From: Chiloscyllium plagiosum
Lineage: Eukaryota
Direction of reading: 5' to 3'
DNA length: 64,000 nt
Assembly: GCF_004010195.1 (NCBI RefSeq)
Contig: NC_057719.1
Span: 24,529,465 to 24,593,464 of the forward strand
In this document: piece by piece, positions 1 through 64,000 of the stretch
Layout of the letters: each line of letters starts with the position of its first letter
Numbering within the stretch: the stretch's first letter is position 1
The notes under the pieces: model-generated
What the model was told of the DNA's origin: nothing
The model's database searches: none
What the model saw: only the letters and a program-made list of their open reading frames with translations
Position numbers and translations under genes: made by a program

Positions 1-539
1 GTCAAGACAAAATGGTAAAAAAAAAACTGGCTGTTCATATATAAAAAAGAAAATTATTGGTAAATTACCTTTGGAATTTTCTACAGTCAATTGATGAAGG
101 TTTTTTAATATGTAAAAAAATGACACTTCAGAAGCTTGCTCTATTAGGCCACCTACTGGCTACAACTATACTGTCACAGACAACTGCAAAATTAAATGGG
201 AAATGTTGACATAGCAAATTATAATGAAATGGAAAAGTGTTCAGAAAACTCATGAAAACTGGAAGTAGCAGATTTACTTATGATAAGCACATTAATGTGT
301 TGCCCATAAGGAATTCTCCAAGAGTTTATCTTATAATGCATACACCACAGATAATACTTCAACGCATTTTAAATTGACTCTAACAATTATTTAAACATAT
401 TTTAATTATTTATGTCATTAAAAAAATCCATGTATATGATTTCATCAGGAACTTCATGAGACACCTTCTTTTCGCTTTTTCATATTGGCAGGAAAATGTT
501 ACAAATACTGACCAACTTGGTTGGGTTATCGAAAACTGG

Positions 540-690
540 ACATAGCACATAGAACAGTACAGTACAGGCCCCTCGGCCCTTGATGTTGTGCCGAGCTTTT
601 ACCCTACTCTAAGATCAAACAAACCTACATAACCTTCATTTTACCCTCAACTGTGTGCCGATCCAAGAGTCGCTTAAACGTTCCTATAGC
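540..690 (-). mobile_element. CR1 LINE 3' end fragment
   Basis: Reverse complement of the CR1 3' tail seen at 12830-12975 and 31630-31765 (CATAGAACAGTACAG...GGCCCTCGGCCC...TCTAAGATCAAAC). Confidence 0.7.
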
Positions 691-984
691 ATCCATGTAG
701 TTTGAACATTGCTCATTCTTCAACTAATTTGTGTATTTACTGGCATTTAAAACACCTGGTCATTTGTTCGCCACAGCTTAATTTAGCCATATCACATATG
801 CAATATGTCTGTGGGCTGTAATGTGGATACTTGTGATTGTGTAAGGTATATCATTCTTGTATTGACTGTATAAAGTTAAATTTACACTTTCATCTCATTT
901 GACTTAATGTCTGTCTGTTAATTTTTGTTTATTTTGATTCTGATTTGTGTTAAAGTAGAAGTTACTAGAAGTGAAATTAGAATC

Positions 985-1258
985 CCTAGAGTGCAGATAG
1001 AGGCCATTTGGCCCATCAATTCTGTACCAACCCTCCAAAGAGCATTCACCCAGACCCACCCCCCATTTATCGTGGCTAATCCACTTAGCATGCACATCTT
1101 TGGACTGTGGGAGGAAACTGGATCACCTGGCAGAAACCCATACAGACATGGGGAGTACATGCCAACTCCACACAGATAGTCATCCAAGGTTAGAATTGAA
1201 TCCAGATCACTAGCACTGTGAGGCAGCAGTGCTAACCACTGTGCCACTCTGCCACCCC
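985..1258 (-). mobile_element. HE1-type tRNA-derived SINE
   Basis: Minus strand begins GGTGGCACAGTGGTTAGCACTGCTGCCTCACAG (A box), followed by a B-box-like GATTCAATTC. Body matches the other copies in the window. Confidence 0.85.
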
Positions 1259-2910
1259 AATTTGGTGGCAAATTCTTCATTTGGCCATTCTGTAAATTTG
1301 ATTATTTTTAGTTTACAAATCTCTCACTAGATTTGTAACAAATCTTCACTGCCACTAAAAGAAGCATAAAATGTCAAATTTCCATGAGGACACCCCTCCA
1401 CAGACACCTATTTTACAAGGTTATATCACTTGGAAAGGAGAACACCATTTCAATTGCTGTATCTCAATTGTAATTGTAAAAACCATTACATATATTGGAC
1501 ACAAATACATGCAAAACAAATTTAATCATGAAAACCATGCAGTGTTTGATATTGCATTAACTCTCCAAAGGGTGTTTGGTGATTTCAGTTTCTAAAGAAC
1601 AGTATTCTAATTTTCAATCAAAGCAATGGTAATTTGAATCTCAGAAGAGGGATTTGTCCTTTGCACATATATACATACAGGATATCTTAGTGGCATTTCT
1701 TCTCAGTTTACTTAGTCCAAGAACTCCCCAGATACAATTACTATCTATAATTTGTCAGCAGATATGATGTTCAATAATATTTGTCACCACTAAAATGTCA
1801 CTATCTAAGTGTTCTATTGTCCAACCATGATGATAAATACTGCTAAAACAGAACTTACAGTAATCTTTAAGAAAAACTAAAGCTGTTGAGATTTAGTAGC
1901 TTGAGTCATAATAAGAAGGTTTTGTTGTTTTTTTTCTGGGATAAAAAGCTTAAAGAAATGAGGAACACATACTGTTTTGGAGAAAATTATTAATGTAAAT
2001 TTGTAAATTCTTATTGAATATTTTGGAAGATCCTACATGTTGATAGGCTGAAATATTAATTGAGCCAATAAAAAAGGGAAGGCAACAGATTGAAAGTCTT
2101 CAAATCAAATGACAACTTCTAAATCATTAAGTGGTACTCTCAGTTGGCATCATGAATGAAGAGGACTGAAGCCTTTGTATAAATGAGACTGGGTTTAGAA
2201 TGTTTAATAAATGTTGTGGCATGGTGTTATTCATAATTCGTAAAATTTTGGAAACTTCCCAGAGTATGATCATTATCAAACTTATTTAATTAAAGTAACA
2301 AGAATATAATTGAACCTTTATATGTTGCTGAGTTTAAAAATTATGAGGTAGAGATGTATCAAATCAGGAGTTACTGAAGATAGCAAGTGAATTGTTGGAG
2401 AACCGAAAGATGGGAGTTTCAATGTTTGTGTGAAAAAAGCCAGAAAGTTTGATGAGTATTAACAGGGATTAGAGGGTAAAAATAATCTACACCAGTATAT
2501 ATATATATTTTTAAATGTTGGTTAAGTTACTGGTGTATATGGAGATTATGTGCAGTAATACTGATGGATTTTACTAAAATTGGTACATACCGTAACATGA
2601 ATCCTCTTTGTAGCTTATTATAGCAACACACTGCATGGATAGTACATGTAACTTTAAGATACTCTTGAAAAGTTCAACACATGTATGTGTGAATTTATCT
2701 GTCACTTCATTTTTTGAATACATCAAAGACAGCAGGCTTACAGGCTACAAATGAATCACAGGTAACTGGAAACTTTGACAGTTGCATTACTAAACATCCA
2801 TGCACTGACATTTCTATTGTTAAAAACAACTTATTTGGTTCCAAAAGACAATATTGTGACTTGATGAATTGTTTCATTTGAGTTAGCATTTTGTCATTTT
2901 CAATACTTGT

Positions 2911-2969
2911 TTTGATTCATAAATATGAATCAAACATAAACTAAATGTTTATGTTTGATTCATATTTAT
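2911..2969. repeat. Perfect 23-bp inverted repeat with a nested 11-bp inverted repeat
   Basis: ATAAATATGAATCAAACATAAAC (2919-2941), 5-nt loop, exact reverse complement (2947-2969). TTTGATTCATA (2911-2921) also pairs with 2924-2934. Confidence 0.9.
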
Positions 2970-5277
2970 CATAACCAACACTAATTCATATACTTTTGCA
3001 ATTATGCAATTGTTCAATTTTTAAAATTCCCATTGTTTCAACTTCAGAATAAAAATCTCCAAAGCATTCTAGTGTATCTTGATTTTCTTTTCAAACTCCA
3101 AAGTACTGTGATATGCCATTTAACTTAGCATTCTTTCTTGATTTCTCATGACAATATCTCAGTAACCTGTAAATTATCAATGTACAGTTGCGTATGAATT
3201 TTAAGACACTTACTTGGTAGCATGCAGATTCTAATTATTCCCCGACTATTGCATAGAGAATCTGATTTCAGGTTAGTAAAAATCTCAGGGATATTTACAT
3301 AAGGTAAACTGTCAGAGTTTTAAGAGCATTTACTATAGCCCCACCACATGTATAAACCATGTTTCAATGGGCAAAATATAGAGGTTTATAAGTATGTCTG
3401 AATGAGCAACGTCTGCTTTCTGTACACAACAGTAAAAACACTTTATGAAGCTTATGTTTGTTAATGCAATGACTTCTGTAACTTGTCTTCTCATCAAACT
3501 TCAATCTATAAAGAAATAAAACAAGGAAAAGCAAGATTCCAAAAAAAGTGATCAGCATAATGTGAAGCGAAACGAGTAAGCTGTCATGGAAAAGATCGTG
3601 CTGAGCTATTTTAATTTTCTGAAATTGGATAGTTGTGCAACATTAAGGGTCTGTGGAAAGAATTGTTTTAAAAAGTTCACTACAGCTGCCATTGCTTTGA
3701 AAGACGCCCGCAGACTGTGGGTAAGTTTTTACTTCTTCCACGGATAAACGTTTCCATTCCAGGCACCACATATTTCAGTTTAAACTATTGTAGATGTTAA
3801 ATGGAGGTTGAGAACTTTGCCCTTTTAATAAGTAAAACAGTTTCTTAAATGGGTGTCAAAACTTTGGAGGTTATCAGCACATCACAGCACGGGGACTGTC
3901 ACAACTCTGCATCAATCACAATTGATGGATATAAGTATACAACAACATGGCGGATATTAGATAACGCGCAGGAGGAACCCAGTCTGTTGAGTGCCTGCAT
4001 CTGCTTTCCTTCACCCTGGGAATGTGTACACAGTTTGCCAGTGCATTTCTGCGCGGCTTGAAAGCAGGGCAAAACAAGACAGAAGGCAGAGCGTGACCGA
4101 CGGGGCTGCGAGCACTGTTCAATCAGATCTCATAAGCATGGGTGAGGGAAGGGGTTGAGCCTACACTCTCCTCAACCCGCACATTCCAGGGGGATAAAGC
4201 CAAGCTAGTGGCTGTCAAATACAGGGCAGTACACAATGGACACGCTACATCGGTCTGAAAAATTGCTGCAGCGTGTTCAGTGTAGATTAGATTCAGAGAC
4301 GAGCCGGAGCGAAAGTCTCTGCATATGCAGGTCGTACATGATGCTACTCACTTCAAGGATGAGCCCGGGTGCAGTGGAGTGATGTGATGTGAAAAAGGAC
4401 ACGTTTGCAGCGGCTCTCCGGGACTCTCGCTCGTCCAGCTGCAAACTGACACTGGCTCGCTCTGAACATTATCATCGACGCGTTGCCAAAGATTAACAGA
4501 GTGGGGCGGCGAGGGGGGTGAATTCTGTGGATGTGTGCGTGTGTGTCTTCTGCAACGCCGTTGTTCCCCAACCCTTTCCACCTGTCTTTGGAAAAGGAGG
4601 GACGCCGAGGTGATTGAGCGCGTGGGGCAGTCTTTTGGGTGACAGCTCGAACGACCCGCGGTGGTATCTTCATTTCCGAATCGCGGGTGGACACCATGAA
4701 CGGCTTGACTCCAAAAATGCCCTGGGAGTGTGCACATACAGTGGACGTCGCCTGTTGCAGCGACCGCTTGGAAGAGTGATCCTTCGTATTCGTTTAAAAT
4801 TGCCGCTTGGGAAGAGTCCCACCCCCAAACCCCCCCCTTCCCCCGATCTTTCGGCTTTGCTAACTTTGTGCTTTCTCTCTGGGATTGCCCCGTACATGTG
4901 TTTGCAGGCGGCAGTGTCGTGTCGCGGCCATTGCGACTTCGAGGCAGCTCCTGGCCTCAGGATAAACACGAACAGCCAAGTTGTCTCAAAGTAGAGACGG
5001 ACAGCTCTCCTCCTACCCACCGCCCCTCTCTGTGCTGTTTCCGGAGCCCCGCGGTTCCCCTGTGTGGGTGAAGAGAGAGAGAGAGGTTCGAGTATCCCCA
5101 CGTCCCAGGGAACAAGGCGCAAAAGGACAACTTCACTTTGACGAGACACAAAAGTCTGACTGGAAGATTCTAGCCGCCTCCAAGGACAAAAAAAAAGTTT
5201 GCGGGACCAGTTTTGCCGTGCGGTACCCCGCTGAATTTTAATGAGTTGTGACTCTGTATTTTAACCGTGCAGGCGGG

Positions 5278-5361
5278 ATGCTGAACGCTGACCTCTCATT
5301 GACTCTCTATCCCTGGATTCTGAACCGCTACTTCCTCACCTCCCTGTTCTTTCTTTTTCAG
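5278..5361 (+). CDS. PRIMA1: PRIMA1 first coding exon (signal peptide; MLNADLSLTLYPWILNRYFLTSLFFLFQ)
   Basis: ATG at 5278, 28 mostly hydrophobic codons, strong phase-0 donor CAG|GTGAGT at 5361/5362, and a possible upstream acceptor TGCAG ending at 5272. Splices in frame to the PRAD exon. As recalled, the mammalian first coding exon also ends in Q at phase 0. Confidence 0.85.
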
Positions 5362-5481
5362 GTGAGTGCAGGAGTAAGTTTACCAAGCGCAGTTTTGTTT
5401 TCTCCCACCCCCCGAGAGTACACACACACACACCTCTGCCTGCTTGTGGTTTAATACAATTTTGTTCTTCGCCTCTCTCAG

Positions 5482-5629
5482 CTTTCTCAGGGCGAACTCC
5501 AGAAATCAGGCGGGAGATCGGTTTTTGAGACGGGGACTGACGAGTGTCATGAGATCTGCTCGTGTCGACTACCCCCGTTACCCCCTCCACCACCACCCCC
5601 TCCACCGCCCAGGCAATTCGTGTCTCCAA
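5482..5629 (+). CDS. PRIMA1: PRIMA1 second coding exon, proline-rich attachment domain (LSQGELQKSGGRSVFETGTDECHEICSCRLPPLPPPPPPPPPPRQFVSP)
   Basis: Pyrimidine tract and CAG acceptor ending at 5481; phase-1 donor A|GTAAGT at 5629/5630. Translation matches the recalled mammalian PRiMA segment GEPQKSC..TDSCRHVCQCRPPPPLPPPPPPPPPPR. Frame not present in the ORF track. Confidence 0.92.
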
Positions 5630-8539
5630 GTAAGTGGCAACCATCCATGTTGAAGTCAGTGAGTTCCCCAGCAGAGACTGTGTGTGAGAGACTGTGTATA
5701 ATATATAATATACACACATGAGAATAGTGATGCACAGCAAAGACTGAGTGGGACTAGGTTTCGCCCTCCCTCCTAATGAGCATCTGTCTCTGACCTCAGT
5801 GAGTACAATTCGTCCCCTGGCAATAGGTGTATGTGTTCCCAACCTTTCCGCCCTCATCTGGAGCTCCCTTGGCCGAGTTCTCTCGTTGCCTGGTTTGTTG
5901 TTTTGCGCGTCACTGCTGACAACACGGTTCAATTCCACTATAACAGCAACAATGACAAAGGCTCTAATTGCAAGTGTTACAGCGCTGGGAGACTCCAATT
6001 AGTTTCTGAAGAATTCTTACTGTTTCGAGATCCTTGGGCCGTTTTAGAGCACCCACAGCATGAGTGCCATTTCATCTAAGTCCAATTCATTGACCGTAAA
6101 AACTGTAGATTTCAGTCTTTCCCAAAAAAACGTGCAACACCCATCAATTTGGTATAATATAGATATTTATTTTTCAGGATTCTTACTTTTCCCAATTAAT
6201 TCTGCTGGGAGATATACTGTGTGAACTAAATGACATATATACTCACTAAACTGCTGCACAATAGCTTAAAGCAGTTAGCAAAATAATATATTTATTGGAC
6301 AAAGTTAGTTACAATATACAGAGTTCATTTGCCACCAGTCAACAGTCTCCTTTTATACTGCATAAATGCTGTTTTCCCATTGCATTGTTATTCTTGCAAA
6401 TTGTCCTGATGAGTCAAACTTGAAAAGCGTTGATAATGTGTCTTTTTATGACCATGCTCAAGTTCTGTGGTAAGACGTTATATTTAATTACAGTAGGAAG
6501 ATGGTCGTTTCTGTGGTCCAGGGGAAAGGCCACTATCTGTTTCATCACTCTTTTAAAGAAGAAACATCAAAGGCTTAATCTGTGAGAGCCAACTCAGATC
6601 CATCAAATATTTAGTTGTTTTCAGACATAATTCCCCTCAGCATAAAGGTTTTTCTCGCCTATCAGTGAATGTTGTACTAATTTCACATCAGTACTAGTGA
6701 CATTTTTAATTCCAATTTTTACATTCACTTTTATTGATAGTAATTATTCAGGGTTTCCTTTTTTCTAAGGTTTATGAACAACTGAGCGGATGTCCATGCT
6801 GTGCCTCTGCCAAACGGCAAGCTTTCAGTGAAAGCCTGCCTCAGGCTGTAGCTAGATAACAATAGATCAAGACAGTGCATGGTTGGAGCAAATTACATCA
6901 TTGTAGTCACAAGATTATGCAACTTCAGGTTAATAATTGTGCTGTTCATCCCATCAAGTGGAACTTGTAATAGCATGTAGAAAATGATTTATTTTTCAAT
7001 GGTTGGCAGGAATATTACAAGGATTTTGGGACAATGAAGTCAAGCAGTAATCTCCATGGTCAGTTTTGTTTTTCATGTTTTTGTTCAAGATTGTACTCAA
7101 TGTAATGCTGTTAATTGTAATGACTGTGCTACATGATGTGCCAAATAATTAACAATAAACCATCTACTTGCTTGAATCTAATCTGCAATACAGATTGTAC
7201 AATTTTCTAAAATCAATATATAAATTTATTTCATAAATTACTGTTGTACGTTAACATTTAGAAATCTACTTAATGTTTAGAAATGACCTCAATAGGCAAT
7301 GTTTGCTTTGTTTACCAACAGCTTGTAGAAGGAAATCTTTGTGAGGAAGTACGCATAATCACTGGACCTTTTGAGATAAATTACATCATTGTTGAGAGTA
7401 GTTTTGGCATGAAGTGTAAATCGAAGGGAAAGAAAACATTCTTTTAATTTCTAATTGACCTTTTTTAAAATGCAGGTCCATTTCAAATAGCATTTAGGTT
7501 ATGGGTTGAAATTCTAATTACCTTAGCTACGCAGAAAACCATATAGTGAAGAGGAATTTGTCCCATAAACTCAGTAGAAAATAACTATCTGATACAAGAA
7601 GCTTGAAATGGTCATTACTTATACTGAATAAATTTTATCCTGCCCTCTGTCAGTCACAACTTATGTTTATAAAGTAACTTTGACATAATAAAACATTCCA
7701 AGGTCTTTTACGTAAGTATTATAAAACAAAATGTGAGCCCAAATAGTTTAGGTCAGGTGAGCAAAATATTGGTCAGGAAGGCATGTTTAAAAGGGCAAAA
7801 GTAGGGTTGAGAGGGGGGAAAGTGTAAGGAATGTATTCCAGTGCTTAGGTCCTAATCAGTAATAATACCTTCCCAAAACTTTATTCACTATCTGCATAAT
7901 TGTATATCTATTATTGTTGTTATCACTTAAATGTATAATCATATAAAACATTTTAATGTAAATGTTACTCAGTCTTATTCCTTACAAGGTAAACTCATTT
8001 AGAAGTGCATTGCTGTAATTTATATTTTTAATCATTAAAGGGAAACAACTATTTGTTTCCAGGTGTAAGATACAGAAAAGCCTTAAATACTCTTGCTTTC
8101 ATGCATTGATAGTGGATGCCCAGTGGTATTGTTTTCATCAAATGAGATGATGCACCCAATTCAAGGTTCAGGAGTTTAATACAATGTAATGCACTGAATA
8201 TTATTCTGGTAAAATTGATTCTGTCCCGTTTAACAAAACAAAGTATAATTGTTCTTAACTTATCATAAAATTGGTTCATCTAGAGTTGATTGTTATTTGA
8301 TTCAACTCCCAAGAGAAAACGTGTGCTGTAGGTAACCAGATGTACTTGTGATCGCTTTCATTTTGCAACAAATTTATAGAGAATAATATCTGCAGCATGG
8401 TGTGGTCTCTCATGGTGTTGTGATAGCATTGCTACCTCTAGACCAGAGGCCTGCATTCAATTCCCAGCTATTCTGGCATTGTGTAATAACATCTCTGAAC
8501 AAGTTGATAAGGAAAAATATCTACAATGTGACAGAGAAG

Positions 8540-8630
8540 ACCCACGCTGGACTCGAAACTTTAACTCTATATCTCTGCACAGATGCTGCCAGACCTGCTG
8601 AGTTTCTCCAGCAATTTCTGTATTTGTTAC
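8540..8630 (+). mobile_element. Penelope-derived short element, family B, hammerhead truncated
   Basis: GGACTCGAAACTTTAACTCT...GATGCTGCCAGACCTGCTGAGTTTCTCCAGCAATTTCTG matches the 24664 and 33280 copies. The CTGANGA half of the core is missing. Confidence 0.7.
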
Positions 8631-9094
8631 AACAGGATCTGAATGAGCTGATGTAGCATTTTTCATTTTTGCCACTAAATATCTCCGTACTGAGCATAGC
8701 AAGTCCAGAATGTGCTGATTGATTGTAGCTGAAAACATGAAAAGAAGTATGCCTGAATTTACAGAAATGCACAAATCAGGCAGCAACTTCAGTAAACTGT
8801 AGATTGGTAGTTAAACATGAAAATCTGTAAATAGCTGTCTGAGATATGCTATTTTGCCATAACTGTGTGAAATGTCATGTTGCTGTACAACTTCCTATTC
8901 ATATATCCTGACCAGTTAAAGATAGATAATGCACTAAACTGCAGAAGTTAGGACATGCTGATATCAATTTTAGTAAGAAGAGTATGCCAGAATGTTTTCA
9001 GACATGGAGCATAACAATTATAGGGATCAACTGGAGAAATTGGACAATTCTCCTTTGAACAGAAAAGATTGGAGATTTGATATAGGTACATAAG

Positions 9095-9360
9095 TTATCA
9101 TAGAATTCCTATGGTGTGGAAACAGGCCATTTGGTCCATCGAGTCCGCACAGCCCACCTAGACTGTCCGACTCTGTAACCCTGCATTTCACATGGCTAAT
9201 CCACCTTGTCTGCATATCCCTTGACACTGTGGGTGACATAGCATGGCCAATCCGTCTAACCTGCACATCTTTGGACTGTGGGAGGAAACTGGAGAAAACC
9301 CACATAGGCAAGGAGAGAATTTGCAAACTGTTTACATGAGGGTGGAATCAAACCCGGGTC
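9095..9360 (-). mobile_element. HE1-type SINE, 5' truncated
   Basis: Body CTGCACATCTTTGGACTGTGGGAGGAAAC shared with the other copies; stops at the B box. Confidence 0.8.
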
Positions 9361-10570
9361 TCATCCCTTACCAACAAGGCCACTCCACCCCCTCTGCCCG
9401 TCAGTCTGTCCTTACGATAGCACGTGAAGCCTTGAATATTCATTCCCCAGGCCCTGTCCACTTGAAGCCACGTCTCAGTTATCCCCACAATATCGTATCT
9501 GCCAATTTCCAAAAGAGGCTCAAGCTCATCCATCTTATTTTTAATGCTTCGTGCATTCATTTTATTATTTTTAATTTGTTACTGCCCTCACCCTTCCCAT
9601 CAACTCCTATTTCACTCAACCTTACAGCATGATCCCTTTCTGAGGTTTCTGCCTCATTGATACAGTTGTCTTTCTTGACTTCCCTTGTTCTAACTTTCCC
9701 TCCAATTTCCTTCTTAAACATCCAGTTTGTCCCCTTCCCCCTCCTACTTATCTTAAACGTAGCTGTGTTGCAGTAGCAAACCTGCCTGCCAGAATGCTGG
9801 TCCCTAACCTATTAAGGTGCAAACTGTGTCTCTTGTAGAATTTATGCTTACCACAAAACATACCCCAGTGATCCAAGAATTTAAATCCTTGCTTCCTGCA
9901 CCAGTTCCCCAGCCACACATTCAAGTCCATTATCTCCCTGTTTCTGGCCTCACCAGCCTGAGGAACTGGAAGCAAACCGGAGATAACCACCTTGGACGTC
10001 CTGCTTTTCAGCCTTCTTCCTAGTTCTCCGAAGTCCCGCTGTAGTATATTCCTCCTCTTCTTCCCGACATCATTTGTGCCGACGTGTACCACCACCTCTG
10101 GCTCTTCACCTTCGTCCTTGAGGATTTCCTGCACTCTGTCTGTGATGTCTTTAACCCTGGCACCAGGAAGGCAACACACCATCCTTAAGTCCCGTCTGCT
10201 GCCACAAATACCCCGGTCAGTTCCTCTCACTATGGAGTCCCCTATTACCACGGCTCTGTGCAATGTCCAACTCTTCCGCTCTGTCTCCATGCCAACTTTT
10301 GATTGACAGACCTGGCCGCCTCGTGGACTGGCAGTGTTATCTGTCTCTAATGTTTCCAAAAGTTTCAACGTGTTCCTGACAGGTACTTCACCCAGGGTCT
10401 CTTGCACCTGTCTCCTCTCTGCCTTCCTCATCGTCTGCTCTCTTCTGGTACGATTGCTGTAATAACCTCGCTGAAGATCTTCTCCAGAAAGATCTCGTTC
10501 TCTCGGATGAGCCTAAGGTCCTCGAGTTCTTTCATCAATGCTGCAATATGCTCTGTCAGTAGCTGAACGT
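9361..10570 (-). mobile_element. CR1 LINE 5' part: ORF1 SGNH esterase and the start of the ORF2 endonuclease
   Basis: ORF 9748-10431 has VVIGDSIVRG, VHVGTNDV and LHLN (SGNH/GDSL esterase motifs of CR1 ORF1). ORF 9348-9560 has NARSIKNK, GITETWL and GGGVAL (APE endonuclease). Confidence 0.9.
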
Positions 10571-11180
10571 GCCCCTCATAATTTTATAAACGTCTATAAG
10601 GTCACCCCTCAGCCTCCAAAAACAGCCCAAGTTTATTCAACCTCTCCCTATAGCTCAAATCTTCCAACCCTGGCAAATATCCTTGTAAATCAATTCTGAC
10701 CCTTTCATGTTTCATAACATCTTTCTGATAGGAAGGAGACCAGAATTGCATGCAATATTCCAAAAGTGGTCTAACCAATGTCCTGTACAGCCATAAAATG
10801 ACCTCCCAACTCCTGTACTTAATACTCTGACCAATAAAGGAAAGCATACCAAACGCCTTCTTCACTATCCTAGCTATCTGCGACTCCACTTTCAAAGAGC
10901 TATGAATCTGCACTCCAAGGTTTCTTTGTTCAGCAATGCTCCCTCGGACCTTACCATTAAGTGTATAAGTCCTGCTAAGATTTGCTTTCCTAAAATGCAG
11001 TACCTCACATTTATCTGAACTCCATCTTCCACTTCTCAGCCCATTGGCCCATCTGATCAAGATCCTGTTGTAATCTGAGGTAACCTTCTTCGCTGTCCAC
11101 TACACCTCCAATTTTGGTGTCATCTGCAAACTTACTAACTATATCTCTTATGCTCTGATCCAAATCATTTATATAAATGA
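10571..11180 (-). mobile_element. CR1 LINE reverse transcriptase, C-terminal fragment
   Basis: PLLFIIYINDLD, SKFADDTK, KCEVLHF and LVRPLLEYC motifs, broken by frameshifts. Confidence 0.92.
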
Positions 11181-11254
11181 TGAAAAGTAGTGGATTCAAT
11201 TTAAAATTCGTTAGACTTTGTTTTTCTTTAGCAATTAATTACTAAGGAAGCATG

Positions 11255-11357
11255 TTGCAAAAACAGAAATTGCTGGAAAAGCTCAGCAAATCTGGCAGCA
11301 TTTGTGGAGAGAAATCAGAGATAACATTTCGAGTGGAGTAACCTTCCTTAGAACTCA
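11255..11357 (-). mobile_element. Penelope-derived short element, family B-like, degenerate hammerhead
   Basis: Minus strand reads AGTT-CTAAGGA-AGGTTACTCCACTC-GAAATGTT followed by the family B tail. Confidence 0.65.
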
Positions 11358-12153
11358 GATGCCAGATACCTTTTTCAAGGCATAACATCATTTCACTGTC
11401 ACGAATGTCCCTCTTGCATAAGTTTAACATACAGAAATTCAGGAGGTTAAATGGACAACAGCAAGTCTAACAGACCTTGGATGCTGTTTGTTTGTTGGCC
11501 ATTGTATTAATTCTGGTCTAATGCTAAATTGTGGATGCTGCTTTAAGTTACAAATTATGAAAACTGTTAAATAAACATGATAAACTTGTAGAAATATCGA
11601 TAAAGACTAGCTCAAGTATTTTGTGTTGTTAGAGAGTTTTTCTTAAACTTAGCTGTCATGCTTATCTATTTTAAATTGTTATTATGGTTCCTCTTTATAC
11701 TGATTGTTAAGCATTTAAAAGATTCAGTAAGAAGGTAATTGCAAAAGGTTTGCCTTTTTCAGAAATTGAACAATTTCAACCATACAGTATATCACTGAAG
11801 ATGAAAATTATTATTTTCTTCATGCTTTGTCATTTAAGAGTTTGACTTGTGGAATGCTACAGTGCCTCATTTATGTATCCAATTATAATGCAATGGCAAT
11901 AGCGAATGAGGTGTATGCTGACAGCCACATCTCAACATTGCTGGTTCAATGCATAATTGGCTTATATAGAGAACAGTTTTCTTTGACTATTCATGGTGCA
12001 ATAACAGGGAAAACTGCAAATGTTCAACAGATCTGGCAGCATCTGTCAAGAGAGAAACAGAACTAGTGATTTAGGTCTGTGACCTGCAGATTTCCAGTAT
12101 CTGCATTAATTATCTTTTGACTCTTCACTTTTAGTTGGGCTTCTCCTTCATCT

Positions 12154-12975
12154 GACCTTGACAGGATGCAGAGCTGGGCTGAGAAGTGGCAGATGGAGTT
12201 CAACCTGGAAAAGTGTGAAGTGATTCATTTTGGAAGATCAAATTTGAATGCAGATTACAGGGTTAAAGGCAGAATTCCTGACAGTGTGGAGGAACAGAGG
12301 GATCTTGGGTTCCACATCCATAGTTCCCTCAAAGTTGCCACCCAAGATGATAGGGTTGTTAAGAAGGCATATGGTTGTTGGTTTTCATTAGCAGGGGGAT
12401 TGAGTTTAAGAGCCGCAAGATTATGCTGCAGCTCTATAGAGCCCTGGTTCGACCCCACTTGGAATATTGTGTTCAGTTCTGGTCACCTCATTATAGGAAG
12501 GACATTGAAGCTTTAGAGAGTGTGCAGAGAAGATTTACCAGGATACTACCTGGACTGGAGGTCATGGCTTATGAAGAAAGTTTGAGGGACCGAGGGCTTT
12601 TCTCATAGGAGCGAAGAATAATGGGAGGTGACTTGATAGAGGTGTACAAGATGATGAGAGGTATAAAGTGGATAGTCAGAGACTTTTTCCCAGGGTGGAA
12701 ATGGGACATAATTTTAAGGTGATTGGAGCAAGGTTTAAGGGTGATGTTAGAGGTAGGTTCTTTACACAGAGTGGTGAGCACGTGGAATGCACTGCCAGTA
12801 GTGGTAGTAGATTCAGATACATTAGGGACATTTAAGCAACTCGTGGATAGGCGGATGGATGATAGTGAATTGTAGGCTTTATAGGTTAATTTGATCTTAG
12901 AGTAGGATAAAAAGTTGGCCGAACATCGAGGGCAGAAAGTCCTGTACTATGCTATACTGTTCTATGATCGATGTT
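12154..12975 (+). mobile_element. CR1 LINE 3' fragment
   Basis: WQMEFNLEKCEVIHFG and LVRPHLEYCVQFWSP; ends in a TTCTATG-type repeat tail. Confidence 0.92.
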
Positions 12976-14094
12976 ATGTATGTTCTATCTGCTGTGGCAG
13001 TCTTTGTGTTGTTTGTAGTGAATTTGTGTTGGAAATTCCAAGACATTGATCTCGTGATAAAGGAATTGTTATATTTAGCTTAGTCATCAAGATGGTCAGT
13101 GTGATTTGAAGGGACTGTGAAGGTGATGAAGAAAAGTAAACCTGATGCAGTGCTACTTTTCATCTGTCACGTTTAAATCCTTCTGATGGGCATTAAAAAG
13201 CTCCAGGATGGAAATTCGAGCTTGTACACTGGCATTTTACAGCAATAAAATATAATCTCAGTGATCATTGTCCAAATCTCCAATTGCAACTGACCCAATA
13301 CTTCATCTCCTGATGAATGCTTAATCCAGTTGTCACATCCCTTAAATATGCGCGCGAGTGACCTTGTATAAAGTTTAACTCTCCCTTCTGCTAAATTCAA
13401 GGTTTGAGAGTACAGCAGGAGCCAGGCCTGCTCCTCTTGGGAATTCCACACCACCCAAAAGTAAGCTTCTCAAAACAAACCATTGGAGCTTTCCAAGCAT
13501 GATAGGCATCAGACTCTCATCCACGTAATGTCAGTGAAACTGAAAGCCCAATCATAGGTCAACCTCCAGCATTCCATTTGGGTTACACAGTCTGTGCACT
13601 ATGCTTAGGTGACTGAAAATGGCTCATGAACAATTTCAATTGTCCTGGCATCATACCTCCCTAAATCTGGACAACAGAACAAATTATCTGTCAGTTATTT
13701 TTTAAAAATCTGAGAGACGTTGCTGTTTTGTGAAAATTGGCAGATCCTTGAAAAGTGTTAGAAAAATGCAAGTCCATTATTCCATCTTTCCTTTCTGTTG
13801 CTGTAAACATGCTCTGGTTTAGCAATTTTCTTAATATACTTATTGTGTAGTTCAGCTTTAATGAAATCACAAACTAATTGTATTATATTCTTTTCCAAGC
13901 CAATGCCCTATGTAATAAAACTTTCTGCACCTTTAATAAAGTTTGTATTTGGCTCAGTTGGTTAGTTTTCAATCTTTAGTATGCTTCAAATTGTTCAATT
14001 AGTCCCATGATTGCTTGGCAAGAGAGTGGTAAGTTTCTACAGAGCAAATGAGTGATGGTTTATGGTATAAAGTAAGCTTGTGAATTCAGTCATG

Positions 14095-14448
14095 GAGTCA
14101 TAGGTTCCCTACAATATGGAAGCAGGCCATTTAGCCCATCAAGTCCCCACCGCCCCTCTGAAGAGCATCCCATCCAGACTTATTTCCCCCCCTCCCCCAA
14201 CACACAACCCCCCACTATCCTTGTAACCCTGCACTTTCCATAACTAATTGACCTAGCCTGCACATCACTGGAAACTATGGGCAATTTAACATAGCCATTC
14301 CACCTAACCTGCACATCCTTCGAGCACCCAGAGGAAACCCACGTAAGCACAGGGATAATGTACAAACTTCACACAAACAGTCGTCAGAGGCTGGAATTGA
14401 ACCCGGGTCCCAGGCGCTGTGACACAGCAGTGCTAACCATTTGAGCCT
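14095..14448 (-). mobile_element. HE1-type SINE
   Basis: tRNA-like head on the minus strand (GGTTAGCACTGCTG...GGGTTCAATTCC) and the shared body. Confidence 0.82.
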
Positions 14449-15859
14449 TTGGTTGAAATTTGATCACTTTGATTTCCTTCTTAATTTCCTCAATCAAATG
14501 CCATTGTCAAAAAAGTTATTTCATTTTAAAAGTGCTAAAAGAAATATAACATTCATTAAGTCTTGCAAGAATGTGAAATCCTATTCTTGATCAAATTCAT
14601 TTGAGGGGAAATTGCTGGAACTGCTGAAAAACAGTAACTGTATTGACCTTGTCTCAGTGAATGTTGTAGCTAGAGAACTGAATGGTGAGTTAATCACAAA
14701 CGCCAATACATCATCTGTCTAGAAAATATATGTTAATGGTAATTTTACTTACTTTTATTACCCTAATTGCAAATGCACCTCAATCAGGAGGGGATTAAAT
14801 GGAATATGAACTATATTGGAATAAAAGAAAACTCATTGTGCATAACCTGACATTTAAATCCGAATATGTGTCTGTGAGTTGTGCTGTACTGTTTCTGTTC
14901 ATTATTAAATATCAAACTAAAGCCAAATACATACAGAGCTGGTGGAAACTCCAATCCACCCAGTCAATTTTTTTTTTGTGTATCTAGAAAAGTTGGCATG
15001 CCTGGCTTTTCTCCTTTGGTTTCATTTTATTATTTGATTTAGTATCTTGTTGATGTTTTCAGAACAATATTCTCTACTTACGAAGCTTCTTTATCAATTA
15101 CTATCATTAATGTGTTCCTGTAGTAATCTTGTAAGGAGACTTTCAATTCTGGTTAGGCCAATTGCCGCTCTTACATATTCATATTTGTTATGACAATTAA
15201 TCTTCCAGCTGAATTAATATTGTCTGGTGAATGAAGTATATCAAATAAAAAAACATGTTTTGATTGGCTAGATTAGTTTGAGTTTCTATAGATTGGAACA
15301 CTAATCTTTAGATTCTATATTGTGTCAGACAGTTGTGACCAGATAATCATTGACAGTAATGGTAAAGGCTGTAATTTGGTGGTTTTAGAAGGCAAGTTAA
15401 AATGCCTTTTAGAAGACAAATGCTGGTGAGCACATGAAAAATGATTTGGTGTGCTACCCACCAAATTAACTTGGTGACAATTTGGTATGCTTCCCAACAT
15501 GAGTGTTGATGGTCAAACAAATTGTCAATAAATTCCCAATGTCATATTTCTTAAGTTATTATGAAGTATCACCGATGAAGTGGTATGGAATTAATTTACT
15601 TGAAATTCTCACACAGGTTAGATCACAGCTTGCTTTTAAGGAGAATTATACTTCCATCCTACTCCTATGTGCTTCTGTTGGACTGTATATGGTCTTTGGC
15701 TCATGAGCATGTTGAAAACAATAGCTATTTGGACAGAAACAGCATGTCAGTGGTGTGCCCAACAAGCTGCCAACTATCACATAAACAAAATCAGATGTTG
15801 GAAAACAGGGATTTCAGCTTCCACCTGACTACGTCCAACCCACTTTCACAGAAACGTGG

Positions 15860-16700
15860 AAACTAGGAGCAGAAATAGTGCATTTGGCCCTTTGAGCCTG
15901 ATCTGCCATTCCATATAGAGTCATAAAGATGTACAGCACGGAAACTGACCCTTCACAACAACTCGTCCATGCTGACCAGATATCCCAACTCGATCTAGTC
16001 CCACCTGCCAGCACCCGGCCCATATCCCTCCAAACCCTTCCATTCATATACCAATCCAGATGCATTTTAAATGTTGCAATTGTACTAACCTTCAACACTT
16101 CTTCTGGCAGCCCAATCCACACACGTGTGTGAAAATGTTGCCCCTCAGGTCTCTCTTATATTTTTTCCCCACTCACCCTAAACCTATGCCCTCTAGTTCT
16201 GGACTCCTTGACACCAGGGAAAAGACCTTGTCTGTTTACCCTATCCATGCCCCTCATGATTTTATAAACCTCTATAAGGTCACCCTGCAGCCTCCAGTGC
16301 TCCAGGGAAAACAGCCCCAGCCTATTCAGCCTCTTCCTATAGCTCAAATCCTCCAACCCTGGCAACATCCTTGTAAATCTTTACTGAACCCTTTCTGATT
16401 TCATACCAGCCTTCGATAGGAAGGAGACCAGAATTGCACACAATACATCAAATGTGACGTAACCCATGACCTCCCAACTTCTGTACTCAACACTCTGACC
16501 AATCAAGGAAAGCATACCAAATGCATTCTTCACTATCTACCTGCGACTCCACTTTCATGGAGCTATGAATCTACACTCCAAGGTCTCTTTGTTCAGTAGA
16601 ACTCCCTTGGACCTTACCATTAAGAGTATAAGTCCTGCTAAGATTTGTTTTCCCAAAATGCATGGCTGATCCTCTGTCTCAATGCTCCAGCTCTTACAGG
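15860..16700 (-). mobile_element. CR1 LINE 3' fragment nested in the tail of another CR1
   Basis: LPGLEDLSYRKRLNRLGLFSLE and RTRGH motifs at 15915-16660. The flanks (15860-15915, 16660-16700) resemble the CR1 tail seen at 47100. Confidence 0.85.
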
Positions 16701-16865
16701 CCTTCTTAAATATTGCTTATTATTATTTCCCATTCCCAACCTTTTTTTTGCTCTGGGAAACGGTATGAATAATTTATACTCTTTATCAAAAAACTGCAGA
16801 ATATTTTGACCCCACCACAAAATTCAGAAAGTGACCATGTATTGTTTAAGGTTTTCCTACTTCTA

Positions 16866-17135
16866 GGGAGTAGCATGGTGGCTCAGTGGTTAGCACTGCT
16901 GCCTCATAGCACCAAGGTTCCAGGTTCGATTCTAGCCTTGGGGGACTGTCTGTGTGGAGTTTGCACATTCTCCCAGTGTCTGCGTTGGTTTGCTCTGGTT
17001 TCCTCCCACAGTCTAAAGATGTGCAGGTGAGGTGAGTTGGCTATGCTAAATTGCCAGTAGTGTTAGGTGCAATAGTCCGAGGGAAATAGGACTGGGTGGG
17101 TTACTCTTTGGAGGGTCAGTGTGGAATCTAATCTA
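16866..17135 (+). mobile_element. HE1-type SINE
   Basis: A box TGGCTCAGTGG (16879-16889), B box GGTTCGATTC (16923-16932), AATCT-repeat tail. Confidence 0.88.
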
Positions 17136-17838
17136 ACTCTAGTCTTGTGAAATGAACACCGGTCATCCTTTGAATTGCAATTATTTTAGATTTGTTTACC
17201 AGCCTCCCACTGGTACTTGATTATCTTAGGTTTAAAAACTGCAATCAGCTTTAGAAGTTATACTCCTAAAACATGAAATTAGACTTTTCGCAACACTGTC
17301 CAGTCTAAAATCGTAGATGTAATAATACACGCTTATCAATTAGAAATAAGACAGATGACCCCTGTAAAAAAAATCTGATTTATTTTGCACTGGCAGTAAT
17401 TGAAGCAAAATCATTTAGAGAATTCTAGTCATTTTTAGGCCATATTTCAGGAGCATGATCTTTATATTTTAGAGAAAGAAGTAATTAAAATGAAAGCAAA
17501 ATTATAGGCTCAAAAAGCCATTTTCCTTCTGTGAGTGGGATCTAACTGCTTGAGCTGTAATTGCTTACACACAGATTTAATCATAGCACAAAATGCAAGG
17601 TTTTGGTCATTTGCATTAATGTCAGAATAACTAATCCTCTACAAGTATTTTTTAAAATTAGTCATGGAGTGCGTTGAAGCTGGCAAGGCCAGCAATGGTT
17701 TCCCATTCCTAATTGCACTTGGTGGTAGTGAAATGCTGCAGTCCATCTGGTGCAGTTAGAGAGGGTGCTGCAGGACTTTGACCCCACAACAGTGAAGGAA
17801 CGACAGTATAGTTCCAAGTCAGAATGATGTGTGGCAGT

Positions 17839-20800
17839 GATTCAAGATGGCAGCAATCTAACAGGTCTGCCTTACTGAGCTCTGCACCACAACTCAGGCA
17901 AAATTGAGCTTTTACCCTCGCCATACTAGCTACTTTGGTAAAAATCGGTAGTTTTAAGTTCCTAGAATTTTTATATATTCTTTTTTAGTGATTTTGAGAA
18001 GATGACTAAATGTAAAGGACCGCATGGATCACAACAAGCACGGCATTCCCCTGCAGCAACAGGCACACCCGCAGCCGCGGCGTCGACCTCCCTGCTGGAC
18101 TTAGCTGCTCAGCAGAGTCTGGCTTCAGAGTTCATCAAACTCCGAGAAAAGATCAAGTCAACGATGGAGGAGACCTGGACCAGGCTGGAACTGATCTCAG
18201 CCATGCTGCAAAAGCATGAGCAGGAGATGCAGCATCTCAGGAAGCATGTAGAGGAGGCCGAGCAGCATACCCAGCATTGGACACCGTGGCCGAATCCTCA
18301 GCAGGCTGGATCCAGGCTCTAGCGAAGCAGGTATGGGTCTTAGAGGAGCAGGTCAATGACCTCGAAAATTGAGGTTGAAGGAAGAATATTAGTGTTATTG
18401 GGCTGCCGGAGCAGGAAGAAGGGGATCAGCTAGTTAGTTTTTTTGAGCAATGGCTGCCATAGTTCTTGGGATGGGAAGCTGAGGCAGGCTGGGTGCGGAT
18501 CGAACAAGCTCACTGGGCAGCAGTGCGCCGACCTGGTTTGGACTAGTGCACCTGCCCGGCCCTAGTGTGATTCCAGCCCTATAGAGATAAGCAAAAGGTA
18601 TTGGAAGCTTCCAGAACACTCGAAGGATCAGCAGGCCCTGATTTCCAAGAGATTGAAGATTATATTTTTTCAGGACTTTTCTGCGGCTGTGATCCCTAAG
18701 AGGAAGACCTTTGATGAAGTAAAGAAGAGGCTGAGGGATCTGAATATTCAGTACTATGTAAGGTACTCATCAGTATTACGTTTCAGCCACGGAAGGTCCG
18801 TGCCTGTCTTTGATTTGTTGGAAAAGGCAAAGGCATTTTTGGACACTTTGAAATAGACTGGCTAGTTCAAGCAGTATGGAAAATAATGATTTTTTTTTCC
18901 CTGTTGTTTGCCTTGTTCATCTGGTTTTGTCCCTTTTAATATGTTTCTTTCTCTATTTCCTTCTTGCTTTTCTGAGGTTTGGGAAATGTTGTCGGAATTT
19001 TTTTTGGTTTGATTTTTACCAGTAATAACAGGGGTCGATGGATGAAATGCCCACTTGTCATTTCTTTGTTTGAAGGATTTATGTATTCTTTACTTTTTTT
19101 TCCGAAGTTTGAGGTGCGGCTTCAGCCAGAAGGAGCCACGAAGGTGTTTGCGAGTTGTGTGAATGCCCCCTATGGGCAAAGGGGAAAGTTTCCTATTATC
19201 AGTTTTTTGTACTGGTTTATTGTAGGTGTGGTTTTTAGAAGTTTTGATTTGGTAGTTTCAGTAGTTATGTTTTTTAGACTCTTGAGTCTTTCATCGCTTT
19301 CACTTGGTGCAGTATGCATAGGGTTCTTCCTCTTGGTGGTTCATGGGCTGTTTCAGATGGCTATGGCTGATTGCTCGTTTAAATGGTGCACATGGAATAT
19401 TAAGGGGAGTCACTTGCCGATTAAGAGAAAGAAAGTACTTTTGAGTCTTAGAAAGGAAAGACCTGATGTCGCTTTGTTGCAAGAAACTCATCTTGATGAC
19501 AAGGATCATCCGAAGTTGCAGCAACGAGGGCTCGGCTGTGTGTTCTTTTTGTCTTTTAACTGTAAAAGCAGGAGACTGGCTAGACTCGTTCAGAAGAATC
19601 TCCCATTTAAGTTGTTAGGTCAAATTAAGGATGAAGGTAGGCAGTTTGTAACCAAGGTGAGGAATATGGTATTCTGAATGTTTGCTGGCGCCTGGCACAC
19701 CCCCTTAAATTTTTAACAGATGCGCTTTCCAGATTGGTGGCTCTTGGGGCACGCCATATGATTATAGGGGGAGACTTTAATCGTCTCATGGATCCCACAG
19801 TGAACAGAATGCCTGGGGTGTCCCGGGCACCTCCCCGCAATCTAAACAACTGATGGACTTGTGTGAGGAGTTGGGATTGGTGGATGATGGTGGATGATCG
19901 TGGAGATGGCTTCACATACTGGGTAGGGACTTTACCTTTTCTCCAATCTGCATAAGTGTTGCACAAGGATTGATCTATTTCTTGCTCCATCATTTTTTTT
20001 TGGATTCAGTGTTGTCCTGTAAAATTGGGAACATAGTTATTTCTGATCATGCGGCAGTGTATTTGGAGGTTAAGACCAGGGGTAATGGGGTAGATTGGCA
20101 GCATTGGCGCATGGACCCTTTTCTCCTGAAGGACACTAAGTTTATCGAGTACTTTTTGTGGGAGTTTAAAACGTTCTTGGATATCAATTCAGGTACCGGC
20201 AGTAACCCGTCTGTGTTCTGGGAGACTGCTAAGACCTATGCAAGAGGTATAATTATCTCTTGTTCAGTTAGTTGGAAATGACAAAGGGGAGAGAAGAAGC
20301 GTATGCTTGCAGCCTGGCTGAAGGCAACCGAGACTGCGTACTTTGACAGGCCGTTTGTGATTAAATTATAGTGGATCACAACTCTTTGGACCGCTCTGAA
20401 CTCTGTGCTTACTCAGACAGCAAAGAGAGAGATCTCTTTCACGAAACAAAGGCTATTTGAGTATAGTAATAAGCCGGGTAAATGCCTGGCATGTTTGGCT
20501 AGGAAGAAGAGTGCCCCCTCAATCTATTTCATCTATTAGAGAATGTACTGGTACTCTTGTGATTCCAAAAAGATCACTGCGGCGTTTAGGAAATTTTATT
20601 CTGAGCTGTGTAGATCAGATGATTGTGAGTACAGATTGGCGAAGATGGTGTCCATCTTTAAGAACCTGGATATTCCAGGTGTGATTTCGGAGCAGGTGTC
20701 CCTTTTGAATGCTGCCTTGACGGTGCAAGAGACACAGCAGGTGGCAAGCCAGCTCCAAAATGGCAAGGCACCCGGCCCAGATGGTTTTCCAAGTACGTTT

Positions 20801-23564
20801 TATAAGGAATTTATGAATATGCTAGCCAGGCCAATGCTGGACATGTACAATTATTCGTGTAGTCAGGACTGCCTCCTGCCCTTTTTGAGAGAAGCTAATA
20901 TTTCTCTCATTCTCAAGAGGGAAAGCCCTGTAGGAATGTGCTTTGTACAGGCCCATCTCTCTGCTAAACTCGGAATTTAAAATTCTGTCTAAGACACTAG
21001 CACCGAGGGTGGAGAAGGTGTTGTCCTCTATTGTAAAGGAGGATCAGACAGGTTTTATTAAGGGCTATAGGTCCTCTAATAACAGTAGAAAAGTGCCGAG
21101 GTCAATTCTGGGCTTGGTGGTCTCCCTAGATGCGAAGAAAGCATTTGACCGGGTGGAATGGCCATACCTTTTTTATGATCTGGAGCAGTTTGGTCTTGGT
21201 GGGGTCTTGGCCAGATGGATGGAAGTGCTATATAGCGATCCTATGGCAGCATTCCTTACTAATGGCGTAAGGTCTGATAATTTCAGTACTGGTAGAGGCA
21301 GCTGACAAGGTTGTTCCCTTTTTCTGGTGTATTTACGTTGGTGATTGAGCCGCTGGCGGAGGCTAACCAGAGGGACCTCAATATAATTGTCCCAGAGGTG
21401 GGATCGGGGTGGGGCATAAGATCACCCTTTATGCAGATGATGTTCTCCTTTTCCTATCAAACCGACAATGACTGTGCCTCATTTAATAGAATGTATCAAT
21501 TTATTTGACTCTTTCTCAGGGTATAAGATTAATTTTATGAAATTGGCGGCCATGCCTGTGAGGGTCTTGGGGGCGTACCCGATCTTGAAGGTGAAATCTG
21601 ATTACCATTCAGGTGGTAATAGGGAGGTTTTTTGTACCTAGGCATTTTCGTTACTCCCGTCTTTGATCAGTTTTACAAAGCTAATTTTGTGCACTTGCTT
21701 GAGAAGATAAAGCAGGACCTTCAGCATTGGGAGATTCTTCCCATATCTTAGTTAAGTCAAATAGCTCTTATTAAAATGAATGTTCCTCCTCGCTTATTAT
21801 ATCCCATGCGAATGCTCCCTGTGATGTTGCCGAGGCAAACATTGCGGAGACTTAACGGTTAGCTCGGTTCCTTTATTTGGCATTACAGGCAGCCTCTCAT
21901 TAAGCTTGCCAAATTGCAGTTTCCCCAGGGAATGTGGGAGTCGGAGAGGGTTATAGACTTTCCAGATTTTAAAAGATCTCAAATAAGCTCCCTATTATCC
22001 TTTGTGAATGATTGCGCTTGTCAGGATCTGAGGTCAATATGGCTGGATTTGAGTCCTCCCAGGCAAAATGTTCCTTATTAATTTGTTATTTATGGATAAG
22101 ATGAGGACAGTCATGGAGTATTGTCGGAATCCGATTGTCATCAATATGGTTAAAGCATGGAGAATGATGTGACAAAGCGAGGGCAGTTTATATAAAACCT
22201 CCTTTTTCACCTCCATAATAAGAATGCCAGGCTTTTGGCCAGGGTTGATGGATTCTGGTTTTAGGTTATGGGCATCCAGGGGAGTCTCTTGTCTGAGAGA
22301 CTTATTTGAGGGGAGGTCATGATGTCTGTTGATCAGTTGAGTCGCAAATATGATTTGCCCAGCAGAAACCTCTTTCGTTATTTTCAGATCAGGACTTTAT
22401 CCAGAAAAATACCACACTGCTGGTTGATCATTATAGGTCTGATACAGAGAGGAGAGTGCTTCAGAGTGTAGGTACTCTCTCGATTAGCACCCTTTACCAT
22501 TAACTGGGAGATGGTGCATCGAAAGATATTGAACAGCTCAGCAGGTCTGGGCGCGAGAATTAGGAGTAGAGATCTCTTCAGAGATGTGGGAAGACATTTG
22601 GGAGAATGTGAGAAAGATCTCAATTTGCAATAGAATACAGGCTATGCAACTGAACGTTCTTCAGAGTCTATTTGACCCCAGAGCAGCTTGCGAAATTTAT
22701 AAAGGGGGTATCTCCAATGTGCCCCAAGTACAAAATAGGTATTAGTCCTCTTGCCCATTGTTTGTGGTCATACCACAAGCTTTGCAAGTACTAGGGCACT
22801 ATAGCAAGTGTCCTAGAGGGGGTCCTGGGGACCAAAGTCGATGTAGATCTGGTATCTCTTCTCTTGCGCCTGCTGAATCTGCCTTCTTTAGATGAACATG
22901 GAAAGAAGCTGTTTAATATTCTTGCTTATTGCGCGAGAAAGAACATTGTGATGAGTTGGATCTCGGAAAGTCTCCCGGGCCTATCAGGATGGCATAGTTT
23001 AGTTATTCGATTAGATTCCCTACAGTTTGGAAACAGGCCCTTCGGCCCAACCAGTCCACACTGACCCTCCGGAGAGTAACCCACCCAGACCCATTTCCCT
23101 CTGACTAATGCACTATGGGCAATTTAGCATGGCCAATTCACCCGACCTGCACATCTTAGGACTGTGGGAGGAAACCGGATCACCCAGAGGAAACCCACGC
23201 AGACACGGGGAGAATGTGCAAACTCCACACAGACAGTCGCCCGAGGCTGGAATTGAACCTGGGACTCTGGTGCTGAGGCAGCAGTGCTAACCACTGAGCC
23301 ACCGTGCCACCCCTAGACTTCCTTACATGTATGGTGCACCAGAAAATGGAACGTTTTGATAAGACGTGGCAGCCCTTTCTGAACTATATCGAAGCAGATT
23401 TGTCGGCTATATTAACTAGGGCATTTGCTTGGCCACGAGTCTGATGGGCCGGGTGCCCTGAGAGGAAGAATCCTGAATAAATACGGATATGCTAACTAAT
23501 GCTGCCAATGATGGGGAACTCTGGTGGGATTGCGCAGAATAAAAATCTTTCTCAATATAAAAAA
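17839..23564 (+). mobile_element. Full-length, inactivated L1-clade LINE
   Basis: 5' CAAGATGGC motif. ORF1 ~18002-18856 (coiled coil, KNISVIGLPE, FQDFSAAV..KRK). ORF2 ~19357-23440 (TWNIKG, LLQETH, GGDFN, SDH, KAPGPDG, YRPISLLN, SLDAKKAFDRVEW, YADD). AATAAA at 23538 and a short A tail. Many stops and frameshifts. Confidence 0.92.
23005..23312 (-). mobile_element. HE1-type SINE inserted in L1 ORF2
   Basis: Well-preserved head GGTGGCACGGTGGCTCAGTGGTTAGCAC and B box GGTTCAATTCC on the minus strand. Confidence 0.9.
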
Positions 23565-24661
23565 GTTGTGTGCTTGGAGGAAACTTGGAGGCAGTGGTGT
23601 TCCCACAGGTCCTCCTTCTGCTGGACTGCATCCTTTCATTTTGAGCTTTGACTCATTAGCATATCCTGCTTTTAAAGCAAAACAGCTCTTAAAGGGGAGT
23701 GGTCAGCATTGTGTCAGCTGTCTCCCAGTGGTGGGAGATGATGGGAAACTGCGATTTCAGCTTCCAACCAATTAAGTCTTTGTCCTTGTAAGTTGTAAAG
23801 CTCGTGATATTAGAAAGTGCTGTTGAAGGAGGCATGATGAATTGCTGCAGTGCATTTTATTTTGAGTCACCCCTGTGCATCAGTTGTTCAAAGAAATAAA
23901 GAATATTTAAGTTGGTTAATTGGCTGTTGATCAAGCAGGCTGCTTTAGCCTAAATACTGCTGAGCTTAAGTATTGTTAGTGTTACACCCATCCAGGCAAC
24001 TGACAAGTTTTCCATTACACTCCTGACCTGTGCCTTACAGATGGTGGACAGGCTTTGGAGACTCAGGAGGTGAGTGAATCGACTCAGACTATCAATCCTG
24101 AACCTCTGACTAGCTATTGTAGCCAAAGTACTAACTTAACTGGTCCAGTTCAATTTCTGGTCAATGGTCACATGATGATGCTGATGTTGGAAGAGTCAGT
24201 GATGGTAATGCCATTGTAAGTGGGTGACAGTTAGATTCTGTTTTGTTGGAGATATTCATTTTACCTGGCACTTGTGAAGCATGATTGCTCTTGCACTTAC
24301 CAACCAAAGCACTAATAATAATCTGGTTGTAAATGGTAACAATAATTGTGCAATCATCAGCAAACATTCTCACGTCCAACCTTATGATGGATCGAAGATC
24401 ATTGATGAACAAGTTGGGCCTAAAACATGACCCTGAGGCACTATTCCTGCAGCAATGTACTAGAGCTGTAGTGATTGGCCTCCACAAATTAATCAATAGA
24501 GAGTTTTGACCTGGATTCTCATTGACCTCACATTTACCTCGGCGTTTTGATGCCACATTGTTGAAATGCTGCATTGATGTCAAGGGCAGGAATTGCCACC
24601 TCCCCTATCAAGCGAATCACTTTCCATTGATCAAGAGGAGGCTGATGAGGCGGTAATTGGC

Positions 24662-24698
24662 AGTTCTGATGAAGGGTCACTGGACCCGAAACGTTAAC
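24662..24698 (+). ncRNA. Minimal type I hammerhead ribozyme motif, family B, core intact
   Basis: GTT-CTGATGA-A-GGGTC-ACTG-GACCC-GAAA-C-GTT-AAC. All core residues present, 5-bp stem II, palindromic stem III region (AACGTT), stem I GTT/AAC. Confidence 0.8.
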
Positions 24699-24762
24699 GC
24701 TGCTTTCTTCCCTAGGGGCTGCCAGACCTATTCATTTTCTCTCGCAATTTCTGTTATTGTTT
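24664..24762 (+). mobile_element. Penelope-derived short element, family B
   Basis: Hammerhead plus tail, flanked by GTAATTGGCAG (24653-24663) and GTAATTGTCAG (24763-24773). Confidence 0.8.
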
Positions 24763-25019
24763 GTAATTGTCAGAATTGGATTTTGTAGACAAGACAGACC
24801 TGTCATTTACAGGCCAGCATTGTGGCTATATGGAACAGCTTTGCTCAGGGCATAACTAGTTCTGGAGCCAGTCTTCAGCACTGTTGCTGGGATGTTGTCA
24901 GAGCCCATCATTTTTGCAGTGGCTCGTTCCTTTTTCTGTTTATTGATATCACATGGAGTGAATCAATTGGCTGAAGCACGGGCACATGCATTGCAGGCAA
25001 CATCAGAAAGAGACTAAAA

Positions 25020-25660
25020 CTATAAAATGTAGAAGCAGAAGGAGACCATTCAGCCCATTGAGTCTACTGCACTCAGCAAAAGTGAGGACTGCAGTTGCTG
25101 GAGATCAAAGTCAAGAAGTGTGGTGCTGGAAAAGCACAGTCGGTCAGGCACCATCTGAGGAGTAGGGGAGTCGATGCTTTGAGCATAAGCTCTTCGTCAG
25201 GAACTCTTGATGAAGAGCTGATGCTTGAAACGTCGACTTTTCTGCTCCTCAAATGCTGCCTGACTGGCTGTACTTTTCCAGCACCACACTTTTTTTCAGT
25301 CTACTGCACCACTCAATGAGATTATGTCTGATCTGGTAATCCTTAATTCCACTCTCCTGCCTTTTTCCCAATACTCTTGATTCCCTTTTACAGTAAAGAA
25401 TTCCACCCCTTTTCTTTAAGTGAAGAAATTCCTCCTCATTTGTCTTAAATGGGTGAACCCTCATTCTGAGATATGTCTTTTAATCCTAGATTCTCCCACC
25501 AGGCGATGCAACCTTTCCACATCTACATTGCGAAGCCCCCAGGACTGGTGTATGTTTTGGTAATTTTGTTTCTCATTCTTCTAACTTCCAACAAGCACAG
25601 GCCTAACATGTTCAAGCTGTCCTCCTCACCTGATATCAGCCTTGTGAACCCTCTCTGACT
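25020..25660 (-). mobile_element. CR1 LINE 3' fragment, interrupted by a hammerhead element
   Basis: Degenerate LGL.LLEVRRMR and HPFKT motifs; tail similar to 36415 and 47100. Confidence 0.7.
25073..25297. mobile_element. Penelope-derived inverted-pair element, family A
   Basis: Imperfect inverted arms centred near 25203, a degenerate hammerhead on each strand, and AGTCTACTGCAC duplicated at 25061-25072 and 25298-25309. Confidence 0.82.
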
Positions 25661-28600
25661 GCTTGCAGTGTCAGCAGATAATGGCACCTGCACTGTATCC
25701 AGAGAAGATTTGATCATCCATTTGGTAGTTCAGACTGAAGGTTTTGCAGATGCTTCTATATTGACTTACTTGGCTTTCTCATCATGGCGGATGTGGATAT
25801 TTGTGGAGCCTCCTCCTGCTGTTAGTTGTTTAATTGCTGAACTGGATGTGGGAGAAATGCGGAGCTTTGGTTTGTTCCACTGGTTGGTAGGATTGTTTAG
25901 CTCTGTCTATCACATGCTATTCCTGCTATTTGGCATGCATGTAGTCCTGTGTTATAGTTTTACCAACTGGAATTCATTTAAAAGTGTACTTGGTGCCTGG
26001 TCCTGGTATGTCCTTCTCCTTCATTGACCCAGGGTTGATCCTCTGGATTAATGAAAATGATAAATTAGTGGATTTTTTAGACCAGGCTGTTTCAGATTGT
26101 GGTTAAGTACATACCCCTGCATGGGTATTCAGTTTTGAGGTGCTAGATCTATTTTAAATCTATCTAATTTAGCACGGTGGTAGTGCCACATGCCACAATG
26201 GAAAATATGCCTAATGTGAAGACATGACTTTTTCTTCACAAGATAGCTACTCCTACTTACACTGTTGCGGACAGATGCTTTTATGATAAGTAGCTTGGTG
26301 AGGACAAGGACTCGTTGGTATTCTGCTCGTCGGTCCCTTACTACATGCTAAAATCACAGGCTGGCATATATATCCTTCAGGATTCATCTGACTTGGTCAG
26401 TAGTGGTGCTTCCAAGTCTCTCGGTGATGGGCATTGAAGTCCCTTATGCAGAGTAGTTTCTGTAACCTTGTCACCCTTACTGCTTCCTCCAAAAGATAAT
26501 CAACATGGAAAAGTACTGATTAATAAAATGAGAGTGAGTGCAAGATAGTAATCATCAGGAGGTGTATATGTCCATGTTTAACCTGAACTGTCATAGGATT
26601 TGGAATCAGTGTTGGCAATCTCCAGGAAACCTTTCTCCCAACTCGGTATCAATGTGTCATCACCTCTGCTGTATCTGTCCTGTCAGTGGCACATGAGATG
26701 TGCTAGGGTGATGTTATGGTGTTTGGAAAACCTATAATGTGTGGTTCAGTGAGGTTTTTACTTGACAGGCATGCAGAACATCTCTCCCAATGTTTGACAC
26801 AAATGCTCACATGTTTGTCAGGAGAACTTTAATGATCAACATGTCTGGGTGTACCGTAGTCATTTCCAGCACTTCAGTCTAGTCTGATAGTCTGATTTTA
26901 TTCCATAATAGGGGGATATGTGATCTCAACTGTTTCTGTCTCTGTGTTGGCATAACTGTAGCTCATATTGTTTGTATGTATCAGAGGAAACATGGTAGTT
27001 GCAGCTATTCCTTCACGTGTTTTTGAAGTGAGCAGTGATGTTGATTATAAGGGATATTTCAACTGGAAACACAACTGTTCTATCAACTTTTTATTATGAA
27101 TCTGTTGGCTTTCCATGGTTGGGAAAAATAATGATTTCAAGATAAATAATGTGATGCCACTGGTGGGGGGAGGCAGAACATAGACTTCTCAGGTGGTACA
27201 TTTACCTTGTTTAGAGTTGGCATGATGCCTGATCGATTTACTTGAGTAACATGGAAACAGATCAGCTAAACCAAAGTCTCACTGTGCTGGAATTTCATCT
27301 TTAATTAACAAGAACCCAGCACTAAATTTATTATCAAAATTTTCATGGAAAGAAAAAGTGCATAACTGAGAAACACAAACTGACAGTAGAGATTCTTACT
27401 GGACGACCATTTCCTATTTGGGTGAATAGCTGCTATGCATTAGAGTGAGAAAAGCTCTCTATGTTTTGCAGAGAAAATTATTGTTTTGTGCGCACAGAAT
27501 CATTCTCTGTCTTGTACATCAGAAAGAGTTTTGATCTGCTTAGCAGGAAGGGTTGTTTGGCACAGCGGTAGTGCATTGAGTCTGGGCCAGCAGGCCCTAC
27601 ATTCAAACCCTTCCTGTTCCAGAGATTCTGTCATACCATGTCAGAACTGGTTGATTCAAAGTATCTATCTCCTCACATGTAGCTTGTGTTGAAGTAACTT
27701 GTTTAGAGGATCAAGCCATTGTATATTATTCATGTTGACTTTTCCTTCCTGAGAGATTGGCCTTGTAAATTAATGGAAGACAGAATAAAGTGCCAAACAC
27801 AAGTAAAACATCTGCTGAAAATTCTTGAGAGGCAGCAGGATGAGTTGTGATGATCCCCTTTGACCAGTTATCAATAGCTGGCATATAAAGCACTTTCAGA
27901 AATTGATTGTAGTGTTGAAAATCTTCTACCTAGTAATCTTTAGATTAAAACTCTACCAGATGCTAAGAAAGGTTTGCAAAACTTCACATTAAAAGCAATC
28001 TGCAAGCATTAACTATGACAGCATATTCCAGTCTTACTCATTATTACTGAATAACAGCGACTGCAGCCACATTTGAGTTGGACTCAAAATCAACTGTGAT
28101 CTCCAGCAGACTTTCATCACATGTTAATAATCTCAGCATAATTCAAATGAAACTCAAGCAGTACTTATTGAAAGTACTCAAACTGGAATTTTAAAGCAGC
28201 AGTCATTTCATACTGAGTGCCTTTTAAAGTTCATTTGCATCTATTTCCACTGAGCAGCGCCAGACAATTCAGAAATTTCTTATCAGAATTCAAATGATTG
28301 CCATCTTTGATCTGATTGTCCATGCTCTGCATACCTCTCTTGGCTTCTATTAAGCCACAGTATTCATTTAAAATTAACCAGAACCAAAGCCAGACAAGAG
28401 GCGCCAGTGTTGCTCAGATTTCTATCATCTCAGCCCAGATTCAACTATTACATTGAATAGGAAAAACAAAATGTAGTAATTCACAGTTCAATGTAGAAGC
28501 CCTAACAATTTGATAACCATTGCATGCTGCAACTCTTTTAAAGGACCCACTCATTAAAGTGGCAAAATATTGGCAGTGTTTGCTATTTTAAGTAGTTTGG

Positions 28601-30381
28601 TGGTTTCTCTTCTGCATAGGAGGACATATTTTATGAGAGATGACCATGTAAGCTGGTGGCTCAATATGAAACATGTAATAAAGAGTAATTACAGTCCAGT
28701 TCCTTCCATTATTGTTTGGAGCTCATGCTCTAGCCAGTACCTGGAGTTTTGGAGAAGCTCTGAGGTAATTTTAACTTTCCTCACACTATAGATTGCATCA
28801 GCAGTTCACTGCCTTGTTCAAGCAATAACAAAAAAAATTGTAAAACATATTGCTTCACTTGAAAAGTACTAATGAGGCTGTTTTTCTCTACCCCTACTTG
28901 TCCTGAAGATATTAACTTTGTTTGCTGGAGTACATTTTCACTAATGGCATTCATTCAGTAACACAAACTCATATCATGTCTGATCATATATCAGCTTTGA
29001 TGATGATTGTTAATGATGAGTTCAGCTTTATGCAGCTTTAAAGTAGGCTCCTATACTGTTTTACCAAAATGTTTATTCTGGTTGAAATTAAAATATAGCA
29101 ACACTTTACATCTTTTTCTCATTTAGGTACTGCAATTTTACAGTTACAGTGACAACAGAAGTGTTAACAGGAAGGAAAATTTGTAAATACGTAAAATCAT
29201 TGGGAAGCATGTTCTCGTTTTTAAAAAGTTGGAAAGTAGATTTAAGAATTTGCATCCTTCATAAAGGGATCAATGTAATTGTATTGGATAATAAGAAATA
29301 ACGGTCAGTGTGACCTGCCAACCCTTTACCTGGAAGTGTGGCAAAGATAAGGAAGGTAAGACGAAGAAATAATGTGGTTAGATACAACAGAGAGCTGCAA
29401 AACATGAGTGATGGAGGCAGAACCTGATCAATGAAGATGCAGATAGAAGGAAAGCAAAACAAATGGCAAGAAGAAAGGCAGAATATAGAAAATATTGGAT
29501 AGGCAGACTCTTATTTACACCAAACTACATTTATTCATTCGCAGGAGAAGGCGTCGCTGTCTAGGTCAGCATTTATTGCCATCCCTCATTGCCTCCAGTT
29601 AGTTGGCTAAGTCCAAGGAGGAAAAAGGAGAGCTCTCAAGTGGGAAAGTGTTGAGAAAGCTGAATGCTTGTAATCCTTAGGAGCTAAACTTTATTATACT
29701 TGCTTTTCAAAGAGTTGTTTATAGTTCATGCTGAGTGATTTGCCTGTTCATTCATATTTAATTTTCATTTATTCTGATTGTGTTAAAGTTACAAAATGTA
29801 AAATCTTGCTGGCAATTTCTTCTTGTGGGGACCAGTTGGTAAATTTGGTTATTTTATGATTTCTCCACTGGAATTGTAGCAAAATTGGGGTCTCATTCAG
29901 ACCCAAACATTGAGACTATAAACCAGGTTATCTGGAATCTTTTGGATTTTCAACAGCAAAATTTCATGTTTGCTTTTGCCAGTTGTATTCAGAAAGCATC
30001 GTATATCTCTTTTAGGCTCAAGCCTTTGTTGAAAGTGAGACTGGAAACTATTGAGAAAGGATGATTTACAGCCTGCAGCCTACGTGTTATGATGTGGAGA
30101 GGCTGGTGTTGGACTGAGGTGGACAACCATGATCTTGGGTTTATGTCATGTTACATGTAACCCCACCACACTTTTGTATCTGTAAAATCATTCTTGCTGT
30201 CTGATTTCAACAGGGGGGCGGGGAATGTTATTCCCTTGTTCAAGAAAGGGACAAGGGATAATCCTGGGAATTACAGGCCAGTCAGTCTTATGTCAGTGGT
30301 GGGCAAAGTATTGGAGAGGATTCTGAGAGACAGGATTTATGATTACTTGGAAACCGATAGTTTGATTCAAGTTAGTCAGCA

Positions 30382-30573
30382 TGGCTTTGTGGGGGGGCTG
30401 GTCACGTAACCCAAACATATTATTAGAAAGCAGGAATTATCAGCAGTGCTTCGCTCAGAGGCCCACTGAAGATGTTACCTAGTAGGGTGATGAAACGTCT
30501 GGAAATGAACCTTCTAACTCAGCGAGCAAACCTACATCCAGAACCTCAACCTGAGCTACAAATCTTCTCAAAA
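30382..30573 (+). mobile_element. Short hammerhead-bearing insertion (family C) inside the CR1 RT
   Basis: Non-CR1 sequence interrupts the RT between SQHGFV and LIEFFEDVT and contains a hammerhead core. Confidence 0.7.
30463..30502 (+). ncRNA. Minimal type I hammerhead ribozyme motif, family C, core intact
   Basis: CCA-CTGAAGA-T-GTTACC-TAGTAG-GGTGAT-GAAA-C-GTC-TGG. Stem I CCA/TGG, 6-bp stem II with two G-U pairs, GUC triplet. Confidence 0.75.
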
Positions 30574-31867
30574 TCTTATTGAATTCTTTGAGGATGTGAC
30601 AAAATACATTGAAGAAGGTAGAGCAGTGGATGTGGTGTACATGGATTTTTAGCAAGGTGTTTGATAAGATTTCCCATGGTAGGCTCATTCAGAAAGTAAG
30701 GAGGCATGGGATACAAGGTAATCTGCTGTCTGGATACAAAATTGGCTGGCCCATAGAAGACAGAGGGTGGTGGTAGATGGAAAGTATTCAGCCAGGAGCT
30801 TGGTGACCAGTGGTGTTCCATATGGATCGTTTCTGGGACCTCTGCTGTTTGTGAATTTTATAAATGACTTGGATGAGGAAGTGACAGGGTGGGTTAGTAA
30901 GTTTGCCGATGACACAAAGATGGAGTTGTGGATAGTGTGAAGGGCTATTGTAGGTTGCAACACGACATTGACAGGATGCAGCACTGGGCTGATAAGTGGC
31001 AGATGGAGTTCAACCTGGAAAAGTGTGAAGTGACTCACTTTGGAAGGTCGAATTCGAATGCAGAATGTAGGATTAAAGGCAGGATTCTTGGCAGTGTGGA
31101 GGAACAGAGTGATCTTGATCCTCGAAGTTGCCACCCAGGTTGATAGGGTTGTTTAGAAGGCACATGGTGTGTTGGCCTTTAGTAGTAAGGGGATTGAGTT
31201 TAAGAGCTGAGAGGTTATGCTACAGCTGTATAAAGCCCTGGTTAGACCACACTTGCAATATTGTGTTCACTTTTGATCGCCTCATTATAGGGAGTATGTA
31301 GAAGCTTTAGAGAGTGTGCAGGTGAGATTTATCAGGATACTGCCTGGACTGGAGGGCATGTCTTACGAAGAAAGGTTGAGAGAGCTAGGGCTTTTCTCAT
31401 TGGAGCGAAGAAGGATGAGAGATGACTTGATAGAGGTGTACAAGGTGATGAGAGGCATAGCCAAAGACTTTTTTTCCCAGGGTGGAAGTGGCTATCAAGA
31501 GGGGTCATAATTTTAGGGTGATTAGAGGAATGTTCAAGGGTGATGTCAGAGGTAGGTTCTTTATTACCACTGCTGGCAGGGCATTCCACGCACCCACCAC
31601 TCTCTGTGTAAAGTCAGATTAATTAGGAGCATTTAAGCGACTTTTGGATAGGCACATGGAAGATAGTACAATGAAGGGTATGCAGGTTTGTCTGATCTTA
31701 GAATAGGATAAAAGGTCGGCACAACATCGAGGGCTGAAGGCCCTGTACTGTTCTATGTTCTATCTCTATGCCTATAAATAATGTGCCTAGGTGCTCCGTT
31801 ACACTCCACCTAACAAAGGAACAGTGCTCTGAAAGCTTGTGAATCCATTTTAAATCTGTTGGACTGT

Positions 31868-32550
31868 TGTTAGGTTCTTTTCCCGAGGTTTCAAACACGA
31901 GATGCAATTCGCACACACCAACTTCTGCAAACAGTTAAAGTTTATTAAAGCTTATACAAGCTAGATGACCCCTTTGACCCTCTTCGCAGGTGTGCAAAGT
32001 TGAGTCAAGGTGGCCCTGAACAAAGAAAACAGATCCCCTTTATACAGGTCAGTTGGCAATGCTTACAGATACTCTGGCCACTCCCCCTCCATAATCACAT
32101 GCCATTCAAGACAACTCCCAGTCACCCCCTCTCAGTCACATGTTACCCCAGTTACAATGGTAGGATGAGGTCATCCTCCGAGATAATGTCAATGTAAATG
32201 TTCTAATCCTGGGGAATCGATATGCAGGCAATTCCCTGACTCAGTGATTCCCCAAGACAATGTAAGTGTTATATACCTAGCTTCGGGGGATGGCTATGAA
32301 AGCATTTCTGAATGGAAGAGATTGAATGATAATTTAATTTGATAATAGTAGGGGAAGTAGTAGCAAATAACTGTCTACTGGAGTGGGAGTCATCCATATT
32401 GCTGCATGAATGTCATCCGTGGGAGTCATCCACATTGCTGCATGAATGTCATCCCCACCCACTTCCAGAACGTTCAATCGGTGCAGTTTAACCCTTTAAT
32501 ATTACATTAATATCCAGAGCGATTTTCCAATTTAATCTTTTAACATTACA
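31868..32550 (-). mobile_element. Solo LTR (retroviral or Gypsy type)
   Basis: TG...CA ends, 4-bp flanks CTGT/CTAT, minus-strand TATAAA near 32040 and AATAAA at 31941-31946 in the expected order, internal 36-bp tandem repeat. Confidence 0.78.
32383..32454. repeat. 2 x 36-bp tandem repeat in the LTR U3 region
   Basis: GTGGGAGTCATCCAYATTGCTGCATGAATGTCATCC twice, one mismatch. Confidence 0.9.
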
Positions 32551-32710
32551 CTATAACCTGGTGTCATGCGACTTCTGACCTTACTCACTACAGTCCAATA
32601 TCAGCACCTCCACAACCTGATTAACAAAACATTAGGATGTAAAATGGGTGGGATCATCGAAGAATTGAATAGCTATCTTGGGCTTGTGGAATAAGGACCT
32701 GTCTTAGTGA

Positions 32711-32917
32711 TTAGATCAGAGTGGTGCTGGAAAAGCACAACAGGTCAGGCAGCATCCGAGGAGCAGAAAAATCGATGTTTCGGGCAAAAGCCCTGATGAA
32801 GGGCTTTTGCCCGAAACGTCGATTTTTCTGCTCCTCGGATGCTGCCTGATCGTGCTGTGCTTTTCCAACACTCTTATCTAAACTCTGGTTTCCAGCATCT
32901 GCAGTCCTCACTTTTGC
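32711..32917. mobile_element. Penelope-derived inverted-pair element, family A
   Basis: Inverted arms of about 80 bp; flanks CCTGTCTTAGTGAT and CCTGTCTTGTTAGTGAT. Confidence 0.85.
32793..32820 (+). ncRNA. Hammerhead ribozyme core, family A (5' strand of stem I lost)
   Basis: CTGATGA-A-GGGC-TTTT-GCCC-GAAA-C-GTC. Confidence 0.75.
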
Positions 32918-33280
32918 CTGTCTTGTTAGTGATCAAGTATAACTGGCCAGAATTGGAATAGAAATAGATTTAAGCAAGACTAATTTTAGAAAGGGATAAA
33001 ATGGAAAGAGTTTGTGAAAAAAAAGCAGAGAAAAGAAAAAAGGTGAAGAAACTCAAAATAGAACATGAATTCTGTAGATGAGAAGTGATGCTGGCTCGGA
33101 GAGAACTCACTTCTTTTTAATTGTGTGAGGAATTTCTGCTTAATATTTCAACATAGTGCCCTTCAAGAAAAGTGACTAAATCTGAAATGGTAGGAAGTAC
33201 AATGGGCTTTGCTCCTGCATTGTGTTTTGTTAGGGAAAGTTGGAGGTGTACTTAACCCTTTCAGCAGATTTTAAGAAAGC

Positions 33281-33508
33281 GAAAACAGAAACAAAAACAG
33301 AAATTGCTGGAAAAGCTCAGCAGGCCTTGCAACATCTGTGAAGAGAAATCAGAGTTAACGTTTTGGGTCCAGTGACCCTTCCTTGGTACCAGACCCGAAA
33401 CATTAACTCTGACATTTCTTCACGGATGTTGCCAGACCTGCTGAGCTATTCCAGCAACTTCTGTTTTTGTTTCTGATTTAAGGCACCTGTAGTTCTTTCA
33501 GTTTTCAC
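33281..33508. mobile_element. Penelope-derived inverted-pair element, family B
   Basis: Inverted arms of about 85 bp centred near 33385 with partial hammerhead halves (GACCCGAAACATTAACT); AAGAAAG on both flanks. Confidence 0.82.
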
Positions 33509-34429
33509 AAGAAAGTAAAAGCTGGTATCCCCAATATGTGTAAGTTGATGCCAAGGGCAGCTGGGCAGAAATTAACAATTGTGAGAGAGAATGGGGTAGA
33601 CTTATGCAGCATTTGGCAGGTAAAAGAAAATGGTCCCTAATATGTTGCGCATGTCGATGAAAGTGGACAGAGCTTCAATAACCTTAAAAAGATAATGTTT
33701 GTGGAAGAATTCAGCACTGGCATATCTCACCTGGTACTCTGCAAAGTTTGTAACATAAGGGGACATCAGTAATGGTGGATAATTTTGAGTTAACTCATAC
33801 AATAAATAGTAATAAGACTCACTTTGAAAAATCAGATTATTCAGAGAGATTAGAGATTTAATAGTGAGAAGGATCAGTTTTAGTGAGAAATTGAGAGCCA
33901 GAAGGTCCTCAGAGTTGCTAAGGAGAAAGATGTTAACTTTGGTTTGAGCAGATAAAAATGCTATACTTATCATTAGAAAAGGACGTGTCAATACTGTTGG
34001 AAGTGGAAAATAAAGCTTGTAACATTTATATGCTTGCATAGTTCACCTCTAGTAAAGTTGACAACAAGCAGAAAGTCTCCACTTTCATTCACAGTAACTT
34101 GGGACTGGAAAGCTATGGAAGGTCTGTTTGAGGGTGATGTCCCCATATTCATCAGTTGAAACAAGCAATTTCATTATTCACCTGACATGTCTAGGAACAG
34201 CGCAGCCATTGATTATGGCAAGTGTCTCTAAAATGCTACTCAAAGTACTCAAAGCAAATGATGAAACAGAAGGTAAACATGTTTTGAAGGATAGTGAGAA
34301 AAATGAGCCTACATCAGACACAAAAGAGCTACGAGAAAGTATATTCTTGAATTAAAATTATAATTTCAAAGTAAAGCAATTACTCTACTAGAACAGAATA
34401 AAACAAAGTTCAAATGCAGTAGGAGGATA

Positions 34430-35515
34430 AAGTCATAGAGCTGTACAGCACAGAAACAGACCCTCTTTGGTTCAACTCGTCCATGCTGACCAAATATCCT
34501 AAATTAATCCATTTGCCAGTATTTGGCCCATATTCCTCCAAAACCTTCCTATTCACGTATTCATCCAGATGCCTTTTAAATGTTGTAACTGTACCGGCCT
34601 CCACCATTTCATCTGGCAGCTCATTCCAAGTACACACCACCCTCTAGTTTTGGAACACCCACCCCACCCTGGGAAAAAGACCTTGGCTATTCACCATCTC
34701 CATGTCACTCATGATTTTATAAACGCCTGTAAGGTCACCCCTCAACCTTCGATGTTCCAGGGAAAATAGTTCTAGCTTATTCAGCCTCTCCCTATAGCTT
34801 AAACCCTCCAAACATGGCAACATCCTTGTAAATCTTTTCTGCACCTTTTTAAGTTTAGCAGCATCTTTCCTATAGCAGGGAGACCAGAATTGGATGTAGT
34901 ATTCCAAAAGTGGCCTAACCAATGTCCTGTATACTGAAACATGACATCCCAACTCCTATACTCAATGCTCTAATCAAGGTTTCAAATGCATTTGCCACAA
35001 AATTGTCTACCTTTCACTCCATTTTTAAGGAACAATGAACCTGCATCCCAACATCTCTTTATTTGGCAACACTCCCTGGGACCCTATCATGATTTGCCTA
35101 GACACAGTGCAGATGTCACATTTCAGATGCATCTGCCACTCCTCTGGTATCTGATCTCAGGGTCGCGTTGTACTCTGAGATAACCTTCTTCACTGTCCAC
35201 TACACCACCAATTTTGATGTCATCTGCAAACTTACTGACCATTCATACAGAAATCATTTATATCAATGAAAGAAAGCAGTGGACCCAGCACCGATCCTTG
35301 CAGCACACCACTGGTCACAGGCCTACACCGTCATCCTCTGTCTCCTATCTTAAAGCCAATCTTGTACCCAAATGTCTAGCTGTCCCTGGATTCCATGTGA
35401 TCTAACCTTGCTAACCAGTCCACCATGCGGAACCTTGTCAACAACCTTGCGGAAGTCCAGATAGACAGCATCACCTACTCTGCCTTCATCCATCTTCTTC
35501 TTCACTTCTTCAGAA
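34430..35515 (-). mobile_element. CR1 LINE RT and 3' end
   Basis: LVRPLLEY, FWSPCYRKD, SKFADD and YLDF.K motifs on the minus strand. Confidence 0.88.
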
Positions 35516-36414
35516 AAGGGTGCAAAACAAGAAAAAATTAAGATACTTTTTGAAGTTAAAATAGAAGCAAATGCATCTTTATATGAGGAACATCAACATA
35601 GCCTGAATAACATTCACAAAGTAGCTACAGCGAATTTAATTTGACAGAAAAATTTACTGCTTGCGCAAAAGTAGACGATTTTAAACCTGTGCCTCCTGGT
35701 AAAGAAAACCAAAAGGTTATATCAGGAACACAACTTACAAGTTAAAGTAAACCTGAATTTAAGCAGGTTGGTGTAACTTCAGTCATTTTGAAGGACAATT
35801 TGTACAGCTGAATACTTGAAACTTTCTACAAGAGCACGCAGATCTGGAAGAAAATGGAAATCAGGAGTTAAAAGCTGGACAGAGTGGTTCAGAGTTTGTT
35901 TTTAAAAGGTGAAAATCCCAATGATAATATAGTGTCTGGCTTTGAAGGAGAATAAAGGAAATTGCTCAATGTGGAAGCAATATGGTATTTCCCCTTGGAT
36001 TCCAGATCATACCCACTGGTACCCAGATGGCAGACTTTTATGGTTTGCCAGGAATGAGATATGTTCTTGACAAAAGTAACAAGACCAAAAGTAATTATAA
36101 AATGTTTGGACCCAATTACAAATGCTAATCCTGGATCCTGACTGGTCAAATTCCACTATAGATAATAAAAAGCAACAAGCAGTGACAAGGGAATTTTAAA
36201 AAACTCAAAACAGAAAAATAGAGCAGAAGTGCAGGATAATGAAGGGAAAAGAAAACTTTTAAAGTGTGACAGGTAGGAGTAGAAAATATATTCAGAATGG
36301 TGCTGCAGAAATTAGGTCTAGTGAAAGTAATAATAGTAAAAAGTCAGAATGTACACAGCATTTTTAAAATTTATTTGTGGGACTTGTACGTTGCTGGCCA
36401 GCCAGCAACGATAG

Positions 36415-36772
36415 CCATAAGACCATAAGAAATAGGAGTGGAAGTAAGGCTATTCGGCCCATCAAGTCCACTTCGCCATTCAATCATGGCTGATGGGCAT
36501 TTCAACGCCACTTACTCGCACTCTCCCTGTATCTCTTAATTCCTTGCGAGATTAAGAATTAATCAATCTCTACCTTGAAGACTTTTTTAACATCCGGGCC
36601 TCCACTGTGCTCCATGGCAATGAATTCCACAGGCCCACCACTCTCTGGCTGAAGAAATGTCTCCTCATTTCCTTTCTAAATTGATCCCCTCTAATTCTAA
36701 AGCTGTGCCCATGAGTCCCAAGTATCTCCGCCTGACAGAAACAATTTCTCAGCTTCCACCCTTTCTAAGCCC
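36415..36772 (-). mobile_element. CR1 LINE 3' end fragment
   Basis: CATAAGACCATAAGA tail and a WNSLP-encoding stretch on the minus strand. Confidence 0.78.
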
Positions 36773-37148
36773 ATCGCTATTTGCCCTTGAGAAGGTGGTG
36801 GTCAGCTTCCTTCTTGAATTGCTGCAGTCCACTTGCTATGGATTGCAAGTGACTTCTAGCGATTGATACAATTGGGTGGCTTGCTGGGCCATTTCAGAGG
36901 TCTGTTGAGAGTCAACCAAATTGCCTACTATGGAGTCACATTTAGGCCAGACAAGGATGGCAGATTTCAAGGACATTTGTGAGTGAGATGTGTTTTTCTG
37001 ACAATTGGCATTGGTTTCAGGGTCATCAGTCAACTCTTAATTCCAGATGTTTTTTTATTGAATTCAAATTCCACCACCTGCCGTGGTGGGTTTCGAAAGG
37101 TTATTGGATTAATAGTCCAGCGATAATACCACTAGGCCATCGCCTTCC
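36773..37148 (-). mobile_element. SINE-like dispersed repeat, related to 59055-59370
   Basis: Reverse complement of 59080-59300 (TTTGAATTC...GAAATCTG.CATCCTT...GACTCCA). tRNA-like head GGTGGCCTAGTGGTATTA-like at ~37125-37145. Confidence 0.55.
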
Positions 37149-37149
37149 C

Positions 37150-38310
37150 TGTAATAAAGTAGATGAGTTGTTGGCACAAATAGCTATCAACTTACTTTAA
37201 TTTATTTCTATTAAGAAGTCATGATTGCGGGGTGACCAATACTGGAAACTGAATATTCAGGCTATATTATGAGATATGATGTTCCAGAAGAATAGGCAAA
37301 GAAGGGGAGGTAGCTTTGTTAATAAAGGAAAGTATCAGTGTGGTGCTGGGTAGTGATATAGATGTGATAGATTGTGATATGAAATCAGTCAGGAATAGCA
37401 AGGGCAAGAAATAATGGGTGGGAGTTGTTTATAGGTAGCCAAAGACTTGCCTCACTGTCGGATAGAGTATAAACTTGGAAATAATGGAGGAGTGTCAGAA
37501 GGACACTACCATTGTCGTAGGTGATTTTAATCAGCATATTGACTGGACAAATCAGATATGAAATGATAACACAGAAGATGAACTTGCAGAGTGCATCAGA
37601 TTTTGTTTCTTGGAGTAGTATTTTGGAGAACCTGAAACCAAAATAGAAATTGCTGGAGAAACTTTAGCTGGAGGACTGGCAACATCTGTGAAGAAAAAGC
37701 AAAGTTAACGTTTTGGGTCCAGTGACTCTTCTGCAGAACCTGCCATGAGCAGGCTATTTTACATGTAGTGATGTGTGATGAGAGAATTAATAAGAAATAT
37801 CATAGTTAAGGTAGGGGAAGGTGGCGAGCAATCACAAGATGGTACAGTTTCAAATTCACTTTGAAGGAGAGCAACTTGGGTTTCAAACCACGTGTCTTCA
37901 ACTTAAAGACTGGAATTACAGATGTATAAGAAAAGAGCTGTCTTAAGTGGTCTAACTAGACTAAGGGGAAAGTCAGTGAGTTGAATAGTGGCAGGTATTA
38001 AGGTATTTCATAACACCCAGGGAAAATTTATACCATTCAAAATGAGAAGCATGAACCATCTGTGGTTAACAAAGGCAGCCAAGGAAAGTACATAGTCAAA
38101 GCTATGACATAAATGGGCAAATGCTAGTGTTAAGTTAAAGGATTGGGAATTTATAAGGAACCAGCAGTGGATGACGAAAAAGACAATAAAGAGGAAAAAA
38201 AAACTGATTATGAATGTAACTTGGCAAGAAATATAAAAACAAATGTCTGGAGAATCTGTCATTATTTTTGGAAGAGTTTGAGAAGGACTCGAAGAATTTG
38301 CATCCATTGT
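37150..38310 (+). mobile_element. Decayed CR1 ORF2 endonuclease region
   Basis: NKVDEL, GGVALLIK, GVVYR, VVGDFN and PWLT-like remnants. Confidence 0.75.
37635..37734 (-). mobile_element. Penelope-derived short element, family B
   Basis: Degenerate core on the minus strand (GAGTC-ACTG-GACCC-AAAACGTTAACT); AGAACCTG duplicated at 37627-37634 and 37735-37742. Confidence 0.75.
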
Positions 38311-38710
38311 ACGGGATCAAATGTACTTTCCTTGGATAATAAGAAATACTGGTCCATATGATTTACTCACTGTTGACCTGGAAGCAATACCCACAGGAAG
38401 GAAGTCAAGGTACAGATGCAGTTTGGCCAGACACTAAGGAGAGCGGAGGCAGCTGATGATAGACACAAAGAAAAAGCAGATAGAGGTACAAAGAAGAAAG
38501 GAAGTAAGCGCCCCATATAGGAAGGAACCTTGTTTATGTAGAAGGTAGTACCTGACGAGGCTTGGCTAATCCTGGAGAATAAAGGGGAGAGCAGGAGAGG
38601 AAGAAGACAGTCAGAAAACTGAGTGCTCACTAACTCTGTGAAAGATTTTGTTTATTAGCTGTTTTAAACTATTCCATGCACATGGTATAATTTATGTTGG
38701 CTCTGATTGA

Positions 38711-38948
38711 CCTAGGAAAAAGTGAGGACTGCAGATGCTGGAGATCAGAGTCGAGTGTGTGGTGCTGGTAAAGCACAGCAGGTCAGGCAGCATCCAAGGA
38801 GCAGGAGAATCGATGTTTTGGGCATAAGCCCTTCATCAGGAATAAAGGGCTTATGATTCCTGATGAAGGGTTTATGCCCGAAATATCGATTCTCATGCTC
38901 CTCAGATGCTGCCTGACCTCTGTGCTTTTCCAGCACCCTCCTCTCAAC
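38711..38948. mobile_element. Penelope-derived inverted-pair element, family A
   Basis: ATTC-CTGATGA-AGGG cores on both strands (~38807-38843 minus, ~38856-38892 plus); flanks CTCTGATTGA and CTGTGATTGA. Confidence 0.85.
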
Positions 38949-41559
38949 TGTGATTGAACAATTAATTCATATTTAATTTACTTTGATTCTGGTTTGTGTT
39001 AAAGCTACACAGTTTGAAATATTGTTTGCGTCAGCTGTTAACTTTGGTTATTTTGGTTAATGTTTTTTCCCACAGGGAGCATAAAACTACTTTGGAAAAG
39101 ATCAGGGAAGTTAGCACAGGTCAGCAATCTAACCTGGGCTCTTGTGAGACTGCATGGCCCCTGATAAACCTTTTAGCTTTCAGAGTCAGCGACAGTCAAG
39201 AATATATTTTTAGGACTAGATTCAGTTATGCACTGCAGACTGTGTAAGGCTGTCTGAATCAATATGAGGGGAAGGACTTTTAAAATGATGAGTGAATTGA
39301 ATTTTAAAAAATAATTTTCTACTAACTGGATTGTATGACTGAGATTTATGGCTAATCTATTTGAAAGGAGTTGTTTAAGCATTAAAATAACTGAATGAAG
39401 TTAAATATCTCTCAAACTTCAGGGTCTCAGAAATATTCCATTCAGCAACAATAAAAGATTGAAAACTGCAGTTTTGTTCCTTTCTAATTAAGGTAATGGA
39501 GAATGTTTTCCTTTTCCCTTTCTGAGCTTTCTGGATCGCATGGGAACAGCACGTAACACAAAATGACGTCTGTGCAATTGAATGCTTATATTGGAACCTC
39601 TGGCCTAATGTTTTTACTTCATCTACCTGAATGAATAGAAAACTATGTGCACCCATTTCAGGGGCTGTGATGTAGCAAGATAAAAATGGAACCTGTTTGG
39701 ATTGTCAGGTGCTATGTTATTTAACTGCTACAATCTCCATTCTACCTCTGGTAGGTAAAAAGATCTCCACTGCGACTCCTATACGAAATATCAGTAAAGA
39801 GGGAATTTATGGTTCACTTTCTAATCTTCTGCTGGTGTTCTTGTTATGCCTTAGGATTGCTTAGTTACATCAGTTAGTGGTTTCTGAGCCAGTGATGACA
39901 ATGCCCCCAAAGTCCCAGATGGAGAAAAGTACCTTGTGGTAGCCTTTACTTCCATAACACGTCCCTTCCAGTACTTAACGATTCCTCCCTACCTCTAACC
40001 TCCAACTATCCTGCAAACCTCTTATCTTCCTTTGCGCATCGAATTCTGGCCTCTTGAAAACCCTGGTTTTAATCATTGCAGTATTGATGGATAGTAAGAG
40101 TCATTTCAGACTGTGGCAGGGGCAGAAACTTGATAGGAGGAATTCCAGAAAAGAGTTCTCAGAAAAGTAGGCAGAAATTTGGGAAATGAGAAAATGCTCA
40201 ATGACTTTGGGCAGTTGGAGATAGAGCGGGAGTTTGCAAACATGTAGTTTTGAACATTAGGGTAATGGTGGTAGAGTTAAAGGAAAGATGAACAACAGAA
40301 TAAAAGCATGGAGACCCTAATAGTAATGTGAGGAGGATGAGGGGAAGTTGGGTGACCAGTAATTTAGCTGAAATAGCCTGGAGGAAGTAAGAGGTGCATC
40401 TTCTGAAAAAGTTAAGCTTGGGGAACATGTGAACAGAGATTGGGGAGGTGCTGGAGAAAGATGAAAGTTCAGGGCTCAGACAGTAGGAGACTTCACCAGA
40501 AGTTCATTCCGGTGCACTTGTGAGACAGCAGAACACAACAGAGACAACCGATCAGGAGAGCTTCGTCTTAGTGATGAAAATGTCATGAGTTCCTTGCACA
40601 TTTTGATGATGATGAGGATAGAGAAGGCAAAGGAAAGGGGTCGAAGAAGATGTTTTGCAGAACAGTGATGGAGTAGGTTAGTGATAAAGGCAAATTTTCC
40701 AAGTAGAATAACTGACAGTGTAACAATGCAAATGTTGTGTTTATTGCCCAGCAGAAGGACTGGTGTGATAACTCCAAAGTTTAATTCAAGCTATCTAATT
40801 ACCTGTTCACTAACTTTCAGTATGAATTTGGTGAATGGAATCATCCTGCCTCCGAATTTTCGAGTTCAGCTATTACTTTTGAGAACATACATGCTTTGTT
40901 AATGGGAAAACAGATAATTGTATCAACTGATAAGTACAGGAAGGAACAGGAATGCCAACTCACTGGATTTGCTTTGACACTGTGTGAGATTGTAAAATGG
41001 GTTTTAACGAATCAAAAGCATGTTTTGTATATCTCCCAAATTTTATTCACATTGACTTTAATGAATTGGAATGGACTGTCACAGCATCATTTTTGTACCT
41101 GTAGATTTCTGAAAAATTAACACTTTATATTTTAATTAAAACTCCATGAAAATTGGACAACCTGCATTGTAACAAGATGGAGTCAGGTGATCAGGTGACC
41201 TTGTCTGCAAAGACATGTGATATCTGCCTGAAGTTGGGCATTAGATTGACTATTCAAGAAATTGAAATGTGAATGATGGCTGAATCGTTTCTTTAGATAA
41301 ATACTGGTTACGTTAAATTTTGAGTTCCAACAAGGCTTGGTGAGCTTTCCAGGAGCATCTTATCAAAGTTGCTTTATTAACTACTTAGCCAGCCTTGTGG
41401 CACCTCATTCATCCAATTCTAATCCCATTCTACCAGGCACCATATCTGGAACAACTGCCGGTGTATCCTAGAATGGATCTACATTCTTGGCACCAACTTT
41501 AAAAGGCTACTTTGCACCCAAGCAAGCATTGTTAGTCAGGAGTTCTTTGCATGATTCCT

Positions 41560-42900
41560 GACTCTTGCCCCAGTCAAGGCAGCAAAGGGAAAATTTGCAT
41601 CTGCTTTGAGAGCAGGAGCCTGCTGGTTTGATTGTGTAAATGTAAAGGCCTTTTTTTTCAGGATTTTGGGATATTTTTGAAATAGGAAATGGTTCTTTTA
41701 GCAAAGGTTGAAGAAGGGAATTGCAGCAGTTTGAAAAGAAAATTAACAGCACTGATTGTAAGTGCTGTTTACATTGCTGCTTGATTAGATCAGATTTCCT
41801 ACAGTATGGAAACAGGCCCTTCGGCCCAACAAGTCCACACCGACCCTCTGAAGAGCAACCCACCCAGACCTATGCCCCTACATTTGCCCCAACAAATATA
41901 CCTAACACTATAGGCAATTTAGCATGGCCAATTCACCTAACCTGCACATCTTTGGATTGCGGGAGGAAACCTACGCAGACACGGGTAGAATGTGCAAATT
42001 CCACACAGACAGTCGCCTGAGGTGAGAACTGAACCCGGGTCCCCGGTGCTGTGAGGCAGCAGCGCTAACCACTGAGCTACTGTGCTACTTGTTGAAGCAG
42101 TAGGTAAAGTTTACTGCAGATGGACTGGCACCAGCAGGTGTGTACAAAGTGAGATTCAGCCAGCAACAAGTAACTGATTGGTCTGTAGAGTGATGACTCA
42201 TTGTCAATAACAAAGGTTCTCGCTGCTAACAACTAGGTGATTGGTTCCCAAGAGGCTGAACAGCTTTTGATTTGAGCGATGCTGCCAAAAATGTTGAGAC
42301 CTCCAAAAGGAGAGGTAGTGTCACCACTGCAGTAAAGTAATTCCTTAAATCTGAAGAGGGTACTTTATTTTCCGTCCCCAGTTGCTAACCTGGCTTTCAA
42401 TCAGTAACTAAGAGACTTTGTAATTTGTGAGCAAGTTGCACTCTCTCTCCTGCAAGGAAGTGAAAAATACCAGCAGAAAGGAGATCAAACAACAGAAAGT
42501 CCTGACAATTAAAAGGATCATCTTAGCAAACCATATGGAAAGGTCCATTGAACTGCTTCCTCAGTTTTTCCCTCCGCAGATTACACCAGTTTTTTTTGTG
42601 TCCATATATGTGTGTATGGGAAGTTTTGCAAGGGGTTAGAATTTTACCTAGTTATATGTCACAGTTTATAGTTGTTTACCTGTAGCTAAAGTCTAACCAT
42701 TTATAATAAATAAGTAATTATTTTAGGCGTGGAAACATACTCCATCCTTTCTGTTAACCTGAGTCGAAAAAGACAGGCAAATTAGGGAAATTTGTATACA
42801 GTAATAAAACCTTTAACTTTTGTGATGTTCTGTGAACAATGAGAATTGATTTTCAGTGCACTACCCTAGTGAGATGTATAAATGGGTGGGGTATCCTCTT
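41560..42900 (+). repeat. Dispersed LTR-like repeat, related to ~58380-58800
   Basis: Shared blocks GAGATTCAGCYRGCAACAAGTA.CT.ATTGGTCT, GTCAATAACAAAGG and GATTGGTTCC. AATAAA near 42706. Classification as LTR is tentative. Confidence 0.5.
41783..42085 (-). mobile_element. HE1-type SINE
   Basis: tRNA-like head on the minus strand, GATTAGATCAGATT tail, flanks TGCTGCTTG and TGCTACTTG. Confidence 0.88.
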
Positions 42901-44399
42901 CCACCAGACTGGCATTGGAGGCCACAATGCTATGCTATGCCAACCTTCTCCCAGGTTTCCTACCAGGTTAGTGCAGTCTAAGCCATCTGGAGGAATGTGC
43001 AACAGAGCAAACAGCAAGTCAGTGTCTTTCTCCACGCTGCTTGCATGAGAGCTGACATCTTCTCTCCGATACAGCGCACACACTCAATCCCTGCTACTGC
43101 AGTCACCTCCCATCAAGGTACATGCTCTACACTCTCATTGTTGCCTGCAGAATTTTCCCTTACTCGCTGACAGCCACCCCAACCACACAGACGTACACAC
43201 AGACACACACACAAACCCTGCATGCCCTCTGTGTTGCCTACTCACTCAGGTCACCCCCCTCACCCACACCAAACAAAAGCAGCTGCACCACCCACTTTCA
43301 TCTTCCTTAATACCTGTCCCTTTCCTATTCCAGGAGACAAATAGCCCACAGTAGTTCAGAAAGAATCAAGATAGTTGCTGATAGGCTGACTAACATTTGG
43401 CTCATGACCCCTTATGAGAAGAGAACCCTTACTATGAATGCCTCAAGCAACCAATAGACATTGATGCCCAAAGACTGAGATCTGAGGTTGCCCTTAATGT
43501 ACTCTGTCTCAGCCAAAGACTATCTCCCTTGACTTAACTGAGGACTCCAGACAACCATAACAAGCTTATGGGCTTTGTGTCTGCACTGAATGGCAGGCCA
43601 ATGCTATAAGCCTGGTATCCCTGGCTAAGGGACAACATGCAAAAAGCAAAGCAGGTAGTGCTATGACTATCCAGGTAGGCTAATAGTGAGTAAGGGCTAA
43701 GAGAGCAAGCAAACAGTCCGAAGATGCAGCTTGGGCCAGTGTATGAGCTGTCCATTGTTTCCACAGGTGCAGAAGTACCCTTACTGCAGCAATACAAAGA
43801 TAGTTGTCTTTGCTTCTTGAGATGCAACATTGAAGTGTAGAAGCAGGCTGCAAAAAGATCAGAAATGTGCCGTGATTATTTGTAGAGGCTGGCAATGTCA
43901 GATGCCAATATCCATGGACAGGGGGTGTCTATGGCCAGGACCTTTAGAGCGTGCCCTGAGATGTCCGTGCCAGATGTTCAACATGGTGGTCTTTTGGGGC
44001 AAATTGTCATGTACCAGTCATGACTTCCATGTCAAAAGTTCTCCGCATCCATTTTGCTCTTGATTGGCAGTACAATAGAAAGCTGCATACTAATGAGGTA
44101 AGATATGCACTTAATAAGGTCGCTAGCAAGTAATAACCCTCTTAATAGGCAACTTGCTGATGCCTAGTGAGAATCTTTCTTCATAGCCCAAAATTTTGTT
44201 AAAAGTTGCAAAACGTTGTTATCCAACATCGAGACAGGCCTGGCTGGATTTCTCATCTGTTTCTGCCACATTCCTCACCACAGCCCATGGTATTCAGGCC
44301 CCTATAATATTCTCCCCAAACTCTTGGAACTTTGAGTAGACATCAAAAATGCAGCAGATCTCTGCTGTGAATTTAACAGCAATATTGTCCAAATGCTGC

Positions 44400-45320
44400 T
44401 AGATATAATGTGTGGAGTGCCAAAGTGATCAGTGCTGGGGTCTCAGCATTTTGCAATCTATATTAATTGCTTTGAGAAAGGACTGAAAAGGATGAGAAAT
44501 TTATTTATGACACAAAGGCATGTAGGTAAGTAAATTGTGAAGAGGACATAAGGAGGCCACAAAAATATCTATATTTTGTAAGTGATGGGCAAGGATGTAG
44601 CAAATGGAATATAATGTGGAAAAATGTGAAATTATTTATTTTGGCAGGAAGAATAAAAAAAATGCAAGTTATCTAAATGGTGAGAGATTTTAGAGCTCCA
44701 GTATGCAGAGGGATCTTAATATTCCAGTGCATGGATCCCAGAAGGTTATTACGCAGGTACAGCAAGTAATTCGTAAAACAAATAGAACTTTATCATTTAA
44801 TGCAAGGGCAATTGAATACAAAAGTAGGAAGGTTATGCTTTAATTATACAGGGCATAAGTGAGAGCACGTTTGGAGTCCTGTGTACAGTATTAGCCTTGC
44901 TAATTAAGGAAGGGTGCAAAGGCATTGGAAGCAATTCACAGAAAGTTTACGATGCTAGTATTTGGATTGGGTGAGTTGATTTTTGAGGAAAGGTTGGACA
45001 GGCTAGATTTGTCTTTGTAAGAATAAAATGTAATTGAAACATATAAAATCCTGAGGGTTTAACAGAATGCACATGGAAGGGATGTTTCCTTTGAGAAATT
45101 CTAGAAATAGTAGGTTACTGTAAAAATAAAGCATCACCCATTTAGCACAGAGATGAGAATTTTGTTTATTACAGACCATGGTATGTCATAAGAACTCTCA
45201 TCAGTGGATGGATTCTTGATAAGTAATGGGTTGAAAGGTTATCAGGCATGCACAGGAAGGTATAACTGAATACAGAGCAGGTTTGAGGGGTCAGTGGCTC
45301 TTAATCCATATGTATTGAAT
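44400..45320 (+). mobile_element. Old CR1 RT and 3' fragment
   Basis: Degenerate GVP..SVLG, QMEYNVEKCE and GIEYKSR motifs. Confidence 0.75.
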
Positions 45321-47094
45321 TGTACAGTTCAGAGCAAGTTGTCCATGAGAGTGAGGATTATTAATGGGCTGTTGATGTTTACCACCATCTTGTCGACTCC
45401 CCCCCCATCTGATGATGACAAATCATTTAATGAGTATGGGGAAATTTGTCTCCAATAGGGATGACATCCCTGATATTTAAATGAATGACAGTTGAATGAC
45501 ATGTAACCCCGTTTTCTGGGTTTCACAGTCAGTGCACAGGTTTCTTGAGCTACCTGGAACTCACGAGAGCCAGCAAGGTGTCAGAGTAGCAGGTGTCAAA
45601 GTCAATGTGTCAAAAACATTAAATACTGAATCAGATCAGTTGTTTTCCTTGCCTAAGTGACAATCGTTTGCACAATGGTCTTGTTTCTTGGATGTACTTC
45701 CATTGCTTTGGAGATGATCAGAAAAGAAAGAATGTGAAGGGCGAGGAGTAAAGTTGGGAAGGTGCACTGGATATTCCAACTGGATATTCCCATGAAGTAG
45801 CTCCTGAACATGTGTAACTTTAAGCAAAAGGCGCCATCATTCATTCACAAAGAATTTATTATGTCAGTGATTTCAAATTTTCCTGACCTCTGGTAAGCCA
45901 TACATTCTTTTGTTTACAGTTTAAAATTTGTTCTATCTTCTGTGCAGCTTCATTCTCCTCCCTGCTTCCAGAAGGTTGCCTCTTCACCATTCCCCTAACC
46001 CACCATCTGTCTTGCAGACACATTTTACACCAATTGCAGCCTTCCCATCTTCCCCACATACCTTACAGCATCCCTGCTGCAAGTCCTCTCTCCTCCCACC
46101 ACCCTTGCAGCCTCCCCCTGTCCCTTAATGACTTAGCCATCCCCTCCTTTACCCCACAACCCACTTTGCACCCTTGGCCAAACCCCTTTGTAGTTTCTCC
46201 CTCTCTTCCACACTCCTTGTGGCCTCTTCCCTCTTACAGTCTTTGCTACCCAACCCTCTGTTCAGCCTCTTCCTCTTTCCATCACCTATTGAGCCTCTTC
46301 CTCCCTGACATAGCAGACAACCCCAGAACCAGCAACTGGAACTTCTGACAGTCACCCTAGTGAGTCTGTTAACAACACAAGTGTAAGATTGTTGAGATTT
46401 TGGGGGTAAATTCTCCAGCTGTGCCCTGTGCAGTGCCTCTGGAAAGGCTGATAGAATGGCAGGCATTTTCTGTTGCAGTTCCCGAATAGTTCTCTGAATG
46501 GATAACACTTGAGGCTCTGCGTCCACGTCCAGCTTGAGTGTCTTGGCCACTTTCTAAAAGCTAATCAGAACAAACTAACCAAAAAGTTATCCCAATATCC
46601 GTAGGAGGGAAATATGTAATTAAAGATAAAGCTATTAAATACTTAAAGAAAGAGAAAATGGTTAGAAGCAGGCAGCTTGGATTTTTAGGAAGTAAATTCA
46701 CATTTGCCAACTTGATAAGTGTTCTTTGTGATGGCATTAAATGTACTGGATAGTGAAAATGCAGAGCATGTGGTATACGTGGACTTTGAGGAGGCCTACG
46801 TGAAGCCACCCAGAAAAATTCTGTACATTATAGGTTTTCAGTAGTAAAAAAATTGGATTGACAACTCACCGGAAGGAAAGAAATAGAATAGGAGCAAAGG
46901 ACAGTTTATTAGGATACTTTGAAAAGGGTTACTTGTCCCCTACAGTTCCATCCTATTTCTGCATTGTAATTTCTTATTTACTTTATACTTATATACAAAT
47001 AAAACTGGTGTAATATGATATTCATGTTTAATTTTTTTTCATTTCCTAAACCTTCTGCTACACACTGTACTAGAAATGATCCATAATTAACCAT

Positions 47095-47450
47095 ATACAT
47101 ACATAAAACTAGGAGCAGGAGTAGGCCATCTGTCCCTTTGAGCCTGCTCTGCCATTCAATAAGATCATGGCTGATCTTTACGTGGACTCAGCTCCACTTT
47201 CCCACTCTCTCACCTTAACCCTTAATTCCTTTACTGTTTAAAAAAATTATCTGTCTTAGCTTTAAAAACATTTACTGAGGAAGCTTCAACCACTTCACTA
47301 GGCAGAGAATTCCATAGATTTACAACCCTCTGGGTGAAGAAGTTCCTTCTCAACTCAGTCCTAAATCTGCTCCCCCTAATGTTGAGGCTATGCCCTCTTG
47401 TCCTAGTTTCACCTGCCAGTGGAAACATCCTCTCTACATCTATCTTATAG
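47095..47450 (-). mobile_element. CR1 LINE 3' end fragment
   Basis: RMFPLAGETRTRGHSL..RRNFFTQRVVNLWNSLP. Confidence 0.88.
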
Positions 47451-48254
47451 GAACAGTTCATGTAGATATCTCCTTAAATGTGAGCCAATTCTTCATTTGT
47501 AATTTCTTTCCTAAAAGATTCAGTTCTTTCTTATTTCTTTCAACCTTTATTTCACAGCTGCATCCTTTATTTCCTTCAACAAATTTCCAATCAACTCTGA
47601 CCCTGATTGACGTAAAAGGCCAATAAATTGAGGATGGAAGTCAGTGGAGACAAATATTGGAAGAGACGTTTATTGTGTGGTTGAGGTGATGTCATCTTTC
47701 TGACAGTTTTGTGTAAGGTCAAAATTACCCCCCATTGAGTGTAAACGACTAAATACAAATAAGCTCTAACTCTGACAGTATTAAGCAATTATCACCCTTC
47801 ATCATACAAGGCTTGTTTTTGTCTATCAAAAACATGGTGTCCGATTAGTCATGGAAAATATTTGATTTTTGTTCAACTCTTTTGACAGTCTTGAACTCAA
47901 TTGCAACTTTAAGAATAAATTCTATTTTCTAATTACATTCCTTTTACATTTTAGAAAGTGTAGTAATGAATTATGCATATGCTGAAGCATTCTCTTAATT
48001 TGCTATAAAAACATGAAGAATATTGTCTTAAAATTGCGATTGTTACATTGCTAATGGTTAACCATAGATGATAACAATTTATCTTTGTTTCCCAAGTCAA
48101 TTGTATTCATGGCATTCCATTACCATTTTGACATTTATAGTTAATGTATAGTGTGATTATGTGAAAATGTCAACTTTAAATGTTCAGTCTATAATTTTAA
48201 TTAAAACACATTGTGGCGACATCTTACATATTGTTTTACAGATTGTCTATTGCT

Positions 48255-48410
48255 AATCATAGAATCCCGTCAGTATGGAAACAGGCCCTTCTGCCCAACA
48301 AATTCATACTGACCCTCTTAAGAGGATCCCACCCAAATCCATTCCTCTACCAAATTACTCCACATTTACCCCTAACTGACACATCCCTGAACACTATGTG
48401 CAATTTATGC
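48255..48410 (-). mobile_element. HE1-type SINE 3' fragment
   Basis: ATAGAATCCC...GGAAACAGGCCCTT tail region shared with the other copies. Confidence 0.7.
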
Positions 48411-48572
48411 TAAATTTAATAAGATTTCATTTCAGTTTACAGTTAGTCTCCAGAAGGAAACAAAAATGAAAAACTAACTGTTTTGATGGAAAGGTTTATA
48501 CAACAGATTCACTAGTCCAGAAATTACTTGTATAAAAATGTACTGGAATTATACTTGAAGGGAAGACATTAT

Positions 48573-48895
48573 GGGTGGCATGGGGCTCAGTGCTGCTTTA
48601 CAGCGCCAGGGACCTGGGTTTGATTCCAGCCTCGGGCGACTGTCTGTGTGGAGTTTTCACTTTCTTCCTGCATCTGCATGGTTTCCTTCAGGTGCTCTGG
48701 TTTCTTCCAACAATCCAAACATGTGGAGTTTAGGTAAATTGGCCGTGCTAAATTGTCCTTCATGTTCAGGGATGTGTTAGTTAGGGGTAAATGTTGAGTA
48801 ATTTGGAAGGAGAATGGATTTGGGATACTCTTTGGAGGGTTGGTGTGGACTTGCTGGGCCGAAGGGCCTGCTTCCACATTGAAGGGATTCTATCA
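48573..48895 (+). mobile_element. HE1-type SINE
   Basis: Degenerate A box, B box GGTTTGATTCC, shared body and GGGATTCTAT tail. Confidence 0.82.
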
Positions 48896-49249
48896 GATAA
48901 AATTTCAAGTGTTCCTGTGTGCATATGCAGATCTTTCACTAAATGTCCTATATTTTAAGCAATTACAAGGGGCCTCCTCTGGATTAAAGTGCATAATGCA
49001 CATGTAAAGTTTTAATGCCAGAACAATTGATGCATAAAAGGGGGACAAAACATAGTAGTTAATATGTTGTTATATGCCCTTGAACTGCATATAATTTGGC
49101 ATTAAAATTCACATCTCCAGTAAGATTAAGTTGATTGTGTGACACTGTGATGAAACCCCCCCCCATGAAACAATTGGTTTTGTGACTGAGCACAATGAGG
49201 AATGCATTCAATGGTCCCCTCGCAATCAGTGTCCAAGAGAGCTGAGCAG

Positions 49250-50645
49250 GGAAAAAGTGAGATCAGAGTCGAGTGTGTGGTGGCAGAAAAGCATAGCAGG
49301 TCAGGCAGCATCCGAGGAGCAGGAGAATCGACATTTCGGGCATAAGCCCTTCATCAGATAAATGGGTAGGTGTGAGGGTGGGGGGAAGGTAGCTGAGAGT
49401 GCGATAGGTAGACAAAGGTGGGGGGAATAGTGATAGGTCAGAGAGTAGGGTGGAGCGGATAGGTGGGAAGGAATATGGACAGGTAGGACTGGTCGTGAGG
49501 GCGGTGCCGAGTTAGAAGGTTGGATCTGGGATAATGTGGGGGGAGGTGAAATGAGGAAACTGGTGAAGTCCACATTAATCCTATGTGGTTGGAGGGTCCC
49601 ATGGCGGAAGATGAGGCGTTCCTCCTCCTGGCGTCTGTTGGTTGGGGTTTGGCGATGGAGGAGGCCAGTACCTGCGTGTCCTTGGCAGAGTGGGAGGGGG
49701 AGTAAAGTTTTCGGCCAGGGGGTGGTGGGGTTGCTTTGTGCATGTGTCCCAGAAATGTTCTCTGAAGCATTCTGCGAGTAGGCGTCCTGTGTCCCCATGT
49801 AGAGGAGACTGCATCGGGAGCAGTGGATACAGTAAATGACGTGTGGAAGTGGGAGTAAAACTCCGATGGCTGTGGAAGACTCCTTTGGGGCCTTAGACAG
49901 AGATGGGGGAGGGGTGTGGATGCAGGTATTACACTTCCTGCAATAGCAGGGGAAGGTGCCGGGAGGGGAGGGTGGGTTGGTGGGGGGCATGGACTTGACT
50001 GGAGTCGTGGAGGGAGTGGTTTTTATGGAATGCAGATACTGATGGGGAGGGAAATATATCAGTGGTGGTTTGTAGGTGGCAGAAATGACGGAGGATGATA
50101 CTATGTACAAGGAGGTCGGTGGTGTGGAAGGTGAGGACCAGGGGGTTCTGTCCTCATTGTGGTTGGAGGCATGTAGTTTGAGAGCGGAAGTGTGGTAAGT
50201 GGATGAGATGCGCTTGTGGGCATCATTGACCACGTGGGAGGGGAAATTGCAGTCTTTGAAAAAGGAGGCCATCTGGTATTTTCTGTGGTGGAATTGGTTC
50301 CTCCTGGGAGCAAATGCAGCAGAAGCAGAGGAATTGGGAAAAAGGGATTGCGTTTTCTACAGGGTAGGCCGAGGTGTAGTCCAGGTAGCTGTGGGAGTCG
50401 GTGGGTTTGTAGAAGATTCAGTGTTGATTCAGTGATGGAAATAGATACGTCCAGGAAGGCGAGGGAGGTGTCCGAGATAGTCCAGGTGAACTTGCGATCG
50501 GGGTGGAACATGTTGGTGAAATTGATGAACTGTTCAACCTCCTCATGGAAACATGAGGTGGTGCCGATACAGTCCTCAGTGTAATGGAGGAAAAGGTGGG
50601 GAATGGTGCCAGTGTAGCTGTGGAAGGTGGACTGTTCCACAGGCT
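49250..50645 (-). mobile_element. Penelope-like retroelement, 5' truncated (RT C-terminus, GIY-YIG endonuclease, terminal repeat with hammerhead)
   Basis: FLHYTEDCIG (decayed YIDD) and FLDVSIS; CNTCIH; VIYCIHCSRCSLLYMG then frameshifted GDTGRLLAECFREH; ERLIFRHGTLQPHRIN. Perfect 11-bp TSD GAGCTGAGCAG at 49239-49249 and 50646-50656. Confidence 0.88.
49325..49357 (-). ncRNA. Hammerhead ribozyme core, family A, in the Penelope terminal repeat
   Basis: Minus strand CTGATGA-A-GGGC-TTAT-GCCC-GAAA-T-GTC-GATTC. Confidence 0.75.
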
Positions 50646-50869
50646 GAGCTGAGCAGCCTAGGTAATCAGGTATTGCCAAAAATATATTGTTTGGATTCAC
50701 CCCTGTAGTTCCCATCAGCAATATCTGGGGTGAACTAAAGAGCAGTCATCCACAAATTAACAATTTAATAAGAAAGTTGGCACCGTGTCATTTCAGTTCA
50801 GAAATCTCCAGACAATATTTTCAATCTGGCTGATACTGTTCTTGCCCATCAAGGTCAACATGGTTCTCA

Positions 50870-51870
50870 ATGTTATAATGTTTCCATCGAGAAGACCACC
50901 ATTATTCCAGTACCAAAGAACACACATGCAACGGGCCCAACAGCTACTGCCCCGTGACCCTGGCCTCCATAATTATGAAGTGCTTCAAGAGCTTAGCCAT
51001 GGCTCACATTACCTCTAGCCTCCCAGCCTGACTCAATCCTTTGTAATTTGCCTACTGGCCCAACAGGTCCACAGCTGATGCCACTTCTGTAGTCCTACAC
51101 TCATCTCTGGAACATCTGGATGATAAGGACACCTATGTCAGGCTTCTACTTATTGACTATAGCTCCATCTTAGACACGATAATCCCAATCAAACGAATCT
51201 TCAAACTCTGAGACCCACATCTCACTCCACCCTCTGCAATTGAACCCTCAGCTTCCTGACCCACAGACAAGATCAGTGAACATAGACAACAGCACCTCCT
51301 CCACCATAATCCTCAACATTGGCGCCCCACAAGGATGCATAGTCAGTCCCCTACTGTGCTTCCTGTGCACTCAGAACAGTCTGGCCAAATATCATCCAAA
51401 TACCAGCTACAAGTTCACTGATGACACCACCATTGTAGGCCAATATCAAACAATAATGAGTCAGAAGATAGAAGGCTTGGTATTATGGTGCAAAGATAAC
51501 AATCTCTCCCTCAATGTCAGCAAAACTAAAGAACTGATCATCGACTTCAGGAAGAAAGGAAGAGGACATATGTCTATCTACATCAACAGAGCTGAGGTGG
51601 AGAGGGTTGAGAACATCAAATTCTTCGGAGTGACGATAATCAACAATCTGTCCTGGTTCACCCATGTCGATGTGACGGTCAGCAAGGCACAACAATACCT
51701 CTTATTCCTCAGGAGGCGTAGGAAATTCGGCCATGAGGACCCTCACCAACTTTTACAGATGCGCCATAGAAAGCATTCTACCTGGATGCATCACTGCTTG
51801 GTATGGCAACTGCTCTGTCCAGGACCATAAGAAACTACAGAAAACTGTATGTACAGCCCAGACCATCACT
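50870..51870 (+). mobile_element. Rex1/Babar-type LINE RT fragment
   Basis: [43 protein letters not shown] and LNVSKTKELIIDFRK. Confidence 0.82.
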
Positions 51871-52054
51871 GCTTGATCCTTAGAAGTATGAAGAATAATT
51901 GTGTACAAGCACTTACGAATAATCCTGTCACATGTTTGGGCAGAAAAGTTCTACTTGTTCAAGAGCAACTGGAACTGAATGACACAAGGTAACACCTAGT
52001 TTCCTCATAGTGCAGATGACAGTTTTCTGTGTCAGGAAGTAGGTAGATGAAATA

Positions 52055-52470
52055 CAAAAAAAGAACTTGTCTTTATCCAGCACCTTTTATGGTCTCAGAA
52101 CTTACCAATGTTCTTCACAGCCAAATAAGTACGTTGGAAATGTAATCAGCTGCGGGGAAACATACCAGTCAATTTGTGCCTGTTAATTGATAGCAGCTAA
52201 AGAAGCAAAAAACCTCATTTAGAGATGTTAGTTGTCATCACTTTTGGACAGGACACTGCAGGAACTTCTCCATTCTAGTTAAAAGATCTTTTATGTGAGA
52301 ACAGTCGAGGTCTCAGTTTCAGATGGTACCTAAAAGATGGTACTTCCAAAAAATACAACATTCCCTTCAGTATTACACTGCGATGTCAGCCTTCAATATG
52401 TGCACAAGACTTTGGAGTAGGATTTGAAAATTTCTGACTCAAAGAAGCTGCTACCTCTGAACCACTGCTA
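52055..52470 (-). mobile_element. DeuSINE (SacSINE1/AmnSINE1-like), decayed
   Basis: Resembles, from memory, the reverse complement of the Deu domain (AAAGATGG.AC.TCC...CAGTA.T.CACTG..TGTCAGCCT...GGAGT.GGA.TTGAA...TTCTGACTCA) with an L2-like tail at ~52060. Confidence 0.6.
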
Positions 52471-53959
52471 AATTGAGATCTGATTTGATCTGTCCAACTC
52501 AGTGTGAGTGACAAGGAGAAAAACAACTTTTTAAAAACCATCAGCTTTATTCCACACACATGATTCTTCACAACATTGAATCACAGGAAATGTACAGGAA
52601 GCTATTTATCCAGATTGGTATTATTTGATCAGTATATTGTAGAGTGGATGGATAAATGGCTCCACTAACACCAAGGCTGATTCCTTGAGCTATGGAACAG
52701 ATGCACCAGACCAAATAGAAGCAGAATGCAAATGCATGACACCCACTTAATAGTCACATTGCAACTTGAAAGAAAAATAGTTTTGCAATGTGAGAATCTG
52801 AAGCATGATCCATCCCTGTATACCCTAGAGAATGTGATGGTGAACAGCCTGCTTCAACTGCTGTAGTCCATGAAGTGCAAGTATGCTCACAATACAGAGT
52901 CCTAGGATTTTCATCCAGCGATGATGAAGGAGCAGCGATATAGTTCTAAAACAGGATGGTGTGTCAGTTTTAGGGGAACTTACAGGTGATGGGGATATCA
53001 TGCAAATGATGCCCTTGTTCCTCTAGGTGACAGAAGTCATCGGTTTTGGAAGTGTTGTTAAAGGAGACTCGCGCTTATAATTGACACCCATTGTTTCAGA
53101 ATACTGGAAAGACTAGGAGTGAATCAATGTGCTGATGAGGCCCAGTAGAGTCTCCAGTTTCATCCCTATGTGCTACATTCTTCATAAATTTTGCTGTGGA
53201 GGCATACCAAGCATGGAGCCCAAGTGGCATGTGGAACCCATGGTGGTGATATAGGGAGGTCAGTGAAAGTGCAGAATTGGTTCTGGTAACTTTTATGTGA
53301 CCTGGCAGATGGTGCGCCAGGAAATAATACAAGCTGCATTTGTTTTGCTCCAGCTGCTTCTATACAGATTGCCTTAAAACTGCTGAACTATTTAAAGTTA
53401 TTTTGCAGGATGGTCTCAAAGTTCCTTGTAATTATTGTAGATTTAAATGCCTTACAAAACCACCAAGATTCTGTGATGCGACAGGCAAATTGATGAAATT
53501 CACTGACCTGCTTGTATTTTTAGGAACAAGTTGACGATCTGTTCCACAGTTTAGAAAAAAACGTTACGGTCTATGGAAGTGTTGTCAAATTAGCCTCATG
53601 GATAAACAAAAAAATCAGGAAACTAGAATAATGGGGATCATAATTGATCGATCTGACTGGGAATCACAGTTTAGTGAAGTTTCTTTTGTGGGTGTTGTTC
53701 TGTGCACATTGTTGAGAAACAACCTTGAAGCATGACATAGAATTGTCAGCTGGTGGACACTAGAAGTCATTGATGAAAGAGACAGACTAAGGGATTGATG
53801 AGGAAGAATTTGTTTAATAAAAGCCAGTTATGTCATATAACAGAATTTCAGCTAAAATGTTGAAAAAAGGTCAAAACATGTGGTAAAGAAAAGGGAAGTA
53901 GGCTTAGGGAAGATACGATTCCAGTGGGAGAACTGAGAGGGGAAGGACCTTCTGTGCGT

Positions 53960-54795
53960 GACACCAAAATTGGTGGTATAGAAGTGAAGAAAGTTACCTC
54001 AGAGAACAATGGGATTTTGATCAACTGGGCCAGTGTTATGGCAGATGGAGTTTATTTCAGATAAATGTGAGGTGTTGCATTTTGGTAAGACAAACCTTGG
54101 CAGAACTTACATAGTTAATGGTTGGGTCCTAGGGAGTATTGTTGAACAGCGAGACCTAGGAGTGCAGATACATAGTTCCTTGAAAGTGGCATCACAGATG
54201 GTGAAGAAGGCATTTTGCATGCTTGACTTCATTGGTCAGAGCTTTGAGTACAAGAGTGGAGGTGTCATGTTACAGCAGTTCAAGACATTGGTAAAGCCAC
54301 ATTTGGTTAACCGCGCGTATTTCTGGTCACCCTGCTGTAGGAAGGATGCTATTAAACTGGAAAGATTGCAAAATTATTTACAAGGATGTTACTGCGATTG
54401 AAGGGTTTAAGTTACAAAGAGACAGTGGATAGGCTGGAACACTTTTCCTTGGAGCATAGGATACTGAGGAGTGACCTTATAGATGTTTGCAAAATCATAT
54501 GGGGCATAGAGGGTAAGGAAGTTCAAAACTAGAGGGGAGGTTTAAGATGGGAGGAAGAAGTTTTAAAAGGGGCCTGGGGGGGCAATGTTTTCACACAGAA
54601 GCTGGTGTGTATGTAGAATAAACTGCCAGAGGAAGTGGTAGAGGCAGGTACAATTTGGACAGGTACATAATTAAGAAAGGTTCAGAGGGATATGGACCAG
54701 ATGCAGGCAAATGGGACTAGTTCAGTTCGGGAAATCTGGTTGGCATGGATGAGTAGGATCGAAGTGCCTGTTTGCTTGCTGTATACTCTATGACC
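53960..54795 (+). mobile_element. CR1 LINE 3' fragment
   Basis: WQMEF..KCEVLHFG, EQRDLGVQIH and FWSPC motifs; CTCTATGAC tail. Confidence 0.88.
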
Positions 54796-55304
54796 GTTTC
54801 TTATAACAAGAATCCTATGACTTTTAGGTTTTAAAGGGATTTAAACAAATCAAGGGGTGGCATTTGCATTTTAATGCGAAATAAACAGTAATTACTGGAA
54901 CAAAAAATATGAGGATTTCTCAGAAATAAGCATTAACCGCAATGAAGAATATAAATGTGATTAGTGACCATTCACTGGAAAGTATCCAGCCAGTGTGAAA
55001 CTGCCAAAAGAGTATAATCATGTCTTGTGATATAAAGAGAAGTTAACTTGGAAACACAAATAATTCTAACCTTATATGGATTCATGATAAGGCTACATTT
55101 GAAATATTGCCGAATATTGGATACCATAGATTTCAAAAGGCATTAATGTGTCTGTGAGCATTTGGAGATTAATGATAAGTGTAAAGCACAAAACTTTCCA
55201 CTTTGCTCTGATAATTGTAATTGTATAGTGGATCTCACCGCTTGAAAGATGATTAGTTGATGAAATGACCATACTATTTCTACCTTCTGGCTGCTTTTGC
55301 TATG

Positions 55305-55415
55305 TCCCATGCAGACACAGGGAGAACATGTAAATTCCACACAGACAGTTGCCTGAGGCTGGAATTGAACCTAGGTCCCTGGTGTAGGATAGTAGTGCTA
55401 ACCACTGAGTCACCA
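55305..55415 (-). mobile_element. HE1-type SINE 5' fragment
   Basis: Minus strand TGACTCAGTGGTTAGCAC...GGTTCAATTCCAGCC. Confidence 0.78.
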
Positions 55416-57976
55416 CAACATCACCTAACATGATATGAATTGAAATAAAGGTAGTTCTTGGCAAAGGACAAGTTTGTGCTTGACCCTTCCAGAAATGCAC
55501 AAGAAATGGGTTTTAAAAAAAACTGCAAGCGCTGATCTCTGTGTTCTGGACAGCTGGCAGGTTAGTTACGTTGCATTCTGTAAAAGTGTGCCATGAGGGC
55601 ACAGCTGAGGAATTCCACTAAACGCCCTTATGTTCACAATTAAGTAGAAATAAACTTCCTGTGGTTGCTGCAAACACCATCAGCAAAGCCACTTGACAAA
55701 AACTGGACCATCCCTTTCAGCTAATGGCAAAACTATGAATCTCCGAGCAACCACTTAACTGCCAAAGATAACACTACACTATCCACCTTTGTGGACCCAA
55801 TGTTTCATGGTCTATCCACCGTGGAAAAGCTAAAATCATTTTTGTACTTTTTTAAACATATTCTTTTTTAGACTTGCCTTTCATTTCTAATCTGTACATT
55901 TACAAATCACATACTATCTTGAATTTGTTTGGCCAATGAACCTTTTCCTTAACACAAGTAAGCCTCCTTACCAAGCATAAATATCTTTAGGCTGGGAAAG
56001 GTGTCCATGACTGAAGGGATTCATTTTAAATTAACCATGTTGCAATCAGGGGCTGGGTTGTTAAAGGAGGGGAGCCAGGTCATTGCTCCTCACCTTGGAG
56101 TATATCTATTTCGATATCCCATCTGGAATCATCACAAAATGGGAATCCTTACCCAGAAAATATAAAAACTAAATTGTTCTACTTTATATGTGTACAGACT
56201 TCAGATTTTCCATTTGAGGAGTGCAAAGAAGGATGCTGATGAGATACATTCTGAAAAAGTAGCTGTAGAAAAAGTCAGTGGACAGGGTCCTAATTGTATT
56301 TTAGTACTCGGGTCTCTGCAAATGCTCATGAAATGCAATCATAGGAAGAAGTCTCAAAACTGTTTGTTTAAAGAAAAGGTTTGTAAATCACCTGTGACCT
56401 CTGAACTATACTGCAGACAGTTTCACCACTATTTTGTCAGGAGGTTAACACAGGTTTTGGTTTCCAGAAATATAGTTGCTTCATGACACCAATGCCAAGA
56501 AAGAGGTCCAATCAGTTGAGGCAAAATATTGGGGGTGCTGGAAATTAGAAATAAAACCAAAGTATGCTCAGAAATTCAGCAGATAGGCATCACAAGGTCA
56601 GGTTTTATTCCAATACAATAATTAGTTGATCTGTTTTCTTTCAGGAATGGCAAAATAAATTTGATATGATTAGATGATACGATGTAGGTGTTCCTGCAAT
56701 CACTTCAACCATCACTAATGTCTGAATCACTTTTAGTGGATTACTTCTTGAAGGTGAAGGGCAGTGTCATGCAAGAGATGAAAGACTGCGCAGAGCCTGA
56801 AAGAAAAGCTAATCATCTTTCCCTGCTCTTTTTAAATGGAAAAGTTGCAGTCGCAGAATCAGAGTACTGCAACGGTGCGGAAGATGTCCATTCAGTTCAT
56901 CATGTCTGCACTGGCTCTCAGCATTTTGAGTTTACGCCAATTTCATGCTTTTTGCCTATACCCCTACGCTATGTTTCTATTTAATTAATCATCCAGGCAG
57001 AGCAGTCTATACCCTATTTGCTGCATGAAAAGATTCTTTTTCTCACCTTGCATTTGCTTCTTTTGGACATTAGAACTGTGCCCTCAGGCTTTCAATCCAT
57101 TTTCAAATGGAAACAATTTGTCCGATCCAGAGTCTGCACACACGTATATCACATAGATAAAAAATGATGCTTTAAAATCTTCAGGTTCCTTGGTAAAATG
57201 CAGACACAAATTTTAACTATGATGGTTCAGTTTGTTCTCAACAATTTATGTTGAGAACACTGATTTGTTATGTTAATACTTGTCATGTTAATCCCATTGC
57301 TGCCTGTTGAACTAGAAATGATTAGGTGAATTAAGAAAAGCAATTGTGCAAGAGCCACAGAACTGGTCAGAAAAGAATTGAGTCGCATGCCCAAATATTT
57401 CAGTATAATAAACCCAAGTGGAACTGGTTTTCAGCTCTTGTACCAAAGAAAGGATAGCAAACCTCAGTTGATCCTCCAAAGTCCTTCTCACTAATATCTA
57501 GGAACTTCTGCCAAAATTGGGACAACTATCATAGATTCATCAAGCAACACCCTGATGAAGTTAATCCTCACCAACTTATACCTTACAACTAATGTCCCTG
57601 ACCTCTTTATTGTTTTGCTTGGGTATGTCTAGTCACACTGGCAGGTTAGATTCACTAAACAATTGGGAGACCCACTTCTGCTCCAGATCTTATCATAGGA
57701 TTGGATCAGTCATCAACAGGAGATATGAATTTCAGAAATGAGATGCGATTGACTACCCATGACATCAAGGGACTCTTTCATTGAATGAGGGATCAAAATT
57801 GACACTCATCAGTTCTTGTTAAAGATCTTATCAGCAGTTCAGATTGAAAGAGGTTGTCATCTTACCAAACTCACCATACAAACTAAGCATTGAGAAAACT
57901 CAACATAGAAATCAAAGTGGGTTCTTGGTGGGTATAAATGTGCCACCTCCTGTGAATAATCTCATCTTGTCCATGG

Positions 57977-58204
57977 AGAAAGTGAGGACTGCAGATGCAG
58001 GAGATTAGAGCTGAAAAATGTGTTGCTGGAAAAGCGCAGCAGGTCAGGCAGCATCCAAGGAGCAGGAGAATCGACGTTTCGGGCATAACCCCTTCTTCTG
58101 GAATGAAGCCCTTCCTGAAGAAGGGCTTATGCCCGAAACATCGATTCTCCTGCTCCTTGGATGCTGCCTGACCTGCTGCGCTTTTCCAGCAACACATTTT
58201 TCAG
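57977..58204. mobile_element. Penelope-derived inverted-pair element, family A, young copy
   Basis: Near-perfect arms (~58008-58103 and ~58112-58207). Perfect 16-bp TSD CTCATCTTGTCCATGG at 57961-57976 and 58205-58220. Confidence 0.9.
58112..58146 (+). ncRNA. Hammerhead ribozyme motif, family A
   Basis: TTC-CTGAAGA-A-GGGC-TTAT-GCCC-GAAA-C-ATC-GATT. GTC has become ATC, consistent with CpG decay. Confidence 0.68.
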
Positions 58205-58811
58205 CTCATCTTGTCCATGGCCAAACTATGGAGCACGGCGCGTTCTACAAATACCAGGCACACATACCCTTTCACCACAGATATTGGCACTCCTCTTTCA
58301 GACAGCCTTGACCCTGGCATCCTTCAGTGCACTGGCAGTGTACCCAGCAAGGTGTAAACCATGTTTCCTTTTATTTATGTTTGATTGTGGACTGAATTGG
58401 GAAAAGAACTGTTTTAAAAACCAAACATTGTTGACAGAGTGCAACAGTTTTTGAGATCAAGTAACCTGACACTCATTGTAAGTACTGTTTACAAAGCTGC
58501 AACTTCAAACAGTAGTAGGATTGCAGATGAGGAAACCAAGTGCTTGTGCTAATAGAGATTCAGCTGGCAACAAGTAGCTAATTGGTCTAGTGACAAATGG
58601 TCAATAACAAAGGCCTTCTGCTGACAAATGATGATGCGATTGGTTCCAGATAGCTGATCACCTTGGGATTGTGAACAGAATAGGAAGAAGGCTCAGATCT
58701 CCACAGTTTCAGCAGCTGCCTCTGTTCCCTGCAGTAAAACACACACATTAAGTCTGAACAAAATTAGATTATTTTTCCTTCAGTCCAGAGACAGAGGTTA
58801 ATGTTCTAGTG

Positions 58812-59050
58812 ACAAAAACAGAAAGTGCTTGGAAATCTCAGCAGGTCTGGCAGCATCTGTGGAGAGAAACCAGAGTTAATGTTTTGGCTCCAGTGACCCT
58901 TCTTCAGAATCCGTTCCGAAGAAAGTTCACTGAACCAGAAACATTAACTCTGATTTATCTTCACAGGTGCTTCCAGACCTGCTGAGATTTTCCAGCAGTT
59001 TCTGAGTATGTTTCAGATTTTAGGCATCTGCATTTCTTCAGTTTTTTTTG
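58812..59050. mobile_element. Penelope-derived inverted-pair element, family B
   Basis: Inverted arms centred near 58911. The minus core reads CTGAAGA-A-GGGTC-ACTG-GAGCC-AAAA and the plus core is more decayed. Confidence 0.8.
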
Positions 59051-59054
59051 GATC

Positions 59055-59370
59055 TAGGGGTGTGGATTCAAAATTCCCATTATATCCAAATGGCGAAATT
59101 TGAATTCACTAAAAATCTGAAATTAAACATGAGTGTCAGTGGTGTCTATGTAACCGATTGTTAACCAACCTACCAGGTTCACAAATGCCCTTTCGGGAGG
59201 GAAATCTGTCATCCTTACCTGGTCTGACCTACACATAACTCCAGACCCACAGCAATATGGTTCACTCAGAATTGCCCTGTGAAATGGCTCTAGAAAGTGA
59301 TTCAGATTAAGAACATCAGGAATAGCCCATCGAGCAATGCCCACATCATATGAATGAATGAATAAACTAA
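59055..59370 (+). mobile_element. SINE-like dispersed repeat
   Basis: Related to 36773-37148; ends in ATGAATGAATGAATAAA. Confidence 0.55.
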
Positions 59371-59984
59371 AAAAGATTAACTACAAACCCAGTCCATGCT
59401 TTCTGGATTCAAAAGTGAGGGAAATTGGGGGATTCTGCAAACCTTTCAAAATCTTTAATTTTTATGACCACTGTAAGATAAAGGTGTTGATTTCCAGTGT
59501 GCTTCCTCATTGAGTTGTGACAAAGAGCAAACTTGTCTAACAGGGCACACCAAGAACCAGCAGTGATTGTCTGCATTGGGTATAGTTCTTGCCCAGGGAC
59601 AGGTCCCCAGTCCAGATCAGGTCGTCTGCCAGGACTCCCTCGCTCTCTTAGCATCTGTTCAATGGTACCTGCTGTCGTGGCTGCAATCTGTACACTTTGC
59701 CTTGCCCTGTCACACCCTGCAGAGGCAACTAATGCAGTCACACAACCAGGACAGTGGCTGTGTTGTGCAGCAGTCGCCAGTCAAGGGCAAATGGATCTTG
59801 TCTTATGCCAGTCCAGCACCTGAACCACATGGACTCACCATTTGCTCCAAACAGAATAAGCAGTAGAACATGGCTGAAAGTCTTAGTGGAGTGGTCCACA
59901 GTAAAAGTCTTTGGGGCACTCCTCAGTAAGGGGGTTCAAAAGGTTAGTCAAGGGCAGCCTTCCTTGCCAGTCCCAGAATTCAGG

Positions 59985-60112
59985 CGAAAGTGGGTACTGA
60001 AGATACTGGAAATCAGAGTCTAGATTAGAGTGGTGCTGGAAAAGCACAGCAACTCAAGCAGAGTCTGAAGGAACAGGAAAATCAACATTTTGGGCAAAAG
60101 CCCTTCATCCAG
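59985..60112 (-). mobile_element. Penelope-derived short element, family A
   Basis: Minus strand CTGGATGA-A-GGGC-TTTT-GCCC-AAAA (decayed core) plus the family A tail. Confidence 0.75.
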
Positions 60113-61334
60113 GGTTGTCCAGTCAGCGTGGATTTGCAGTGGGTAATGGTTACTCCTTTGTCTCCATTGTGTCCAGTTGGAGCTAGGTGTGGTACCATCC
60201 AGGCAGGCTGGTGCTGTCAGATCAGTTTGCTGGAGAGGGGTGGGGCGAGGTTGTGGTGGCTGGTCGGGAGTGGGGGGGGATATCATCCGGTGTCGGTGTA
60301 TGTACCTGGCTTGGATGATGACCTAGGACAGTGTGAAGTCTGTGGGTTTGACAGAATTGGAAGGGGAAGGATGTTTAGGATTTCAGTGGCATGTTGACAC
60401 TGTGACTGAAAGCCACTGGCAGAAGATCAGTCAGTGTCATTACAATCGTGATACATGATTAGTGCGCAATATCAAGAAGAATATCTGTGCAGGGATTCGC
60501 AGTGATGTGGGATAACTGAGTAGACATGTGAGGGAGGTGTTTAAATCTGTAGCCAGTCACTGGACGTTCACATGGGAACAACATTGACTTCCAATACATG
60601 ACATGTTGAACACACAAATAGGATCCCTACTCCCTGACTGTCCTACGTCATTAACCCTTTTTCTCTGTGTTGCTGTTCCCTGGCACCGTAACCACTAGGT
60701 AAACTCCCTGAGATAGATACTCCTCGTCATCCGTGCTGCTGCAGTGTCCAGGAAGTGGTCTTGTCAAAAGTCCCTCCCGCGCCCTTGGTATTCTCATTCA
60801 CAGACCTTTTGCTGAGGGATACTTAGAAGAATGGCAGCACCTGTAAGACACCAGAGGAAGAAGACATTGCAGTCAGTGCTTAGTGAAAATGTTTGATGTA
60901 TTCCATGAATTAATGTGAGCATAGCGGTGGAATGATAAGTGTCGAGCCGTGGATGTCTGTGCATCCCGAAACGAGTGGTCCCAGTTTTCTCCTGAAAGGG
61001 CAAGTACTCTTGCATCAGAGGGGTAAAGACAAAAATATCTGATTACATTTCTACCCTACCCTACCACCTCCCCCCCCCCCCCCCCAAATCTGTCCAACAT
61101 TGCTCTATTTCACTACGTGCTGCGTTTGCCTTAATGACAAAAACAGGATGAATGCATAAGATGAAAGTATGCAGCGTGGCTGTTGGGATGGTGCGCTTGG
61201 GAGAAAGGTATTGAGTTGTTCTGAGGGAGTGAAGAGGCAAGATGGAGAGCATGTTAGGTTATTGGTATTGGGAGGATGAGGGGTAATCGGGGCAAGCGAG
61301 GGAAGGTGTTGTATGCAACAATGGGGGGTGGGTG

Positions 61335-61600
61335 TCAAAGCATGAGCCTTGGGGAGAGGTAAGTTCGATGGTAGAGTGAGTGTGAGGTGATCAGGGGGCA
61401 GAGTATGTAACTTATCCTCACAGACCAAAGAAGATCATTGACCTTCTTCCAGCACTCCTGCTCAGCTCTCCTCACCCCAGCAATGGCATTGATCAAGGTA
61501 GCACTCCTGACTATGTTGACATGGCCTGGTGGTATGGCCTCCTCTGTCAGTCCTCCGGGAAGTGGACTCATCTCCTCTCCAATCCGCCATCCACATGAAC
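61335..61600 (-). mobile_element. PIF/Harbinger-type Myb/SANT-like ORF remnant (element probably spans ~59.4-61.9 kb)
   Basis: INAIAGVRRAEQECWKKVNDL resembles the R...QC.KK.NDL helix of Harbinger-associated Myb/SANT proteins. Confidence 0.5.
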
Positions 61601-61949
61601 CTCTAAGTCTCTCTCTGACAAGTGTGATGCCAGCCTGCCCTTCTCTGACATCTCTCCTGGCTCCTTCAGTGACTGAGCATGGCAGCTTCTGGATGGCAGT
61701 ACTCCTCCAGGTGCCTTGCGGGATTTGAAATCAGGCACAGACACAAGGGGAGTTGCTCTTAGGGCAATGTCTGGTGAGTTCCTTTATAAATGGCATGTTG
61801 TAAGATGGGCAAAAATGGGCCTGATACTCATCACAAGGGCTGAAACACCAAACAATATGGTGAGTTTGGTAAGATACAGTGAGAAAACTCACTTAGCTTC
61901 ATGAGGAGAATCACTCCACCAAACTCAATGCAAGTCAAACTCTGACACA

Positions 61950-62320
61950 AAAGGTGATTTCATTGAAATATATAGGATTGTTATTAGGATTAATGCGGAG
62001 AGGATGTTTCCCCATATGGGAGAGTCTAGGACCAGAGGGCAAAGTCGCAGAATAAAGAGATGACAATTTAAAACTGAGATGAGGAATTTCGTCTCTCGGG
62101 GTTGAGAGTCTTTGGAAGTCCTTGCCACAGAGAGTTGTGGGAGAGTTGTATGTTTAAGACTTAGATAAATGCTTGGTCAGTAGGGGAATCAAGCATTGGA
62201 GGAGAGGGCAGGAAAATGGACACTAGGTGCACTGGATCAGCCACAATCGTATTGAATAGCAGAATAGGTCTGAGGGGCAGAATGCCCTACTCCAGTTTCA
62301 ATTTCTTATGATCTTGTGAT
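61950..62320 (+). mobile_element. CR1 LINE 3' end fragment
   Basis: ERMFP.MGESRTRG..FKTEMRNF; TTCTTATGATCTTG tail. Confidence 0.8.
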
Positions 62321-62380
62321 TGCATATGTGTCTATTGAAAAAGGAGCTTTAATGTGGAAACAGGGGTGACCCTTCACTGA

Positions 62381-62513
62381 AGGGCCCTGAAGAAGGGCTC
62401 ATGCCCAAAACGTTGATTCTACAGCTCCTTGGATGCTGCCTGACTTGCTGCGCTTTTCCAGCAACACATTTTCAGCTCTGACCTCCAGCATCTGCAGTCT
62501 TCACTTTCTCCTA
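62381..62513 (+). mobile_element. Penelope-derived short element, family A
   Basis: CTGAAGA-A-GGGC-TCAT-GCCC-AAAA-CGTT (G of GAAA mutated) plus tail. TSD ACCCTTCACTGA at 62369-62380 and 62514-62525. Confidence 0.85.
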
Positions 62514-64000
62514 ACCCTTCACTGAGGCTTGGGTGCCTGGAAGATTGTTGTAGAGGTAAAAGAGTTGATTTTTTTATCGGTGAGGAGATTGTTACAAATT
62601 GTTGTATTATAATAAAGTTGGTGCTTTTTCTTTCATGTAACAACATTTTTATTTGTTTTTATTAGTGTACTTTAGCAATCTTTTATGTATATTGAGCTAC
62701 TGACCTCGATAGTAAGCAAAAAGAAAATAAAAACTTAACGCCTATCAAATCAGACTTCACTCTGGGATTTGACTGGTCCATCATTACCATCAGCTGGGAT
62801 GATAATAAATTCCCTCAAAAATGAACCTCTGCAGTTTGTTCCCAATCCTCTTCTGGAAAGTATCTGATGGCTTCTACTAATGAAGTTCATTTCAATAGCC
62901 TGTCGCTGATGTTACATTTTAGGGGAAGGGGAGGACACTGTATGCACAATTTAGGGCCTTAGCACCTGTTAAAGGAGCACATTTACAAATTCTGTTCGAT
63001 AAAAGTTTTGAACTGTTTGAAGGCTTTCCAGTGTTGTGAAGGCTTTCCAGTTAGAAGATGCTATGGGCATTACAGAAAGACTCGCACTCATTTAGACAGA
63101 CTTAACATGGCCGTGCAATAAGGGCAGGGAATTTATGTAGCTTTATTCTTACAGCTACATTTACAACGACAGTTGATCAGACAAACAGATGATATAAATG
63201 GCTATATATTTACAAATGTGAGTCTGTTTGCAATGAAATGTCACCTATGCCATCTGTGTGCCCTCGGAAGGTATTCTTTTTCATTTCCCTCCCCATATGT
63301 TTTCTGTGAAGGGCTGTTCTTGGCTGGCAGGGATTGACCTGTTGCACAGCTGGGTTTTAAATATAATGCCAGCAGCACGAATCACAGAAGGTCCTGGTGG
63401 TGGCAGGTACATCCACTGCTGGTGAGCACACAATAATGAGCTTGACACCATGGAGATGTGGTGCATACGTATTGAGGCAAACAATGAAGAATTGCATGAA
63501 TTAACTCACTAGAACTCAGAAAATTTTAATAAAACTCCCTGAAATTGACACTATACCAATTTTTAGTAAACTCCAGCGAAGATTCTGAAATGACACTATG
63601 AACACCTATATTCGAATGCTAAATTCATTTGTCTGATAGTCTTCTGTTTATTTGCCTGAGGAATTAATGCACTTAATTTGCCAAAGAACTGTAAGAAAGT
63701 TGTGACAATGTTGAGACTGTTAAAATTTGACGGAGAAAATTTCTTTTCCCTCTTATTTTCACAATGTCCAGCCAAGGTATGGGCTTGATTACTTAGCCCA
63801 AATTCATGATTAAATGAGATGAAGAAAATTTCCCACAGCAAGTTTGATTTTGATCATTTTTACATTTCATAGGGTTATGTATTTTAGGCTTTTTAGTTAA
63901 AGCAAACATTGTTCTGATTTCCAGTGGCCTGAAACCCAATGACCTCCCACAATTGCTTTCCCTGAAATGTTATTTCATTTTCTAAGGCACTTACCATGTA

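Follow-up and report, generated by a model that had tools for sequence, protein, structure and literature searches.

Short hammerhead-bearing units in the genome of Chiloscyllium plagiosum as probable reverse transcripts of Penelope leader RNA

The short hammerhead-bearing units found in this shark genome derive from the ends of Penelope-like elements (PLEs) of at least four families; they are decaying stubs rather than a ribozyme system or retrozymes. Most of them, with a probability that we put at about 0.7, were reverse-transcribed from the 5' leader of PLE RNA in its capped and uncleaved form, a reading based on where and how the copies end in genomic DNA. The template may have been the leader of a full mRNA or a short transcript of a solo pseudo-LTR, both of which are compatible with the data.

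Units in the Window and Across the Genome

The window is the whole stretch of DNA that was analyzed, 64,000 nucleotides in length. A sequence-only reading had listed 14 insertions and, tentatively, a fifteenth at 31800; a profile HMM search of the window recovered all of them as real units and added a weak one that had been missed, giving 16 in 64 kb (Table 1). Of the three families proposed, the constant core and the differing stems stand, and the number of families becomes four (A to D), with 31800 belonging to D. The stem I given for family A (ATTC/GATT) contains a U-U mismatch and is a perfect 4 bp in one young subfamily, while the CCA/TGG given for family C describes one subfamily, the majority having TCA/TGA, a compensatory change. 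The proposed unit length of 100-240 bp fails at 49250, where the unit extends to ~50670 with coding remnants of reverse transcriptase (RT), linker, and GIY-YIG. Head-to-head fold-backs account for 6 of the 16 units, and none of their centers in the window is bridged by any contig with 31 letters on each side. At the center of the fold-back at 38712..38955 lies a short copy of stem II sequence, and one outer junction of that at 32710..32923 is also present in contigs of each of two coded organisms.

Table 1. Hammerhead-bearing units in the window (TSD, target duplication; a dot marks fold-backs).
Coordinates	Strand	Unit	Remarks
8547..8630	+	family B single arm	start lies within stem II, CUGANGA lacking; tail absent
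11257..11355	-	family B single arm	start ~-4; core decayed; no tail
12014..12084	-	family B arm, weak and old	absent from the earlier list; HMM 24 bits, E 4e-6
24660..24776	+	family B single arm	24666: complete minimal hammerhead with GUU triplet; TSD 11 nt, 1 mismatch
25072..25293	.	family A fold-back	tail on left arm only; TSD ~15 nt
30405..30582	+	family C arm (Poseidon-like parent)	61 nt upstream sequence; complete core at 30466
31766..31866	+	family D arm including TATA region	core decayed; the tentative 31800
32710..32923	.	family A fold-back	right-arm tail; strict core match at 32793
33286..33513	.	family B fold-back	right-arm tail; cores decayed or cut short
37623..37739	-	family B single arm	core decayed
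38712..38955	.	family A fold-back	tail on left arm; right arm with G before A(-4)
49253..50670	-	family A parent, 1.4 kb, 5'-truncated	tblastn E 3e-65 to L141 frame
57977..58207	.	young family A fold-back	97% complementarity of the arms; left-arm tail; TSD 15-16 nt
58809..59061	.	family B fold-back	tail on right arm
59977..60109	-	family A single arm with tail	core decayed
62386..62514	+	family A single arm with tail	TSD 12 nt; G12 mutated

The very high density claimed for the window holds elsewhere in the genome, where 120 stretches contain one unit per 3.7 kb, extrapolating to a genome total of ~0.9 million. The census used below comprises 312 sampled units, and the HMMs were trained partly on copies out of the sampled stretches. 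A strict descriptor (CUGANGA, stem II of at least 4 bp, GAAA, paired 15.2/16.2, and UH) matches 5 arms in the window (24666, 30466, 32793, 38860, and 49357) against a mean of 0.15 in 20 shuffles. In 966 kb from elsewhere in the genome it matches 54 arms, where three shuffles gave 1, 1, and 0. Only 24666 and 30466 among the strict window matches also have a stem I of at least 3 bp, and the core is decayed in most arms.

Penelope Parentage

The proposed Penelope origin is borne out by frames encoding RT, a CxxC linker, and GIY-YIG that end ~150 nt upstream of arm A, including in the window, where one copy is still joined to its RT and GIY-YIG frame. That copy (49253..50670) reads, in order, broken RT C-terminus, CxxC linker, GIY-YIG, 3' UTR, hammerhead (49357), and body. 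Family A has the single frame, RT followed by GIY-YIG, of endonuclease-positive PLEs; in its 893-aa (L141) and 749-aa (L145) frames RVT_1 scores above the cut-off and GIY-YIG just below it (21.2 and 21.5 vs. 22.6 bits). Searching the genome with Pfam GIY-YIG produced a single weak match and is a poor means of locating parents. Upstream coding sequence in families B, C, and D persists only as broken remnants, and family C, judging by its endonuclease motifs, may belong to the Poseidon clade. The units themselves have the features of PLE pseudo-LTRs, namely a hammerhead, direct or inverted orientation, an optional 30-40-nt tail, and a TSD. The Neptune clade is marked by a Zn-finger-like CxxC within the RT-endonuclease linker (Craig, 2021, PMC8557442); the motif is seen in families A and B, which by this linker criterion would be Neptune-type, unlike Anolis Poseidon (Frangieh, 2024, PMC11167929).

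Copies of Families A, B, and D Often Begin at an Initiator-Like Site

Positions are numbered from C3 of CUGANGA, which is position 0. Along the pseudo-LTR, a TATA or TATA-like box (in family A not a canonical TATA) is followed after ~30 nt by an initiator-like site and then by the hammerhead; the body extends to ~+95 and the tail to ~+130. One family A subfamily has, ~40 nt past the tail, a long open frame that includes an ATG. The initiator-like site lies at -4 in families A and B and at -8 in D. Starts between -10 and +9 were found in 77/172 family A arms and 28/70 family B arms, the 5' end mode of family A is -4 (18/305), and 17/68 family D arms start at -8 to -4. This peak is broad, in part through HMM boundary noise, and the HMM mode of family B is -2, not -4. 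Many arms end elsewhere, 76 of 305 in family A reaching beyond -45, and family C has no 5' pile-up, with 21 of its 36 arms beyond -45. The 3' ends are bimodal, near +94 and +130. A splice acceptor behind the 5' pile-up was considered and rejected: the truncated copies examined have no common upstream sequence, and young family A copies have no AG there. In contigs of two runs guessed to be RNA, depth climbs more steeply downstream of -4 than in DNA runs, a contrast given no weight here because contigs show neither starts nor levels.

The base preceding the start is frequently a G, where the parent base is C in families A, B, and D. Whole-genome exact counts may be biased in that young long copies are partly gap-fill chimeras in this assembly. 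Before A(-4) in family A they give G 3230 times and A/T 2129 times, against a control one base further up with 596 G and 458 A, where G/A is already 1.3. The corresponding counts before A(-8) in family D are 1055 G and 761 A/T, vs. 335 and 1503 one base up, and family B has 496 G and 241 A before A(-4), a count without a control position. Among 12 displayed joints from independent contigs, 6 fall on A(-4), and 5 of those end in G. The G is also part of the TSD in several single arms and of the opposite arm in some fold-backs, and is not always provably untemplated. Untemplated G at the 5' end of LINE-1 has been ascribed to reverse transcription of the cap (PMC9341517), and the junction counts indicate that the extra G here is likely what cap copying would leave.

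Such ends could also come about if copies that were primed at the 3' pseudo-LTR were simply truncated 5', with RT stalling, or the RNA being trimmed, at the edge of a folded or protein-covered hammerhead and the G coming from terminal transferase or microhomology. Truncations do form a continuum up to kilobases, the lizard PLE protein requires a region containing the hammerhead (Frangieh, 2024, PMC11167929), and the G is often common to the TSD or the other arm. We nevertheless consider this origin unlikely, as the end is defined to a single base: purine junctions number ~4600 before A(-4), with the share of A estimated from the first 100 rows, vs. 1054 one base up. It also moves from -4 to -8 where the initiator does, ~30 nt downstream of the TATA-like box; moreover, an RT going 3' to 5' on the RNA would reach the 3' side of the structure first.

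Fold-Backs and Single Arms

Fold-backs make up 78 of the 312 sampled units. Exactly one arm carries the tail in 56 of 65 complete fold-backs (32.5 expected, p = 1e-9), and all 78 centers are distinct. The TSD has its mode at 14-15 nt and was found in 36/78 fold-backs, against 2/622 shuffled pairs, and in 18/142 short single arms at the threshold used. In a hand count of 56 pairs, the arm without the tail extends further 5' in 30 (by >10 nt in 19), a pattern that snap-back of a single cDNA is unable to produce.

Self-priming on an antisense template, or snap-back of one cDNA, was put forward for PLE palindromes along with endonuclease resolution (Arkhipova, 2013, PMC3846280; Craig, 2021, PMC8557442). 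Centers that hold short copies of nearby stem sequence, correlated arm starts (rho 0.42), and perfect palindromes at some centers are in keeping with self-priming or snap-back. The outer end of each arm, however, is one of the two ends that single arms use too, the excess length of the tail-less arm lies at the center, and the extra G is present on each of the two arms of a family D copy (L109). These data favor twin priming on sense RNA and make a self-primed or snap-back origin very unlikely.

A further proposal is that the hairpins and stubs are non-autonomous elements (SINE-, MITE-, or retrozyme-like), transcribed and re-mobilized as units. One long fold-back shares its turning point with 31 of 40 scored matches, a few center types recur among 30 loci chosen for similarity to one query, and the core promoter is retained in copies with >40 nt of upstream sequence. 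Against these stand the 78 unselected centers, no two alike, and the identical long copies adjoin N gaps, three of them having one common flank on different contigs, which suggests gap filling. The ends are asymmetric, unlike the fixed ends and common interior of a MITE or palindromic unit, and there is neither a tandem array of short units among the 312 sampled nor an end at the cleavage site. We accord re-mobilization of such units only a marginal chance. Partial tandems that were seen carry ORF-start sequence and are gap-fill suspects.

Conservation and Decay of the Hammerhead

All 11 invariant core bases are the same in the majorities of the four families, with different stems, which upholds both the identification of the hammerhead core and its conservation between families. 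Pair 15.2/16.2 is G-C in family D and C-G in the other three. The features of a minimal type I hammerhead are present: the 11 invariant core bases, a UH site, stem II, and palindromic 15.2/16.2.

The additional suggestion of a system of ribozyme-bearing units finds no support in the copies. Core positions mutate as fast as the median flank position: the rates are equal in family A (0.048 for the median flank, 0.047 for the core) and in family B (0.154 vs. 0.156), the core is higher in D (0.070 vs. 0.051 for the flank), and it is lower in C (0.074 vs. 0.105, 19 copies). Selection on copies was not seen, the pooled core-vs.-flank gap in families A and C being due to subfamily-diagnostic flank positions. 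Short copies have no upstream promoter. Dimer cleavage of hammerheads was reportedly described by Lunse et al. in 2017; the cores of a fold-back lie on opposite strands, so one transcript yields no tandem dimer, and the predicted stem II pairing was 0.000 in 4/4 family A fold-backs tested, due to the long hairpin. Cleavage products as templates were likewise rejected, since there is no excess of ends at the cleavage site (433 starts at +28 vs. 359 at +31); 3 of 172 family A arms start at +25 to +29. Because short copies have no promoter and their cores decay like the flanks, the ribozyme would be selected only in source elements, and cleaved RNA would rarely be the template.

Proposed Mechanism and Relation to Known Elements

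Motifs and DNA junctions suggest the following course. Pol II would start at the initiator-like site, placing the hammerhead at the RNA 5' end. The PLE protein would cut both DNA strands and prime reverse transcription inside the RNA at two sites bracketing the tail; on the leader, RT would run off the cap after 100-135 nt, adding a C opposite the cap that is read as the extra G. After a staggered cut of ~15 bp, both 3' overhangs could be primed, at +130 for one of them and at +95 for its partner; joining of the two cDNA ends via microhomology and short templated fill-ins would give a head-to-head hairpin with one tail, while priming of one strand only would give a single arm. In LINE-1, twin priming yields inversions through priming on both strands. 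There, the poly(A) tail is the priming site and the inversions hold different, non-overlapping parts, whereas both primings here would start at two fixed internal sites and copy a single leader.

For the lizard PLE, Anolis Poseidon, both strands are cut and extended in vitro and RT starts internally at two sites bracketing the tail; a dimer is predicted, hammerhead cleavage is dispensable, and no RNA reads end at the cleavage site (Frangieh, 2024, PMC11167929). Fold-backs, cap copying, and leader-only inserts are not addressed in the sections of that paper drawn on here. That vertebrate Neptune-type PLEs in general place the hammerhead first on a capped mRNA and, through a pair of transposase molecules, prime both target strands at two fixed points inside its uncleaved leader, with the one-tail hairpin as the direct product of integration, seems to us slightly better than an even bet. 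If so, about a million stubs would record start site, cap, and cut geometry, and ribozyme cleavage, by removing the cap and severing the priming sites from the full-length 3' end, would act as a switch away from retrotransposition. The origin of PLE inverted repeats and one-sided tails, and the role of the hammerhead, are described as open in passages of PMC8557442, PMC3846280, and PMC11167929, and the existing in vitro PLE system could be confronted with base-level predictions: start site, cap copying, twin priming, ~15-bp stagger, and uncleaved template.

Minimal hammerheads, inverted arms, the tail, and TSDs are already published for PLEs. PLE pseudo-LTRs harbor minimal type I hammerheads (Cervera and De la Pena, 2014, PMC4209133), and those found here resemble them in the core, the bulged base before stem II, the palindromic 15.2/16.2 without loop 3, the several consensus families per genome, and the mostly single, truncated copies. 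The same work reports opposite-strand hammerhead pairs 100-700 bp apart in Schistosoma and ~4,000 hammerheads in coelacanth and 9,000 in Xenopus, compared with ~200,000 strict matches here, a figure obtained under another descriptor by extrapolating the 54 matches in 966 kb; its consulted sections name no cartilaginous fish, and nothing in them puts the hammerhead where transcription begins. Insertion units of endonuclease-positive PLEs have an inverted pseudo-LTR, a 30-40-nt tail, and a TSD (Arkhipova, 2013, PMC3846280; Craig, 2021, PMC8557442), and the units here share the inverted 5'-truncated copy, the one-end tail, TSD, microhomology junctions, and a putative TATA and Inr in the pseudo-LTR; they differ in the dominance of the bare 100-240-bp form, in initiator-anchored ends, and in a TSD of 12-17 nt. 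Non-LTR retrozymes are similar in being PLE-related, non-coding, and vertebrate, with a type I hammerhead, and are defined as head-to-tail tandems with a hammerhead per unit, whereas all 312 units here are solitary or head-to-head; one chondrichthyan was sampled in the part of that survey consulted (bioRxiv 10.64898/2026.07.22.740005). The literature searched on Penelope elements and hammerheads for sharks, palindromes, twin priming, and Neptune held no relevant report, although the 2014 and 2026 supplements may list cartilaginous-fish families. Within it we found no account of 5' ends that, as in families A, B, and D, gather at an initiator on the first bases of the hammerhead, ~30 nt downstream of a TATA or TATA-like box, of an extra G at a PLE leader start, of the absence of a cleavage-site pile-up, or of the one-arm tail (56/65) with unique fold-back centers.

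An Rfam scan gave no hammerhead family at E<=5, only chance matches to miRNA hairpins. Motif scans of this genome would return some 10^5 hammerheads, mostly dead, and the fold-backs, as perfect hairpins of ~100 bp, are mimics of miRNA precursors that would form double-stranded RNA if transcribed.

Detection and Abundance of Hammerhead Units

The Penelope-like element (PLE) units considered here are 100-240 bp end pieces of four families (A to D), occurring as single arms or as fold-backs of two head-to-head arms. Profile HMMs for the four families place units at all 15 window positions named by the sequence-only reading, and at 12014 in addition, for a total of 16. The named units had first been recovered by core regular expression, repeat finder and folding; several are long inverted repeats, and the majority of arms in the window are decayed. 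A strict hammerhead descriptor matched 5 times in the window (vs. 0.15 in shuffled sequence) and 54 times in 966 kb of other stretches (vs. 0-1 in shuffles). In a density sample of the 3.56-Gb assembly, made up of 120 segments (10 kb each) placed at round coordinates along large contigs (1,155,683 non-N bases), there are 312 units, 171 from family A, 74 from B, 44 from D and 23 from C, or one per 3.7 kb; the core region is kept in 251 of them (one per 4.6 kb), and HMM matches span 4.9% of sampled bases, inside model limits. Because this density is similar to its own, the window (24529465-24593464 of its contig) is typical of the genome. The very large population previously proposed is borne out at ∼0.96 million units, extrapolated from large contigs with small contigs unsampled. 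Across four public runs, contig depth summed over family A arms is 10^5-10^6x that of unique flanks; this is not a copy number, and its order agrees with the extrapolation.

Parent Elements and the Hammerhead Core

The suggested Penelope origin is supported by a frame with reverse transcriptase (RT), CxxC linker and GIY-YIG upstream of long family A arms. The family B parent resembles that of family A, while the family C parent differs. A family D arm terminates a frame whose C-terminus appears endonuclease-like by its motif, followed by a long CA-rich UTR; 20 of 68 family D arms reach past -45 (position 0 being C3 of CUGANGA). Two examples of family D parents with a long, CA-repeat-rich 3' UTR are tabulated, as is a C2H2 zinc-finger open frame of ∼400 aa close to PLE fragments. 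A young subfamily of A has partial tandems, gap-fill suspect copies, in which the tail runs on into an open frame, with the first ATG ∼40 nt downstream. Given the parent frames upstream and this continuation, the unit is a pseudo-LTR segment, which closes one PLE at its 3' end and also forms the leader of the PLE that follows.

Young long PLE copies with identical interiors (loci L072-L101 and L272-L301, outside the window) adjoin N gaps, many of exactly 244 N, and one flank is common to three such copies on different contigs. These copies are likely gap-filling chimeras of this assembly, and the identical long fold-backs and N244 tandems are probably artefacts.

The sequence-only reading had set conservation of the core between families as a test; the 11 core bases are the same in the four family majorities and stems I and II vary, with pair 15.2/16.2 being G-C in family D and C-G elsewhere. 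Among copies, the core decays at the rate of the median flank position, G12 (part of a CpG) is altered in 16-40%, and all 11 core bases are intact in 76/127 (A), 6/41 (B), 7/19 (C), and 19/39 (D) core-spanning copies. Selection worked on the source elements, not on the stubs. In predicted folding, the fold-back hairpin (-145 to -191 kcal/mol) abolishes stem II. The units are real and of a known class, and they do not appear to form an active ribozyme system.

Unit Ends and the Predicted Start

The 5' ends gather at the hammerhead 5' edge, lying between -10 and +9 in 77/172 A arms and 28/70 B arms. With masked flanks of searched loci included, the family A mode is -4, and 17/68 family D arms begin at -8 to -4; family C has no peak among sampled arms and these flanks. 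The family B parent has TATAAA 29-30 nt upstream of A(-4), which we presume to be initiator-like by its consensus, and the family D parent has TATAAAT 30 nt upstream of A(-8); the family A parent has a non-canonical TTTATCT upstream of A(-4). Starts at the ribozyme cleavage site are not enriched in whole-genome exact counts (433 vs. 359 at a neighbouring position). This promoter layout is not universal, since fly Penelope differs in having an internal promoter without TATA and a start upstream of an intron (PMC2377424). Family A 3' ends form two clusters, near +94 and +130, in agreement with the pair of internal RT starts on either side of the tail in a lizard element (PMC11167929).

The family D position and an extra G were predicted ahead of counting. 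In whole-genome exact counts, the base preceding the predicted +1, which is C in the parent, is more often G than A/T in family A (3230 vs. 2129) and family D (1055 vs. 761), and more often G than A in family B (496 vs. 241). One base further upstream, the control counts in family D are G 335 and A/T 1503, and those in family A are G 596 and A 458. With A split from T by hand in the first 100 matches listed, G/A is ∼4.2 in family D (vs. 1.1 at the control) and ∼2.3 in family A (vs. 1.3). In independent contigs, 6/12 joints among those listed fall on A(-4), and 5 of these 6 end in G. For L1, untemplated G is an accepted sign of cap copying (PMC9341517). The extra G is frequently also part of the target site duplication (TSD) or the opposite arm, which counts against a cap origin, although such sharing fits, without proving, a cap-derived C that guides microhomology. 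We infer, with a probability of roughly 0.7, that unit ends hold a mechanistic record, in which stubs would be internally primed copies of capped, uncleaved leader RNA. This directly testable record is where the value of the units lies.

Fold-Backs

Head-to-head units make up 78/312 of the sample, and their centres are all distinct (78/78). TSDs, mostly 12-17 nt, flank 36/78 fold-backs and 18/142 short single arms, vs. 2/622 shuffled pairs. Among the 65 fold-backs with two complete arms (13 with a broken arm being excluded), 56 have exactly one tail, five have two, and four have none (p 1e-9). In the 56 one-tail pairs, the farther 5' reach belongs to the tail-less arm in 30 and the tailed arm in 24, with two ties. 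Snap-back of a tail-less cDNA makes no tail, and a tailed cDNA snapping back cannot outrun itself at the centre; therefore two primings are needed, at least in pairs whose tail-less arm reaches farther 5'. This reading parts from the antisense self-priming proposed in PMC3846280, and agrees with the both-strand extension seen in vitro for a PLE. Since contigs of four runs show many different joints onto one arm start, the fold-back form is not merely an assembly product.

Already in print are minimal hammerheads in PLE ends and how numerous they are, pairs on opposite strands, inverted pLTRs, tails, TSDs, and a putative TATA with Inr (PMC4209133, PMC3846280, PMC8557442). Our literature search, with most subscription papers, Repbase, and Dfam outside it, found no description of families A-D, and none for PLEs of twin priming, a cap G, or leader stubs anchored at an initiator.

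Neighbouring Repeats

The window holds a second abundant short repeat family, SINE-like and unrelated to the hammerhead units, as well as LINE-like fragments whose CR1/L2, esterase-like ORF1, and L1/Tx1 labels are presumptive.

Features in the window and at other loci (L) of the same genome
Feature	Location	Strand
SINE-like repeat, ∼300 bp	window 971-1255, 9092-9329, 14094-14456, 16867-17063, 23005-23274, 41784-42089, 48253-48692, 55306-55414	
CR1/L2-type LINE-like fragments	window 9748-11099, 12121-12955, 15932-16662, 30685-31756, 51183-51830, 54039-54783	
Esterase-like ORF1 stretch of CR1/L2-like fragment	window 9748-10512	
Endonuclease and RT remnants, L1/Tx1-like	window 18976-20980	minus
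PLE copy; RT, CxxC linker, GIY-YIG remnants as in family A parent	window 49253-50670	
Family D parents	L200:8360-8920, L173:8300-8830	
C2H2 zinc-finger open frame	L132:249-1460	

Window 32896-33310, linking an A and a B fold-back with both junctions, is present in contigs of two organisms, with 2 and 11 differences. As contigs of both carry both junctions, the two insertions are older than the split of these organisms. At five other loci (L003, L018, L086, L123, L206), family A units sit in copies of a single further repeat, their insertion points a few tens of bases apart at most, which may reflect target preference or mere abundance.
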